This document shows positions 1 through 64,000 of a DNA stretch of 64,000 bases, piece after piece; the stretch's first letter is position 1, and each line of letters begins with the position of its first letter. The stretch lies in assembly GCA_963769885.1 (NCBI GenBank), contig CAVYNH010000006.1:128001-192000 (forward strand), written 5' to 3'. The position numbers were made by a program, and so were the translations under genes. The notes beneath the pieces are model-generated. The model searched no databases, was not told where the DNA came from, and worked only from the letters and a program-made list of their open reading frames with translations. The DNA comes from Methanobacteriota archaeon (GTDB taxonomy: Archaea; Thermoplasmatota; E2; DHVEG-1).

Positions 1-97
1 GATGATCCAGGCGTGTTTCATAAGGTGTCTTGGTATAGAAGTGAGAATTCAGGGTTTATAGGTTTTACTGTACAATCCTTATCTGTTCCAGGGCGGT

Positions 98-1096
98 TTA
101 GGGCAGGGGGCCCCAGGGGTGACGGGTGAAGTGCTCGTAGCCTTCGTTGGGGAGTGGAGTGGTGGTTTTCCCTTTTTTCAGGAGTATTTTATTATTTTTG
201 GTGACGGTGCCAATGCGGGTCAGCTGGCAGCCCTGGCGTTTTAGGAGGCGAAAGACCTGGAGGAATCGATCCTCTGGGAGGGTGATGAGAAGTTCGTAGT
301 CGCCGCCGAAGTGCAGGAGAAGGCGTCTCGTGTCGATATCTGGATGTCGTTTGCTTAGGAGAAGGAGTTCCTTGGAGGCCGGAAGCAAGGATGCATCGAT
401 GGTGAACCCGACGTGGTTCATCTCCTGGAGCTGGTACAGTGAGGAGGAGAGGCCGTCGGAGAGGTCCATGGAGGAGGTTACGGCGCGGCTGCGGGCGAGG
501 AGTCGGCCTTCTCGGAGCCGAGGCCAGGGCTCGAACAAGGCTTTTGTCAGGGACGGCCGGGTGTCGCCGTGCTCCAGGGCTGTATATCCAGCGCCGGCTT
601 TCCCGAGGGTGCCGGTGACGGCGACGACGTCTCCTGGGCGTGTGCCTTTCCGGGGCATGAACTCCGTTTTCTTGACGAGACCGAACGCGGTCCCACAGAG
701 GGTGACGTCCGCGGCCTCCTTGGTGTCGCCGCCGACGATGCGGGTGCCGCAGCGGCGGGCGCAGGCCATCGCCCCGGTGGTCATCTCCTTCAGGAACGTA
801 TCCGTGGTGTCGGCGGGTAGCCCGTAGGAGAGGACGAGGCCGAGCGGGGTGCCGCCTTTGGCGGCGATGTCGCTGAGGTTGACGGCAGCCAGCATCCAAC
901 CAATTTGGTATGGGGTCATCTGCTTGGCGATGTGGGTCTGCCGGGCGATGAGGTCCGTCGTCACCAGGAGATATTTGGTTCCGAAGTCGATGGCGGCGCA
1001 ATCGTCGCCAAGAAGTTCTTTACTGCCGCCTTTCGCAAGGATTTGTTCGATGCGTCTGATCGCCTGTCGTTCCCCCAGGCTGGATAGTTTCCTCAC
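98..1096 (-). CDS. thiL: thiamine-phosphate kinase
   Basis: Motifs LGDDCAAI, AVNLSDIAAKGG, GGDT, DLSDGL and GGDYELL. Start placed at GTG 1096; the ORF is open to 1126. Confidence 0.92.
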   Translation of the reverse strand: MRKLSSLGERQAIRRIEQILAKGGSKELLGDDCAAIDFGTKYLLVTTDLIARQTHIAKQMTPYQIGWMLAAVNLSDIAAKGGTPLGLVLSYGLPADTTDTFLKEMTTGAMACARRCGTRIVGGDTKEAADVTLCGTAFGLVKKTEFMPRKGTRPGDVVAVTGTLGKAGAGYTALEHGDTRPSLTKALFEPWPRLREGRLLARSRAVTSSMDLSDGLSSSLYQLQEMNHVGFTIDASLLPASKELLLLSKRHPDIDTRRLLLHFGGDYELLITLPEDRFLQVFRLLKRQGCQLTRIGTVTKNNKILLKKGKTTTPLPNEGYEHFTRHPWGPLP

Positions 1097-1191
1097 AGGT
1101 CCCTGATGTAGGTGTGCCTCCTTCAAAAAGTTTATGACAATCCGGGGGTTACAGCCTCCTAGGGAAGAGGTGAATCACTATTCCGAAGCGA

Positions 1192-2208
1192 ATGACGTAC
1201 GTCGGCGTCGGCGTTGACATTGACGAGAAAGAGAAGGCGATCGCCACCCTGCTCTCCAGCATCACGACTAGCCGGAAGGGGTTCGGTGAGCCCATGGGAG
1301 GGCACTATGCGGGGCTCATCGACTTCGGGGACTACGCGCTCGTCCTGTGCACGGATGGGGTCGGCACGAAGATCAGGATTGCGGAGGCGCTCAAGAAATA
1401 CGACACCATCGGCATTGACTGCATCGCGATGAACGTCAACGACGCCCTCTGCGTGGGCGCGGAGCCGCTCGCGTTCGTCGACTACCTCGCCATGCAGAAC
1501 CCAGACCCTGAGATCACCAGGGAGATCGGCAAGGGGTTGGATGCGGGCGCCGCCCTCTCCAATATCTCGATCATCGGCGGGGAGACCGCGGACTTGCCGG
1601 AGCTGATCAACGGCTTCGACCTCGCGGGCACTTGCCTCGCCTACGTCAAAAAAGACCGCATCATCCTGGGGAAGAACATCTCCCACGGCGACAAGATCAT
1701 CGGCCTGAGCAGCAGCGGGATCCACTCCAACGGCTACACCTTGGCCCGGAAGGTTGTGGAGAGCGCCGGGTTCAAGTACACGGACAAGTTCCCAAACAAC
1801 CTCTACTCCGGCAAGACCATCGGCGAGGTCATGCTGACACCGACCCGGATCTACGTCAAGGAGATCCTCGCCTTGCTGCAGACCGTGGACGTCCATGGCC
1901 TCGCGCACATCACGGGCAGCGGACTGTGGAACCTGCCGCGGCTCAAAGAAACGGTGCGGTACGTGATCGAAGACCCGATGCCGCCGCAGCCGATCTTCAC
2001 ATTCCTCCAGGAGCAGGGCAACATCGACAATCACGAGATGTACCAGACCTTCAACATGGGCATGGGCTTCGCCGTCATCGTCGGCGAGGAGGACGCGGAC
2101 CATGCGGTGTCCTTCCTCTCGAAGCATTCCGAGGCGAAGATCAAGAAAGTCGGCATCATCAAGAAAGGTAGCCACGTCGAGGTCCCCTCGCTCGGGTTAA
2201 CGTATTGA
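1192..2208 (+). CDS. purM: phosphoribosylformylglycinamidine cyclo-ligase (AIR synthetase)
   Basis: Motifs TDGVGTK, GIDCIAMNVND, GGETA, SSGIHSNGY, HITG and TFNMGMG. Confidence 0.96.
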   Translation: MTYVGVGVDIDEKEKAIATLLSSITTSRKGFGEPMGGHYAGLIDFGDYALVLCTDGVGTKIRIAEALKKYDTIGIDCIAMNVNDALCVGAEPLAFVDYLAMQNPDPEITREIGKGLDAGAALSNISIIGGETADLPELINGFDLAGTCLAYVKKDRIILGKNISHGDKIIGLSSSGIHSNGYTLARKVVESAGFKYTDKFPNNLYSGKTIGEVMLTPTRIYVKEILALLQTVDVHGLAHITGSGLWNLPRLKETVRYVIEDPMPPQPIFTFLQEQGNIDNHEMYQTFNMGMGFAVIVGEEDADHAVSFLSKHSEAKIKKVGIIKKGSHVEVPSLGLTY

Positions 2209-2215
2209 TTTCGGT

Positions 2216-3154
2216 ATGCACATCGGTCCTGTCAACGTTGATCCTCCGTTCGTGCTCGCGCCGCTTTCGGGCGTCAGCGAGACCGCGTTCCGGATGCTGT
2301 GCAAGGAGAACGGCGCCGGGCTCGTCTACATGCAGATGATCGACGCCGCGGTCATTAGCACCAAGACCCATGATGAGGTTGCTGCGTTCCTTAATATTCA
2401 GGAGACAGAGCATCCGATTACGGTGCAGTTAATCGGTGGGGACAAACCCACCTTAGTCAAGGCTGTGCAGGCCGTGGAGGAGTTCGCTGACGTCATTGAT
2501 TTGAATGTCGGTTGCATCGAGGAGGATTATATCGCAAAGTGCACAGGCTCGGCGCTCCTTGACAAACCTGAGTTGTTGAAGACGCTTCTGTCGGCGATGG
2601 TCTCAGCCACGAGCAAGCCGGTGACGGCGAAGATCCGAATCGGCCGGGACCCGCAGCATATCAACGGCGTTGCTGTCGCGCAGCTCGTCGAAGATTGCGG
2701 GGCACAGGCCATCTGCGTCCATGGCCGCACTGCAGATCAGCAGTATGCGGGGAAGGTCAACTGGACCATTATGAGGCAGATTCACGAGAAGCTGTCGATT
2801 CCGGTTATCGCGAACGGGGATATCACGAGCCTGCGGAAAGGCGAGCGGCTGATGAAGGATACGGGCTGTGAGCTGGCGATGATTGGTCGCGAGGCGATGC
2901 ACCGCCCCTGGGTCTTCAACCCCAAGCCCGTCGACATGAGGCAGCAGATTCTGCGGTACATCGACTTGTACGAGAAGTACAGCCTGCGTCGGTCCGCGGT
3001 GGAGTGCGCGGACCATGTGTTCTGGATGCTGCGTGATTATCCGACGACGCAGGAGAAGAAGAACGTGCACCTCATTGGGACGATCCCGCGGCTTAGAAGA
3101 TTCGTGCTCCGGTTAGAGCCGCCAGCATCCCCAGCAGAATCGGCTGGTGGATGA
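2216..3154 (+). CDS. dus: tRNA-dihydrouridine synthase family protein
   Basis: Motifs LAPLSG, IDLNVGC, PVTAKIR, VHGRT, PVIANGDI and MIGR. Confidence 0.85.
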   Translation: MHIGPVNVDPPFVLAPLSGVSETAFRMLCKENGAGLVYMQMIDAAVISTKTHDEVAAFLNIQETEHPITVQLIGGDKPTLVKAVQAVEEFADVIDLNVGCIEEDYIAKCTGSALLDKPELLKTLLSAMVSATSKPVTAKIRIGRDPQHINGVAVAQLVEDCGAQAICVHGRTADQQYAGKVNWTIMRQIHEKLSIPVIANGDITSLRKGERLMKDTGCELAMIGREAMHRPWVFNPKPVDMRQQILRYIDLYEKYSLRRSAVECADHVFWMLRDYPTTQEKKNVHLIGTIPRLRRFVLRLEPPASPAESAGG

Positions 3155-3845
3155 AGTAGATTAGCAGCGAGTGCCGTCCGAGGAGACTCATCCCTTTCAC
3201 GACCTTTTTGTCTGAATAGTCTGGGAAGTTGAATTTCCGGGTGTATCCTTGGTAGAGGCTGAGTCCGAGGAAGATACCGATGAGGATGACGCCGAACCAG
3301 GGGAGGAGCGGGAAGTAATCCAGGGTCGCGAAGTTCTGTGGCGTGAACCCTGCCCAGAGGAGCCAGGGGAAATCCACGGTCACGGTCGTGAGAAGATAGA
3401 CGCCGGAGACGATGCAGATCGAGCCGAGAAGGAGCGCGGTCACTCGGAGCTCAATGAACGGGTACGCCAGGATGATGGAGACGCCAATGCAGTGCAGGAC
3501 GCCGAAGACGATGTACTCCTGCGGGAGATACAGCCAGGTGACGAGCGTGATGACCATGCCACCGGCGAAGATGAGGAGACCCCGTAGGATGAATTTTTTT
3601 CGCAGTTGCCACGGAGTGAGCTTCTCGTAGGCTCGATGATAGCTGATGGTGAGGGAGACGCCGACGAGCAGGAGGAACAGGGTGCCGATGGGATACAGGA
3701 AAATCTGTATCGGCAGTGACCACAGGTCGATGTGGTAGATGCCGTAGAACGTGAGGTCGAACATCAGATGGTAGACAATCATCATGATGATGGCGACGCC
3801 GCGCAGGACGTCGATCTCCCAGAACCGCTGCCGTGCCGTGCTCAC
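3093..3845 (-). CDS. DUF1624 / heparan-alpha-glucosaminide N-acetyltransferase-like membrane protein
   Basis: Motifs RFWEIDVLRGVAI, FGVLHCIG, DYFPLLPW and LGRHSLLIYFIHQP; multiple TM segments. Confidence 0.8.
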   Translation of the reverse strand: MSTARQRFWEIDVLRGVAIIMMIVYHLMFDLTFYGIYHIDLWSLPIQIFLYPIGTLFLLLVGVSLTISYHRAYEKLTPWQLRKKFILRGLLIFAGGMVITLVTWLYLPQEYIVFGVLHCIGVSIILAYPFIELRVTALLLGSICIVSGVYLLTTVTVDFPWLLWAGFTPQNFATLDYFPLLPWFGVILIGIFLGLSLYQGYTRKFNFPDYSDKKVVKGMSLLGRHSLLIYFIHQPILLGMLAALTGARIF

Positions 3846-3898
3846 GAGAATCAGTCAGGTGAGTAATTCGTCCGGGGTTTTAATGGGTTCGTCGAGAG

Positions 3899-4435
3899 TT
3901 ACCCGCCTGCGATGACGTCCAGAATAGATTCTGCGTTATAACCGTTAATGAGTGTGAGAATCCCGAAGGGCCCCTTGTAGCTCTTGATCGAGAGGTGGAG
4001 CCAGATAGATCCTAGCCCATACGGTGGCGCATCTGGATGGACCGTGACCGTCAAGTTCACAGAGTTCACATATGGGGTCATATCGGTGATGTAGCTAGTG
4101 AGTTCAGTGTGGTCGAAAGAGGCGTTAAGCCATTCGGACTTGTTCGCAACCTCTAATGTCACGGGGAATGGTTTTCCTGATAACACTATAAGAATCCATT
4201 TACCTAGGAAGCTTCCGCGCGAAACAATCGTGCTTATGTTCACGGGAATTATCCGGGTTTCACCAGGGGGAATCGGGTGTGAGGTAATGTTCCCACTCCA
4301 GCTAATAGACCCGACGAACTGCAATCTATAGGGATTAGAACCCTCCTTCGTCGTAGCAGATGCCATCGGGGTAAGCGCCGAAACAAGCACAAGGACAAAC
4401 GTAACCAGTGTCGCCAGAACCACGTTTTTTCGCAC
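3899..4435 (-). CDS. hypothetical secreted protein
   Basis: GTG at 4435 with an upstream GGGAG, followed by a signal-peptide-like N-terminus. The longer ORF start overlaps the tRNA. Confidence 0.6.
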   Translation of the reverse strand: MRKNVVLATLVTFVLVLVSALTPMASATTKEGSNPYRLQFVGSISWSGNITSHPIPPGETRIIPVNISTIVSRGSFLGKWILIVLSGKPFPVTLEVANKSEWLNASFDHTELTSYITDMTPYVNSVNLTVTVHPDAPPYGLGSIWLHLSIKSYKGPFGILTLINGYNAESILDVIAGG

Positions 4436-4516
4436 ATTCTCCCTATAAAAGAATCCAAGGCAACGCATAAATGCTTTGCGGACAAGGTATAAAAGCCAGG
4501 GAGAAAAGAAAGAGAG

Positions 4517-4630
4517 TAGCGGGGAATGGATTTGAACCATTGATCTACGGGTTATGGGCCCGTCGGGATTTCCTGACTACCCTACCCTTCTAGGCAGGAC
4601 CAAAGAATCAGTCTCCGAATCCTACTCGCT
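4517..4630 (-). tRNA. initiator tRNA-Met(CAT) with a 39-nt intron at position 4/5 (intron 4588-4626)
   Basis: Spliced sequence AGCG|GGGTAGGGTAGTCAGGAAATCCCGACGGGCCCATAACCCGTAGATCAATGGTTCAAATCCATTCCCCGCTA (75 nt). It has an A1-U72 pair, three G-C pairs closing the anticodon stem and a TTCAAAT T-loop. Confidence 0.9.
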
Positions 4631-4696
4631 ATGGAGGGCAGCCGCGGTGTTCTCCTTTCTGGACCGCTACTGACTCGATGGGGAATATCTTCATCG

Positions 4697-4704
4697 TACT
4701 TAAA
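4697..4704 (-). promoter_or_regulatory. probable TATA box of the tRNA-iMet precursor
   Basis: TTTAAGTA on the minus strand about 70 nt upstream of tRNA position 1, implying a leader of roughly 45 nt. Confidence 0.5.
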
Positions 4705-4778
4705 GCTAACACACATCCACATCAGAGGTGGGGAAACATTTAAACGAAACCAACGAATAAAACTCCCGTGAGGAGAAG

Positions 4779-4979
4779 ATGGAAAAGCCGATTACTCAGC
4801 GTCACCTCGTCCCCCGACAGTCCACCTCACCGTGCCTCTGCATCGGCTGCAACAAGATGATCCCGGCCAACGAAGTCTACTACGCCGAAGAAGGCGTAGG
4901 AGTCCACCTCCACAGCCTCGTCGCACGCCGATTCTGCTACCGCTGCTACAGCATGCACGGCGAAAAACTCATCGCCTAA
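4779..4979 (+). CDS. small putative zinc-binding protein
   Basis: 66 aa with CIGC and CYRC pairs; GTGAGGAG SD; TTTAAA box upstream. Confidence 0.65.
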   Translation: MEKPITQRHLVPRQSTSPCLCIGCNKMIPANEVYYAEEGVGVHLHSLVARRFCYRCYSMHGEKLIA

Positions 4980-5053
4980 AGACCCGGGGGCTGGCCAGGG
5001 AGAAAAGATTTTTCAGACGCCTGGTGATGTCTCCAGCACACCACCACATGACT

Positions 5054-5169
5054 GCAGGGGTACCCGAGCTTGGTCCAAGGGGCAGGGCTTAGGAGCAACC
5101 GCAACACCAACTGTGGGCGAAGAGACCCTGTTGCGTAGGCACTCGAGCGTTCAAATCGCTCCCCCTGCA
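5054..5169 (+). tRNA. tRNA-Leu(TAG) with a canonical 37/38 intron (5094-5124, 31 nt)
   Basis: Acceptor GCAGGGG/CCCCTGC-A, anticodon arm CAGGG-CT-TAG-G|A-CCCTG, long variable arm, TTCAAAT T-loop and BHB bulges GG|A and AG|A. Confidence 0.93.
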
Positions 5170-5263
5170 CTCCAATCCTTTCTTTTCAAGGCGTAAAGAC
5201 CACACAAGAACCTTTAATAAACCATCACTCTCTTTCCTGCTGAAAAAGAGGGACGAAGCAGCC

Positions 5264-5818
5264 TTGAAAGTCATCATCTTCACCGGGATGCCCTTCGCCG
5301 GCAAATCCATCGCCGTCGACGTCGCCAAAGCCAAAGGCTACCCCGTCATCCGCATGGGCGACTTCGTCTGGGAAGAGACCCGCAGACAAGGCAAGCCCCT
5401 CACCGCCGAGGACGTCGGCGAGGTCGCCAACACCATGCGCGACACCCAGGGCAAAGACATCTGGGCCCGACGCGCCGCCGACGCCCTCAAACGATACAAA
5501 CGCCTCCCCCTCGTCATCATCGACGGCGCTCGCAACCCCGAGGAGATCGCCTACTTCAAGCAGGCCCTCGGCCCGGAATGCTACGTCGTCGCCATCGTCG
5601 CACCCGCCGAAGTCCGCTTCGAGCGCGCCCAAGAACGCGGACGCGTCGACGACAGCCCCATGCATGCGGACATCGAAGAGCGAGACCAGCGCGAGACCCG
5701 TTGGGGACTCCCCCAGGTCATCGCCGCTGCGAACTACACCATCAGCAACGACGGCAGCGTCGTCGCTTTCCAGACCCAAGTCGAAAAAATCCTCAAACTC
5801 CTCGCCTCCCGACGATAA
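5264..5818 (+). CDS. UPF0200-family P-loop nucleotide kinase (dephospho-CoA kinase-like)
   Basis: Walker A TGMPFAGKS, plus MGDFV, IDGAR and ERDQRE..WG. Confidence 0.8.
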   Translation: MKVIIFTGMPFAGKSIAVDVAKAKGYPVIRMGDFVWEETRRQGKPLTAEDVGEVANTMRDTQGKDIWARRAADALKRYKRLPLVIIDGARNPEEIAYFKQALGPECYVVAIVAPAEVRFERAQERGRVDDSPMHADIEERDQRETRWGLPQVIAAANYTISNDGSVVAFQTQVEKILKLLASRR

Positions 5819-5918
5819 TCTCTGTCTTTTTTCTAATAAAGAACAGGAGTTTTCCCTAAGAAAATTTATTAACTAGGTTTTATTATTAATTCAGTTGAAA
5901 AGGTCGGAGGAAATGAGT

Positions 5919-7700
5919 ATGGCTTGGGGAAAGCTGAGGGTAGTTACTATTTTCATCATTCTAAGTATTCCGTCATTCTTTTCGCCAACCCTCGCGTTTT
6001 CTTCATCCATCAATAATTCACAATCCAATCCGGCTCACAATGAGCTTTCAGGCTCGAATTCTTCTTGGCCGATGTATTGCCATGATTCTCATCACACTGG
6101 ACGAAGCCCCTATTCCACCGCCAACAATCCTCCAGATCACATCAAATGGGTATTCAACACAGGCAAAGTAAGCTTTTATGGAGATACCTCGATTGGTGCC
6201 GACGGAATGATATATGCGGCGGCCAATGGCTTATTTGCAGTGTGGCCTAATGGGACGTTGAAATGGTATTTTCCAGTGAATGGATGGTGTGAAGGTTGCC
6301 CAGCAATCAGCGACGAAGGGATCATTTATCTCGGATGCTCAGGAGGCGGTAGTACTAGTTATTTGTATGCGTTATATCCGAATGGTCAATTAGAATGGCG
6401 GTATGGAGTAGGGGGCGAAGAAATAAAATCATCGCCTGTTATCGGGACTGAGGGCACAATTTACTTCGGCACAGGTGGAGGTTATCCAATTAAAGGATCG
6501 ATTACAGCACTGTATCCAAACGGGACGCTTAAATGGAAGTATCCAACGAACTATGTCGTCTACTCATCACCGGCAATCGGGAATGACGGAACGGTGTATT
6601 GCGGTTGCCATGATTCAAATCTTTACGCCTTCTACCCGAACAATGGATCCTTAAAATGGAAGTATAAAACTGGGAATTGGGTCCGACTTAGCCCCTGCAT
6701 CGCCGATGACGGCACCATCTACTGTGTTTCAGACGATGAATATCTGTATGCCTTGCGTCCCAACGGGACCCTGAAATGGAAAACCAAAGTCGAACCAGGA
6801 GGATCGCCTACGATCGCCTCCGACAGCACCATTTACGCAGGGATGAGCACACTCTATGCGATAAGTCCCGGTGATGGTTCGGTGAAATGGACGTTCCCCG
6901 TCGGAGGAGACATAATGTGGAGCGCTGCCGTTACCTCCGCAGAAGGAACCATCTACTTCGGGATGACCACCTCGGGTTTCGATGGCTATCTTATCGCCGT
7001 GAACCCAAACGGCACCGAGCAATGGAGGACGGAAATCGGTCACTGTGAATCAGTCCCCGCGATCGCCACGGATGGTACCGTCTACATTGGATCAACAGAT
7101 GAACCCGACGCAACAGGGTTTCTGAATGCCTTCGGCCCAGGGGGGCCGCTCCGAGCAATGGCGAACGGACCCTACCAAGCCTTTTACAATCGGACCCTCC
7201 AATTCAAAGGCACAACCTACGGCGGCTTCCCACCCATGACGTACCATTGGGACTTCGGCGACGGAAACACCTCAGACCAACAAAACCCACAACACACGTA
7301 TCACGCCCTCGGGTGCTTCCATGCGACCTTCACCGTCACCGACTCTCAAGGCAACACCAGCAACGACACCGCCTCTGTCAGCGTCTATGCAGACTTACCT
7401 ACTTTGACTATTACTCGACCGGAGAACGCCCTCTACTTCCGAGATAAAAAGATCCACTCATGGGTATGGCCCGTCGCCATCGGCAAGATCACCTTCCAAG
7501 CAACCGCCTTCCAAGAGCCCTACGGCATAGATTGCGTCGAATTCAGCGTCGACGACAAACTCATCGCCACAGACAACGAAGCGCCCTACGAATGGACCTG
7601 GACGACACCTGCCTTCGGCTACCACGTAGTCACTGTCACCGCTCGCGATACCATGGGGTATAGCACAAGCAAAAGCATCGAGATGAAGAAGTTCTTCTAA
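5919..7700 (+). CDS. secreted PQQ-like beta-propeller repeat protein with PKD and Ig-like domains
   Basis: Signal peptide, WPMYCHD..HTGRS, repeated SSPAI..DGTIY..LYAL.PNGTLKW units, PKD YHWDFGDG, C-terminal D.EAPYEW.W. Start uncertain (5895-5919). Confidence 0.85.
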   Translation: MAWGKLRVVTIFIILSIPSFFSPTLAFSSSINNSQSNPAHNELSGSNSSWPMYCHDSHHTGRSPYSTANNPPDHIKWVFNTGKVSFYGDTSIGADGMIYAAANGLFAVWPNGTLKWYFPVNGWCEGCPAISDEGIIYLGCSGGGSTSYLYALYPNGQLEWRYGVGGEEIKSSPVIGTEGTIYFGTGGGYPIKGSITALYPNGTLKWKYPTNYVVYSSPAIGNDGTVYCGCHDSNLYAFYPNNGSLKWKYKTGNWVRLSPCIADDGTIYCVSDDEYLYALRPNGTLKWKTKVEPGGSPTIASDSTIYAGMSTLYAISPGDGSVKWTFPVGGDIMWSAAVTSAEGTIYFGMTTSGFDGYLIAVNPNGTEQWRTEIGHCESVPAIATDGTVYIGSTDEPDATGFLNAFGPGGPLRAMANGPYQAFYNRTLQFKGTTYGGFPPMTYHWDFGDGNTSDQQNPQHTYHALGCFHATFTVTDSQGNTSNDTASVSVYADLPTLTITRPENALYFRDKKIHSWVWPVAIGKITFQATAFQEPYGIDCVEFSVDDKLIATDNEAPYEWTWTTPAFGYHVVTVTARDTMGYSTSKSIEMKKFF

Positions 7701-7808
7701 AAAGTATCTTCTCCGATACCTGCTCTGGCTTGCTTCAAGTACTTTTTTCTCCTGGAAAGCGAAATCTTAATTACCCATCCACCGTTGAGGCGCCCAGGGG
7801 CATTCGGC

Positions 7809-8060
7809 ATGTACGAAGCACACGTCACCATCACTCTTAAAAAAGGAATCTCAGACCCCGAAGGCGCTAACACCCTCAAAGCCCTCCACCTCCTCGGATT
7901 CACCGACGTCAAAAGCGCCTCCACCATCCGCACCTTCAACATCACCGTCGACAGCACCGACAAGAAAAAAGTCGAAGCCGACGTCGAACAAATGTGCCAA
8001 CGCCTGCTGACCAACCCCGTCATCCACACCTACACCATCACCGTCACACCAACAAAATAA
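7809..8060 (+). CDS. purS: FGAM synthase subunit PurS
   Basis: LKKGISDPEG and LLTNPVIH motifs; directly upstream of purL. Confidence 0.93.
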   Translation: MYEAHVTITLKKGISDPEGANTLKALHLLGFTDVKSASTIRTFNITVDSTDKKKVEADVEQMCQRLLTNPVIHTYTITVTPTK

Positions 8061-8090
8061 CACCAAACTTAGGAGGGGGAACGAACGCTC

Positions 8091-10442
8091 ATGCACCTCG
8101 ACAACCTCTTCACCAAACGACCAGGACCAGACGACGTCTACGAAATCAACGTCAAAGACGCCACCGACCAAGACCTCCAGCAAATCAGCGACCAGCTCGG
8201 CCTCGCCCTCGCCCTCCCCGAAATGAAACGCATCCAAACCTATTTCAACGACCGTCACCGCCACCCCACCGACATCGAACTCCAAGCCCTCGGCCAAGCC
8301 TGGAGCGAACACTGCTGCTACAAATCCAGCAAAGTCCCGCTCAAGAAATACGTCTTCAACGTCGACGAACAACGCATCATCGCCCGCGAGGACGCCGGCG
8401 TCATGGACTTCACCGACGACTACTACTACTGCGTCGCCCTCGAATCCCATAACCATCCGTCAGCCATCGAACCCTACGGAGGCGCCGCCACCGGCATCGG
8501 CGGCATCGTCCGCGACGTCGTCTGCATGGGCGCCCAGCCCATCGCCTTCGTCGACCCCCTCTTCTTCGGACCACTCAACACCCCGCAGAATCAATTACCG
8601 AAGGGCGTCAAGCACCCCCGGTATCTCATGAAGGGTGTCGTCGACGGTATTCGTGATTACGGTAACAGAATCGGCATCCCGACTGTGACCGGCCAGGTCA
8701 CCTTCCACGACGGCTACACCGGCAACTGCCTCGTCAACGTCGGCTGCCTTGGCATCATGAAGAAAAAAGAACTCATCCATTCCTGGGCCACTGCCCCCGG
8801 CGAAGTCTATATCTACGTCGGCGGTAAAACCGGCCGCGACGGCATCCACGGCGTCACCTTTGCCTCAGCAGAATTAACGGAGAAAAGCGAGGAGAGCAGC
8901 AGATCAGCGGTCCAAGTCGGCGACCCCATCACCAAAGAACCCGTTATCCACGCCTGCCTCGAAGCTAACCGCAAAGGACTCCTCCAAGGATTCAAAGACT
9001 TCGGCGGCGGCGGACTGTCCTGCGTCAGCGGCGAACTCGCCTACAGCAACAACCTCGGCGCCGAAATCCACCTCGACGACGTCCCCCTCAAAGCCGAAGA
9101 CCTCAAACCCTGGGAAATCTGGGTCAGTGAAAGCCAAGAACGCATGATGCTCGTCGCCAAACCCCAGCATGTCCAAGAAATCCTCCACATCTGCAAACAA
9201 TGGGACGTCCCAGCCGCAGCCGTCGGCCACGTCATCAAAGACCCCGCCATCCGCGTCTTCATCCACGGCCAAAAAATCCTGGAGATGGACTTGGAATTCA
9301 TGACCGGCGGCCCCATCTACGACAGCTGTCAGCGCCCCTACACGATCCCCCAACCCGCCGAACAAGACACCCCAGTCCCGCAGCCAAAAGATCTGAACAA
9401 GACGCTAACAAAACTCCTCTCCTCACTCAACATCGCCAGCAAGGACTGGGTCATCCGCCAATACGACCACGAAGTCAGAGCCAACACCGTCATCAAACCC
9501 CTCCAAGGCAAACTCGGCTCCGAGACCCACGGCGACGCCGCCGTCATCCAACCCCTCGAACACTCCTACAAAGGCATCGCCCTCACCGCCGACATCAACC
9601 CCCGCTACATGGAGCGCCACCCCTACTGGGGCGCCGCCAGCGCCATCGACGAAGCCTGCCGCAACCTCACCGCCGTCGGCGCACGACCCGACAGCCTCCT
9701 GGACTGCCTCAACTTCGGCAACCCCGAAAAACCAGAACGCATGGGCGAACTCTATGAAGCCTGCCGCGGCCTCGGCGACATGGCACGCGCCCTCGACCTC
9801 CCCTTCGTCTCCGGCAACGTCAGCCTCTACAACCAATCCACCAAGACCGCCGTCCCACCCACCCCCGAGATTATGGGCGTCGGCATCGCCGACGATATCC
9901 GTCACTGCACCACCAGCGACCTCAAAGCCGAAGGCGACAGTCTCTACCTCATCGGGAGGAAGACCGACAACGAACTCGGCGGCAGCGAATACTACGCCCT
10001 CCTCAAACACAACAGCGGAAAAGTCCCCCGCACCGACCCCGCCCTCCTCAAAGCCTGCATCAATGGACTCCTCACCGCCATGAAATCAGACCTCATCGCC
10101 GCCTGCCACAACCCCAGCGAAGGAGGCCTCGCCGTCGCCCTCGCCGAGATGACCATCGGCGGAGACCTCGGCGCCACCATCGACCTCACCAGTCTTGGCG
10201 ACCTGCGCAGCGACCTCCTCATGTTCAGCGAAACCAACACCCGCTGGCTTGCCGAAATCCACCCAGACCACCAGAAAGACTTCGAAACAACCCTCAAAGA
10301 ACACCATGTCCCATTCACAAAGATCGGCACCGTCACCGGAAACCGGCTCATCATCACCAAAGGCAAGAAACCCCTCATCGACCTCCCCATAAGCACCCTA
10401 CGGGACAGCTGGAAGAAGACGCTCTGGGATTATATGGGATAA
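8091..10442 (+). CDS. purL: FGAM synthase subunit PurL
   Basis: Motifs WSEHCCYKSS, ESHNHPS, TGRDGIHG, SESQERM, LNFGNPE and SGNVSLYN. Confidence 0.96.
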   Translation: MHLDNLFTKRPGPDDVYEINVKDATDQDLQQISDQLGLALALPEMKRIQTYFNDRHRHPTDIELQALGQAWSEHCCYKSSKVPLKKYVFNVDEQRIIAREDAGVMDFTDDYYYCVALESHNHPSAIEPYGGAATGIGGIVRDVVCMGAQPIAFVDPLFFGPLNTPQNQLPKGVKHPRYLMKGVVDGIRDYGNRIGIPTVTGQVTFHDGYTGNCLVNVGCLGIMKKKELIHSWATAPGEVYIYVGGKTGRDGIHGVTFASAELTEKSEESSRSAVQVGDPITKEPVIHACLEANRKGLLQGFKDFGGGGLSCVSGELAYSNNLGAEIHLDDVPLKAEDLKPWEIWVSESQERMMLVAKPQHVQEILHICKQWDVPAAAVGHVIKDPAIRVFIHGQKILEMDLEFMTGGPIYDSCQRPYTIPQPAEQDTPVPQPKDLNKTLTKLLSSLNIASKDWVIRQYDHEVRANTVIKPLQGKLGSETHGDAAVIQPLEHSYKGIALTADINPRYMERHPYWGAASAIDEACRNLTAVGARPDSLLDCLNFGNPEKPERMGELYEACRGLGDMARALDLPFVSGNVSLYNQSTKTAVPPTPEIMGVGIADDIRHCTTSDLKAEGDSLYLIGRKTDNELGGSEYYALLKHNSGKVPRTDPALLKACINGLLTAMKSDLIAACHNPSEGGLAVALAEMTIGGDLGATIDLTSLGDLRSDLLMFSETNTRWLAEIHPDHQKDFETTLKEHHVPFTKIGTVTGNRLIITKGKKPLIDLPISTLRDSWKKTLWDYMG

Positions 10443-10524
10443 CCAAGAAAAACACGGCCCCCTCTCCCTTCCTTTTTATAAATACGCGATATCCTTAAAA
10501 CAATCAGCGCGTTATCTGTTGGCA

Positions 10525-11580
10525 ATGATGACCACTGACCAGGTCCGAAAGAGGGATACAGTGAAGAACGAGAAGAAAAATCTCCTCAGCCGTCCCATCA
10601 AGCACATCGACATCACCAGCTTCAACGCCATCCCCATCATCGAAGCCTTCGACAATATGGCGTTCCAATCCCGCAACCTCGCCAACGCCGCCCACATCTA
10701 CAACATGATGCTCGAGGACAAGGACTGCACCGTCATCCTCTGCCTCGCCGGCTCCCTCGTCAGCGCTGGCCTCAAGAAAGCCATCATCAACCTCATCCAC
10801 CACAACATGGTCGATGCCGTCGTCTCCACCGGAGCCATCGTCGTCGACCAGGACTTCTTCGAAGGCCTCGGATTCAAACACTACCGCGGCCAGATCCAAG
10901 TCGACGACACCAAGCTGCAGCAGCTCGCCGTCGACCGCATCTACGACACCTATATCGACGAGGACCAGCTGCGCATCTGCGACATGACCGTTAAAAAGAT
11001 CGCGGATGGCCTCGACCCACGGCCGTACTCCTCCCGGGAATTCATCGTCGAGATGGGCCGGTACCTCAACGAGCATCACGCGAACGCCGAGTCCTTCGTC
11101 CTGGAGGCGTACCGCCAACAGATGCCCATTTTCGTCCCCGCATTCTCAGACTCCAGTGCCGGCTTCGGTCTCGTCGCCCACCAGACCGAGAAGAAACAGA
11201 AGCATGTGACCATCGACTCGGTCCAGGATTTCCGGGAGCTCACTAGCCTGAAGGTCGCCTCGAAACAGACGGGCCTCTTGATGATCGGCGGCGGCGTCCC
11301 CAAGAACTTCGTGCAGGACACGGTCGTCGCGGCGGATATCCTCGGTGAAAATGCGCCTATGCACAAGTACGCGGTGCAGCTGACGGTCGCGGACGAGCGC
11401 GACGGCGCCCTCTCCGGCTCGACGCTGAAGGAGGCGAACTCTTGGGGCAAGGTCGACACCGGCCATGAGCAGATGGTGTACGGTGAGGCCTCGATCCTGT
11501 TCCCCCTGCTGGCCAGCTACGGGTACCATAAGGGAGCCTGGCGGCAGCGCAAGCCCCGGAAGCTCAACACCTTGTTTTAG
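10525..11580 (+). CDS. deoxyhypusine synthase family protein
   Basis: Motifs DRIYD, PIFVPAFSDSS, GGGVPKNF and DGALSGSTLKEANSWGKV. Confidence 0.88.
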   Translation: MMTTDQVRKRDTVKNEKKNLLSRPIKHIDITSFNAIPIIEAFDNMAFQSRNLANAAHIYNMMLEDKDCTVILCLAGSLVSAGLKKAIINLIHHNMVDAVVSTGAIVVDQDFFEGLGFKHYRGQIQVDDTKLQQLAVDRIYDTYIDEDQLRICDMTVKKIADGLDPRPYSSREFIVEMGRYLNEHHANAESFVLEAYRQQMPIFVPAFSDSSAGFGLVAHQTEKKQKHVTIDSVQDFRELTSLKVASKQTGLLMIGGGVPKNFVQDTVVAADILGENAPMHKYAVQLTVADERDGALSGSTLKEANSWGKVDTGHEQMVYGEASILFPLLASYGYHKGAWRQRKPRKLNTLF

Positions 11581-11621
11581 GTGCAATCATTAATATAGGG
11601 GGAGATTTCTCCGTTTCTCCT

Positions 11622-12428
11622 GTGACTTCGGCAGAGGGAAAGCTTTTGGCGCTGCGTAACCGGCTGCGTGGGCTACGTCGGGTCGCGGTCGCTTATTCCG
11701 GGGGGTTGGATAGCTCGTTTCTCTTGACGGTCGCGGTACAATCCCTTCCTGATAATGTCTTGGCGATTACTCTTGTGTCTGCGGCGCAGCCGTCCCAGGA
11801 TATTGATGGGGCATGTGCGTATTCGGCCAGCCTTGGCATCCCGCATCGGGTGGAGAATGTCGACGTGTTCGCAATCCCTGGATTTGTGGAGAACTCGCCG
11901 CAACGGTGCTACTTCTGTAAGAAAGAGGATTTTCTGCTGGCCAAGCAGGTCGCGGCCGCCGAGGGTTTCGATGTGGTGTGCGATGGGAGTACTTCGGATG
12001 ATACCAAGGATTTTCGCCCGGGGATGAAGGCATCTCGGGAGTTGGGCATTCTGAGTCCGTTGCTTGAGGTCGGGTTGACGAAGGCGGAGGTCAGGGTGTT
12101 GGCGAAGTCGTTGAGGATGCCGCAGTGGGATCGGCCGGCATCGCCGTGTCTGGCGTCGCGGATCCCGTATGGGACGCGGATCACGCCGGAGATGCTTCGG
12201 CAGGTGCAGGAGGCGGAGGCGGTGCTGCATCGGTTAGGGATTCTAGAGGTTCGCGTGCGTCATCATGGGACGGTGGCGCGGCTTGAGGTGCCGCGATCGC
12301 AGTTTCCTGTTGTGCTTGAGCATTCTGAAGAAATTGTTACCGCTTTAAAGGCACTTGGTTTCGCCTATGTCACTTTGGATATCGAGGGGTTTCGGTCGGG
12401 GAGTCTCAATGAGGTGATGTCGCGGTGA
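11622..12428 (+). CDS. larE: ATP-dependent sulfur transferase LarE
   Basis: PP-loop AYSGGLDS, plus RCYFCK, DFRPG, SPCLASRIPYG and GFRSGSLN. Confidence 0.92.
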   Translation: MTSAEGKLLALRNRLRGLRRVAVAYSGGLDSSFLLTVAVQSLPDNVLAITLVSAAQPSQDIDGACAYSASLGIPHRVENVDVFAIPGFVENSPQRCYFCKKEDFLLAKQVAAAEGFDVVCDGSTSDDTKDFRPGMKASRELGILSPLLEVGLTKAEVRVLAKSLRMPQWDRPASPCLASRIPYGTRITPEMLRQVQEAEAVLHRLGILEVRVRHHGTVARLEVPRSQFPVVLEHSEEIVTALKALGFAYVTLDIEGFRSGSLNEVMSR

Positions 12429-13153
12429 AGAAGCTGCTGCAGGAGTATAAGGCGGGGAGGGCGAGTCTCGCGGAGGTGTTGTCGTCGTTGGAAAATCTGC
12501 CGTACCAGGATTTGGGGTTTGCTCGGGTGGATACGCATCGGTCGGTGCGGAAGGGCTGGCCGGAGGCGGTGTTCTGCCCGGGGAAGACGACGGCGCAGAT
12601 CCTGGATATCGTTGAGGTGTTGTATAGGCAGGGGGCGAGTGTGATGCTGACGAAAGCGTCGAAGCGGGTGTTCACAGGGGTGAAGAAAAGGTATCCGTCT
12701 GCGGAGTTTTTTGAGCGGGCGCGGATGGTGGTAGTGCGTCAGGGGCGGGTGCGTCGGAAGCGGGGGCGTGTGCTGGTGGTGACGGCGGGGACGTCTGATC
12801 TGCCGGTGGCGGAGGAGGCGATGGTGACGGCGGAGGTGATGGGCAGTCCCGTGGAGTTGGTGTGCGATGTAGGGGTCGCTGGGGTGCATCGGTTGTTGGC
12901 GGTGCGGGAGAAGCTGCAGCGGGCGAGTGTGGTGGTGGTGGTTGCGGGGATGGAGGGGGCGTTGGCGAGTATCATCGGGGGGTTGACGTCTCGGCCAGTG
13001 GTGGCGGTGCCGACGAGTGTGGGGTATGGGGCGAGTTTTGGGGGGGTGGCGCCGCTGTTGACGATGTTGAATTGTTGTGCGGAGGGGGTGGTGGTGGTGA
13101 ATATCGATAACGGGTTTGGGGCCGGGTATTTTGCGAGTCTGATTAATAGGTGA
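12425..13153 (+). CDS. larB: nickel-pincer cofactor biosynthesis protein LarB
   Basis: Motifs TAGTSDLPVAEEA, DVGVAG.HRL, AGMEGAL, PTSVGYG and VNIDNGFGA. Confidence 0.94.
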   Translation: MKKLLQEYKAGRASLAEVLSSLENLPYQDLGFARVDTHRSVRKGWPEAVFCPGKTTAQILDIVEVLYRQGASVMLTKASKRVFTGVKKRYPSAEFFERARMVVVRQGRVRRKRGRVLVVTAGTSDLPVAEEAMVTAEVMGSPVELVCDVGVAGVHRLLAVREKLQRASVVVVVAGMEGALASIIGGLTSRPVVAVPTSVGYGASFGGVAPLLTMLNCCAEGVVVVNIDNGFGAGYFASLINR

Positions 13154-13159
13154 TTTCGT

Positions 13160-13909
13160 CTGACTAGAATATTGTATTTTGATTGTTTTTCTGGGGTCGC
13201 CGGGGACATGATCCTCGGGGCGCTTCTGGATGTGGGGGTGAATGTGGAGTGGTTAAGTGATCAGATTGGTTTGTTGGGATTAACTGGGTTTTCTTTGGCG
13301 GTGCGGAAGGTTGAGAGTCATCATCTCATGGGGACAGATGTCGTGGTGTCGGTTGAGGAGGATCAGCCGCATCGGGGTCTCGCTGACATTCGAAGGATAG
13401 TGATGAGGAGTGGGCTTTCCGCCGAGGTCAAGCGGAAGAGTATGCTGGTGTTTTCCCGGCTGGCTGAGGTTGAGGGGAAGATCCACGGCATTCCTCCAAA
13501 GCAGGTTCATTTCCATGAGGTGGGGGCGGTGGATAGCATCATTGATGTGGTCGGGTCGGTGGCCGGTCTTTCTGTCCTCGGTGTTGATGTGGTGATGTGT
13601 TCTCCGTTGCCGTTGGGTCGTGGGTTCGTGCGGTGTGCGCATGGGGTGTTGCCGGTGCCTGCGCCGGCGACGGTGGAGCTGCTGCGTGGGGTGCCGGTGT
13701 ACCAGACGGAGCGTGAGCAGGAGTTGGTGACGCCGACGGGTGCGGCGATTATGGTGAGTTGTGCGCAGTCGTTTGGTCCGGTACCGCCGATGCGGATCGA
13801 GAAGGTTGGGTACGGGGCCGGGAAAATCGAGAGTGAATACCCCAATCTCTTGCGTGTTTTTCTTGGGGAGTTGGAAGAAAAGAAAAGGGTGCGGAAGAAA
13901 GCCGTTTGA
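13160..13909 (+). CDS. larC: nickel insertion protein LarC, N-terminal (LarC1-like) part only
   Basis: Motifs YFDCFSGVAGDMILGAL, VHFHEVGAVDSIID, PVPAPAT and ELVTPTGAA. Probable CTG start at 13160 (TTG at 13172 is the alternative). Confidence 0.88.
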   Translation: MTRILYFDCFSGVAGDMILGALLDVGVNVEWLSDQIGLLGLTGFSLAVRKVESHHLMGTDVVVSVEEDQPHRGLADIRRIVMRSGLSAEVKRKSMLVFSRLAEVEGKIHGIPPKQVHFHEVGAVDSIIDVVGSVAGLSVLGVDVVMCSPLPLGRGFVRCAHGVLPVPAPATVELLRGVPVYQTEREQELVTPTGAAIMVSCAQSFGPVPPMRIEKVGYGAGKIESEYPNLLRVFLGELEEKKRVRKKAV

Positions 13910-13915
13910 ATGTCT

Positions 13916-14206
13916 TTAGGCTTTGACCGCGTGCTTGTGTTTTGCCTTGTCGTAGGTGACGAGTGCCGCCCAGAGGGCGATGGTGACGAGCGTGATGGTG
14001 ACGCCGAGCAGGAGATCGTTTGCCAGGTTAGGTCCGATGAGGGTTAGTTCTCCGTTCCAGAGGTGGTCGATGAAGCCGAAGATGCCGGCGCCGGCGAGCA
14101 TGAGGTTCAGCCAGAGCTGGTAGTTATTTTTCTTTAGTGAATCCACTTTTTTTCTCAAGGTGCCGTGGACGAGAGCGGCGATGGTTGGGACGACGTAGCA
14201 GACCAT
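13916..14206 (-). CDS. small hypothetical membrane protein
   Basis: 96 aa with hydrophobic helices and FGFIDHLWNGEL; AGGAGG SD. Confidence 0.7.
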   Translation of the reverse strand: MVCYVVPTIAALVHGTLRKKVDSLKKNNYQLWLNLMLAGAGIFGFIDHLWNGELTLIGPNLANDLLLGVTITLVTIALWAALVTYDKAKHKHAVKA

Positions 14207-14411
14207 AAGGAAGTCAGCCTCCTTGGAGGGAGGTAAGGCGGGGGTAGGCTAAATAATTTACTGCCCGAAGATTCCGGGGTGTCTTTGCTTCTTTTTGTAG
14301 AGAATTGGCCGGTACAGAAAGGCGGATTATTGAAACAAATGGTGCTTATAAATCAGATAGAAAAAGTTTATTAGAGCAAACCTCCTTCTTTTCTTGGGAG
14401 AAATTTTCTCC

Positions 14412-15254
14412 ATGATGAAAAGATGGATCGGAGTCGGCATTGTGAGTATTCTGATTTGCACGAGCGTTCCGGTTTTTTCGTTGATCCCCACTCGGAATCT
14501 TCATGTTTACCTTGGCGGAATCGAAGACGACGATGTGACGCCGCCGGCCACCACGATCACCTTGAACCCGGCCACCCCGAACGGGCAACATGACTGGTAT
14601 ATTACCAATCCGCAGGTCACCTTGACCGCCATCGACAACGAATCAGGGGTCTTTGTCACTAAATATAGAATCGATGCCGGTGCAGAGATGACTTACAATT
14701 ATCCCTTTATCGTTTCAGGGGATGGAACACATACCATTACGTACTGGTCGATTGACAACGCAAGCAATGTCGAGCCATGGAAATACCAGATTCTCAAGAT
14801 AGACACAACGGTTCCTCTTGAAAATTTGACAAAAGAAAAGAAGTTTAAAATGATAATCTGGACTGCGACTTGTTGGGATGCTACAAGTGGCGTCAATCGC
14901 GTAGAATTCTATTTGAATGGCGTGCTCCGCTACAATGACACCGAACCGCCATACCAGTGGACGTATTATTTCGACTCACCCCCAATTACATTAACCGGAA
15001 TCACCAAGAAACCTCAAATCGCGGAGAACAATATCACAATCCCTGTCATCATAGGGGTAATAAAAGATAATAGTGATAATATGACAATGAAAGCTGTTGT
15101 CTATGATAATGCGGGATTGTACTCTTTTACCTCTCCAAGCTACGTTCTTGGGCCCTTTTACTACCTGGTTTTTCACAGGACCTTGGTCGTGCCTAATCAT
15201 TACACCGGACATCTAGGATGGTTCTTCGTCCACGCTACGTTTCTTGAGGATTAA
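14412..15254 (+). CDS. secreted Ig-like domain protein
   Basis: Signal peptide, D.TPP.T...GWY-type unit, DGTHTITYWSIDNASNVE and SGVNRVEFYLNG..DTEPPYQW. Confidence 0.75.
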   Translation: MMKRWIGVGIVSILICTSVPVFSLIPTRNLHVYLGGIEDDDVTPPATTITLNPATPNGQHDWYITNPQVTLTAIDNESGVFVTKYRIDAGAEMTYNYPFIVSGDGTHTITYWSIDNASNVEPWKYQILKIDTTVPLENLTKEKKFKMIIWTATCWDATSGVNRVEFYLNGVLRYNDTEPPYQWTYYFDSPPITLTGITKKPQIAENNITIPVIIGVIKDNSDNMTMKAVVYDNAGLYSFTSPSYVLGPFYYLVFHRTLVVPNHYTGHLGWFFVHATFLED

Positions 15255-15421
15255 CCCAAGGCACTGATTTCCTTCTATTCAATCATGCATTGAAATAATT
15301 TGGAAGGTACCGCCGCAGAGGAACCCATTTCCCGAGATGTTTCAAGGGCCATTCTCACGAACGATTTCACCCTACAGTAAATCAGAATACTGCTTGAAAG
15401 GAAGAGAAGAAAACGTACTGT

Positions 15422-15655
15422 TTATTGGAGCGCGGCGTTGAGGTCTTTGACGAGCTGGGTGGTGTCGATGCCGTGAACGGCGGCGATGTCCTTGACTTTT
15501 TCGAAGGAGGCGGCGAGGCAGCCGATGCAGCCGACGTTGTATTTCATGAAGACCATGGCGGTCTGGGGGTACTTGTCGATGACGTCCTTGATGGTCCAGT
15601 CTTCGGTGATCGTCTGTGTGCCGGTCGTTTGTGGTTTGCCGGTGGTCTGTTTCAT
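15422..15655 (-). CDS. DUF1858 domain protein (hybrid-cluster-associated redox disulfide domain)
   Basis: ITEDWTIKDVIDKYP, CIGC and AAVHGID..LV.DLN pattern. Confidence 0.8.
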   Translation of the reverse strand: MKQTTGKPQTTGTQTITEDWTIKDVIDKYPQTAMVFMKYNVGCIGCLAASFEKVKDIAAVHGIDTTQLVKDLNAALQ

Positions 15656-15831
15656 AGTACGAACCGGTAAGCCCATGCGTTATATATAGGTTTGCCATGG
15701 AGAACGGGAGGGGGAAGTGAGGAGAGACCGGACGGGAAGGTCTGGGAGAAAAACGCGCCTTGCTCTGGGAGGAAGGGGTGGTTTCCGTCCGGTTGTCGAT
15801 TGCCAAGACTAGGGATTGGGCCCGTGATATT

Positions 15832-15880
15832 TAAACCGGGGCGGGGGGTCGGTGAAACTATTTAAAAACTTTGTCTCAAA
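15832..15880. repeat. copy A of a conserved fixed-spacing intergenic element
   Basis: TAAACC-N5-GGGGGGTC-N3-GAAACTATT-N8-TTGTCTCAAA; same blocks and spacing as 34135-34183. Confidence 0.8.
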
Positions 15881-15971
15881 TCTGTGCTTTCCCTCCTTTA
15901 AACGACGATCATGGTCCGTCCGTGACCGATGAAAGTATTCGATTCAAAGGGAACGCGGCATGCTCGGTTTA

Positions 15972-16682
15972 TCAAAGTAGTTTCCGTAGCTCTCGGCAGA
16001 TGTTTAGCAGGAATAAAAGGGGATGGCCAGCCAAGGGGCTTCCGGGGAGGGTGTAGGGATGGATTCCGGGTTTCGTGATGTTGGTGATGTTGCGGTTCCC
16101 GGCGTTGTCGTAGACGCGGACCTGATAGTTGACGGTGCAATGGGGCACCGGGCTAATAACATACTGATACGGGGCCTCAGTGTCGGTGAACTGAAGGCTG
16201 CCATTGCAATAGAATTCCACTCGGTTGATACCGCTTATGGCGTCGTTAGCGTTTGCTGTGATGATGCGCTTCTTTGTGAGAATCCCTTGCTGCTCGATGG
16301 AGACCGTGGCTGTGGGCGGCGTCCAGTCGATTTTGACGGGTGGTAGCATGGTCTGGTTGTAAATCCATTGGCCTCCACTTTGTGTGGTGGTGTATCGCCA
16401 TTGGAACGGGTAAAGGTCGCTTTCGTTCTTGATGGTGAACAGTCCGGTGTAGGGGACCCAGGATCCTGAGGAGCGGTATTGGATTTCGAGGACGAAACCT
16501 GGGTCGTACTCGAAGGTGACGTTGATGCGGATGATCCAGTGATTGTCGCCAAAGATGAAGTCGAACACGGGGGTGCAATCGCCTGAGGTTCTGGTGGTTG
16601 GGGTGCTCGTCACGGCTGGGAGCATGGGGGTGCTGAGAAAAAGGACGGCTACAAGTAGAGCACATTTTCCTGTGTGTATCAT
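15972..16682 (-). CDS. secreted Ig-like domain protein
   Basis: Signal peptide; KIDWTPP, SGINRVEFY.NG..FTDTEAPY and YDNAGN; resembles 14412-15254. Confidence 0.7.
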   Translation of the reverse strand: MIHTGKCALLVAVLFLSTPMLPAVTSTPTTRTSGDCTPVFDFIFGDNHWIIRINVTFEYDPGFVLEIQYRSSGSWVPYTGLFTIKNESDLYPFQWRYTTTQSGGQWIYNQTMLPPVKIDWTPPTATVSIEQQGILTKKRIITANANDAISGINRVEFYCNGSLQFTDTEAPYQYVISPVPHCTVNYQVRVYDNAGNRNITNITKPGIHPYTLPGSPLAGHPLLFLLNICRELRKLL

Positions 16683-16828
16683 GGATAAATCCTCCCTTTA
16701 CCTTGATACAATATCATTGTAAGGTTATTTCAAGTTTTTTACGTGTTTTTTGTAACTTTTTTCCTGGTTTCTTGAAGATGAGAAGATTTAAATAATCATT
16801 CCCGCATCCTTCCCACAAGGGATTTTTG

Positions 16829-17509
16829 ATGCGGGGACAAAAGAAAATAACTATCATCATCGCCATGCTCCTCCTCACCACCACGCCACTCGGCTATCTC
16901 TTCCTCGCCCAACGCGACCAAGCCACACCCGCTCTGCCGCAAACCCTGGAAACCATCACGACCACGGACGACACCCAAATCTATACCAAGGACCTGATCA
17001 GCGCCGGACCGCTGGAGGGCTACAGCCCGCTCACCGTCAGCTTCTACGGCAACCCCGACAACGACACCTGCATCACCTCGTACCACTGGGACTTCGGCCC
17101 CCAAGGCGCAGGCATCATCCAATCCGACATCTACACCCAGCTCACCCAACGACCCATCAGACTCCAACGACTCATCTCCATCATCGCCATTGCATCAGGC
17201 ATCGGCATCGGAACCGCCAGTCCACCCCTCGCCTTTGGGGCCATCGCCGCCTGCATGATCGCCCTGCTTCTCGTCTCGGTAAAAATGGAGGCACAGACCA
17301 GACTCCATTACAGCTTCCAATCAGACGACCGCGGCACCAGCATGGTCTTCCTCTACCCCGGCTCCTACTCCGCGACCCTCACCGTCACCGACGCCCAGGG
17401 CCACACAGCCCAGGACACCGTCTGGGTCATGGCCCTCAAATACCCACCCAACCCCCCGCCAGACTACGACACCCACTACCTACTGCATCAGATATCGAGA
17501 AGGACCTGA
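16829..17509 (+). CDS. membrane protein with a PKD domain interrupted by a hydrophobic insert
   Basis: PLTVSF...SYHWDFG and PGSYSATLTVTDAQG halves separated by two hydrophobic segments. Confidence 0.65.
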   Translation: MRGQKKITIIIAMLLLTTTPLGYLFLAQRDQATPALPQTLETITTTDDTQIYTKDLISAGPLEGYSPLTVSFYGNPDNDTCITSYHWDFGPQGAGIIQSDIYTQLTQRPIRLQRLISIIAIASGIGIGTASPPLAFGAIAACMIALLLVSVKMEAQTRLHYSFQSDDRGTSMVFLYPGSYSATLTVTDAQGHTAQDTVWVMALKYPPNPPPDYDTHYLLHQISRRT

Positions 17510-17901
17510 ACCCAGTACGGCGGCTGGTTGTGGACCTCGAGCATATGGTAGGTCACGGCCTTGACCTCCGTCCCCATCCGATACTTCTTCACGTCGTACT
17601 CGTCGCCGTAGACCGTCGCCGACAGCGCGGTCCCCGTTATTTTGACGTCGAACCGCCCGAACACCAGGTTCCGCGCCCCGTTTAAGAACACCAGCTCCGA
17701 CAGCCAATCCACCAACAGCTGCTCCAGCGACGGCGCCGCAGGAAGCGATACCGGAATCTTCAGCACCGGACGGATCTCAGAGTCATCCGTTATGATGTCG
17801 AACATCCCCTTCGCCACATGCGCGAACGCCTCATCGAGCGTCCGGCCGAACGCCCGGATGCCGACATCCGCGGTATGATTAATGAGCTCGTACTCCTTCA
17901 T
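17488..17901 (-). CDS. archease
   Basis: Motifs HTADVGI, LLVDWLSELVF, EVKAVTYH and C-terminal LDI. Confidence 0.92.
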   Translation of the reverse strand: MKEYELINHTADVGIRAFGRTLDEAFAHVAKGMFDIITDDSEIRPVLKIPVSLPAAPSLEQLLVDWLSELVFLNGARNLVFGRFDVKITGTALSATVYGDEYDVKKYRMGTEVKAVTYHMLEVHNQPPYWVQVLLDI

Positions 17902-18662
17902 AACCGCGCCTGCGCAAGCGACCGCGGACACGGACACGACAGCCCCGACGGCACCATCTCCAGCGCCCCTGCAAGCACCTTGGCAAGCATCGGCTCCCGC
18001 TGCGAATAAATCCTAACGATCTCTTCCGCATTCAACCGATGCTGCAGGCCGGCAGCCATATTGCACACCAGGCATATGGCGGCAAAACAAATCCCCTTCT
18101 CACGCGCCAACACCACTTCAGGCACCAGCGTCATCCCCACGATGTCCGCGAACGAAGAGAACACCCGGATCTCCGCCGCTGTTTCCAACCGCGGGCCCTC
18201 CGTCACCAACAGCACCCCCCGCCCATGAACCTTAGCATTGGGTTGCGTCTTCGCTGCCTTAAGAAGACACGCACGCAACGCCGGGCAGAACGGATCAGTC
18301 ATGTCCACATGCACCCGCGACTCATCAAAGAACGTCGACGGGCGCGACCTCGTCATATCGATGAAATCATGAGGCACGACGAAATCCCCAGGCTCAAACG
18401 ACTTCTTCAAGGAACCGACCGTCCCCACCGAGAGAATCGCCTCCACTTGACTCTCCGCCAAGGCCGAGATCGTCGCCCGGGCGTTCACCCGATGCGGGGG
18501 AAGATTGGCCTCCTCCCCATGGCGGTTGACGAAAAACAAGGTATGACCCTTCGCCTTCGCAATCCGAAGCACGACCGAGCCGTACGGCGTCTCAACCGTG
18601 ACCAACTCCGGACGCCTGATGAGCCCGGGAATCAAATGCCCGCTGATGATGCCGATGTTCAT
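17898..18662 (-). CDS. mtnP: MTAP-family purine nucleoside phosphorylase
   Basis: Motifs RHG...PPH.VN, VGSL, EGPRLETAAE and VGMT..PE..LARE. Confidence 0.85.
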   Translation of the reverse strand: MNIGIISGHLIPGLIRRPELVTVETPYGSVVLRIAKAKGHTLFFVNRHGEEANLPPHRVNARATISALAESQVEAILSVGTVGSLKKSFEPGDFVVPHDFIDMTRSRPSTFFDESRVHVDMTDPFCPALRACLLKAAKTQPNAKVHGRGVLLVTEGPRLETAAEIRVFSSFADIVGMTLVPEVVLAREKGICFAAICLVCNMAAGLQHRLNAEEIVRIYSQREPMLAKVLAGALEMVPSGLSCPCPRSLAQARL

Positions 18663-18766
18663 CCAGAACTCCTCTCAAAAGCAAAGACATCCCCTGTTCG
18701 TAAATTAACCTTTCTTCCGGCCCGTGAACAGCTTTTAGTACACCGCCCCCCATACCCCAGGACATC

Positions 18767-19438
18767 ATGAGGGTCGCTGTACTCTTCTCCGGAGGAAAGG
18801 ACTCCACCTATGCTGCCTACATCGTCCAACAATGGGGCTGGGACCTTACCCACCTGGTCACCCTCATCCCCCAGAACACCGAATCCTGGATGTTCCACTC
18901 CCTCAACCTCACCCTCACCGGACTACTCGCCGAAGCACTTCAAATCCCTTTCACATCGAAGACAACCAAAGGCCACAAGGAGGACGAACTGATGGATCTC
19001 GAATCACTCCTCAAGACGCTGCCCATCGACGGCGTCGTCAGCGGCGCCATCGCCTCCGAGTACCAGCGGACCCGCATCGAACGCGTCTGCGACCGCCTCG
19101 GCCTCAAAAGCTTCACCCCCCTCTGGCACAAGGACCAGGGACTCCTCCTGGAAGACCAGCTCCACGCCGGATTCAAAATCATGATCGTCGGCGTCTTCGC
19201 CGAAGGCCTCACCAAAGACTGGCTCGGCCGCCTTATCGACCCCGCCGCCCTCGCCACACTGCGCAGCCTCCACGAGACCACGGGCATCAACATCGCAGGC
19301 GAAGGCGGGGAGTACCAGACCCTCGTCCTCGACGGACCCGGCTTCCACGCCCCGCTCATCATCGACGAGCAAGAGACCCGCTGGGACCGCGACAGCGGCA
19401 CCATCCAGATAAAAAAAGCGCACCTGGGACGACGCTAG
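18767..19438 (+). CDS. diphthine--ammonia ligase (Dph6/MJ0570 family)
   Basis: Motifs LFSGGKDS, SWMFH, GAIASEYQ, PLW and GEGGEYQTLVLD. Confidence 0.88.
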   Translation: MRVAVLFSGGKDSTYAAYIVQQWGWDLTHLVTLIPQNTESWMFHSLNLTLTGLLAEALQIPFTSKTTKGHKEDELMDLESLLKTLPIDGVVSGAIASEYQRTRIERVCDRLGLKSFTPLWHKDQGLLLEDQLHAGFKIMIVGVFAEGLTKDWLGRLIDPAALATLRSLHETTGINIAGEGGEYQTLVLDGPGFHAPLIIDEQETRWDRDSGTIQIKKAHLGRR

Positions 19439-19755
19439 TACGTCAGGTAATGCAAGGCCTTCAACTGCTGCAGGAACAGGAACAGCCGCTGGTCGATATT
19501 CTCCTCAGCCGGGAACTTCTCCTTCACCCGGCCCAAAACATCCTTGACCGTCAACTGACCGTCAATCGTCACCCAGACGAACGACCCCAGGGCATCAAGG
19601 TTCGCCTCAATCTTGTTCTCCTTATGAAGCAGCTTGACGAATTTCGCCCCGGTCTTGCTCGTGAACTTCGGCACAGAAATCACGACCCGGTCCTCCGCAG
19701 TCGCCCGCCAGGGCCATTCCTCCCGACTCGGTCGATACGACAGAAACTCATCCAC
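19435..19755 (-). CDS. PqqD-family (RRE-like) small protein
   Basis: LDALGSFVW..IDG..TV.D....KEKF...RL..FL..L pattern; co-oriented downstream of the OPT gene. Confidence 0.7.
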   Translation of the reverse strand: MDEFLSYRPSREEWPWRATAEDRVVISVPKFTSKTGAKFVKLLHKENKIEANLDALGSFVWVTIDGQLTVKDVLGRVKEKFPAEENIDQRLFLFLQQLKALHYLTY

Positions 19756-19768
19756 GGTCGGCAGCGGG

Positions 19769-21817
19769 TTACCTCTCTTTCGTGTCTTTGGCGTAGATAT
19801 ACCTCAAGGGGATATACCAGAGGAGCGCCCCGATAAAGATGAAGACAAGAATGCTCGGCAGAATCGGCGGGAACTCAAAGACCTGGAAGTTCAACCCGAA
19901 CACGATGCAGAACGCGACCGTCACCCCCATCAGGGCCTCTCCAGCAATCAACCCCGCTGTCAGCAGCAGCCCGGTTCTTATAATCTTTTCTTTCGGTTTG
20001 ACATCCGTCTGTTTGATCGCCAGCTCCCACTCGCTAATCTGCTCCTCCTCCGCCGAGCCGTACTTCTTCGTAATCGCCCGATCGGTGAGGTACCGGATGA
20101 TGCCACCGAGGAAAATCGGCGTCGTGAGCGTAAACGGCAGATAAATCCCAATCGCCACCGGAAGCACCGGCAGATTAATCAGAATCAATACGAACGCCAG
20201 GACCATGCCGGCGATGACGAACGGCCAGACCATCTGACCACCCAGCACCCCCTGCACGATCCCCTTCATAAGGAACGCCTGGGGCGCAGGAAGATTCGTA
20301 CTCCCAATCCGGTACGCCTTATCCAAGGCCTGGACGACGAGCGCCAGAATCGGCGCCGCAGCCATGACCCCGATGATCTCCGCGATCTGCTGGTTCCGCG
20401 GCGTCGCACCAACCATTTGACCACACGTCAGCGACTGCAGCACGTCACCAGAAATCGCCGCCGCACAGCAAATCACCGCGGCGATGAGAATCGCGACCCC
20501 CGCCGCTTGGATATTCCCAGACAGCCCAAACCCAAGAAGGATCAGCGCCGTGATCAGTAACACCGAGACAGTCACCCCAGAAATCGGGTTATTCGAAGAC
20601 CCAAGCAGTCCGGCCATGTACCCCGCAATCGCGCTCGCCACGAAGGCGAACAGAACCGCGAAGACCGCCATGACCGCCGAGACCACCCACAACGAAGAAA
20701 TCCAGACATAGACCAAGAAAATCGGGATTGTCAACAGCCCGATCATCAAGAACACGAACTTGAAGTTCAGATCCTGATCCGTGCGCTTCTTCACAACCCC
20801 GCTGCCGCCACGGAGCCCCGCGATCGCCTCACGGATCCCACTAGCGAGGTTCGACCGCAGACGGAAAATCGTATACAGACCGCCGACAACCATCGTGCCG
20901 ACTCCAATATACCGAATATAATTCCCCCAGATGGCGAAGAATCCCCAGATCTGGTACCCCGTATTCGCATTCCCGAATCCTAAGGCCAGCGCATCGGTGA
21001 TATCCGAAGGCGTCGTCGGCGTCGGCAATCCGGTCGCAAGCGCGATGAGCGGTGCCAGGATGACCCAGCCGAGTAGCCCGCCAACGAAGACGAATGAGGA
21101 GATCTTCGGGCCGATGATCCACCCGACACCAAGCAGTGCAGGCGAGGCCGCAACCCCACCATAAAAAAACCCTTCTTTTGTGCCACCACCGATGTTGAAC
21201 TTCCCAATATCCGCAATACCGTGAATAGCGCCGCCGAAAATCTTTAAGCCCACCTGGCCGAATTTAAATATCGCAGCGACGAGTGCACCGACCACAAGCC
21301 AGATGCCGCTCACGCCGGATTCGCCCTTCTTCTCCCGGGCGACCTCCCCGCCGACCGTCGTGGTCAGCACCGCAGCGACCGCAACACCCTCGGGGAACGG
21401 CAAATCTGTCTTGATGATGAGCGCGCGACGGAGAGGAACCATCCAAAGGACACCAAGGATGCCACCGAACATGGCGATAAGCGTCGTCTCAACATAGTGG
21501 ATCTCCGTCCAGGTTCCCAGGAGGACCAGGGCAGGGATTGTGAAAATAACCCCAGCGGCGAGCGCCTCACCGGAGGCAGCGCCCATCATCCCCAGGTTGA
21601 CTTCAAGGATGGTACCTTTCAGGGGACGTAGGATGGCAAACGCCATGACGGCACCGGGAATGACCGCGGAGACCGTCATCCCGGCGTACAAGCCGAGATA
21701 CGCGTTCGCCGCACCGAGAATAACCGCGAGGATGGCTCCGACGAGCACGGCCTTAAGGGTGAGCTCAGGGATCGATTTACTCGCAGGAATGAACGATTGG
21801 AAGTCTTCGCGCGACAT
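19769..21817 (-). CDS. OPT-family oligopeptide transporter
   Basis: Motifs PELT.KA, ANAYLGLYAG, LPFPEG.A.A.VL, GSSNNPISG, VGATP..QQ, LPAPQA and GLIAGEAL. Confidence 0.93.
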   Translation of the reverse strand: MSREDFQSFIPASKSIPELTLKAVLVGAILAVILGAANAYLGLYAGMTVSAVIPGAVMAFAILRPLKGTILEVNLGMMGAASGEALAAGVIFTIPALVLLGTWTEIHYVETTLIAMFGGILGVLWMVPLRRALIIKTDLPFPEGVAVAAVLTTTVGGEVAREKKGESGVSGIWLVVGALVAAIFKFGQVGLKIFGGAIHGIADIGKFNIGGGTKEGFFYGGVAASPALLGVGWIIGPKISSFVFVGGLLGWVILAPLIALATGLPTPTTPSDITDALALGFGNANTGYQIWGFFAIWGNYIRYIGVGTMVVGGLYTIFRLRSNLASGIREAIAGLRGGSGVVKKRTDQDLNFKFVFLMIGLLTIPIFLVYVWISSLWVVSAVMAVFAVLFAFVASAIAGYMAGLLGSSNNPISGVTVSVLLITALILLGFGLSGNIQAAGVAILIAAVICCAAAISGDVLQSLTCGQMVGATPRNQQIAEIIGVMAAAPILALVVQALDKAYRIGSTNLPAPQAFLMKGIVQGVLGGQMVWPFVIAGMVLAFVLILINLPVLPVAIGIYLPFTLTTPIFLGGIIRYLTDRAITKKYGSAEEEQISEWELAIKQTDVKPKEKIIRTGLLLTAGLIAGEALMGVTVAFCIVFGLNFQVFEFPPILPSILVFIFIGALLWYIPLRYIYAKDTKER

Positions 21818-21902
21818 AAGACAACCTACAAGAATAATATATTTAAGTATTTATAAAACTTCCCCATGTAATCTAACCCTTTTTTCAGGAGATACACGAG
21901 CC

Positions 21903-23150
21903 TCAGACCTCGACCGCGTACCGCAAAATCCCCGCGAGACCCCCAAAAGCACTATACAAGGATTCGCCCTCCTCGCTGCCCCGGGAAATCAAACGGACTA
22001 TTCCGTTCGTCTTCTCCGCCAGATCGGAGAGCTCATCGACCAGGTCGACCTTCTCCGTGATGACCATGGGCAGCTGGGACTTGCACATGGTGCAAGGAGG
22101 CGGCGAGAATGACTCCAGGGCATCCTCCGCTATCGTCTTCTGAAGCGTGAACGAACAGGACTGGCACTTCATCGTGACCCGATACCGCCGGAGATCCTCA
22201 GAGATCAACAGTGTGTCGACAACCCCCATCTCGAGGGCGCGGCGCACCTGGGGCTCCCCGTAGACCGCCAGGCTCTTCTCCGACTTCATCACCTCAGAGA
22301 GGAACCGTTTCATCACCTTCTTCTCCTTGGAGATCTTCAAGTCGGCCATGCGGCCGCCTGCGGAATCCACAAGCTCCCGCAGGCCGTACTCATCGGTATA
22401 CCCGGTGTCGAAGAGGTCGACGATCTTCTTTTGTAGCTCATAGTGCAGATAACCCTCCTCGATGAAGTACTGCTTCGTCGGCCCAGAGCCGCCGACGAGG
22501 ATCCCCTTGAGACCAGGCTCGTTCAGGAAGATTTCGCTGGCGCGCTCCCCGCATTTCACGAACCATTCATGGGCCGCGATCTCGGTGAGACGCTCGAACC
22601 GCCGCTGGGACTGACCACCACGCCCGTGTTTACCGGGGACCTGAGAGGTCATATACTTCAGCAACTCAATGTGATTGCCCCGCAGCATCCCGATGGTGCA
22701 TTCCCGGCGGTCCAACAACAGAAGGCCATAGATCTCTTTTTCAGAGAGCATCCCCTCGATGGGCTCAAGGTAGAACTCGGAGTCACAGCGGTACAAGAAC
22801 GTCGTTAGCGGAAGCGGCGGCTCGATGACGAACGCGACCATCTCCGTCTGGTCGCTGCCGATGCTCTTATGCCCGACGAACATCGCGAGGCCGTTGAGCG
22901 GCGGCTGCTTGAAGGGCTTCAGCCGGTTCATCAACGATTCAATCGCGGACGTCACGTTCTTCCGGGTCGTCTTGGACTTGATGTTCTGGGACTGGGAGAA
23001 CTCGTTGCGCAGGTAGGAGACCACATCGAAAATCTGCTTGGAGGCAGGGACGTACAAGGAGATCAGCTCCGTGTGCTTCCCACGAGCCTTCTTGAGCTCC
23101 TCAAGAAGCCGTCGTAAGTCGTAGATCTGCCGCTGGGTCAGCTCAGCCAT
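21903..23150 (-). CDS. prf1: archaeal peptide chain release factor aRF1
   Basis: Motifs NIKS, YRCD..F and GRGGQSQRRF. Confidence 0.97.
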   Translation of the reverse strand: MAELTQRQIYDLRRLLEELKKARGKHTELISLYVPASKQIFDVVSYLRNEFSQSQNIKSKTTRKNVTSAIESLMNRLKPFKQPPLNGLAMFVGHKSIGSDQTEMVAFVIEPPLPLTTFLYRCDSEFYLEPIEGMLSEKEIYGLLLLDRRECTIGMLRGNHIELLKYMTSQVPGKHGRGGQSQRRFERLTEIAAHEWFVKCGERASEIFLNEPGLKGILVGGSGPTKQYFIEEGYLHYELQKKIVDLFDTGYTDEYGLRELVDSAGGRMADLKISKEKKVMKRFLSEVMKSEKSLAVYGEPQVRRALEMGVVDTLLISEDLRRYRVTMKCQSCSFTLQKTIAEDALESFSPPPCTMCKSQLPMVITEKVDLVDELSDLAEKTNGIVRLISRGSEEGESLYSAFGGLAGILRYAVEV

Positions 23151-23212
23151 GGGTCACCCGCCCTCGGTACACAATCACAATCAACCTGAGAAGAAATCAT
23201 GGGTACCGCCTG

Positions 23213-24460
23213 CTACAACGGGAACGTTTCGCCGTTCATCGGCGCCAGCACCTCTGCCGTGTCCCGCAGGGACTCGATGAGCGGCTGGCGGTTGTCGCTG
23301 TGAAAGAGCACGATCTTCTCCGGTTTACACGCTTTGGCGAAGTTCACCAGCTCCGTATGCCCGGCATGCGCAGAGAAATCGAAGTACTCGACCTCACAGT
23401 CCACGGTCTCCACGACACCGTAGAACGCCATCTTTCCTTTTTCAAAGAGCAGGCGGCTGTTCGTCCCCTCCACCTGGTACCCCGTGAGCAGGACCGCGCA
23501 TTTCTTGTCGTTCTTCAGCTTCATCATATATGACATGATCGGACCGCCGTCCATCATGCCGCTGGAGGTGACGATGACGTCAGCCTTCAGCGCAAGCTTC
23601 CGGCCATGGTCGGAATGCACGAGGTTGACCTCTTTCATCGCCTTCTTCAGGTCCTTCGGGGACCGTAAATACTGGGGGTACTTCAGGAAGATCTTGGAGA
23701 TCTTCGTGCCCATGCCGTCGAACCAGACGTCCAGGTTTTGGTCCTTGAGCGCGATGAGGATCTCCTGCGAACGGGCAAGGGCGAACGCGGGGATGATGGC
23801 GATGCCGCCGCGGTCGACGACCTCATGGATCTTGTCGATGAACGCCTTCTCCATCTGCTGGCGGTTGACATGATCCCGGCCGGCGTAGGTCCCTTCCATG
23901 AACAGAACGTCGCACTTGACCGGACGCGTGCCCTTGACGAGATGGGTGTCGACGACGTTGAAGTCCCCCGTGAACAGTGTGGTCTTGGCGCCCTGAAGCT
24001 CGAACATCAACCCCCCGGGGATGTGCCCAGAGGAATGGAACCGGATCTCCGTGTCCTCGCCGATCTGCCGGGTCGTCCCCGGCTCCACCGGCATCAGGCT
24101 GTGCTCCGCCTCGCGCACATCATTACTTCCATAGGGAATCGAGTAGCCGTCCATCTGCGCGATCTTGATTGAATCCTTCTGCAGCAGATTACTCAGAGCG
24201 CCTGTGACTTCCGTGGCGTTGATCGTCTGATTCGACTGGGCGCACAGCCACGGGATCATCCCGGAATGGTCCAGATGCCCGTGACTCAAGAGCGTGAGGT
24301 CCACGGGCGGCGGCGGCAGGGGAAACGACGGCGGTTTGCCCGGCGCTAACCCATAATCGAAGAGGAACCGGCGGCGGTTATAGTCCAGCACCATCGCCAC
24401 GTTGCCCACTTCGTTACCACCGCCAAGAAATTGACAATTCAGCTGAGAAGACATACTCAC
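23213..24460 (-). CDS. MBL-fold beta-CASP ribonuclease (aCPSF2-like)
   Basis: Motifs SHGHLDHSG, GHIPG, MEGTY, TGYQVEGT and FSAHAG. Confidence 0.88.
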   Translation of the reverse strand: MSMSSQLNCQFLGGGNEVGNVAMVLDYNRRRFLFDYGLAPGKPPSFPLPPPPVDLTLLSHGHLDHSGMIPWLCAQSNQTINATEVTGALSNLLQKDSIKIAQMDGYSIPYGSNDVREAEHSLMPVEPGTTRQIGEDTEIRFHSSGHIPGGLMFELQGAKTTLFTGDFNVVDTHLVKGTRPVKCDVLFMEGTYAGRDHVNRQQMEKAFIDKIHEVVDRGGIAIIPAFALARSQEILIALKDQNLDVWFDGMGTKISKIFLKYPQYLRSPKDLKKAMKEVNLVHSDHGRKLALKADVIVTSSGMMDGGPIMSYMMKLKNDKKCAVLLTGYQVEGTNSRLLFEKGKMAFYGVVETVDCEVEYFDFSAHAGHTELVNFAKACKPEKIVLFHSDNRQPLIESLRDTAEVLAPMNGETFPL

Positions 24461-24502
24461 TCTAGTTCCGTTTAATCTGGCACCGAAAAGAAGAGGGAGT
24501 TA

Positions 24503-25828
24503 TTAATTCTTTGGTGAATGCAAGGGTTGGACGTGCAGAAGCTGCTCTTCCTTGCGCAGAATCAGAACTTTTGTCCCCGGCTCAATCTCCACCGCCGAGG
24601 TCGCCAGCCAGTACTCCCCTTTATACCGCACGTACCCCGGCTTCCCGGGGGCCAGCAGGTCCAGCGTCACCGCCGTCTCACCCGCAAACACGCCGATTGA
24701 CGGCCGCTTCCGCCGGATCTGAATCACCTTATACAAGACAAACGCAAAGAACACCGCGAAGATGATGATCACCAAGAGCAGGATGAGGAACGCCGTCGTC
24801 ATGTAGTCACCGGAAATCAGCCACTCCCGGGTCGGATAGCTCGGGATGAGGAACACGCCGCCGAAGACCAGACAGATGATCCCGCCGATCCCCACCACCG
24901 TGAACCCCGGAGTAACATAGATTTCGACCAGGAGCAGAACCGCACCCAGAATTATAAAGATTATGCTGAGCGCCGAGATGCTAAACCCGATGCCCACCAA
25001 TCCCAAGAGGATCATGATGCCGCCGAAGACCTCCGCGCCATACCCCGGCGTCGACAACCCGATCAGCAACGCAAATACCCCCAGCATCAGTAACAACGCC
25101 GACAGGATTGGATTCGTCAACAGACTATACAGCCGCAGGGACAATGGACGCTCATAGGTCAGCTGCGGCGCCCCCGCCGTCTCCAGCGTCACCGTCCCCG
25201 AAACCACCGAGACATTACGCCCATCCAAAACCATAAGCAATTCTGGGATGCTATCAGCGAGGACCTCGACGACCCCCAGCTGCCTTGCGACAGTCGCATT
25301 CACATTCCGATTTTGCGTGATGAACTCCGCGGCTAACGTCTCGTTCCGGTCATACATCTGTGCCCGTTCCTGCAGCCAACCCACGAGAGCATTGATGGTC
25401 TTTGAATCATCGATGAGCCGTGTTCCGGTTATTCCGATTTCAACGGGCTGGCATGAGCCGATGACCGTATGGTTGGCCATGGCTGCCACGTGAGAACTGA
25501 GCAGCAGGAACGTTCCCGCGGACCAGGCCGCCGCACCGGACGGAGATACGTACCCGATGACGGGGATGGTGCTGTTCTGAATCAGACTGGCCATCGCAAA
25601 AGTCTGCTGCAGCCCACCTCCCGGAGTATTGAGGAGCGCGATGACCGCCTGGGCGTCGTGTGCCCTCGCATACGCCATCGCGTTAGCGAAGGCGTCGGCG
25701 GTCGTCTGATCAATCTCATCAGTGATGCTGACGAGGACCACGGGTCGCTGCTGCTGGGCGACCGCAAGCGGAGTCGCCAGTAGGACGGAAAAGAAGAGAA
25801 GAAGTAAGAGAAGAGGACCGCGTCTCAT
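24503..25828 (-). CDS. nfeD: NfeD-family membrane-bound serine protease
   Basis: Motifs NTPGG and AWSAGT, a TM region, and C-terminal G.V...GEYW.A; adjacent to a slipin gene. Confidence 0.88.
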   Translation of the reverse strand: MRRGPLLLLLLFFSVLLATPLAVAQQQRPVVLVSITDEIDQTTADAFANAMAYARAHDAQAVIALLNTPGGGLQQTFAMASLIQNSTIPVIGYVSPSGAAAWSAGTFLLLSSHVAAMANHTVIGSCQPVEIGITGTRLIDDSKTINALVGWLQERAQMYDRNETLAAEFITQNRNVNATVARQLGVVEVLADSIPELLMVLDGRNVSVVSGTVTLETAGAPQLTYERPLSLRLYSLLTNPILSALLLMLGVFALLIGLSTPGYGAEVFGGIMILLGLVGIGFSISALSIIFIILGAVLLLVEIYVTPGFTVVGIGGIICLVFGGVFLIPSYPTREWLISGDYMTTAFLILLLVIIIFAVFFAFVLYKVIQIRRKRPSIGVFAGETAVTLDLLAPGKPGYVRYKGEYWLATSAVEIEPGTKVLILRKEEQLLHVQPLHSPKN

Positions 25829-26592
25829 TCTTTCTTGTGGGTCACTGCCCGTGCGATCCCCGCGATGTTCCCGATCTCGCCGCCGGGGACGACGATGAGG
25901 TTCTTTTCTCGGGCGATCTCAGTGAGCGTCTGAAGTTCACGCAAGCGTAAGGCAACCGGTGTTTGCTCGTAGAGTTTCGCCGCATCAGCCATTTTCTGCG
26001 ACGCGAGGAACTCTCCTTCGGCCATGATGATACGCGAGCGCTTCTCCCGCTCCGCCTCGGCTTGTTTGGCGATAGCCCGGAGCATCTCCTCAGGCAAAGA
26101 GACATCCTTAATCGTGACCGCTGAGATCTTTATCCCCCAGGGGTCGGTCCCAATATCAAGGATCTCCTGCAGGCTCTTATTCAGTTCTTCGCGTTGAGCG
26201 AGAAGCTCATCAAGACTCTTCTGCCCAAGGATATCACGAAGGGTCGTCTGGGCAAGCAGACTCGTCGCGACATCGTACCGCTGTACCTCGACAATCGCCT
26301 TTTGGGCGTCGGTGATCCGGAAATAGACGACAGCGTCCACGTCCACCGTCACGTTATCACGGGTGATCACGCGTTGTTTGGGGACGTCGATGACACGGGT
26401 ACGGAGATCGAGCTTGATGATACGGTCAACAACCGGGATGATGAAGACGAGACCGGGGCCTTTGATGCCGGCCAGCCTCCCAAGTCGGAAGACGACAATC
26501 CGCTGGTACTCCGCCATGATGCGGATTGCGGCCGCGAGCAGGACGACAATTAAGATTAGAATGACGATGCCGACGATAACAAAATCGACCAT
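25825..26592 (-). CDS. slipin / stomatin (SPFH) family protein
   Basis: Motifs FRLGR...KGPG, ITRDNV.V.VDAV, AQTTLR and QAEAERE.R. Confidence 0.93.
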   Translation of the reverse strand: MVDFVIVGIVILILIVVLLAAAIRIMAEYQRIVVFRLGRLAGIKGPGLVFIIPVVDRIIKLDLRTRVIDVPKQRVITRDNVTVDVDAVVYFRITDAQKAIVEVQRYDVATSLLAQTTLRDILGQKSLDELLAQREELNKSLQEILDIGTDPWGIKISAVTIKDVSLPEEMLRAIAKQAEAEREKRSRIIMAEGEFLASQKMADAAKLYEQTPVALRLRELQTLTEIAREKNLIVVPGGEIGNIAGIARAVTHKKE

Positions 26593-26685
26593 TTTTTCTC
26601 ACCTTGGGAGCATTCAACCTGTGTTACTTCTTAAGAGTTTCGCTCCTAAGGCGACGGGGATCGTGGTGTAACGATATTTTTTTAA

Positions 26686-28011
<1,326 letters not shown>

Positions 28012-28091
28012 TTTTTTTAGGGTTTTTTTGTCTGGAATTGCCATAAAATATTTGATGGTAGACCGGTTACCTGTGGGCGAGGCGGAAAGTT

Positions 28092-29030
28092 ATGAAGATT
28101 CTGGTTACCGACAAGACCGAGCAGGAAGTGCTCAATCAGCTGAAGTCATCTGGCCACGAGATCGTTTTCAATGAGATGGATCCCGCGACGTTACTCGCTG
28201 AGATTGGGAAGTATGATGCGTTGATGGTGCGGAGCCGGACGAAGGTGACGGCTGAGGTCATCGAGAGGGGGAAGAACAGCCTGAAGGTGATTGGTCGTGC
28301 GGGGATCGGGGTGGATAACATCGATCTCGCGGCGGCGTCGAAGTACAATATCAAGGTGGTGAATGCGCCGACGGGGTCGACGGTGAGCGTCGCGGAGCTG
28401 ACGTTGGGGTTGCTGCTGTGCGCGGCGCGGTCGATTCCGCAGGCGGACCGGTCGATGAAGCAGGGGTTGTGGGAGAAGAAGACGTTCAAGGGTGTTGAGC
28501 TCTCTGAGAAGACGCTGGGGATCATTGGGATCGGGCGGATTGGGGTGGAGCTGGCGAAGCGGGCGATGGCCTGTAACATGAAGGTGATTGCGTACGATAA
28601 GTATGTGACGAAGTCGCCGATGCATGGGATCGCGCTGGTGCCTCTTGATCAATTGCTGGCGTCCGCTGATTATATCTCGCTGCATATCCCATTCAATAAA
28701 CAGGAGGGTGCGGTGTTGAAGGAGGCTGAGTTTGCGATGATGAAGAAGGGTGTTATCCTCGTGAACTGCGCCCGTGGCGGGACGGTTGATGAAAAGGCGT
28801 TATTGAAAGCGCTGCAGGAGGGGAGGGTCCGTGCCGCAGGGTTGGATGTGTATGAGGCCGAGCCGCCGGTGCTCAAGGATCTTGTGAATCAGCCGAATGT
28901 GATTTGCACGCCGCATATCGGCGCCTCGACGAAGGAAGGGCAGCTGCGCGCTGGGTCGATTTGCGCGGAGCAGATGCTTCTGGTGTTGTCGGGGAAGACG
29001 CCGGAGTTCTGGGTGAATCGACCAAAATAA
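28092..29030 (+). CDS. D-3-phosphoglycerate dehydrogenase-like D-2-hydroxyacid dehydrogenase
   Basis: Motifs RAGIGVDNID, GIGRIG, NCARG, LDVY..EP and TPHIGAST; no regulatory domain. Confidence 0.88.
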   Translation: MKILVTDKTEQEVLNQLKSSGHEIVFNEMDPATLLAEIGKYDALMVRSRTKVTAEVIERGKNSLKVIGRAGIGVDNIDLAAASKYNIKVVNAPTGSTVSVAELTLGLLLCAARSIPQADRSMKQGLWEKKTFKGVELSEKTLGIIGIGRIGVELAKRAMACNMKVIAYDKYVTKSPMHGIALVPLDQLLASADYISLHIPFNKQEGAVLKEAEFAMMKKGVILVNCARGGTVDEKALLKALQEGRVRAAGLDVYEAEPPVLKDLVNQPNVICTPHIGASTKEGQLRAGSICAEQMLLVLSGKTPEFWVNRPK

Positions 29031-29060
29031 ATGTTCAGGGGGCGGTCGCCCCCGTGATAG

Positions 29061-29756
29061 GTGGTTGCAATGAAGAACCTCGATCGTGTAATGGAGGCGA
29101 TAGACAAGGATATTTCGGCGAAGGAGAAGGTCCGTGAGGCGGCGCTGCGGCTTTCGCGGGAGATTGTCATCACCTGCCGCCGGGCAATCCAGCATCTGCA
29201 TCGGGGGCTTGTGACTGAGTCCGAAGGGTTCATCGGTCAGGCCGCGGGGCTGCATACTGAGCTGATTGCGGCGACCAAGGACCACCAGGATATTTTCTAT
29301 GCGGGGTACGTGGAGAACGCGGAGCAGGAGTACGTCGAGGCGAGCGTCCTGATGAGCATCATGCAGGGGCGGGACTTGCCGGGTCCGCTGGAGCTTCAGG
29401 TGACGTCGAGTGCGTACCTGCTGGGGCTCTGCGATGTGGTGGGGGAGTTGCGCCGGGCGGCCTTGGATTTCATGTTGGCTGGCACGACCGCGAAGGCCTC
29501 GGAGTACCTCGAGATGATGGACCAGATCTATGATGCGGTCATGAGCTTCGATTATCCGTCGGGGCTGGTCCCGATTAAGAAGAAGCAGGACGTGATCCGC
29601 AGTCTGGTGGAGAAGACGCGGGGGGAGCTGGTCGTGGCGACATCGGAGCAGCGGATGGAGGGCCGGGCGCGTGAGGTGCACGGGTTGTTGGAGAAGGGGC
29701 GTCGGCGGTCGTCGTCGGATGAGGAGCCGGACCTTGACGTGGACAAGGTTTGGTGA
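29061..29756 (+). CDS. translin-family protein
   Basis: Motifs QEYVEA, YLLGLCDVVGELRR and KQD..R...EKT. Confidence 0.85.
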   Translation: MVAMKNLDRVMEAIDKDISAKEKVREAALRLSREIVITCRRAIQHLHRGLVTESEGFIGQAAGLHTELIAATKDHQDIFYAGYVENAEQEYVEASVLMSIMQGRDLPGPLELQVTSSAYLLGLCDVVGELRRAALDFMLAGTTAKASEYLEMMDQIYDAVMSFDYPSGLVPIKKKQDVIRSLVEKTRGELVVATSEQRMEGRAREVHGLLEKGRRRSSSDEEPDLDVDKVW

Positions 29757-29835
29757 ATAAATTCCCTTGATTCCTGGACTAAAAGAAATCCTTATAAATA
29801 CCCTTTATATACTATAAGGAGAGGAAATATCAATA

Positions 29836-30375
29836 ATGCCCGAGGTACAGGTGGAAAACATTGTTATTTCCTGCCCGATTGCGCAGACGCTCGACCTGGC
29901 CGCCCTCGCCTCAGCGTTGGCCCACGCGCGGTATAAGCCGGAGGAGTCGCCGGCGTTGATGATCCCTGTGTCTCGGCCTCGTGCCGCGGTGTTCTTGACT
30001 GCGACGGGGGAGATGACGGTGACTGGCGTGACGTCGCTGGCGGAGGGGGAGGAGGTCATCGGGATGATGCGTGAGCGGCTCGGGCTGCTTGGCGTCTCGG
30101 CGGTGCCGCATCCGGAAGTGACGGTGCGCAACGTGGTGGCGTCATTGGAGTATGGGGCGCCGTTGCCCTTGCGGTCCCTGGGCAGCTCGTTCGATGTGAT
30201 TCCTTCTGATCAGGAGGGGTTTCCTGGGTTAATGGTGCGCTCCGAGGACCCAAATACAGTTATACTCTTGTTTGATTCGGGGAAGATGGTCGCGGACGGT
30301 CCTTCGGTGGATGCGGTCTCGGCTGCGCTGACCCGGGTTGCGTCGCAACTAGCATCAGAGGTGAGAAGGAGTTAG
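29836..30375 (+). CDS. divergent TATA-binding-protein paralog
   Basis: Two TBP-like repeats (VENIV.S...LDL and NVVAS...FPGL...LLFDSGKMV); the first repeat is degenerate. Confidence 0.8.
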   Translation: MPEVQVENIVISCPIAQTLDLAALASALAHARYKPEESPALMIPVSRPRAAVFLTATGEMTVTGVTSLAEGEEVIGMMRERLGLLGVSAVPHPEVTVRNVVASLEYGAPLPLRSLGSSFDVIPSDQEGFPGLMVRSEDPNTVILLFDSGKMVADGPSVDAVSAALTRVASQLASEVRRS

Positions 30376-30390
30376 GAGGAAAGTTGGATC

Positions 30391-30942
30391 ATGCCGGAAG
30401 TAATCGTGGAAAACATCGTGGCATCGACGTCTTTTTCCGATAAGTTGGATCTGGACGTAATCGCCCAATCGCTGGAGGAAGCCGAGTATGAGCCGGAGCA
30501 GTTCCCTGGGCTCGTCTACCGGTTGAACAACCCGAAGACTGCGACTCTGCTGTTCCGGAGCGGGAAGGCGAATTGCACCGGGGCGAAGAACATTGAGGAT
30601 GTCCGGACGACGATCAACATCATCGCGGAGAAGCTGAAGAAACTGGGTGTGGATGTGTACAAGGACCCGGAGATCGTCATCCAGAACATCGTGGCGATCT
30701 CGGATCTCGGCGGTGAGCTGAATCTCAATGAGGTCGCGATGGCGCTGGGGCTGGAGAACGTGGAGTATGAGCCGGAGCAGTTCCCTGGTCTGGTGTATCG
30801 GATCAAGGAGCCGAAGGTGGCCATGCTACTGTTTGGTTCTGGGAAGATCGTCTGCACGGGCGCGCGGCGCATCGCGGACGTGTCGCTGGCGGTGGAGAAG
30901 CTGTCGCAGGAGCTGACGTCGCTCGGCTTGATCCATCATTGA
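30391..30942 (+). CDS. tbp: TATA-box-binding protein
   Basis: Two intact repeats of YEPEQFPGLVYR...P....LLF.SGK..CTGA. Confidence 0.97.
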   Translation: MPEVIVENIVASTSFSDKLDLDVIAQSLEEAEYEPEQFPGLVYRLNNPKTATLLFRSGKANCTGAKNIEDVRTTINIIAEKLKKLGVDVYKDPEIVIQNIVAISDLGGELNLNEVAMALGLENVEYEPEQFPGLVYRIKEPKVAMLLFGSGKIVCTGARRIADVSLAVEKLSQELTSLGLIHH

Positions 30943-31253
30943 CGGTTGTTGCGAGTTCCGGATACGGCCCCTTCGGATTTGTTATTTTTGTTGCATAGGT
31001 ATTTGGTTTTTTACTCGTACTATTGGCTCTTTGTGGTGGCTGCGGATGCGTAGATTTATGTACTCAGACGGGATATCAGCCTGCAGAGGGGTCTAATGAA
31101 AGAATATTAAGATCTGTTTCTTTTTCATTCTTTTCCTCCCAGACAATTAGACCCCTTTTCCTTTCACTTTCTCCCTTCTCTTTCCCTTATGAAAACGACT
31201 CTAGACTAGGTGAGTGGAAAAGGAAAAAAGAGGGAGGGGCGGCCTATAGTGGT

Positions 31254-31788
31254 TTAGACCGAGGCGTAAAAGTCTTTGAGTTCGTCGAGCTTGGGGTTGA
31301 GCATCCCGCAGATCTTGATGGAGAAGATGTCCTCCAGCAGGAGTGTCTCGCGGACGAGGGCGGAGTAGCGCTTGTTGATGAACTCGATGAACTTCTTGGC
31401 GCCGGAGATGTCTTTGGCCGTGAAGCAGATGATGCCGTCGGTACTGGCCGTGTAGGACGCAGGCGGTGCGGATATAGATGCCGATGGACTTGGCGCTGCT
31501 CTTTTTGAAGGCGTTGATGAGGTCTTCAACGGCGTTGCCCAGCGGCTCGTTTGACCGCTTGATGAGCAGGAAGTAGTGGCGGACACCTTGCTTCTCTTTA
31601 TCGGGGACCGCGGTGTACCCCCAGATGGTTTTGTTGCTTTCGAGCCGTTTTATGATTCGCCAGACCTTTTGCCTGGAGAATCCGCACTGTTTTGCTATTT
31701 TATCGATGCTTTCGTTTGAGTTGCGCTGAAGCTGCTCGATGACCTTCTTCTCGTCTTGATCGATTTGTTTTTTGCTACTTTTGGCCAT
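31254..31788 (-). CDS. Lrp/AsnC-family regulator with an apparent +1 frameshift at ~31440 (likely sequencing artefact)
   Basis: HTH IAKQCGFSRQKVWRIIKRLE. Removing one base at 31440/31441 joins LHGQY to DGIICFTAKD...FYASV. Confidence 0.8.
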
Positions 31789-32116
31789 AGGACTCTTGCC
31801 TCCTTGGGATTTTTTTCTCCTCTCTAGATTGTTTTACGGCGTGTTGGGTGTCTATCCTGGAGAAGGAAATCACCCGGGTCTGTGTTGGTTAAATGTTATT
31901 TTTGTGTTGTAACAGGCTATTACAAAGCTCCTTATAATGTTTTTGCACAACATTTATATTACGATTCAATTCTGCGGTATTCTTTGGACAAGAAAGACAA
32001 CTAACGTTCCCTATTTATAGATTTCCTTTTTTATTTATAGCGAATAGGCGAAAAGAACGGGGAAATCGGGTTTACCCCATGCATTAATATCATCCTATCA
32101 TATCCTGAGAAAAGCC

Positions 32117-32482
32117 ATGAACCCCTGCCAGGCCATCCGTTGCAGCTACTGCTGCCAGCACACCAACATGCTCCTCACCGCAGAAGACACGAAGCGCATT
32201 GAGGCTCTCGGACACCCCCCAGCCACCTTTCAGAAACCCGGGGCGCTCGGGATGCAGCTAAAGAACACCCACGGCCACTGCGTCTTCCTCAAGAACGGCC
32301 AGTGCACCATCTACGACGCGCGGCCGCAGGGCTGCCGGCTCTACCCGATCATCCACAACCGCACTCTCGGCGGGGCCATCTGCGACGACGCCTGCCCACG
32401 CCACACGGACTTCCCCCTAACACCGGAGACGAGACGGCAGCTGCGCCGACTCATCGAGACCCTGTTCCCCGACGGCCTCTAA
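32117..32482 (+). CDS. YkgJ-family Cys-cluster (Zn/Fe-binding) protein
   Basis: C...CSYCC, CVFL...CTIY..RP.GCRLYP. Confidence 0.85.
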   Translation: MNPCQAIRCSYCCQHTNMLLTAEDTKRIEALGHPPATFQKPGALGMQLKNTHGHCVFLKNGQCTIYDARPQGCRLYPIIHNRTLGGAICDDACPRHTDFPLTPETRRQLRRLIETLFPDGL

Positions 32483-32593
32483 CCCGATTTTTTTCATATT
32501 GCGGCCGAGGACGACGCCGAGCACCACCCGATCAGACCAACCTGCATGTACTACACGGGCTCCTTCGCCAGTAAAAGAAGCGGAGAACCCGCC

Positions 32594-33115
32594 TCACGCA
32601 GTAGTCCGGGGAAACCACAGGCCGCAGAAATCGAGGTAGACGCCGGAGAGCATATTGTTTTGATACTCGCTCTCATTCACCGTCCGGCCAGGGTTCACCT
32701 CACACGTCAATCTGAACAACCCGAGCTTCGGCAGATATCTAGAGTGAGTCAGACACGGAATCACCGTTTCCCCCACAGACAAGTGGCCGGCCACAAGCAA
32801 GGAATCTGACGCTACAGTCTTTGCCGTCGCCAACCGCTTGACCGAATAGGAGAGGGTGACCGGCCCGACGGCACTCTCGTTTCCGTCGTTGACGACGGCA
32901 GCAAAGGCATACACCTCGCAACCGTGCTCGCCGTAGTTCCACAAAAAACCGATGCTCTCAACCTTCAAATCAGGGAGCCCTTGGCGGAGAGGACACGGCA
33001 ATCCCGCCTTCTCCTCCGGCGCCATCATTGACGACGCCCGCACCTCAACCGCCCCAAAAAAAGCAAGAACCAGAAATACCGCACACAACGTCCCAACCAA
33101 AGGATACCTAACCAT
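32594..33115 (-). CDS. secreted CARDB-like domain protein
   Basis: Signal peptide; PDLKV, V.NDG and VNP...VNES.YQNN. Confidence 0.65.
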   Translation of the reverse strand: MVRYPLVGTLCAVFLVLAFFGAVEVRASSMMAPEEKAGLPCPLRQGLPDLKVESIGFLWNYGEHGCEVYAFAAVVNDGNESAVGPVTLSYSVKRLATAKTVASDSLLVAGHLSVGETVIPCLTHSRYLPKLGLFRLTCEVNPGRTVNESEYQNNMLSGVYLDFCGLWFPRTTA

Positions 33116-33207
33116 CCATACCAACCCTAAAAGAAGAAAAAACCTCAAGCTATTTAAAACTACGTACAGAGTATGGAAAAAACCAAATAAAACCAAAAAA
33201 AGGAGAA

Positions 33208-33281
33208 AGCCGCCGAAGGGATTTGGACCCCTGACCTGCTGATTACGAATCAGCCGCTCAACCGGGCTAAGCTACGGCGGC
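33208..33281 (-). tRNA. tRNA-Thr(CGT)
   Basis: GCCGCCG/CGGCGGC-T acceptor and CTGA-TT-CGT-AA-TCAG anticodon arm. The T-loop reads TCCAAAT, which is atypical. Confidence 0.88.
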
Positions 33282-33376
33282 AACCTTACCGCCCCTAATA
33301 CCGGAAGTACCATAAAAGAATTCTCATTCCTCCTCCCGCAACCTCTATCTACCGCCACCCCCAATACCACCCCACA

Positions 33377-34033
33377 ATGATCGCAGGCCTCGACGAAGCC
33401 GGACGCGGCCCCCTCCTCGGCCCCCTCGTCATCGCCGGACTCACCGTCACCACCGACGGCCCCCTCAAAAAAATCGGCGTCCGCGACTCCAAACAACTCA
33501 CCCCACAGCGCCGCGAAGAACTCACGGCCCAGATCCAACGCCTCGCCTCTCAGATCGAATACGTCATCATCCCCGCCGCCGACATCGACCGCCTCCGACA
33601 GCACAAGACCCTCAACGAAATTGAAGTCGACGCCTTCGCCCAGATCATCGACCGCCTCCGCCCCGACACCTGCTACGTCGACGCCGCCGACGTCCTCGAA
33701 GACCGCTTCGGCGCCGACATCAAAAAAGCCCTCACCTGCACCCCCACCATCATCAGCAAACACAAAGGCGACAGCCTCTACCCCGTCTGCAGCGCCGCCT
33801 CCATCCTCGCCAAAGTCACCAGAGACTACCATGTCCGCCTCCTCGAACAGGAACTCCAAGAACACCTCAATCTGCCCCTCGGCAGCGGCTACCAGACCGA
33901 CCTCCTCACCATGGACTTCCTGCGCGCCTGGCTGAAGAAATTCGACACCCTCCCCCCCTGTGTCCGCCACAGCTGGGAAAGCAGCAGACGCCTCATGCAA
34001 CACCACAAGACAAAGAAGCTCGACGAATTCTAA
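33377..34033 (+). CDS. rnhB: ribonuclease HII
   Basis: Motifs GLDEAGRGP, DSKQL, SAASILAKV.RD and GSGY. Confidence 0.95.
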   Translation: MIAGLDEAGRGPLLGPLVIAGLTVTTDGPLKKIGVRDSKQLTPQRREELTAQIQRLASQIEYVIIPAADIDRLRQHKTLNEIEVDAFAQIIDRLRPDTCYVDAADVLEDRFGADIKKALTCTPTIISKHKGDSLYPVCSAASILAKVTRDYHVRLLEQELQEHLNLPLGSGYQTDLLTMDFLRAWLKKFDTLPPCVRHSWESSRRLMQHHKTKKLDEF

Positions 34034-34134
34034 AAAAAATGTGAGGAAAAATGTGGCAGAAATGCCAGCAGACCTCGCTGGCAGTTCCCCCGCAACTCAA
34101 GTCATCTTACCACAGACATCCCGACCCAGCCTTA

Positions 34135-34183
34135 TAAACCCCCAGGGGGGGTCACCGAAACTATTCACCCCGATTGTCTCAAA
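34135..34183. repeat. copy B of the conserved fixed-spacing intergenic element
   Basis: Same four blocks and spacing as 15832-15880. Confidence 0.8.
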
Positions 34184-34244
34184 AGTCCCGATTCCCTCCT
34201 AACGAACACCCTCACTCCGAAAACCTAGCCAGAGAAAGTATTAC

Positions 34245-35486
34245 ATGACCACACACCATAAGACATCCCCGCTAATGCGCCGACCACCCACACATCGACC
34301 CGCACCATTCTCCACGCCCTTCATCCGAGCCACCACCCAGACCCTCGCCACCATCTTCTTCCACCACACCCTCGCCTCCAAAGCCATCGCCGCCACCCTC
34401 AAAACCCAACCCCGCTGGACCTCAGACGAACGCGCCACCTTCGCCACCACCACCTACAACCTCATCCGACACTGGCGCCTCCTCTGGTACCTCCAAGACC
34501 AACAACCCACCTGCCGCCAACACGATATCGCCAGACTCCTCACCACCTACCAAATCTACAAAAAAACACACACCGACCTCAAAAAACCCACTCCGCTCCG
34601 CGCCCGGCTCCGCCAAGCCAACAGCACCCGCGCCATCAAAGAATCCATCCCCGACTGGCTTGACGCCGCCTGCGCCGCCGAACTCGGCCCCCGCTGGAAC
34701 AACATCATCCACGCCCTCAACCAACCACCCACTCTAACCCTGCGTACCAACACCCTCAAAACCACCCGCGCCCGCCTCCTCCTCACCCTCAAAGAAGAAG
34801 GCATCCACGCCACCCCACTCCTCTGGGCGCCCGACGCCCTCTGCCTCCCCACACGGACCAACGTCTTCCGCCTCCCCAGCTTCCAAAAAGGCCTCTTCGA
34901 AGTCCAAGACGCCGCCTCACAGATGGTCTCCCGCCTCCTCGACCCCCAGCCCGGCATGCGCACCGCCGACGCCTGCGCCGGCGAAGGCGGCAAGACCCTG
35001 CACCTCGCCGCCCTCATGCACAACACCGGCCGCATCATCGCCCTCGACCCCCAACCCCATCATCTTCAGCAGCTCCGACGCCGCGCCACCCGCGCCGGCG
35101 CCGACACCATCGAAACCCGCACGACCTCAGCCAAGACCATCAAACGCCTCGCTGGCACCATGGACCGCCTCCTCATCGACGCCCCCTGCTCCGGCCTCGG
35201 CACCCTCCAACGCAACCCGGACATCAAATGGAAACTCACCCCAGACGCCCTCGAACGCCTCAAAAAAACTCAGCAAGACCTCCTCGGCACCTCCCCCCAA
35301 TCGCTTAAGTCGGGCGGCCGCTTCGTCTATGCCGTCTGCAGCATCCTCTACTCCGAAGGCGAACAGCAGATCGCCGTCTTCCTCACCCGCCACCCTACCT
35401 ACCAGCTCCTCCGGGAGCACCGCTACTACCCGGACGCAGACGGCACCGACGGCTTCTACATGGCGCTCCTCCAACGAACGGAATAA
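34245..35486 (+). CDS. RsmB/NOP2-family RNA m5C methyltransferase
   Basis: Motifs VQDAASQ, DACAGEGGKT, DAPCSGLG and YAVCS. Confidence 0.9.
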   Translation: MTTHHKTSPLMRRPPTHRPAPFSTPFIRATTQTLATIFFHHTLASKAIAATLKTQPRWTSDERATFATTTYNLIRHWRLLWYLQDQQPTCRQHDIARLLTTYQIYKKTHTDLKKPTPLRARLRQANSTRAIKESIPDWLDAACAAELGPRWNNIIHALNQPPTLTLRTNTLKTTRARLLLTLKEEGIHATPLLWAPDALCLPTRTNVFRLPSFQKGLFEVQDAASQMVSRLLDPQPGMRTADACAGEGGKTLHLAALMHNTGRIIALDPQPHHLQQLRRRATRAGADTIETRTTSAKTIKRLAGTMDRLLIDAPCSGLGTLQRNPDIKWKLTPDALERLKKTQQDLLGTSPQSLKSGGRFVYAVCSILYSEGEQQIAVFLTRHPTYQLLREHRYYPDADGTDGFYMALLQRTE

Positions 35487-35543
35487 AAAGGGGCCATCCC
35501 TTCCATAAATTCAATAAAGAAAATTGAGGAGGAAAAACAACCC

Positions 35544-36308
35544 TTGGAGATCCTCAGCTGGAATATCAACGGCATCCGCGCGGCAGAAAAAAAAGGATTC
35601 CGCACCTGGCTGCTCAAGGCCTCCCCCGACATCCTCTGTCTCCAAGAAACAAAAACCGACCTCGACGAGCTTCCCGCCTCACTACGCAACCTTCCCGGCT
35701 ACCACAGCGTCTGGAACCCAGCCGAACGTAAAGGCTACAGCGGCACCGCCACCCTCAGCAAACAGAAACCGCTCGCCGTTCACATCGGCATCGGGATAAA
35801 AGAATTCGACCACGAAGGCCGCATCCTCATCACCGAACACCCCGGCTTCACCCTCTTCAACATCTACTTCCCCAACGGCAAACAAAACAAGGAGCGCCTC
35901 GACTTTAAGATGCGCTTCTACGACGCCTTCCTCGACTACATCGACGCCTGGCGCGACACCCACGGCCACGTCATCATCGGCGGTGACTACAACACCGCCC
36001 ATACGGAAATCGACCTTGCCAGACCCGAACCCAACGCCAAGATCTCCGGCTTCCTCCCCATCGAACGACAATGGATCGACACCTTCGTCAGCCACGGCTA
36101 CGCCGACACCTTCCGAGCCTTCAACACCAAACCAGACAACTACACCTTCTGGGACCAACGCACCAACGCCCGCGCACGCAACATCGGCTGGCGCGTCGAC
36201 TACTTCTTCGTCGACACCGGCCTCCTGCCCCACGTTAAAAAGGCGTACATCATGCCAGAGACCACGGGCTCAGACCACTGCCCCATTGGCATCACCCTGA
36301 TCCCCTAA
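35544..36308 (+). CDS. xth: exodeoxyribonuclease III
   Basis: Motifs SWNINGIRA, LQETK, GDYN, GWRVDY and SDHCP. Confidence 0.95.
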   Translation: MEILSWNINGIRAAEKKGFRTWLLKASPDILCLQETKTDLDELPASLRNLPGYHSVWNPAERKGYSGTATLSKQKPLAVHIGIGIKEFDHEGRILITEHPGFTLFNIYFPNGKQNKERLDFKMRFYDAFLDYIDAWRDTHGHVIIGGDYNTAHTEIDLARPEPNAKISGFLPIERQWIDTFVSHGYADTFRAFNTKPDNYTFWDQRTNARARNIGWRVDYFFVDTGLLPHVKKAYIMPETTGSDHCPIGITLIP

Positions 36309-36333
36309 AAAAACCAAGAGCAGAGAAGAAATC

Positions 36334-37839
36334 ATGAACGACGCACTCGACTACATCACCAAAGAACAACACGACCTCACCCTCCTCGGCGGCATCAGCG
36401 CCCTCCTCAGCTGGGACCAAATGACCTACATGCCCCCCGCCGCCATCACCGAACGATCCGACCAAATCGCGTACCTCGCCAGAACTATCCACGAACGCAT
36501 CACCTCCGACACCCTCTACCACCACCTCACCACCCTCACCCAACCCACCACCCTCGCCAGCCTTTCCGACCCCCAACACCACATCGTCACCCGCCTCAAA
36601 AAAGACGTCGACAAAGCCAGAAAAATCCCCCCAGCCTTTGCCGAAAAACTCAGCAAAACCACCGCCCTCGCCTACCAATCCTGGCAAGACGCCAGAAAAC
36701 ACAACAAATACCAAGACTTCGCCCCCCACCTCCACCAAATCCTCGACCTCGAACGCCAATACACCGACTACATCCGCCTCCCCGGCCCCCCCTACAATAG
36801 CCTCCTCGACGACTACGAAGAAGGCATGACCACAGACACCCTCACCCGTGAATTCCACACCCTCCGCCCAAAACTCGCCGAGATCCTCGATCACATCACC
36901 GCCACCAAACGCTACCACACCCAAACCCCCCTCACCCGACCCATCCCCCTCACCCACCAACAAGCCCTCAGCGCCCACCTCCTCAAAACCATGGCCCTGC
37001 CCCCGGACGAAACCAGGCTCGACGTCTCCACCCACCCCTTCACCACCACCCTCGGCGACCAAGACGTCCGCATCACCACCAACTACGAACGCGACAGCCC
37101 CCTCTTCGCCTTCTTCTCCACCATGCATGAAGCAGGCCACGCCCTCTACGAACTCGGCCTCCCCAAAGGACCCTACCAAGACACCGTCATCTCCGACGCA
37201 CCCTCCCTCGGCATCCACGAATCCCAATCCCGATTCTGGGAAAACATGATTGGACGCAACAAACACTTCTGGACCTACTTCTACCCCCACCTCCAACGCA
37301 CCACCCCCACCTTCCAACACCTCAGCCTCGACGCCTGGTACCACGACATCAACCTCGTCAGACCCTCCCTCATCCGCATCGAAGCCGACGAACTCACCTA
37401 CTGCCTCCACGTCATCCTCCGCTACGAACTCGAACTCGACCTCATCGACAACAAACTCACCGTCAACGAACTCCCCCAAGCCTGGAACCAAAAGATGCAG
37501 CACTACCTCGGCATCACCCCCACCACCGACACCGACGGCGTCCTCCAAGACATGCACTGGAGCGGCGGCGACTTCGGCTACTTCCCCACCTACGCCATCG
37601 GCAGCATCTACGCCGCCCAACTCTACGACGCCATCGCCCGCGACCTCCCCACCCTCGACGACGACCTCACCCACGGCCGCCTCGCCCCAATCCTCAACTG
37701 GCTGCGCGAGCACGTCCACCAATACGGCCGGCTCGACACCGCCGACGAGATCATCAAACGCGCCACCGGCCACGGGTTGGACTCCCAGGTCTACGTGAAT
37801 TATTTAAAAAACAAGTACTATGCTCTCTACGACGTCTAA
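36334..37839 (+). CDS. carboxypeptidase, M32 family
   Basis: Motifs HPF, HEAGH, HESQS, IRIEADE, QDMHW and YFPTY. Confidence 0.95.
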   Translation: MNDALDYITKEQHDLTLLGGISALLSWDQMTYMPPAAITERSDQIAYLARTIHERITSDTLYHHLTTLTQPTTLASLSDPQHHIVTRLKKDVDKARKIPPAFAEKLSKTTALAYQSWQDARKHNKYQDFAPHLHQILDLERQYTDYIRLPGPPYNSLLDDYEEGMTTDTLTREFHTLRPKLAEILDHITATKRYHTQTPLTRPIPLTHQQALSAHLLKTMALPPDETRLDVSTHPFTTTLGDQDVRITTNYERDSPLFAFFSTMHEAGHALYELGLPKGPYQDTVISDAPSLGIHESQSRFWENMIGRNKHFWTYFYPHLQRTTPTFQHLSLDAWYHDINLVRPSLIRIEADELTYCLHVILRYELELDLIDNKLTVNELPQAWNQKMQHYLGITPTTDTDGVLQDMHWSGGDFGYFPTYAIGSIYAAQLYDAIARDLPTLDDDLTHGRLAPILNWLREHVHQYGRLDTADEIIKRATGHGLDSQVYVNYLKNKYYALYDV

Positions 37840-37852
37840 GGTGAAACCGCCC

Positions 37853-38530
37853 ATGTCCCAGCTCGTACTCATCCGCCACGGCCAATCCCAATGGAACCTC
37901 GAAAACCGATTCACGGGATGGGTCGACGTCCCCCTCTCAAAAAAAGGCATTGACGAGGCCATCGCCGCCGGCAAAAAACTCAAAGGCATGCGCTTCGACG
38001 CCGGATACGTCTCCCACATGCTCCGGGCCGTCCAGACACTCCACTACGTCCTCCTCGAGCTCCACGATCCCCGAACCCCCATCATCTACCATGAGGAGCC
38101 ACGCATCCATAACTGGGAACACCACTCCGGCAGCCTCGCCACAGAGCTGCCCATCTACCAGTCCGTCGAACTCGCTGAGCGGTACTACGGAGACCTCCAG
38201 GGGTTGAACAAGGACGAGACACGTAAAAAATACGGGGAGGAGCAAGTCCACATTTGGCGACGAAGCTACGATGTTCGTCCCCCAGGCGGCGAGTCCCTCA
38301 AGGACACCTGCGAACGAACGATCCCCTACTACCAGGCCTATATCGAACCCGAGATACGCAAGGGCAAGACCCTACTCATCGTCGCCCATGGCAACAGCCT
38401 GCGTTCCATCATGAAATACCTGGAGCAAATCCCCGATGAGACCATCCCCTCTGTTGAAATACCGACCGGAATCCCGCTTCTGTATAATTTTGAGCAAAAC
38501 GGGGAATATATAGGGAAAAGAACCCTATAG
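37853..38530 (+). CDS. gpmA: 2,3-bisphosphoglycerate-dependent phosphoglycerate mutase
   Basis: Motifs RHGQSQWN...FTGW.D, ERYYG.LQG, WRRSYD and AHGNSLR. Confidence 0.94.
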   Translation: MSQLVLIRHGQSQWNLENRFTGWVDVPLSKKGIDEAIAAGKKLKGMRFDAGYVSHMLRAVQTLHYVLLELHDPRTPIIYHEEPRIHNWEHHSGSLATELPIYQSVELAERYYGDLQGLNKDETRKKYGEEQVHIWRRSYDVRPPGGESLKDTCERTIPYYQAYIEPEIRKGKTLLIVAHGNSLRSIMKYLEQIPDETIPSVEIPTGIPLLYNFEQNGEYIGKRTL

Positions 38531-38597
38531 GCAAAACATAAATACCGCTTTTTTTATCTCGGTAACCTATTAATTTCATGCAGCCAGGAGCATTTTC

Positions 38598-39656
38598 ATG
38601 GTTACCAAGCGTTTCAAATGCCCTTCTTGTGGCGAAATCGCCGCTTTCTCGGCGACCCCCGGCGAAGAACTCGTCGTCACCTGCCCATCCTGCAAGATGA
38701 GCGGTAAGATTCGCTTTCCAGCAGAACACGATGCATCTTATGCCATCGAGGTTTCCCATCTCAAGAAAGTCTACGGCGACCTCATCGCAGTCAATGACAT
38801 CTCCTTTCAGGTTCGCAAAGGGGAAATCTTCGCCTTCCTCGGACCTAACGGTGCCGGGAAAACGACCACCGTTGAGATTATCGAATCCATCAGGGAGCCG
38901 ACGGCAGGGGCCGTTACACTCCTGGGAATAGAAATCAAGACCGGGTTCAATAAGATCAAAGAGCGCATCAGCATCCTGCCACAAGAGTTTCATTCCTTTG
39001 AACGGTTCACCGTTCGGGAGACTCTTGAGTACTTCTCTCACCTGTATCAGAAGCGGGCAGACATCGATGCAATCATCGACGCCATGAATTTGGAATCCCA
39101 TGAGAAGATGCTGTATCGGAATCTATCCGGCGGGTTGAAGCAGCGGGTGGGCGTCGCCCTTTCACTCATCAACGACCCGGACATTGTTTTCCTTGATGAG
39201 CCGACCACGGGGTTAGATCCCAAAGCCCGCCGCGAAGTCTGGCAAGTGATTGCGAATTTACGAGCACAGGGCAAGACCGTGTTCTTGACGACCCATTATA
39301 TGGAAGAGGCTGAGTTCCTCGCAGACCATATCGCCATCATCCACAAAGGCCGGATTATCGCTGAGGGTTCGCTTGATGAACTAATCACCAAGCACGGCCA
39401 TGGCAGCGTGCTGCGTATTCAGGGCTGTTCGTCGCCCGATGCTATCGAAATCCTCAAAGAACAAGGGTACGAGGCGCGGTCAGAGGGGAATGGGAATCTC
39501 GCGGTGACCATTACCTACAAGGATCGGGTCCTCGATGTGCTTTCGACGCTGCGTCATGCGGCTGTTGAATATGAAAGCATCGAGATTCGTCGGTCGAACC
39601 TCGAGGAAGTGTTCCTGTCCTTGACGGGGGCGAAGCTGCTGGAGGCAGAGGCATGA
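38598..39656 (+). CDS. ABC transporter ATP-binding protein with an N-terminal zinc ribbon
   Basis: CPSC...CPSC, then GPNGAGKTT, LSGG, LDEPT and TTHYMEEA. Confidence 0.92.
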   Translation: MVTKRFKCPSCGEIAAFSATPGEELVVTCPSCKMSGKIRFPAEHDASYAIEVSHLKKVYGDLIAVNDISFQVRKGEIFAFLGPNGAGKTTTVEIIESIREPTAGAVTLLGIEIKTGFNKIKERISILPQEFHSFERFTVRETLEYFSHLYQKRADIDAIIDAMNLESHEKMLYRNLSGGLKQRVGVALSLINDPDIVFLDEPTTGLDPKARREVWQVIANLRAQGKTVFLTTHYMEEAEFLADHIAIIHKGRIIAEGSLDELITKHGHGSVLRIQGCSSPDAIEILKEQGYEARSEGNGNLAVTITYKDRVLDVLSTLRHAAVEYESIEIRRSNLEEVFLSLTGAKLLEAEA

Positions 39657-40762
39657 ACTTTCGGATTGTGGGCATGGATGTCTTCTATAGCATAAAGAGC
39701 TGGTGGCGGAGCAAGGGCACCGTCTTTTGGTCGCTGTTGTTTCCCATCATGCTTATCCTTATTTTCGGTGCGATTTTCTCGAATACTGGCAGTACAAATT
39801 ATTCGTTGTATATTCAAGATCTTGACCATTCAGCGATGTCGTCACAGTTACTGAAGATCATGAATGATACCGGCGTGTTGAAGCTCACCATGGTCAGTGA
39901 TTCGGAAAACGCCACCGATTACATCAAGGCGAACAATATCCAATGCTTCCTCGTCATCCCGGAAGGATATCAGCAGCGTATCAATCAGTCGTTTGTCAAT
40001 CCAGCGTCGACGGTGAATCTGACGTTTTATTACGATCCATCGCAGTCGACATCAACGGAGGTCGTGCGCAGTGTCATCTCGAATATTTTGCAGACGATGA
40101 ACATGCGTATGTCGAATGGCCGGAACATCGTCGGTCTTTCGACGCAGAGTTCGATAACGAATAATTTCAATTACATCGATTTTTTCGTCCCTGGGATGAT
40201 CGGGTTTACGATCATGCAGCAGGCGATCTACGGAAGTATCGAGCGGAACACGAAGTACCGCAAGGACGGGATCTTGCGGAAGCTGCTGACGACGCCGATT
40301 ACGCGGTCTGAATGGATCCTGGCGAAGATGGTGTTCATGTTGTTCCTGTCCTTTTTAACGACGGCGATTTCAATCGTGGTCGGCGTCCTTGTGTGGGGCT
40401 TGCATGTGAACATCACGCCGCTGATGATTTTGACGGTGATCACCACGAGTTTTATGTTCTCCGGCATCGGGATGATCATCGGCCGGTTCGTCAAGGAAGA
40501 AGAGACGGCTGATATGGCGGCCGGGGCGATCAGTTTCCCGATGATGTTCCTGGCGGGGACGTTCTTCCCGTTGGCAATGATGCCAGGGTTCCTGCAGGTG
40601 GTCGCACAGGTGTTACCGCTGTATTATGTGAACGAGGCATTACGCAACTCCATGATTTACATGAACACGTCGCTGGCATTCACGAACGCGATGATCGTCT
40701 TAGTCTTCGCAGTGGTATTCTTCGTGGTCGGCGTCGTGTTGACGAAGTGGCGGGAAGACTAA
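39653..40762 (+). CDS. ABC-2 type permease
   Basis: FW.LLFP..L..IFG, extracellular loop, FFVPG and multiple C-terminal TMs. Confidence 0.9.
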   Translation: MNFRIVGMDVFYSIKSWWRSKGTVFWSLLFPIMLILIFGAIFSNTGSTNYSLYIQDLDHSAMSSQLLKIMNDTGVLKLTMVSDSENATDYIKANNIQCFLVIPEGYQQRINQSFVNPASTVNLTFYYDPSQSTSTEVVRSVISNILQTMNMRMSNGRNIVGLSTQSSITNNFNYIDFFVPGMIGFTIMQQAIYGSIERNTKYRKDGILRKLLTTPITRSEWILAKMVFMLFLSFLTTAISIVVGVLVWGLHVNITPLMILTVITTSFMFSGIGMIIGRFVKEEETADMAAGAISFPMMFLAGTFFPLAMMPGFLQVVAQVLPLYYVNEALRNSMIYMNTSLAFTNAMIVLVFAVVFFVVGVVLTKWRED

Positions 40763-42813
40763 CCGAACTGGCTGAAGTCGGTATCCTTGAAGAAGCTGAG
40801 GTTGAGCAGCGCCCAATCGTTGTGGCCGTTTCTCCCGTGGGAACCGTCAGAATAGTCGGGGACGAGGTAGGTGAAGTGGTAGTTCATGCAGCTGCGGTAG
40901 TTGTGGAACTCCCAGAACCCACGTTCCGATACCTTGACTGAGCAGCCGTTGTCGATGCCGCCAAACACGGCCGCGACGAGGCCGAAGGAGTGACCTAGCT
41001 CATGGAAGGCGCCGGTGAACATGAGCCAGTCCCGAGGGAAGCCTGCATGTTTGTCTTTGAGTTGTTGGCAGCCGATGGCGAAGGAGTCGAGGTTGCCCCA
41101 GCCAATGAAGGCGAAACCGCCGTACTCGGTTTTATCGCAGAAAAGCCCATAGTGGAAGACTCCTTCACGGGGGTTGTCGAGGTCGCCGTTCAGGAAGTGG
41201 TCCCAGTACCGGTCCATGATGTCTTCATAGGTGAGGATGGGGGCACCGGGGAGTTCTTCGCCGCCGCCGAGTTGCCCGGCGTCGATGTGCAGGGTAATGT
41301 TGTGGTCGGCGAATACGGCAGAGAAGCGGTCGAGGTTGCGCGTCGATATCTTGTTGCTGGCGTTGGCGTACGTGGAGGTGAGCCAGTCGATTTCGAGGAA
41401 GACGTCTTTGTGGAAGGGATTGGAGCCCATGGCGTCGGTGAAGCATTCCTGCAGATTGGTGAGGCCGTCGCCGTCAGAATCAAGATGGGCATGGTCGTCG
41501 TAAGTGAGCGGGTCGTAGCCCCATTTCGTCTCCCACCAGTCTGGTGCGCCGTCGCCGTCGGTGTCTCCGCCGGGCAGGGTCAACCGCGGGGAGTAGGCGT
41601 CGGGATGTTCAGGGGTGATGAAGACGGAGGCGATGTCCCAGGTGGCACCGGTTTGCGTTGGTGCTTTAAGGAGCCAGGGGAAATAGCGAATCTTGCCTAG
41701 TGCGAGGGTGACGCGGTCCGCGCGTCTGGAGTAGCTGTTATAGGTGGGCCCGAGGGGTGAACCCCACCAGTTGTTTCTGGCGTCCGCGGTAGTGTCCTTG
41801 GCGTAGAACCCGTAATTGGTGGTGTTTTCAAAGAGGTTGTTCGTGAGGTTCAGGGAGCTGGATTCTGGGTAGATTGCGTTTCTAAGGTTGTTGGTGAAGC
41901 TGCAGTTTTTGATAGTAATGGCCGTGGTGTTGGTGAAGTGGAGGCTGGTGTGGGTGTTTTTGTGGAAGGTGGTGTGGGTAATGGTGATGGCGGTGCTGCT
42001 TTTGATCCAGGCGCCCATCCCGTTGTTGGTGAAGATGGAGTTGTTGATGATGGTGTCAGTGGTGTTGTGGAGGATGATGCCGCCTTGGTTGTCGTTGTTG
42101 TCGTTGAAGGCGCAGGCGGTGATATAAAGATCTGTAGTGTAGGTTCCCATGAGGCCGATGCTGTTGGTGTGGAGGTGGGTGGTGTTGAGGGTGGTGTGTG
42201 TGGTGTGTTGGAGGTCAATGGCGATGGCGTTGCGGTAGGCTGCGGTGTGGTCGATGGTGATGTGGTCGCTGTCTACAGCATGGATGCCTTGTTGGTTTTT
42301 GTGGATCATGCAGTGGGTGATGGTGAGGTCGGTGTGGTTGGTGATGGTGATGCCGATGCGGTGTCGGTAGATGTTGCAGCCGGTGATAGTGGTATGGTTG
42401 GCGTGGATATCGATGGCGGCGGTGTTGGGTCGTGCCGCGGAGTTTTGGAATGTGAGGTCGGTGAGGGTGGTGTGGTCTGCGGTGATGGTGGTGATGGTGC
42501 CGGTGCCGTTGGTGGTGACGATAGTGGTGTTGCGGTCGCTGCCTTGGATGTGGAGGGTGGTGGTGATGGTGAGGTGTTCGTGGTAGGTGCCGGGGAGGAT
42601 GTAGATGGTGTCGTTGGTGGTGGCGTTGGTGATGGCGTCGGTGATGTGTTGGTAGGGGTGTTCGGGGGTGCCGTTCCAGGGTCCTTGGGTGTTGGTGATG
42701 TCGACGTAGAGGGTGGTGGGGGGGGGTGCGGGGGTGGCGGTGGTGGTGAGGGCGGGGGTGGTGAGGAGAAGGAGGATGGCGATGCTGAGGAGGTGTTTTG
42801 GCGTGGTGGTCAC
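40759..42813 (-). CDS. secreted right-handed beta-helix protein with Ca-binding repeats and a zinc-peptidase-like domain
   Basis: GTPEHPY..I.DAI, PbH1-like repeats, NWWG, DTDGDG/DSDGDG, HELGH..GL and SCMNY. Confidence 0.8.
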   Translation of the reverse strand: MTTTPKHLLSIAILLLLTTPALTTTATPAPPPTTLYVDITNTQGPWNGTPEHPYQHITDAITNATTNDTIYILPGTYHEHLTITTTLHIQGSDRNTTIVTTNGTGTITTITADHTTLTDLTFQNSAARPNTAAIDIHANHTTITGCNIYRHRIGITITNHTDLTITHCMIHKNQQGIHAVDSDHITIDHTAAYRNAIAIDLQHTTHTTLNTTHLHTNSIGLMGTYTTDLYITACAFNDNNDNQGGIILHNTTDTIINNSIFTNNGMGAWIKSSTAITITHTTFHKNTHTSLHFTNTTAITIKNCSFTNNLRNAIYPESSSLNLTNNLFENTTNYGFYAKDTTADARNNWWGSPLGPTYNSYSRRADRVTLALGKIRYFPWLLKAPTQTGATWDIASVFITPEHPDAYSPRLTLPGGDTDGDGAPDWWETKWGYDPLTYDDHAHLDSDGDGLTNLQECFTDAMGSNPFHKDVFLEIDWLTSTYANASNKISTRNLDRFSAVFADHNITLHIDAGQLGGGEELPGAPILTYEDIMDRYWDHFLNGDLDNPREGVFHYGLFCDKTEYGGFAFIGWGNLDSFAIGCQQLKDKHAGFPRDWLMFTGAFHELGHSFGLVAAVFGGIDNGCSVKVSERGFWEFHNYRSCMNYHFTYLVPDYSDGSHGRNGHNDWALLNLSFFKDTDFSQFG

Positions 42814-42971
42814 CTGGTGTGTGTTTGGATATGTGTGTTTTTATATTAATGCTTTCTTAGTGTGTGGAGGGGTGTGAAAATTGGGTTCGAGACCGATAAT
42901 TATTTAAGTTTATAGATATAATATAGTTATTGGCACTTGCTAGCATATGGCAGCAAGGGGGATTTGATCCT

Positions 42972-43094
42972 ATGATGAGACTCGTCGGCACGGTTGCGAA
43001 TGAGGATGAGCATCGGGAGCTGAGGTTCATCGCTGAGGTGTCGATCTTGGGTGATCGCATTCGCTCGCTTGCCCGTCAGCAGCGGAAAAAGTAG
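42972..43094 (+). CDS. candidate 40-aa small protein (not in the ORF track)
   Basis: MMRLVGTVANEDEHRELRFIAEVSILGDRIRSLARQQRKK; AAGGGGGA SD-like sequence and AT-rich boxes upstream. Confidence 0.4.
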   Translation: MMRLVGTVANEDEHRELRFIAEVSILGDRIRSLARQQRKK

Positions 43095-43105
43095 CAGGGG
43101 CTTTA

Positions 43106-43348
43106 TTAGCCTTCGAGGCTTTTGGTGCCGATGAGGGTTTTGGTGTCGACGACGCCTTTTGTTGATCGGATTTTATTGATGACGATGTTACCGATGGTGT
43201 CGATGTCTTTTGCCTGGATCTTGACGAGGATGTCGTATTCTCCGAAGAGGGGGTGGACTTCGACAACCTCGGGGATGCTGGTGAGGTGTTCGTAGACGGT
43301 TTTTTCATGGAGGGGGCTGATGCTGAGGAGCGCGAATCCTGTTGCCAT
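43106..43348 (-). CDS. stand-alone Lrp/AsnC ligand-binding (RAM) domain protein
   Basis: EVHPLFGEYDILVKI and IRSTKGVVDTKTL; no HTH. Confidence 0.88.
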   Translation of the reverse strand: MATGFALLSISPLHEKTVYEHLTSIPEVVEVHPLFGEYDILVKIQAKDIDTIGNIVINKIRSTKGVVDTKTLIGTKSLEG

Positions 43349-43501
43349 GCGCTTGGAAATCTTGTGGTGCGATAAAAACGTATGCTTTAGGCGTACCTCT
43401 GGGCGACGGGGCGGGGTTTTTCTGAGGCAGAGGGGGTGTCTGGCTGTTGGAAGAACAGCTTGATTTTGCTGTTCGATCTTGTCGGCTTGTCTTTCCATTT
43501 C

Positions 43502-44092
43502 TCACAGCAGCGCCGGGAGTTCGGCGAGGGAATGGATGATCTGGTCCGCCGGAATATTGAGGCCGATGACGCGGCAGCCGGCGGCGTGGCCGGCGAGGAC
43601 GTCGTTGACGGTGTCGCCGATGAGGATCACGCGTGCGGGGGCGACGTTGAGGCGTGCGCAGGCGGTGTAGATGAGCTCGGGGTCGGGTTTGCCTTTGGCG
43701 ACGTCGTCGCTGGTGATGACTGCCTCGAAAAAGGAGGTGAGGTGGAAACGGGAGAGGATCTGGTCGACGCAGAGTCGGGGGGAGTTGGTGATGACGGCCT
43801 TGCGGTACTGCGGGAGCTGCTCCAGTGTCGGTTTTGTGGTATCATAGAGTCTGGTGCAGTCGAGGTACTGGGCGTAAATCTGGTTGCAGAACGGGCCGAT
43901 GGCTTCGGGGAGGCCGAGTTTTTTGAGGTTGTCGTAGAGGTCGTGGCCCCAGAACTGGTGGATGAACTGGGGCCGGGTGAGGGCGGGGTGGTGGAAGGCT
44001 TCGAGGGCGGCGTTGAGGGCGTGCCACCAGGAGTCGAGGGAGTCAACGAGGACGCCGTCCATGTCAAAGAGCAGGGCGTCGGCTGTGGTCAT
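43502..44092 (-). CDS. HAD-family phosphatase
   Basis: Motifs FDMDGVLVDS, ITN, KPDP and IGDTVND. Confidence 0.9.
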   Translation of the reverse strand: MTTADALLFDMDGVLVDSLDSWWHALNAALEAFHHPALTRPQFIHQFWGHDLYDNLKKLGLPEAIGPFCNQIYAQYLDCTRLYDTTKPTLEQLPQYRKAVITNSPRLCVDQILSRFHLTSFFEAVITSDDVAKGKPDPELIYTACARLNVAPARVILIGDTVNDVLAGHAAGCRVIGLNIPADQIIHSLAELPALL

Positions 44093-44123
44093 GGGTGGTC
44101 CTCGTCAGGTTGGAAAATGGTGG

Positions 44124-44561
44124 TTATTTGACCATCTGGCGGATGCGGCTGATGATCTCGGTTTTTTGTTTCTCGTCGAGGTCCTGATCGAGCCTGGGGT
44201 AGAGGGAGACTTCTTCGAAGGTCTTGTGGCTGAGGAGGAGCTCTTTCATCTCTCTGAAGGGGGTGGGCTGCTGCCACATGATGTTTTTACGTATCGCGGC
44301 GAGGTAGGCGCTGAGTTCGTCGTGTTGTTTCATCAGGTCTGGGATGATCTGGTAGCCTTCGAAGACGTTGGTGGGGGTGTAGGAGGTGAAGATCGCTTTT
44401 TCTTCGGTGAACATGTGTTTCTCGAGTTCCCATTCGAAGGTGTTGAAGACCTTGAGTGTCTCGGTGACTTCTTTGCCGAGGCTGCGTTCGACGTTGGTGA
44501 GGAGCTTGATGATTTTCGCGTGGTCCGCTGTCATAAGTTCGAGGATTGCGGTGGATTTCAT
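44124..44561 (-). CDS. hemerythrin-domain protein
   Basis: DH, HMFTEE, QH and H..FEE..LYP pattern. Confidence 0.8.
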   Translation of the reverse strand: MKSTAILELMTADHAKIIKLLTNVERSLGKEVTETLKVFNTFEWELEKHMFTEEKAIFTSYTPTNVFEGYQIIPDLMKQHDELSAYLAAIRKNIMWQQPTPFREMKELLLSHKTFEEVSLYPRLDQDLDEKQKTEIISRIRQMVK

Positions 44562-44721
44562 GAGAAACGCCTTCTTGGCAGGAAAGAAGACAAGGGGTTT
44601 TATAACGATTCCTCTTGCTTTGGTGGGATTCGACGTCGGGAAGGGGCGTCAATCTGTGCTTATTGAATGTAGAAATATATTAAAATATGGAGAAAGCGAT
44701 ACTTTGGTCTGTCGGGATTGT

Positions 44722-45903
44722 ATGAATGGACAGAGAGGCATTGGTAGGATCTGTTGCTGTTTCGTTTCTGTTTTGTGGTTGACAAGAGTCGCGTCCGTGT
44801 CTTCCTTGGCAATTCCTGATGGTTCACCGAGGGGCATTGTTTATGTTGGAGGAGGCGGCCCTGGTAATTATACAAGGATTCAGGATGGAATCGACGCCGC
44901 GTTACCAGGGGATACAGTATACGTGTTCAATGCGTCCTCGCCGTACCATGAGAACGTCTTCATCAATAAATCAATTCGGTTAATGGGGGAAGATCGACCG
45001 ACCACGATTATCGACGGGGGAATGACAGGAAACGTGGTCTCAATCCTTGCAGACACGGTGCAAATCATGGGTTTCACCATTCAGTTCAGTGGATATTACA
45101 AGAGCGGGGTGGAAGTTTCTGGTTCGCAGTGCGAGATTGCGAATGATACATTCAGGGAGGATTTTTTCGGCGTGTGGGTCAATTCGAATCTGACTTCGAT
45201 CCATGATAACATTTTTGGCGACAACAATGACAGCGTTACTATCTCCTACTTCTCAAACTGTAATCGGATTTTCAGCAATTCGATATATAGTTCAATACAT
45301 GCGATTATGTTGCTTGGTCTTGGGAACAATGTCTCTGAGAATCTCATGTCCTCGAATCGCTGGGGCATCCTGGTGTCTGGGGATATGAACACTATCTATC
45401 ACAATACGATTACGCCCTGTGAGAATACCGGCCTGGAAATCGCGGCGACGAAGACTGCGGTTATTGGAAATACCGTCGAATTGGCTGATACTGGGATTGA
45501 GGTTGGAAGCGAGGCTTCAGACTTGCTCGTGAAATCCAACAACGTGTCGCAGTGCAACTACGGGATTTATCTATGGGGCATCACGGCGAATGCCGCCCTT
45601 GTCACCGAGAATTCTTTCACTGACAGTCTGTTCGGGACATGGGTTTATCAGTGCACAGGGGTAAACATTTCCAAAAACAATTTCAGGGATAATACGGTCA
45701 ATGCGGAGTTCAGGACGTTACCGAAGCTCAGGAATATATGGGCGGAGAATTACTGGGATGACGGCCATGGGAGGCTCCCCTACCGAATTTATGGAAAAAA
45801 TCGGGTGTTTTCATTTGACCATGGCTATTTCCATTTCGAAATCAATCTACCATGGATGAACGTCGACTGGCATCCGGCGACGACGCCCTACAATTTCTCT
45901 TAA
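44722..45903 (+). CDS. secreted NosD/CASH-type right-handed beta-helix protein
   Basis: YVGGGGPGNYTRIQDGID, Y.ENV.I.K, beta-helix repeats, NYW and DWHPA..PY. Confidence 0.8.
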   Translation: MNGQRGIGRICCCFVSVLWLTRVASVSSLAIPDGSPRGIVYVGGGGPGNYTRIQDGIDAALPGDTVYVFNASSPYHENVFINKSIRLMGEDRPTTIIDGGMTGNVVSILADTVQIMGFTIQFSGYYKSGVEVSGSQCEIANDTFREDFFGVWVNSNLTSIHDNIFGDNNDSVTISYFSNCNRIFSNSIYSSIHAIMLLGLGNNVSENLMSSNRWGILVSGDMNTIYHNTITPCENTGLEIAATKTAVIGNTVELADTGIEVGSEASDLLVKSNNVSQCNYGIYLWGITANAALVTENSFTDSLFGTWVYQCTGVNISKNNFRDNTVNAEFRTLPKLRNIWAENYWDDGHGRLPYRIYGKNRVFSFDHGYFHFEINLPWMNVDWHPATTPYNFS

Positions 45904-45906
45904 TCA

Positions 45907-46746
45907 TTATTCAAGCGCAGCGAGCCGGGAGGCGGCCTCAGAGACGTAGACGGGGTCGATGTCGAAGCCAATGAAGGGAAGACGTAGTCTTTTGCTTGCG
46001 ACTGCGGTCGAGCCGCTGCCCATAAAAGGGTCCAGAACGAGTTTGATGCTGGGGAGGCCGTGGAGCCGCAGACACATCTCCGGGAGTTTGTCGGGGAAGA
46101 CGGTGGGGTGGGGGCGGGCGGACTGGATGGTCTCATACGGGATGAACCAGGTATTGCCACGCTCGCGGAGGTCTTGGGTCGCGGTCTTCCAGCGGCCGAT
46201 GTTACTTTTGTCCTGGTAGTGGACGCCGACGGCGTGCTTGTCGAGGGGGACGTCGCCGGTTTTGGTGAAGTGGAAGATGTACTCGTGGCAGCCGCTGAGG
46301 AACTTGGGGCTGTTGACGGGTTGGTAGTGGCCGACCGCGATGTCGTGCTGCATGTGAGGGTAGGCGCCGGCATCGGCTTTAGGGATGGCGATGGATTTGA
46401 CCCAGTGGATGACGTTCTGGAGGATGAAGTGTGGTTTGAAGCGGGCGGCGAGGTCAAGGGGAATCCACTGGTCGGTGGGTTTGCCGCCGATGTTGAGGAA
46501 GAACGAGCCGTGGTCCGTGAGTATGGTTTTGCAGGCGACCGCGACGCCCTCCATCCAATCGAGGTACTCGTCTCTGGGGAGGTTGTCGTCGTGGGTGTGG
46601 TACGGTTTGCCGATGTTGTATGGTGGTGAGGTGACGATGACCTCGGGGTGAAGGTGTTGGGCGGCCATGAGGCGCATACCGGTGAGGCAGTCCATGAGGT
46701 AGATGGTGTTCGGCTGGAGAATGGGGTCAGTGATAGTGTGTTGCAT
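45907..46746 (-). CDS. orphan beta-class N4-cytosine DNA methyltransferase, M.RsaI/M.MjaV-like (predicted target GTAC)
   Basis: Motif IV TSPPY precedes motif I DPFMGSGST. The blocks LQN.IHWVKSI, GHY.P.NS, HEYIFHFTK, YQDKSNI and GNTWFIPYETI resemble M.MjaV as recalled, not as searched. Confidence 0.85.
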   Translation of the reverse strand: MQHTITDPILQPNTIYLMDCLTGMRLMAAQHLHPEVIVTSPPYNIGKPYHTHDDNLPRDEYLDWMEGVAVACKTILTDHGSFFLNIGGKPTDQWIPLDLAARFKPHFILQNVIHWVKSIAIPKADAGAYPHMQHDIAVGHYQPVNSPKFLSGCHEYIFHFTKTGDVPLDKHAVGVHYQDKSNIGRWKTATQDLRERGNTWFIPYETIQSARPHPTVFPDKLPEMCLRLHGLPSIKLVLDPFMGSGSTAVASKRLRLPFIGFDIDPVYVSEAASRLAALE

Positions 46747-46906
46747 ACGAGTGGGCCCTGGTCTTTCTTATTCGATAAGGAATTGTCGTTTAAAAGCCTC
46801 AGGGTCGGGGACTCATCCCGCACGCATTAAATTGATTTAGAATGATGTTTGAAATGTTTTATCGTCATTTTTTAATAGACCCAGTATCTTTGTGGCTGGG
46901 ATTGTG

Positions 46907-47305
46907 ATGAAAGATAAGATGAATGTCAGGAAGTTGAACCCGTTGACGCCGGAGGAGGAGCGGGTTATGGTGGGGAAAGGGACTGAAGCGCCGTTCAGCG
47001 GGGTATACAATGATTTCTTTGAGAAAGGTGTGTATGTGTGTCGGCGGTGCAACACGCCGCTGTATCGGTCGTCCGCGAAGTTTCATTCGAGCTGCGGGTG
47101 GCCGAGTTTCGATGAGGAGATTCCCGGGGCGGTGACGCGGCTCCCTGACCGCGATGGCGAGCGGATCGAGATTGTCTGTACGACCTGCGGTGCGCATCTG
47201 GGTCATGTTTTTCAGGGTGAGCGGTACACCAGGAAAAACACGCGGCATTGCGTTAATTCTTTATCGTTGAAGTTCATCCCGGGGCATGGCAGAGAGTCGC
47301 CGTGA
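46907..47305 (+). CDS. msrB: peptide-methionine (R)-S-oxide reductase
   Basis: Motifs GTEAPF, CGWPSF, HLGHVF and RHCVNS. Confidence 0.95.
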   Translation: MKDKMNVRKLNPLTPEEERVMVGKGTEAPFSGVYNDFFEKGVYVCRRCNTPLYRSSAKFHSSCGWPSFDEEIPGAVTRLPDRDGERIEIVCTTCGAHLGHVFQGERYTRKNTRHCVNSLSLKFIPGHGRESP

Positions 47306-47817
47306 GATCGTGCTCGGGGCCGGCTGTTTTTGGTGCACAGAGGCCGCCTATTCGATGGTCCCCGGGGTCGTGTCGACGATGCCGGGGTACGCGGGTGGGA
47401 TGACAGCTCATCCGAGCTACGAGCAGGTCTGCACCGGGTCGACCGGGCATGCCGAGGTGGTCCGGGTGGAGTACAACCCGGGCCGGGTTTCGCTGGAGGC
47501 GCTGCTGGATGTGTTCATGGCAATCCATGATCCGACGTCGCTGAACCGCCAGGGTGGGGACGTAGGCACGCAGTACCGCTCGGTCATCCTGTATTCGAAC
47601 GAGGAGGACCTTGCGCGGGTCGAGGCGTACTTGCAGAACACGCAGAAGACGTTCAGCCGCCCGCTGGTGACCGAGGTGCAACGTCTTGAGGCGTTCTACC
47701 CGGCGGAGGAGTACCATCGGCAGTACTTCAAGGCGCACCCGAACGAGCTGGTACTGCCGTGTGGTGATCGCGCCGAAGCTGGAGAAGGTCAAAACGCAGG
47801 CGGCGGCGAAGCCGTGA
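47286..47817 (+). CDS. msrA: peptide-methionine (S)-S-oxide reductase with an apparent +1 frameshift at ~47750
   Basis: Motifs GCFWC, GHAE, HDPT..NRQG.D.GTQYRS and AEEYH. Removing one G at 47750/47751 restores YCRVVIAPKLEK. Confidence 0.92.
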
Positions 47818-47927
47818 CCCGTATCGCATTCTTTGGCAGATGTTTCAGGAGATAAAAAGTACCGAACATGCTCGATAGAATTATAAAGGATCCCGAGCTT
47901 TGAAATTGTGGTTGGGGGAGCAAGAAA

Positions 47928-48074
47928 ATGAAAAAGAAAGTGGACGAAGCGTGCGATGTCTGTTGTGTGTGCGGCACGGCATGCGCACAAGATAACATTC
48001 GCCATATTACCATAAAAGGGAAAATACGGAGAATCTGTAAAGAGTGTGCTACCGCGATAAAAGGATTATCGTAG
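47928..48074 (+). CDS. 48-aa Cys-rich putative zinc-finger protein (not in the ORF track)
   Basis: MKKKVDEACDVCCVCGTACAQDNIRHITIKGKIRRICKECATAIKGLS; GGGGAG SD upstream. Confidence 0.65.
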   Translation: MKKKVDEACDVCCVCGTACAQDNIRHITIKGKIRRICKECATAIKGLS

Positions 48075-48121
48075 CGTCTGTGTTGGCATAGAAAAGGAAG
48101 AGGTATCGGGGAGGAGAATAT

Positions 48122-58591: not shown

Positions 58592-59512
58592 CTAGAACGG
58601 GTACTGCTTCCCCAACGCTTCTAACGACGACAACGCGGCCACCGCCCCCGACGCACACGCGGTCACAATCTGCCGCACCCCACCCGTTAGATCACCCGCC
58701 GCATACACCCCAGGCACACTCGTACGCCCAAACCGGTTCACCACCACATACCCCTCCCCATCCACCTCCACCCCCAACCCTTTGATCAACGTGTTCTGCG
58801 GCACCCACCCAATCGAAATGAACACCCCATCAACAGACAGCGTCGACGCCTGCCCCGTCTCCGCATCACGCAACGCCAACCCCCTCACCACCGAATCCCC
58901 CACAATCCGCTCCACCACCTTGTTCAACAGGATCTTCACCTGCTTCTCACGCGCCTGCGTCACATACACCTGCTCAGCCCGCACCTCCAGCCGCCGATGC
59001 ACCAAAAACACCTCCTTCACCCCAATCTGCTTAAGAAACACGGACTCCATCAATGCGGTGCTCCCACCGCCGATGACAGCAGCCGTCTTCCCACGGAAGA
59101 AAAACCCATCGCACGTCGCACAATACGACACCCCTTTCCCCAAAAACTCCTTCTCACCCGCAATATCCATGGTCTTATGCTCCGTCCCCGTACAAAACAA
59201 CACCGCCCCCACCACGTACGACCCCTTCGTCGTCCTCACCCGAAACCCCTTCCCCTCACGAGCCACCCCGGTCACCTCCTCGTACAAATGAGGCTGGACA
59301 TACCTCCCCGCATGATGCTTAATCCTCTCCATCAACTCCGCCCCCGAGATCGACTCAAACCCCGCATAATTCTCCACATTCGGCGACAACACCGCACGAC
59401 CACCACCATCACCGCGATCAAACACCGCGACCTTCAACCCAGACCGCACCGCATAAATCGCCGCAGAATACCCCGCAGGACCAGCACCAACAATCGCCAA
59501 CTCATACTCCAT
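58592..59512 (-). CDS. trxB: thioredoxin-disulfide reductase
   Basis: Motifs GAGPAG, GVSYCATCDG, GGG.TA, HRR and GVYAAGD. Confidence 0.93.
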   Translation of the reverse strand: MEYELAIVGAGPAGYSAAIYAVRSGLKVAVFDRGDGGGRAVLSPNVENYAGFESISGAELMERIKHHAGRYVQPHLYEEVTGVAREGKGFRVRTTKGSYVVGAVLFCTGTEHKTMDIAGEKEFLGKGVSYCATCDGFFFRGKTAAVIGGGSTALMESVFLKQIGVKEVFLVHRRLEVRAEQVYVTQAREKQVKILLNKVVERIVGDSVVRGLALRDAETGQASTLSVDGVFISIGWVPQNTLIKGLGVEVDGEGYVVVNRFGRTSVPGVYAAGDLTGGVRQIVTACASGAVAALSSLEALGKQYPF

Positions 59513-59582
59513 ACCCTCACCCAATAACCGCACTTCTCTTATAACTTACCATTTCCCCGAGAAAAAACCGCCCAAACACCAT

Positions 59583-60275
59583 CTACACGCCACGCAGCCC
59601 ACACCGCTTCACCAACGGCCGGACTGCCCCCAACATCTCCTCCAACACCGCCCTCGGATACGGCACCGCCCCCTCCAACGACGCGTCCATCAACGGCCGC
59701 ACCGGTTTGAACTGCTGAAGAAAATAACACGCCGAGCCCTCCAGCCACCGCCCAATCCCCACCACATCACTCAGCGTCACCAATCCAGGAACGACCGTCG
59801 TGCGAAACTCATACGCCGGCGCGCACTCACGAACCACCCGGACCGACCGCTCAATGAGAGTGACGGGGACATCTATCCCGGCTACCTTCGAGTACTTCTC
59901 CAGAGGCGCCTTCACATCCATCGCCACATAATCAACCAACCCCTCACTCAGCAACCCCCCCAACCGTTCCGGAAACATCCCGTTCGTATCCACCTTCACC
60001 AGGAACCCAAGATCCTTGACCTGCTGCAGAAAAAACCCGAGATCCTCCTGCATCAACGGCTCGCCGCCGCTGACCACCACAGCCTCAAGACGCCCTCTGC
60101 GTTGCTGAAGAAAACCAAGCACATCCTCCACTGGAATAAGCGGGCCCGACCCGAGGACCATGTCCCGATTATAACAATACGGACAACGGAACGGGCATCC
60201 CGTCGTCCACACGATCGCACTCAGATGGTCCGGGTAATCCAGCAGCGACGACGGCTGAAACCCACCGATCCTCAT
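59583..60275 (-). CDS. nrdG: anaerobic ribonucleotide reductase activating radical SAM protein
   Basis: Motifs SLLDYP, CPFRCPYCYN, SGGEP, DTNG and EFRTT; downstream of nrdD. Confidence 0.92.
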   Translation of the reverse strand: MRIGGFQPSSLLDYPDHLSAIVWTTGCPFRCPYCYNRDMVLGSGPLIPVEDVLGFLQQRRGRLEAVVVSGGEPLMQEDLGFFLQQVKDLGFLVKVDTNGMFPERLGGLLSEGLVDYVAMDVKAPLEKYSKVAGIDVPVTLIERSVRVVRECAPAYEFRTTVVPGLVTLSDVVGIGRWLEGSACYFLQQFKPVRPLMDASLEGAVPYPRAVLEEMLGAVRPLVKRCGLRGV

Positions 60276-63200
60276 ACCGCCGGCACAAGCACCTTCTCAC
60301 GCAGCGTGAACGTCCGACGGTCCCGAAACTCCTGCTGCTTCCCCTTGTTCCACTGGTTCACCGGCCTGATGTACCCGACGACCCGAGAGTAGACCTCACA
60401 CTGCGTCGTCTTCTGCTCCGCCGCACACCGCGGACACTGTGGATGCTCCCCCGAGATATACCCATGGTCCGGGCAGACGCTGAACGTCGGCGTGATCGTA
60501 TAATACGGCAGCGTGTAGTTCTCCGCGATCTTGCGCACCAGCTTCTTCACCGCGGTCGGCGACGGATCCTCCTCCCCGACGAAGATATGCAACACGGTGC
60601 CGCCCGTATACTTCGCCTGCAACGAGTCCTGCAGGTCAAGGGCCTCGAAGACATCGGTCGTGTACCCCACCGGCAGCTGCGTCGAGTTCGTATAGTACGG
60701 CTCGACATCCCGCCCGCGGTTCTGCGAGTACATCTCCTGATTGTAGATGCGCATATCTGGATAGGTTTTCCGATCTATCCTCGAGAGCCGATAGGACGTC
60801 CCTTCGCCAGGAGTCGCCTCAAGGTTGTACATATTCCCGGTCTCATTCTGATATTCAAGAATCCGCGCACGCATATAATCAAGAACCTTCTCAGCAAACG
60901 CTTTGCCCTCTTTGCTCGCTATACTGGTGTTCATGAAATTCAGGAGCGCATCGTTCATGCCGATCAAGCCGATGGTCGAGAAGTGGTTCTTCCAATACTC
61001 CCCGAATTTCTTCTTGACATCAGAGAGGTAGAACCTCGAGTATGGATGTAGGCCGCTATCCGTGAGGTTCTCGATGAGGTCACGCTTAATCTCTAGACTC
61101 TGCCTCGCTAACATCATGACCTTATCGAGACGCTGGAAGAAATCATCATCGTTTTTCGCAAGATGTCCTATCCGTGGCATGTTCAATGTGACGACACCGA
61201 TGGACCCGGTTTTTGGGTTCGCTCCAAAAAGGCCGCCTCCGCGTTTCTTGAGTTCGGTGTTCGATAATCGAAGCCTACAACACATACTTCGAACATCTTC
61301 TGGCTTCATGTCGCTATTAATGAAGTTACTGAAATAGGGAATGCCGTATTTCGCGGTCATGTCCCAGAGGGGTGCGAGACCATCGTTGTCCCAGTTGAAG
61401 TCTTTGGTGATGTTGTAGGTGGGGATGGGGAAAGTGAAAGGGCGACCCTTAGCGTCGCCTTCGTACATAATCTCGGCGAAGGCGCGGTTAATCATATCCA
61501 TCTCATCGGTGTATTCAGCATAGCCATTGTCAAGCTCTTGGCCGCCGACAATCGCGGCCTCATCTGTGAGGCAGTCGGGGACAGTGAGGTCCATGGTAAT
61601 GTTCGTGAACGGGGAATTATGATAGAAGACGAGCCCGGTGCTTCCTGCAAAGTTCTCAACGCCGTCCTCGCTCTGCACAGAGATATCGTATTCCCAATCC
61701 CAGTCCAGATTGTAATCGTCGATCTGATAAACAGGAATCCCTGCAGTATTCCCAAGAACCATGGTGAGTTCCTTTCTTGGGTTCGGATAGATGAGGAGGG
61801 TGCCTGCCCGTCCTTGGCTCTTGGCGGTAGCGCGGATACGCCAGTTTTGTGCCGTGCAGAGGACTGCGAGGGAAGTTAGGAGTTTATCGGACATGGAGCT
61901 GTACGTGATACGATGGGAGCCTTCGTCGATATATCCGTCTCCTTTCACCAGCTCGTCTATGAAGAGCGCGCGAAGTGCCGGGGAGAGATTAAAGACAAAT
62001 GAAGGAATAGTCTTTTCGCGCGAGGAAGCACCTGCGATGTATGGGAGCATATATGCGTAGAGTCCGCTGAGGGCGACATCGGCAATGACGGTTTCGGTGG
62101 GTTTCTTTTCTTTCGTGCTGTAACCATGAGTTTCCGTGATCGTCGGAGCCATTTTCAGCCCACTGACAAAGGCGATGATCGGTTTGACGTTTTTCATACG
62201 CTGTGAAATCACGACGTTGGCTCCGGTTACCTTTCCTTCTGAAATGAACCAGGCGGTGAGTCTGATAAAATCCTTGAGGGCATCACCTTCCAAGAATCGT
62301 TCATAGAATTTCTTGTTGTATGGCTTGATGTACAGTTTTTCGCCTTTAATGACACCATCAGAGTAGGTTCGATAGATGTCATAAGGCAAGGTATTGTTCT
62401 TGAACCCTTCATAAAGCGTCTTTCTATCATGTCTTCCATTCTTATACAAGAATTCCTTGAGTGATCCGTAAAGGGTCAGGATTTTCTTTTGAATATGCGG
62501 TACTTCATCGGAGACGACGAAGATCCTTTTTCGAATGGTATCCGGAAGCTCCTCCACAACGTCGAAAAGATCGAGACTTGGGGAGTCGCCCAACATATCT
62601 TTTCTGAGCCTATTGACGGCAACAACATGGTTATCGTCTGAGAGTGCTCCGTTCGGCGTAGCAGTCTTCAACTGCTGTGCTTCAACGGGTTTGATTTTCG
62701 ACTCTTCGAACCTAAAGAGGGAATGGGCAGGGGATACAAGGACTTCCCCACAGCCGGTACGAATCCTCTTGAATTTTTGAGATTGGATCTTGTGCTTGAT
62801 GAATGCTCTGACCGGGAACCAGTCGATCTCGCCCTTTTTATTAAACGAAATAACCTCGACAGTGTCAATTGGTGGTACCGCATATGAGTCAGGAGATGGA
62901 GTGCCATAGCCGTCAATATTCTGCACGATGTCTTTACGGTTCTTGCCGAAGGTTTCCTCGACCAGTTTGCCGATGAGCTCGACCTTGATTTTTCCGTTCC
63001 TCCGGATGACAATTGGTTCACTGGGAGCAAGTGACTGGAATCCGACCCGGGTTGGGACGTTCATGTTGAAGAGGAACTTCTGCATCTCCTGTTTGACGCC
63101 GTCGTAGTTGAGTTGGTCTTTGTCGATGAAGGGGGCGAGGAAGGAGTCGAAGTTGGAGAGGGCTTGGGCGCCCGCGGCTTCGCCTTGTAGGGTGTAGAGG

Positions 63201-63838
63201 TAGTTGACGATCTGCATGAGGGCGGTGCTGAAGTGTTTGGCGGGTTTGCTTTCGATCTTTCCGGATACTCCCCGGAAGCCTAGTAAAAGGAGATCCTTGA
63301 GATCCCATCCGATACAGTAGGCACCAAGTGTGCCGAGATCGTGAATGTGATAGTCTCCTTTGGTGTGTGCCTCGCCAATCTCGGGCGGGTAGATCTTGTT
63401 GAGCCAGTAGTGGGAGATGATGCTTTCCGTGGCGTAGATATTGAGTCCTTGGAGGGAGTAGCTCATGTTGCTGTTTTCGTTGACTTTCCAGTCGAGCATG
63501 CCAAGGTAGTCGTCGACGACGTCGATGTCTTTGAGCAGGCCGCCGATCTCGCGCATGTCTTGGTGTTGTTTGCGGTAGAGGATGTAGGCTTTGGCGGTCT
63601 TGGCGTGGCCGTCTTCGATGAGGATTTTTTCGACGACGTCTTGGACTTGTTCGACGGTGGGGATGTCGCCGCGTTTGAGGTCTTTTTCGAGTTGTTGGAT
63701 GACTTTGTCGGTGAGCTCTGCGGCGCGTTTGTAGTCTTTGCCGCCGACAGCCTGGGCTGCCTTCCAGATGGCGTCGGTGATTTTGATAGGGTTGAAGTCG
63801 ACGACGGTGTCGTCTCGTTTGCGTATCTTGCGTATCAT
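60272..63838 (-). CDS. nrdD: class III (anaerobic) ribonucleoside-triphosphate reductase containing an intein
   Basis: N-terminal ATP-cone, HIHDL, SMCCRL, EATPGEG, YTGGT and glycyl-radical YSRVVGY. Confidence 0.95.
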   Translation of the reverse strand: MIRKIRKRDDTVVDFNPIKITDAIWKAAQAVGGKDYKRAAELTDKVIQQLEKDLKRGDIPTVEQVQDVVEKILIEDGHAKTAKAYILYRKQHQDMREIGGLLKDIDVVDDYLGMLDWKVNENSNMSYSLQGLNIYATESIISHYWLNKIYPPEIGEAHTKGDYHIHDLGTLGAYCIGWDLKDLLLLGFRGVSGKIESKPAKHFSTALMQIVNYLYTLQGEAAGAQALSNFDSFLAPFIDKDQLNYDGVKQEMQKFLFNMNVPTRVGFQSLAPSEPIVIRRNGKIKVELIGKLVEETFGKNRKDIVQNIDGYGTPSPDSYAVPPIDTVEVISFNKKGEIDWFPVRAFIKHKIQSQKFKRIRTGCGEVLVSPAHSLFRFEESKIKPVEAQQLKTATPNGALSDDNHVVAVNRLRKDMLGDSPSLDLFDVVEELPDTIRKRIFVVSDEVPHIQKKILTLYGSLKEFLYKNGRHDRKTLYEGFKNNTLPYDIYRTYSDGVIKGEKLYIKPYNKKFYERFLEGDALKDFIRLTAWFISEGKVTGANVVISQRMKNVKPIIAFVSGLKMAPTITETHGYSTKEKKPTETVIADVALSGLYAYMLPYIAGASSREKTIPSFVFNLSPALRALFIDELVKGDGYIDEGSHRITYSSMSDKLLTSLAVLCTAQNWRIRATAKSQGRAGTLLIYPNPRKELTMVLGNTAGIPVYQIDDYNLDWDWEYDISVQSEDGVENFAGSTGLVFYHNSPFTNITMDLTVPDCLTDEAAIVGGQELDNGYAEYTDEMDMINRAFAEIMYEGDAKGRPFTFPIPTYNITKDFNWDNDGLAPLWDMTAKYGIPYFSNFINSDMKPEDVRSMCCRLRLSNTELKKRGGGLFGANPKTGSIGVVTLNMPRIGHLAKNDDDFFQRLDKVMMLARQSLEIKRDLIENLTDSGLHPYSRFYLSDVKKKFGEYWKNHFSTIGLIGMNDALLNFMNTSIASKEGKAFAEKVLDYMRARILEYQNETGNMYNLEATPGEGTSYRLSRIDRKTYPDMRIYNQEMYSQNRGRDVEPYYTNSTQLPVGYTTDVFEALDLQDSLQAKYTGGTVLHIFVGEEDPSPTAVKKLVRKIAENYTLPYYTITPTFSVCPDHGYISGEHPQCPRCAAEQKTTQCEVYSRVVGYIRPVNQWNKGKQQEFRDRRTFTLREKVLVPAV
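61616..63034 (-). mobile_element. intein with LAGLIDADG-type homing endonuclease (473 aa)
   Basis: GFQ|SLAPSEPI ... GLVFYHN|SPF junctions, block B VSPAHSLF, block F EYDISV, and LAGLIDADG-like LTAWFISEG and LVKGDG; visibly lower GC. Confidence 0.92.
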
Positions 63839-63880
63839 GGGTGTTCCATCTCTCCTCAATTTTGGTCTGCGTTTTGGTTG

Positions 63881-64000
63881 CTAGGGTTTGGTTAGGTTGT
63901 GAACTTCTTGTTCGAAGTGGGTGATGTCGGTGAAGGATCGGTAGACGGAGGCGAACCGGATGTAGGCGACCTGGTCGAGTTCTTTGAGGCAGTCCATGAC
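63881..64000 (-). CDS. nrdR: transcriptional repressor NrdR, C-terminal fragment at the window edge
   Basis: Manual translation [39 protein letters not shown]; immediately upstream of nrdD. Confidence 0.88.

Follow-up and report, generated by a model that had tools for sequence, protein, structure and literature searches.

Alternating strand-skew domains of 2-9 kb throughout a Thermoplasmatota genome suggest a strong strand-specific repair or recombination bias

The genome studied here, a 2.09-Mb Thermoplasmatota assembly (GCA_963769885.1) of an uncultured archaeon from sediment, is skewed throughout. It forms a mosaic whose domains, 2-9 kb long, each have one DNA strand rich either in C and A or in G and T. 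The window, a stretch of 64,000 nt from contig CAVYNH010000006.1, is part of that mosaic and was analysed closely. The domains record a persistent substitution bias from keto (G, T) to amino (C, A) bases on one strand at neutral sites, with a general GC drive superimposed. This bias attaches to the DNA segment and not to gene direction, and has kept its places since before the species of the genus split. Together the observations point to a strong strand-specific repair or recombination bias without earlier description.

Skew domains of the window

In a per-kb scan the GC skew reaches ±0.58 and the AT skew has the reversed sign (r=-0.78, equivalent to a positive GC/TA correlation), with absolute GC skews of 0.2-0.58 per kb. 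The genome-wide per-kb standard deviation is 0.24, against ~0.04 from sampling alone; for the third-position index per gene it is 0.39, against 0.066 expected. The alternating domains are therefore real, and they lie where an earlier note, made by eye on this DNA, had placed them. On the plus strand C and A predominate at 7-11 kb (GC skew -0.22 to -0.29, AT skew +0.21 to +0.32), 33-38 kb (GC skew -0.34 to -0.49) and 52-60 kb (-0.27 to -0.54), and G and T at 12-14 kb (+0.40), 27-31 kb (+0.21 to +0.37), 41-45 kb (up to +0.58), 46-48 kb and 63-64 kb. Of a further C/A-rich stretch proposed at 17-26 kb, the part at 17-21 kb stands and that at 21-26 kb is just weak. The domains are listed in Table 1; gene identities and strands were checked with Pfam.

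Table 1. Skew domains and switch points of the window (index, third-position keto-amino index of the plus strand)
Position	Feature	Index	Genes and remarks
1-1126	G/T domain	+0.3 to +0.5	Covers one minus-strand gene
4230-5930	C/A domain		Starts beside tRNA-Met (4516-4591, minus)
5895-7700	PQQ/PKD gene (plus)		GC3 0.56; 5′ part barely skewed
7130-11070	Strong C/A domain	-0.5 to -0.88	PurS, purL, 5′ half of deoxyhypusine synthase gene (DHS), all plus
11070-11520	Gradual sign change	-0.72 to +0.08	Within DHS
11520-14130	Strong G/T domain	+0.36 to +0.88	larE, larB, larC (plus), one minus-strand gene
16683-16825	Sharp G/T to C/A step	-1.11 between flanking 150 codons	AT-rich divergent promoter region
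16870-20970	C/A domain, decaying	-0.84 to -0.3	Both strands: PNP (minus), Dph6 (plus), OPT (minus)
20970-26400	Near-neutral stretch	-0.25 to +0.1	eRF1, beta-CASP, NfeD, Band7
26400-31770	G/T domain	+0.3 to +0.8	eno, 2-hydroxyacid dehydrogenase, translin, two TBP genes (all plus), one minus-strand gene
31789-33281	Step region		Divergent promoter (31.8-32.1 kb), then weak C/A, then tRNA-Thr (33208-33281, minus)
33000-37780	Strongest C/A domain	-0.5 to -0.96	RNase HII, RsmB, Xth, M32 carboxypeptidase gene, all plus
37780-42500	Near-linear 5-kb ramp	-0.96 to +0.96	gpmA, ABC, ABC-2 (plus), 3′ part of NosD-like gene (minus)
40820-47690	G/T domain	Peak +0.96 at 42.5 kb; weak at 44.6-45.9 kb	NosD-like, HAD, DNA methylase genes
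47690-51690	Unskewed island		Low GC (0.45-0.52); lacks an ortholog in the parts of G001 examined
51743-51944	Sharp G/T to C/A step	-0.93	Divergent promoter
51945-60900	C/A domain	-0.3 to -0.96	Ogg, MFS, HycI (plus); HypF, HypE, TrxB, NrdG, 3′ end of NrdD (minus)
60272-63859	NrdD gene (minus)	-0.56 at 3′ end to +0.92 at 5′ end

Sites affected

Codon position 3 carries most of the skew, with GC3 skews from -0.84 to +0.82 among the window genes. At four-fold sites in C/A domains C reaches 81-91% and A 5-10% (in purL, C 81%, A 10%, G 6% and T 3%); C on one strand amounts to as much as 75-91%. Intergenic spacers track the skew (r=0.71), which is also visible at the first and second codon positions and in amino-acid content, and the protein bias that the earlier note had read from the translations is borne out by counts. 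Thr, Pro and His make up 38.8% of HycI and 24.7% of the NosD-like protein, against 15.3% of the proteome, and Gly and Val 26.4% of LarB and 27.5% of TrxB, against 14.0%.

The rms skew climbs with GC3 from 0.12 to 0.57. High GC3 can go without skew, as in the near-neutral stretch of Table 1 (GC3 ~0.8). The islands and both inteins examined have no skew; one of these, a LAGLIDADG-type intein in NrdD (~61622-63034), is low in GC and lies ~0.7 kb from the sign change in that gene. The skew domains are single-copy. A second copy in the genome exists for just one gene, the weakly skewed PQQ/PKD gene (6063-7701), as a paralog of 81% identity on contig C7. This gene is missing between the same neighbours in a related contig (L149) and is an insertion that has acquired the skew of the surrounding domain only in part.

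Conservation in relatives

The relatives of the source genome are MBG-D-type sediment MAGs, and none of those compared is closer than ~81% nucleotide identity. The skew pattern is kept in L021 (r=0.97, n=15) and in the sister genome G001 (r=0.73, n=137; signs agree in 47 of 48). At four-fold sites the excess identity is only ~13-18%; these sites are ~83% randomised since the split. Since the pattern is conserved despite this randomisation, the local bias must be actively maintained, and is neither a relic nor an artefact. The strongest C/A domain has the same sign in L021, G001 and G014 and the reversed sign in G016, and the ramp that follows it is conserved in L021. G016 has domains at least 27 kb long that are independent of gene direction.

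The earlier note's general proposal, a positionally fixed, strand-asymmetric process acting on DNA, is thus well supported: the bias is found at synonymous and intergenic sites, is shared by neighbours on opposite strands, changes gradually within genes, and keeps its places in three independently assembled genomes of related species whose four-fold sites are near saturation.

Gene direction

That the skew is independent of gene direction, as the same note had it, is mostly right but too strong. A gene's own orientation explains ~15% of the variance (R2 0.15), rising to 19% with six neighbours on each side, and coding strands are more often C-rich than G-rich (914 genes with GC3 skew < -0.2, against 294 G-rich genes with > +0.2). 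The mean coding-strand skew is C/A-ward, -0.17 overall and -0.26 in resident genes, and stronger at 5′ ends. Third-position skew is nevertheless not accounted for by the coding strand alone. Plus-strand genes carry both signs: purL, DHS, Dph6, RNase HII, RsmB, Xth and M32 are C/A-rich, and larE/B/C, eno, 2-hydroxyacid dehydrogenase, translin and the two TBP genes are G/T-rich. The NosD-like, HAD and DNA methylase genes of the G/T domain at 40820-47690 are all on the minus strand, with C/A-rich coding strands. At 52-60 kb the C/A bias of the plus strand is common to plus-strand genes (Ogg, MFS, HycI) and minus-strand genes (HypF, TrxB, NrdG), and the plus-strand skew is shared by divergent (r=+0.43) and convergent (r=+0.38) neighbours. 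The spc ribosomal-protein operon changes sign twice (+0.26, -0.71, +0.59). The asymmetry does not, then, follow the coding strand, and a minor orientation component is present.

Switch points

Sharp steps run downward (G/T left, C/A right) in 116 cases and upward in 49; 65 of the 116 fall at divergent promoters and 23 of the 49 at convergent gene ends. At tRNA loci the mean step is -0.24, with 47% below -0.3 and 9% above +0.3 (p=0.02). Within same-orientation stretches sharp steps up and down are roughly equal in frequency, and much of the downward excess can be explained by an orientation term stronger at gene 5′ ends. The largest skews are often several kb away from the nearest sharp step, and peaks flank ramps. 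Neither of the two intein sites shows a mirror-image flip. Reading three step sequences by eye revealed no shared motif.

The earlier note had asked whether switch points coincide with synteny breaks. Some do: compared with the sister species, an indel or island junction is found at each of the sharp steps at 16.8, 32 and 51.9 kb. The first is a synteny edge against G001, at the second G001 has an 8-kb insertion, and the third is kept in G001 although the adjoining island is missing there. Ramps lie inside collinear genes; the gradual transitions that had been noticed within genes are found in DHS, from gpmA to ABC (37.8-42.5 kb) and in NrdD. No inversions were seen in the ~230 kb compared with G001, and the argument against simple inversion breakpoints holds.

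Proposed mechanism

Feature by feature, the signature matches that of bacterial GRINS, which have intense correlated GC/TA skews (G+T versus C+A) that change within ~1 kb and peak at third positions, shift proteins between Gly/Val/Cys/Trp and Pro/Thr/His/Gln, and are associated with gene conversion (PMC8256042). Correlated mean absolute GC/TA skews above 0.15, the third-position peak and the Gly/Val versus Pro/Thr/His shifts are all found here. By definition GRINS are duplicated, with more than 80% identity to another region over more than 500 bp. Most lie in PKS genes, and they are commonest in Streptomyces (PMC8256042). No skew domain here is duplicated to that extent; ours occupy single-copy housekeeping DNA over most of the chromosome, in 2-9 kb domains whose position is conserved between species. 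No mechanism is put forward in the GRINS paper, nor does it mention mismatch repair or archaea (PMC8256042).

The NucS gene (C6:259.5-260.3 kb) is the sole mismatch-repair gene found, and a search of 19 genomes of the family, this one included, detected MutS domain V in none. Streptomyces likewise relies on NucS rather than MutS/L. NucS prefers G-T, G-G and T-T mismatches, is notably poor on A-C, and restrains homeologous recombination (PMC8228993). It is also present in the unskewed relatives G003, G017 and G018, so that it is not sufficient, and its presence does not discriminate.

We tentatively favour strand-polarised recombinational repair filtered by NucS as the best mechanism, with less than even confidence, inferring the link to NucS and assuming the start sites. 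Recombinational or gap repair would restart repeatedly at the same intergenic sites; island junctions, tRNA loci, AT-rich promoters and the origin are candidates. To either side of the site, it would always be one and the same strand that is resected and resynthesised or enters heteroduplex. NucS/EndoMS cuts mismatches of the kinds G·T, G·G and T·T but hardly A·C, so that errors or alleles bringing C or A into the polarised strand would escape it and those bringing in G or T would be removed. The outcome would be a keto-to-amino drive of mirror polarity on either side of the start site, to which transcription direction would add a smaller term leaving coding strands C/A-rich on average.

This repair reading is suggested by the match to GRINS, found in gene-converted regions (PMC8256042), by the climb of skew with GC3 and the unskewed islands and inteins, by NucS where MutS was not found, and by the polarity of the sharp steps, tRNA loci and origin, which is as predicted. 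Classical gBGC is strand-symmetric; the rise of skew with GC3 is what would be expected if both came from conversion, but the skew here is strand-asymmetric. Against the NucS-repair reading stand the intein sites, presumably once cut by a homing endonuclease and lacking the flip, the balanced step directions in same-orientation stretches, and the skew maxima several kb from sharp steps.

It is possible, if somewhat doubtful, that the bias represents a new evolutionary force, a keto/amino-biased gene conversion that would arise because A·C, A·A and C·C mismatches in tracts of strand-polarised repair or heteroduplex go unseen by NucS/EndoMS. The skew profile would then be a readable map of the starts and direction of recombinational repair. 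The GRINS of Streptomyces, so far unexplained, would have the same cause, and the force would be strong enough for genome-wide protein recoding.

Alternative explanations

Replication produces skews of related kind. Bacterial leading/lagging and archaeal oriC skews (PMC12999951) likewise set G and T against C and A, at neutral sites and independently of gene direction, but the skew here has about ten times their amplitude, extends over 2-9 kb and not over a replichore, and has no genome-wide polarity switch at the one ORB origin found. That origin (C6:261.75-261.92 kb, outside the window) is AT-rich, with orc1 and ORB repeats, and the exact ORB core TCCAGTGGAAA occurs in no intergenic region except at C6:261.9 kb. 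Intergenic matches with one mismatch are few, do not track switch points as a class, and are absent from the window. Mean index is -0.03 over the 200 kb to the left of the origin and +0.02 over the 200 kb to the right, with no spectral power above 50 kb and no skew around the origin beyond ~5 kb. With only two Orc1/Cdc6-like genes besides, the earlier suggestion of many closely spaced initiation zones finds no support; its other suggestion, patterned ssDNA exposure, is viable, as is strand-specific resynthesis.

We consider it unlikely that many preferred non-ORB initiation sites (e.g. recombination- or transcription-primed) have each locus copied mostly one way; in this reading leading and lagging synthesis would give opposite keto/amino biases, with sharp steps as initiation and ramps as termination zones. 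The geometry is fork-like, with AT-rich intergenic DNA at sharp steps and ramps within genes, the step at the canonical origin agrees with most sharp steps, about three in four strongly skewed genes would, with that polarity, point the same way as the forks, and the long domains of G016 disregard gene direction. The same polarity holds in Haloferax volcanii, where an origin is reported at the maximum of cumulative third-position GC skew (PMC12999951). Such fork polarity would, however, need ~160 or more fixed initiation sites per 2 Mb, unprecedented in archaea, in a genome with the origin content and missing long-range skew just described; step directions are symmetric within directons, and skew maxima sit beside ramps, not sharp steps.

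Human skew N-domains have sharp steps at discrete sites and gradual ramps between them, and are positional, not genic. The domains here share this step-and-ramp geometry set by position, but are a hundred-fold smaller, have step polarity opposite to human origins, and largely lose the step asymmetry in same-orientation stretches. In animal mitochondria, single small replicons with strand-displacement replication, one strand is nearly without G/T at four-fold sites, in gradients attributed to C and A deamination of the strand that stays single-stranded. Both features recur here, but in many alternating domains of a 2-Mb chromosome, and C (81-91%) goes far beyond what transitions alone give.

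Transcription or R-loop asymmetry, through strand exposure or transcription-coupled repair and including antisense and read-through transcripts, seems a little less probable again. It would fit the modest C/A-ward orientation term, stronger at 5′ ends, and the steps at divergent promoters and convergent ends. In a self-reinforcing form, where the G-rich strand stabilises RNA:DNA hybrids and composition may be an inherited memory, it would also cover segment inheritance, arbitrary sign and unskewed young DNA. But orientation leaves most of the variance aside even with neighbours included, two sign changes occur within a single co-transcribed ribosomal operon, and the minority sign is found in eno and the TBP genes. 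If the exposed non-template strand were deaminated, coding strands should be G/T-rich, opposite to the majority sign here.

An ancestral replichore-scale skew cut into blocks by many small inversions is very improbable and largely refuted. Long domains in G016 and sharp steps at indel or island junctions speak for it, but coding-strand skew is unchanged by inversion and yet co-oriented genes of one operon have both signs, sign changes are gradual within genes, the comparison with G001 showed no inversions, and at ~83% randomisation an unmaintained ±0.9 would have fallen to ~±0.15.

Codon or mRNA selection (two codon dialects), for which C/A-only mRNAs incapable of self-pairing and the existence of two codon classes might speak, and assembly or sequencing artefact are refuted for practical purposes: intergenic DNA is skewed likewise, opposite-strand neighbours agree in DNA-strand and not mRNA skew, signs flip inside single genes, protein sequence is spared (Pfam E-values down to 1e-171), and four independent assemblies (G000, the genome under study, with G001, L021 and L149) have the same pattern.

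Gene calling in skewed DNA

Antisense ORFs in this genome are almost as long as true genes, some reaching ~490 aa, and we therefore turned to a codon model with five classes. Calls based on ORF length or on a dinucleotide model of codon positions 1 and 2 had been correct for 13 of 27 genes and were abandoned; they failed because antisense frames of C3-rich genes resemble G1-rich ones. The five-class model was correct for all 27 genes that were Pfam-verified at that stage, both in leave-one-out trials and in the genome-wide calls, and yielded 1853 gene calls in the assembly (2.09 Mb in seven contigs, the window being C6:128001-192000). It overlooked HypE, with which a 384-aa antisense ORF overlaps, in the hydrogenase maturation cluster. 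In the window, 37 gene calls were confirmed with Pfam.

Size and axis of the skew

GC skew in the window ranges from -0.54 to +0.58 in 1-kb windows, with AT skew opposite in sign. The strong alternation described in the earlier note is thus real, and our 1-kb coordinates agree with its list, although its C/A-rich stretch at 17-26 kb is strong only up to ~21 kb and weak beyond. Over the whole genome the standard deviation of 1-kb GC skew is 0.24 (~6 times the sampling expectation), |GC skew| exceeds 0.3 in 25% of windows, and GC and AT skew are correlated at r = -0.78, so that the axis of asymmetry is G+T versus C+A. Below we use a third-position keto-amino index, positive where the strand is G/T-rich and negative where it is C/A-rich.

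Third codon positions are the main seat of the skew. Among plus-strand genes, GC3 skew is -0.73 in purL, -0.84 in the M32 carboxypeptidase gene, +0.82 in larB and +0.51 in eno; four-fold sites in purL are 81% C, 10% A, 6% G and 3% T, and an adjoining gene has up to 91% C. Intergenic spacers match their flanking skew (r = 0.71; mean ±0.25-0.28 within strong domains), and codon positions 1 and 2 track position 3 (r = 0.67 and 0.37). Proteins are reshaped toward Thr/His/Pro or Val/Gly, as had been noticed by eye: the skew correlates with Thr+Pro+His content at r = -0.52 and with Gly+Val at r = +0.54, while HycI is 38.8% Thr+Pro+His and TrxB 27.5% Gly+Val. Because spacers, codon positions 1 and 2 and amino-acid contents all follow it, the skew is a DNA-level substitution bias under purifying selection. 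Both a sequencing artefact and codon-level selection are thereby rejected.

Position and gene orientation

Both position and orientation count, position mostly. On the coding strand, 914 genes have a GC3 skew below -0.2 and 294 one above +0.2, and the mean index is -0.17. The orientation of the gene itself accounts for 15% of the variance, a share that grows to 19% once six neighbours on each side are included, so the earlier statement that skew is independent of gene direction went too far. Its larger part stands: the plus-strand skews of neighbouring genes on opposite strands are correlated (r = +0.43 for divergent and +0.38 for convergent pairs, versus 0.69 for same-strand pairs), and within the spc ribosomal-protein operon, with genes identified by Pfam, the coding-strand index flips from +0.26 (L14, L24) to -0.71 (S8, L6, L32e, L19e) and back to +0.59 (S5, L30). 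In the 52-60 kb domain the index is -0.65 to -0.82 for plus-strand genes and +0.35 to +0.76 for minus-strand genes. First or last place in a directon had little predictive value.

Conservation among relatives

The related genomes are MAGs of sediment Thermoplasmatota, of the SG8-52 / SM1-50 (MBG-D) kind. A search for a relative close enough to polarise substitutions gave, as its best, the contigs L149/L150 (77-83% nucleotide identity) and L021 and the sister genome G001 of the same genus, all near saturation at four-fold sites. In the metagenome contig L021 (78% amino-acid identity) 15 orthologs have coding-strand indices that agree with those of the window at r = 0.97, and the ramp at 37.5-42.5 kb is kept. 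In G001 the correlation is 0.73 for 137 orthologs over ~230 kb of collinear sequence, and 47 of 48 strongly skewed pairs share their sign, with an apparently smaller amplitude (standard deviation of the coding-strand index 0.29 versus 0.39). L149, a third species, gave a similar outcome. The pattern is kept although identity at four-fold sites of conserved codons is only 13-18% above compositional expectation, and this comparison calls for a substitution process that is itself biased locally, at the same locations in every lineage. Skew left by a one-off event, or surviving as a relic, would have decayed.

Two genomes of other genera of the family, G014 and G016, have skew of their own (standard deviation 0.35-0.37) in a pattern unrelated to the one here (r about 0), so the skew is not gene-intrinsic; G003 and G018 have no skew domains. 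In a comparison of 94 related loci, purine loading is what typical genomes have instead, and keto skew is strong in only a few lineages, rising with GC content. That the bias at neutral sites is persistent, positional and strand-asymmetric we regard as virtually certain, and the predominance of position over orientation, the intergenic sites and the conservation support the general inference, drawn before, of a positionally fixed process.

In G016 (GC 35-38%) the keto/amino skew makes up a single domain on G016:C91:1-46966; it extends for at least 27 kb, fades over 45 kb and takes no account of gene direction, so the scale of the phenomenon varies greatly between genera.

Domain shape and transitions

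The autocorrelation of skew falls to zero at 2.8 kb, is lowest at 5 kb (-0.24) and is weakly positive again at 13-14 kb; the spectrum has its peak at periods of 10-20 kb and no power above 50 kb. The fine profile has two kinds of transition, ramps within genes, which bear out the gradual changes claimed earlier, and sharp steps at AT-rich intergenic DNA (see table). Genome-wide, 116 sharp steps run from G/T to C/A (downward) versus 49 in reverse, and 65 of the 116 lie at divergent junctions. A sawtooth of one polarity was rejected: inside stretches of same gene orientation the counts fall to 41 versus 23 at a threshold of 0.7 and 11 versus 10 at 0.9, the excess is reversed at 0.5, and the two kinds are about equal. 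Gene 5′ ends also exceed 3′ ends in C/A richness by ~0.1 on average, so that the orientation term accounts for much of the asymmetry in steps. At tRNA loci there is a modest downward-step excess that is independent of tRNA direction (mean -0.24, p = 0.02).

Features discussed in the text (window coordinates unless contig C6 is named)
Feature	Position	Strand	Remarks
tRNA-Met	4.5 kb		downward-type transition
PQQ beta-propeller/PKD/Big_7 gene	5895-7700	+	absent between the same neighbours in L149
Sharp steps	16.75, 31.9, 51.85 kb		AT-rich intergenic DNA
Tandem TBP genes	29836-30375, 30391-30942	+	
tRNA-Thr	33208-33281 (33.2 kb)	-	downward-type transition
Ramp	37.5-42.5 kb		5 kb, near-linear, -0.96 to +0.96
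Ramps	deoxyhypusine synthase gene; NrdD		intragenic, fine profile
Unskewed island	47.7-51.7 kb		absent from the G001 stretches compared
Hydrogenase maturation cluster	54807-58585		HypF (-), HypE 56695-57870 (-), HycI (+); adjoins Ogg, TrxB, NrdG/NrdD
NrdD insertion (putative intein)	61622-63034, in NrdD 60272-63859	-	~470 aa; C-terminal ...VFYHN/S junction, LAGLIDADG-like blocks
Second intein	C6:231374-232655	+	weak PF14890 matches; in ~830-aa gene
nucS	C6:259505-260320	-	next to orc1/cdc6
orc1/cdc6	C6:260359-261630	-	origin directly upstream
Textbook archaeal origin	C6:261,740-261,925, outside window		origin recognition box (ORB)-like elements GAGTGGAAAC and TTCCAGTGGAAA flank ~60-bp A/T tract

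Replication origin

Many replication initiation zones had been suggested as the source of the domains, but the genome has two Orc1/Cdc6-like genes and one ORB origin, which leaves that suggestion unsupported. The exact ORB core has no further intergenic site in the genome; one-mismatch intergenic matches are few, do not track switch points as a class and number zero within the window. No replichore-scale skew surrounds the origin, the mean index being -0.03 over 200 kb to its left and +0.02 over 200 kb to its right. With a single such origin and no skew at that scale, canonical replication is not the author of the domains. Locally the origin is a downward step (+0.73 to -0.22), as are many other intergenic sites. 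Many non-canonical initiation sites are a less probable source of the domains.

Unskewed young DNA

Young DNA is without skew even within strong domains, as seen in the 47.7-51.7 kb island, the PQQ/PKD insertion and both inteins. A copy of the PQQ/PKD gene, 81% identical, lies at C7:556613-558209; given also its absence from L149, the gene looks like one for a surface protein that was recently duplicated or inserted. The NrdD insertion, with a weak PF14528 match at 61856-61972, appears by its features to be an intein; it has lower GC and almost zero strand skew, from which both exteins differ. The second intein is likewise unskewed, in a strongly C/A-rich host gene.

Candidate mechanism

Loss of deamination repair was rejected as the cause: UDG, EndoV and NucS (EndoMS) are all retained here and in G001, and their distribution in relatives does not follow the skew. 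A search of the family turned up no MutS. NucS favours G-T, G-G and T-T mismatches, is weak on A-C and curbs homeologous recombination (PMC8228993). The closest known system is GRINS, the skewed repeats of bacterial PKS genes, which have the same signature and are linked to gene conversion (PMC8256042); our domains, unlike GRINS, are not repeated elsewhere in the genome, and the skew is genome-wide. It rises with GC3 (rms 0.12 below GC3 0.3 and 0.57 above 0.85).

This GC3 trend, the unskewed young DNA, the repair genes, GRINS and the NucS preference suggest recombinational repair filtered by NucS, a tentative candidate that we think somewhat likelier to fail than to hold. One strand would always be the resynthesised or invading strand, and only changes placing C or A on it would evade NucS, giving a keto-to-amino drive with mirror polarity about start sites. 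Given 5′ resection and fill-in, G/T would lie to the left of a start site and C/A to its right, which is the polarity of the commoner sharp step and is present at tRNA loci and the origin. However, unskewed relatives also have NucS, neither of the two inteins examined has a mirror-image flip at its site, and the strongest skews often lie kilobases from sharp steps.

Implications

The general view is that skews of archaeal chromosomes are weak and follow from gene orientation (PMC12999951). In this genome, by contrast, neutral sites reach 80-90% of one base on one strand in kb-scale blocks that are kept between species, and the amino-acid make-up of housekeeping enzymes is shifted two-fold or more. 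The part of the literature searched gave no account of such domains in archaeal chromosomes. Whatever its cause, a very strong strand-specific force is at work for which there is no accepted mechanism. It confounds codon-usage, horizontal-transfer and phylogenetic models for such lineages, and its long antisense ORFs defeat gene finding by ORF length. Should NucS filtering be true, a known mismatch blind spot of an enzyme would be tied to genome composition, the domains and the GRINS of antibiotic gene clusters would be one phenomenon, and recombination initiation could be read from sequence alone in uncultured organisms.

Other loci

Alongside the tRNA-Thr gene, G001 has an 8-kb unskewed gene block (G001:C24:52091-59737) that is missing here; the site is likely an integration site of a mobile element. 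Of the tandem TBP genes, the second has a full double-repeat match (7.7e-60) and the first a far weaker one (7e-28); their G001 orthologs are 98% and 67% identical, respectively.

What the first reader, a model, noticed from the sequence alone, without database searches (positions are those of the whole stretch)
4517..4643. Initiator tRNA-Met split inside the acceptor stem (intron at 4/5), with a BHB built from the 5' leader
Seen: on the minus strand the tRNA reads AGCG, then 39 extra nt (4626-4588), then GGGTAGGG.... Removing the 39 nt gives a perfect AGCGGGG/CCCCGCT stem, and the junction cannot slide. The precursor folds as a bulge-helix-bulge. Intron helix: GTAGGAT/GTCCTGC. Bulge 1: C3-G4|A. 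Central helix: (A-2,T-1,A1,G2)/CTAG, 3 pairs plus one A.G. Bulge 2: AA|G5. Outer helix: leader GGCTGCCCTCC pairs over 11 bp with tRNA positions 6-17 (U8 bulged). Established: EndA cuts after the second base of each 3-nt bulge, which here gives exactly the required junctions. Non-canonical introns are mainly known from Thermoproteales-type and some DPANN archaea, and acceptor-stem introns are rare. Inference: splicing must precede RNase P cleavage, a 4-nt first exon is carried by the leader, and the leader is under selection. Standard tRNA finders would probably call this essential tRNA truncated or miss it. I do not recall a 4/5 intron in an initiator tRNA or in Thermoplasmatota, but I cannot verify novelty.
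Basis: partly seen in the sequence, partly recalled or inferred. Interest (0 to 1): 0.9.

Follow-up and report, generated by a model that had tools for sequence, protein, structure and literature searches.

The report
Leader-dependent acceptor-stem intron in initiator tRNA
The only initiator tRNA gene of this sediment archaeon (Thermoprofundales/MBG-D) is cut after its fourth base by a 39-nt intron whose splice signal can form only with the transcript's 5' leader; 37 related species share the design, and it is a rare, well-supported variant of ordinary archaeal tRNA splicing.

Summary
Observation confirmed and first reading supported. On the minus strand AGCG (4630-4627), a 39-nt insert (4626-4588) and G5..A73 (4587-4517) together give a perfect initiator tRNA, 74/75 identical to uninterrupted orthologues. 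It is the only initiator-type tRNA in the 92%-complete genome.

The same architecture occurs in 37 of 108 species genomes of the family. That architecture is: leader strand pairing with tRNA nt 6-17, AUAG/CUAU central helix, bulges CG|A and AA|G, and a variable hairpin. Another 47 genomes have an uninterrupted gene and none has both.

Across 37 non-redundant precursors, 92% of proposed pair cells are paired (33-48% when slid), with compensatory changes in 7 pairs. The genome encodes one two-unit (alpha2-type) EndA, RtcB and RNase P RNA.

New here: the leader also carries a conserved spare copy of the 5' acceptor strand (36/37 split vs 1/19 unsplit leaders). It is predicted to hold the 3' acceptor strand until splicing.

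Some uninterrupted relatives keep the split-type leader, which suggests precise intron loss.

No RNA reads could be obtained, so splicing itself is inferred. I found no publication for this lineage. Acceptor-stem (3/4) introns are known in Thermoproteales. Earlier notes of this scan report the same design on other DNA.

The parts
4697..4704 (-). Archaeal TATA-like box TTTAAGTA; the transcription start is inferred near 4674, giving a ~44-nt leader.
   Evidence: Read directly. The same box, followed by a conserved ...tattcc..aaag element, lies 50-65 nt upstream of A1 in split and unsplit relatives. The start site is inferred from the usual archaeal TATA-to-start spacing, not measured.
4664..4670 (-). 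Spare ('placeholder') copy of the 5' acceptor strand in the leader. GUAGCGG is complementary to CCGCUAC, i.e. tRNA nt 68-73 plus the first trailer base (4522-4516).
   Evidence: GCGG occurs in 36/37 split leaders against 1/19 unsplit leaders, with 5-7 contiguous pairs to CCCCGCU in all split leaders. The MFE of 34-35 of 36 precursors pairs the 3' strand with this box.
4633..4643 (-). Leader strand of the outer BHB helix (GGCUGCCCUCC), which pairs with tRNA nt 6-17.
   Evidence: Pairs l1-l11 are conserved in 37 relatives with C/U and A/G transitions that keep pairing. Pair l10-N16 is A-U in 15, G-C in 13 and G-U in 4.
4629..4632 (-). 5' strand of the 4-bp central BHB helix: leader A-2 and U-1 plus tRNA A1 and G2.
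   Evidence: AUAG is invariant in 37/37. It pairs with CUAU in 35 relatives and with CUAG (A.G mismatch) in this genus only.
4627..4630 (-). Exon 1: tRNA nt 1-4 (AGCG). C3 and G4 plus the first intron base form bulge 1, with the cut after G4.
   Evidence: Bulge CGA is invariant in 37/37. Register as in PMC4090602.
4588..4626 (-). 39-nt BHB intron between tRNA positions 4 and 5.
   Evidence: Homologous inserts of 29-39 nt sit at the same place in 37 species. Their sequences are largely unalike beyond the bases next to the bulges, but all keep a hairpin.
4619..4625 (-). 5' arm of the intron hairpin (inner helix h').
   Evidence: It pairs with 4594-4600. The first three pairs are paired in 110/111 cells, with G-C/A-U/G-U, C-G/U-A/U-G and A-U/G-C variants.
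4594..4600 (-). 3' arm of the intron hairpin.
   Evidence: As above.
4590..4593 (-). 3' strand of the central helix (CUAG). It is followed by bulge 2: A4589 and A4588, then G5 at 4587.
   Evidence: CUAU in 35/37. Bulge 2 is AAG in 35, AUG in 1 and ACG in 1.
4517..4587 (-). Exon 2: tRNA nt 5-73, comprising the D arm, anticodon arm (CAU at 4556-4554), T arm, 3' acceptor strand CCCCGCU and discriminator A. Nt 6-17 (4586-4575) form the exon strand of the outer helix.
   Evidence: The spliced product differs at one base (A9) from the uninterrupted gene of a family relative, L005.

Best explanation
This is the organism's single, functional initiator tRNA-Met gene, interrupted between nucleotides 4 and 5 by a protein-spliced (bulge-helix-bulge) intron.

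The primary transcript probably starts about 44 nt upstream of A1. It folds so that:
(a) leader nt -13..-3 pair with tRNA nt 6-17 (outer helix);
(b) leader A-2 and U-1 plus A1 and G2 pair with the last four intron bases before the 3' bulge (central helix);
(c) C3-G4|A and A-A|G5 form the two 3-nt bulges;
(d) the intron forms a hairpin (inner helix);
(e) a spare copy of the 5' acceptor strand further up the leader holds the 3' acceptor strand.

The genome's two-unit, alpha2-type EndA cuts after the second base of each bulge. The outer helix keeps the leader-borne 4-nt exon next to exon 2, and RtcB joins them. The now contiguous AGCGGGG displaces the spare strand to form the real acceptor stem. 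Only then can RNase P remove the leader.

Shown: the anatomy, its conservation and covariation, that this is the sole initiator gene, and that the enzymes are encoded.

Inferred: the cleavage itself, the order of steps and the role of the spare strand.
For: Anatomy at the stated coordinates.

Sole initiator gene:
- It is the only initiator-like tRNA in a genome with a complete 46-anticodon set.
- Among 108 family genomes, 37 have the split gene, 47 an uninterrupted one and none both.
- A scan of about 185,000 species genomes found the split form only in 35 Thermoplasmatota MAGs. These include the Thermoprofundales MAGs SG8-52-3 and M11B2D (PMC6461988).

Covariation in 37 non-redundant precursors:
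- The central helix and both bulges are near-invariant.
- 92% of pair cells are paired, against 33-48% when the partners are slid.
- 7 pairs show double changes, and 0/500 shuffles reach the covariation score.
- RNAalifold independently recovers the outer and inner helices.
- The full BHB costs on average 0.7 kcal/mol over the MFE.

Product: the spliced sequence is 74/75 identical to uninterrupted orthologues.

Enzymes encoded:
- EndA: one gene of ~343 aa, matching the two-unit models end to end, below their curated cut-offs. Its best solved relatives are the ~305-315-aa chains 1r0v/2gjw.
- RtcB.
- RNase P RNA.

Published support: a homodimeric Thermoplasmata EndA cuts minimal BHBs. All EndA types cut canonical BHBs regardless of the mature domain (PMC8707768).

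Spare strand:
- Present in 36/37 split leaders against 1/19 unsplit leaders.
- The predicted real acceptor stem forms in 0/36 precursors, in 18/36 after in-silico splicing and in 36/36 mature sequences.
Against: There is no RNA evidence.

In this genus the central helix has an A.G mismatch (3 bp). Its BHB is 2.2 kcal/mol above the MFE, making it weaker than in relatives.

The literature describes alpha2-type EndAs as mostly associated with canonical-position introns (PMC4033280; PMC5829648).

After in-silico splicing, only half of the leader-bearing intermediates are predicted to adopt the real acceptor stem. The strand exchange is therefore not thermodynamically guaranteed.

The genome is 92% complete.
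Confidence: 0.87

Rival explanations
1. The tRNA is used unspliced, as ARAGORN and Rfam call it (4591-4517), with a 5' acceptor strand AGAAGGG and two mismatches. On this reading the upstream AGCG and the pairings are coincidental.
For: Both generic finders report this model above threshold (49.2 bits).
Against: The stem would have A3.G70 and A4.C69 mismatches. In 35 of 37 relatives the same reading gives AUAAGGG, with three mismatches. Split loci score 10-16 bits below uninterrupted orthologues. The upstream AGCG, both bulges and the helices are conserved with covariation, which this reading does not explain.
Confidence: 0.03
2. The real first exon is the upstream leader box ((A/G)GCGG..., here 4668-4664), and a much longer intervening sequence of about 55-77 nt is removed at a 5/6-7/8 junction by some other route.
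For: In about six relatives the box reads as a perfect AGCGGGG preceded by a tRNA-like ...UAU flank. A larger excision there would yield the same mature sequence.
Against: In most species the box is imperfect (GGCGGUGG, GGCGGUAA, GGCGGCGG; G rather than A at position 1), whereas the proximal AGCG|GGG junction is perfect in 37/37. No BHB can be drawn at the distal junctions. The conserved BHB sits exactly at 4/5.
Confidence: 0.04
3. The locus is a decaying pseudogene or an assembly artefact, and the working initiator tRNA lies in the unassembled 8% of the genome.
For: The genome is 92% complete in 7 contigs.
Against: The same interrupted gene appears in 37 independently assembled species genomes and never together with an uninterrupted copy. 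Exons are nearly invariant while the insert loops diverge. The promoter is conserved.
Confidence: 0.02

Closest known systems
Non-canonical BHB introns of Thermoproteales tRNAs, including the 'extreme' 3/4 acceptor-stem position (Sugahara et al. 2008, as cited in PMC4090602)
   Same: A protein-spliced BHB intron inside the 5' acceptor strand. tRNAscan-SE 2.0 extends candidates by 60 nt for introns near the ends (PMC8450103).
   Different: Position 4/5, not 3/4. Initiator tRNA. A Thermoplasmatota (Thermoprofundales) host with a two-unit alpha2-type EndA rather than the crenarchaeal (alpha-beta)2 enzyme. A strict hBHBh' motif. It is the only non-canonical intron seen in this genome and is conserved over 37 species, with a spare acceptor strand in the leader.
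Split tRNA genes of Nanoarchaeum equitans (including tRNA-iMet) and other archaea (PMC4090602, PMC3218864)
   Same: Sequence from outside the mature tRNA (leader or trailer) supplies one strand of the helix that builds the BHB. An essential initiator tRNA depends on EndA.
   Different: Those are two transcripts joined in trans, mostly at 37/38. Here a single colinear transcript is spliced in cis at 4/5, and the leader must afterwards be removed by RNase P.
Permuted tRNA-iMet of Thermofilum pendens (PMC3218864)
   Same: A single-copy initiator tRNA whose maturation needs BHB processing. It has an unusually long promoter-to-tRNA distance and a low score from generic finders.
   Different: That gene is circularly permuted at 59/60 and also has a canonical intron. 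Here the exons are in normal order.
Korarchaeum cryptofilum: in 2014 the only archaeon with an alpha2-type EndA known to carry non-canonical introns (PMC4033280)
   Same: An alpha2-type EndA coexisting with an intron at a non-canonical position.
   Different: The Korarchaeum enzyme was reported to share the crenarchaeal specific loop for relaxed motifs. Here the motif is strict, so no broadened specificity is needed. I did not examine loops in this EndA.
Earlier notes of this scan: e1-3819808 (Thermoplasmatota 4/5 initiator intron); e1-5396619 and e1-5396608 (spare acceptor strand in Asgard leaders)
   Same: The same leader-built 4/5 BHB in an initiator tRNA, and the same idea of a leader copy of the 5' acceptor strand.
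   Different: Those are unchecked AI notes on other DNA. Here both features were measured independently on this family's sequences.

Membership tests
Archaeal BHB (EndA-spliced) tRNA intron | A 4-bp central helix flanked by two 3-nt bulges on opposite strands (PMC4090602). | tested here: met
   AUAG/CUAU with bulges CGA and AAG in 35/37 relatives. In this window there are 3 bp plus an A.G mismatch. The cost of imposing the motif is on average 0.7 kcal/mol, and 2.2 here.
Archaeal BHB (EndA-spliced) tRNA intron | Flanking helices h and h' (the strict hBHBh' form). | tested here: met
   The outer helix is 10-11 bp (leader with tRNA nt 6-17). The inner helix is the intron hairpin. Both are recovered by the MFE and by RNAalifold, with compensatory changes.
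Archaeal BHB (EndA-spliced) tRNA intron | Cutting after the second base of each bulge yields a functional mature RNA. | tested here: met
   In silico, the cuts give the AGCGGGG/CCCCGCU stem and a product 74/75 identical to uninterrupted orthologues. The junction is unique.
Archaeal BHB (EndA-spliced) tRNA intron | The splicing enzymes are encoded in the genome. | tested here: met
   EndA, RtcB and RNase P RNA for leader removal.
Archaeal BHB (EndA-spliced) tRNA intron | Excision observed in RNA (junction reads, circular or linear intron). | not testable with these tools
Archaeal initiator tRNA-Met | CAU anticodon, A1:U72 pair, and three consecutive G:C pairs at the bottom of the anticodon stem (established knowledge). 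| tested here: met
   All three are present after removing 4626-4588. The two other CAU tRNAs of the genome have G1:C72 and lack the GGG/CCC stem.
Two-unit homodimeric (alpha2-type) EndA | A polypeptide of about 290-350 aa with two tandem units, of which only the C-terminal one is catalytic. | tested here: met
   The protein is ~343 aa from Met225 of the ORF. It has one PF01974 domain and two PF02778 stretches. It matches the 350-aa model NF006795 end to end at 237.8 bits, below that model's curated cut-off of 501. It aligns with the 305-315-aa chains 1r0v/2gjw over residues 65-333. The oligomeric state was not tested.
Split or permuted tRNA gene | Exons on separate transcripts, or in reversed order. 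| tested here: not met
   The promoter, leader, exon 1, intron and exon 2 are colinear within about 190 nt on one strand.

The most novel reading that the evidence does not exclude
The conserved spare copy of the 5' acceptor strand in the leader is a functional placeholder. It pairs with the 3' acceptor strand while the real 5' strand is tied up in the BHB. Once ligation restores AGCGGGG, the real strand displaces it. Acceptor-stem formation, and hence RNase P cleavage and aminoacylation, would then be gated by splicing. This would be a built-in RNA strand-exchange checkpoint for the one tRNA that starts every protein, arising in lineages with acceptor-stem introns.
Probability: 0.45. Interest if true: 0.75.

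Novelty: new variant of a known kind. Interest (0 to 1): 0.6.

Why it matters
Four reasons.

1. **Enzyme range.** A strict BHB placed in the acceptor stem can be maintained for a long time in an essential single-copy tRNA by an archaeon with an ordinary two-unit EndA. This extends non-canonical introns beyond the lineages with broad-specificity enzymes.

2. **Order of maturation.** The design forces an unusual sequence, with splicing before 5'-end processing. It also makes the 5' leader a selected, functional part of the gene.

3. **Experimental system.** The spare acceptor strand and the mixed distribution (split and uninterrupted genes within single genera, some with relic leaders) offer a tractable natural system for studying how tRNA introns are kept and lost.

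4. **Annotation.** Generic tRNA finders mis-place the 5' end, so initiator tRNAs of this abundant sediment lineage are likely mis-annotated.

Tried and rejected
- **Single-sequence fold significance.** z = -1.61, not informative on its own.
- **Longest ungapped complementarity** between leader and exon 2 did not separate split from unsplit leaders, because the real helix has a bulge. I replaced it with duplex energies.
- **First BHB-constrained fold** did not enforce the pairs. It was redone with enforcement.
- **Mobile-element origin** (lead from scan notes e1-1148477 and e1-3385822). No nuclease or homing-endonuclease gene lies beside this locus.
- **Literature searches** for acceptor-stem introns, or for tRNA introns in Thermoprofundales/MBG-D/Thermoplasmatota, found no description of this intron. 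The library is partial, and Sugahara 2008 was seen only through citations.
- **Limit of the 185,000-genome scan**. It required this lineage's exon-2 sequence, so it says nothing about 4/5 introns in initiator tRNAs with other D-arm sequences.
- **Not available here:** tRNAscan-SE 2.0 and SPLITS.

Full report
**What is there.**
On the minus strand the window reads as follows:
- a conserved archaeal TATA-like box (4704-4697);
- a leader;
- AGCG (4630-4627);
- 39 extra nt (4626-4588);
- G5 onward to the discriminator A at 4517.

Deleting the 39 nt gives a 75-nt tRNA with the stem AGCGGGG/CCCCGCU, an A1:U72 pair, anticodon CAU and a GGG/CCC anticodon stem. These are the marks of an archaeal initiator tRNA. 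The junction is unique, because a shift of one base either way breaks the stem.

ARAGORN and Rfam report instead a tRNA at 4591-4517. Its 5' strand AGAAGGG has two mismatches, and it scores 49.2 bits. Uninterrupted orthologues score 57-59 bits and other split loci 42-43 bits. Generic finders therefore mis-place the 5' end rather than miss the gene.

**Is it the working gene?**
The host assembly is 2.09 Mb in 7 contigs and 92% complete. It has a full set of 46 anticodons. Of the three CAU tRNAs, the other two have G1:C72 and no GGG/CCC stem. No other initiator-like anticodon arm or AGCGGGG...CCCCGCU pair exists in the genome.

The family holds 108 species genomes:
- 37 carry the split pattern;
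- 47 carry an uninterrupted gene;
- none carries both;
- the remaining 24 matched neither exact pattern.

Both states occur within single genera (g18: 9 split, 7 unsplit; also g8, g39 and g49). Relatives from other families of the order and class are uninterrupted.

A pattern scan of about 185,000 species genomes found the split form in 35 records, all Thermoplasmatota MAGs. Two of them, SG8-52-3 and M11B2D, are published Thermoprofundales (MBG-D) MAGs. That paper mentions neither tRNA nor introns (PMC6461988).

**The splice signal.**
I dissected 37 non-redundant precursors by anchors. The results were:
- The central helix AUAG/CUAU is invariant, except that this genus has CUAG, giving an A.G mismatch.
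- Bulge 1 is CGA in all 37. Bulge 2 is AAG in 35, AUG in 1 and ACG in 1.
- The three intron-hairpin pairs next to the bulge are paired in 110 of 111 cells. They use G-C/A-U/G-U, C-G/U-A/U-G and A-U/G-C, while the rest of the insert (29-39 nt) varies freely.
- Leader nt -3 to -13 pair with tRNA nt 6-17, with one bulged exon base (U8 or a G of 9-12).
- Leader changes are transitions that keep pairing.
- Pair l10-N16 switches between A-U (15), G-C (13) and G-U (4).

On a MAFFT alignment, the named structure has 92.0% of cells paired, against 33-48% when partners are slid by 1-3 columns. Seven pairs show changes on both sides, and 0 of 500 shuffles reach the observed covariation score. RNAalifold recovers the outer and inner helices on its own.

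Enforcing the whole BHB costs 0-0.3 kcal/mol over the MFE in 25 of 36 precursors. The mean is 0.7 and the value here is 2.2.

The register matches the published definition: a 4-bp helix flanked by two 3-nt bulges. In canonical introns the first two anticodon bases end the central helix, so nt 36, 37 and the first intron base form the bulge (PMC4090602).

**Enzymes.**
The genome has one EndA gene. The 567-aa ORF begins with about 224 aa of low-complexity read-through. The likely product starts at Met225 and is about 343 aa.

- It has one catalytic PF01974 domain and two N-terminal-domain stretches.
- It matches the 350-aa two-unit models end to end, below their curated cut-offs.
- It aligns with the 305-315-aa chains 1r0v/1rlv/2gjw across both units. 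From memory, these are the dimeric Archaeoglobus fulgidus enzyme.

RtcB and archaeal RNase P RNA are also present.

Published work states that archaeal EndAs recognise the BHB regardless of the mature tRNA domain. It also states that all architectures cut a canonical BHB. A homodimeric enzyme from another member of the Thermoplasmata cuts minimal BHB substrates (PMC8707768). A strict BHB at 4/5 is therefore a plausible substrate for this enzyme. This is inferred, not tested.

**A second leader element.**
Eleven to 25 nt upstream of the anti-D strand, 36 of 37 split leaders contain GCGG within a box (A/G)GCGG(G/U)(G). The box is usually preceded by UAU(A). The 37th leader has GUGG, which still pairs. 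Only 1 of 19 unsplit leaders has GCGG.

The box mimics tRNA nt 1-7 and can form 5-7 contiguous pairs with CCCCGCU. In this window it is GUAGCGG (4670-4664), complementary to nt 68-73 plus the first trailer base.

In MFE folds:
- The 3' strand sits on this box in 34-35 of 36 precursors.
- The real acceptor stem forms in 0 of 36 precursors.
- After in-silico splicing with the leader kept, the real stem forms in 18 of 36, including this window's gene.
- It forms in 36 of 36 mature sequences.

I read the box as a placeholder for the 3' strand that the ligated 5' strand later displaces. Its conservation is shown; its function is inferred. The spacer between the box and the anti-D strand is not conserved, which argues that the box is under selection and is not a mere relic.

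**Order of events (inferred).**
RNase P cannot act first. Cutting at A1 would remove the leader strand of the outer helix and half of the central helix. In addition, the unspliced RNA has no acceptor stem. The order is therefore EndA cleavage, then RtcB ligation, then strand exchange, then RNase P. During ligation the 11-bp outer helix holds the 4-nt exon in place through its leader.

**Gain and loss.**
All 37 split leaders form a duplex of -11 kcal/mol or stronger with tRNA nt 5-19 (mean -15.7). Among 39 unsplit leaders the mean is -8.2, but ten reach -10 or stronger, against 9.5% of shuffles.

Several of those ten look like split-type leaders joined directly to exon 2. In L086 the leader ends ...GGCTACTCATCAT before AGCGGGG and the upstream box has decayed. 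L019, L009 and L010 are similar.

This fits precise intron loss at 4/5 in some lineages. In other unsplit genes, such as L004 in the mixed genus g18, the whole leader differs downstream of the shared promoter. That points to replacement of the leader-intron cassette. I did not build a species tree, so the number of gains, losses or transfers is open. No nuclease or mobile-element gene flanks this locus.

**What is known, and novelty.**
Non-canonical BHB introns are well described. A 3/4 acceptor-stem position is cited as the extreme case in Thermoproteales (PMC4090602). tRNAscan-SE 2.0 extends candidates by 60 nt to catch introns near the ends (PMC8450103).

Disrupted initiator tRNAs are known: split in N. 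equitans and permuted in T. pendens (PMC3218864). A 2014 review named K. cryptofilum as the only archaeon with an alpha2-type EndA carrying non-canonical introns (PMC4033280).

I found no paper describing a 4/5 intron in an initiator tRNA, any tRNA intron in Thermoprofundales, or a spare acceptor strand in a leader. The library is incomplete.

Earlier notes of this scan report the same 4/5 design in another Thermoplasmatota genome, and report 'spare acceptor strands' in Asgard leaders. I had measured both features here before reading those notes, and I count the notes as leads only.

I class the finding as a new variant of a known kind. The splicing chemistry is ordinary. The position, host lineage, obligatory leader participation and placeholder strand are the unusual parts.

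**Limits.**
- No reads could be obtained, so excision, the 5' end and the transcription start are all inferred.
- Thermodynamic folds ignore proteins, modifications and tertiary structure.
- The genomes are MAGs.

Noticed in passing
window 5054-5170 (+): tRNA-Leu(UAG) with a 31-nt intron at the canonical 37/38 position. It is transcribed divergently, with its 5' end about 420 nt from A1 of the initiator tRNA gene. ARAGORN's default mode and Rfam at the gathering threshold both missed it; ARAGORN in intron mode found it. By eye, its central helix (CUUA/GAAG) also carries an A.G mismatch.
   Followed up: partly
G000:C4:138424-138546 (outside the window): A third CAU tRNA (G1:C72, elongator or Ile2-like) has an ambiguous interruption. 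ARAGORN models a 29-nt anticodon-loop intron plus an implausibly long variable arm. The alternatives are one intron of about 46 nt or two introns.
   Followed up: no
L086, L019, L009, L010, L084, L085, L024 (uninterrupted genes of family relatives): These uninterrupted genes have leaders that still carry the anti-D strand typical of split genes. In L086 the split-type leader abuts AGCGGGG directly and the upstream GCGG box has decayed. They look like precise intron-loss products.
   Followed up: partly
L031:1474-3177 (-) = G000:C7, EndA locus: The longest EndA ORF is 567 aa, but its first ~224 aa are low-complexity P/H/R-rich read-through. The real start is probably Met225, giving ~343 aa.
   Followed up: partly
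window 2216-3154 (+): A dihydrouridine synthase (Dus) gene lies about 1.4 kb downstream of the initiator tRNA gene. The leader sequesters the D-arm bases of the precursor. The proximity is probably coincidental.
   Followed up: no
L024, L070, L072, L073, L081, L082 (uninterrupted relatives): Several uninterrupted initiator genes have A5 instead of G5 (AGCGAGG). In L024 the 3' strand reads CCTCGCT, a compensated pair. No split gene shows this variant; G5 lies in bulge 2 there.
   Followed up: no
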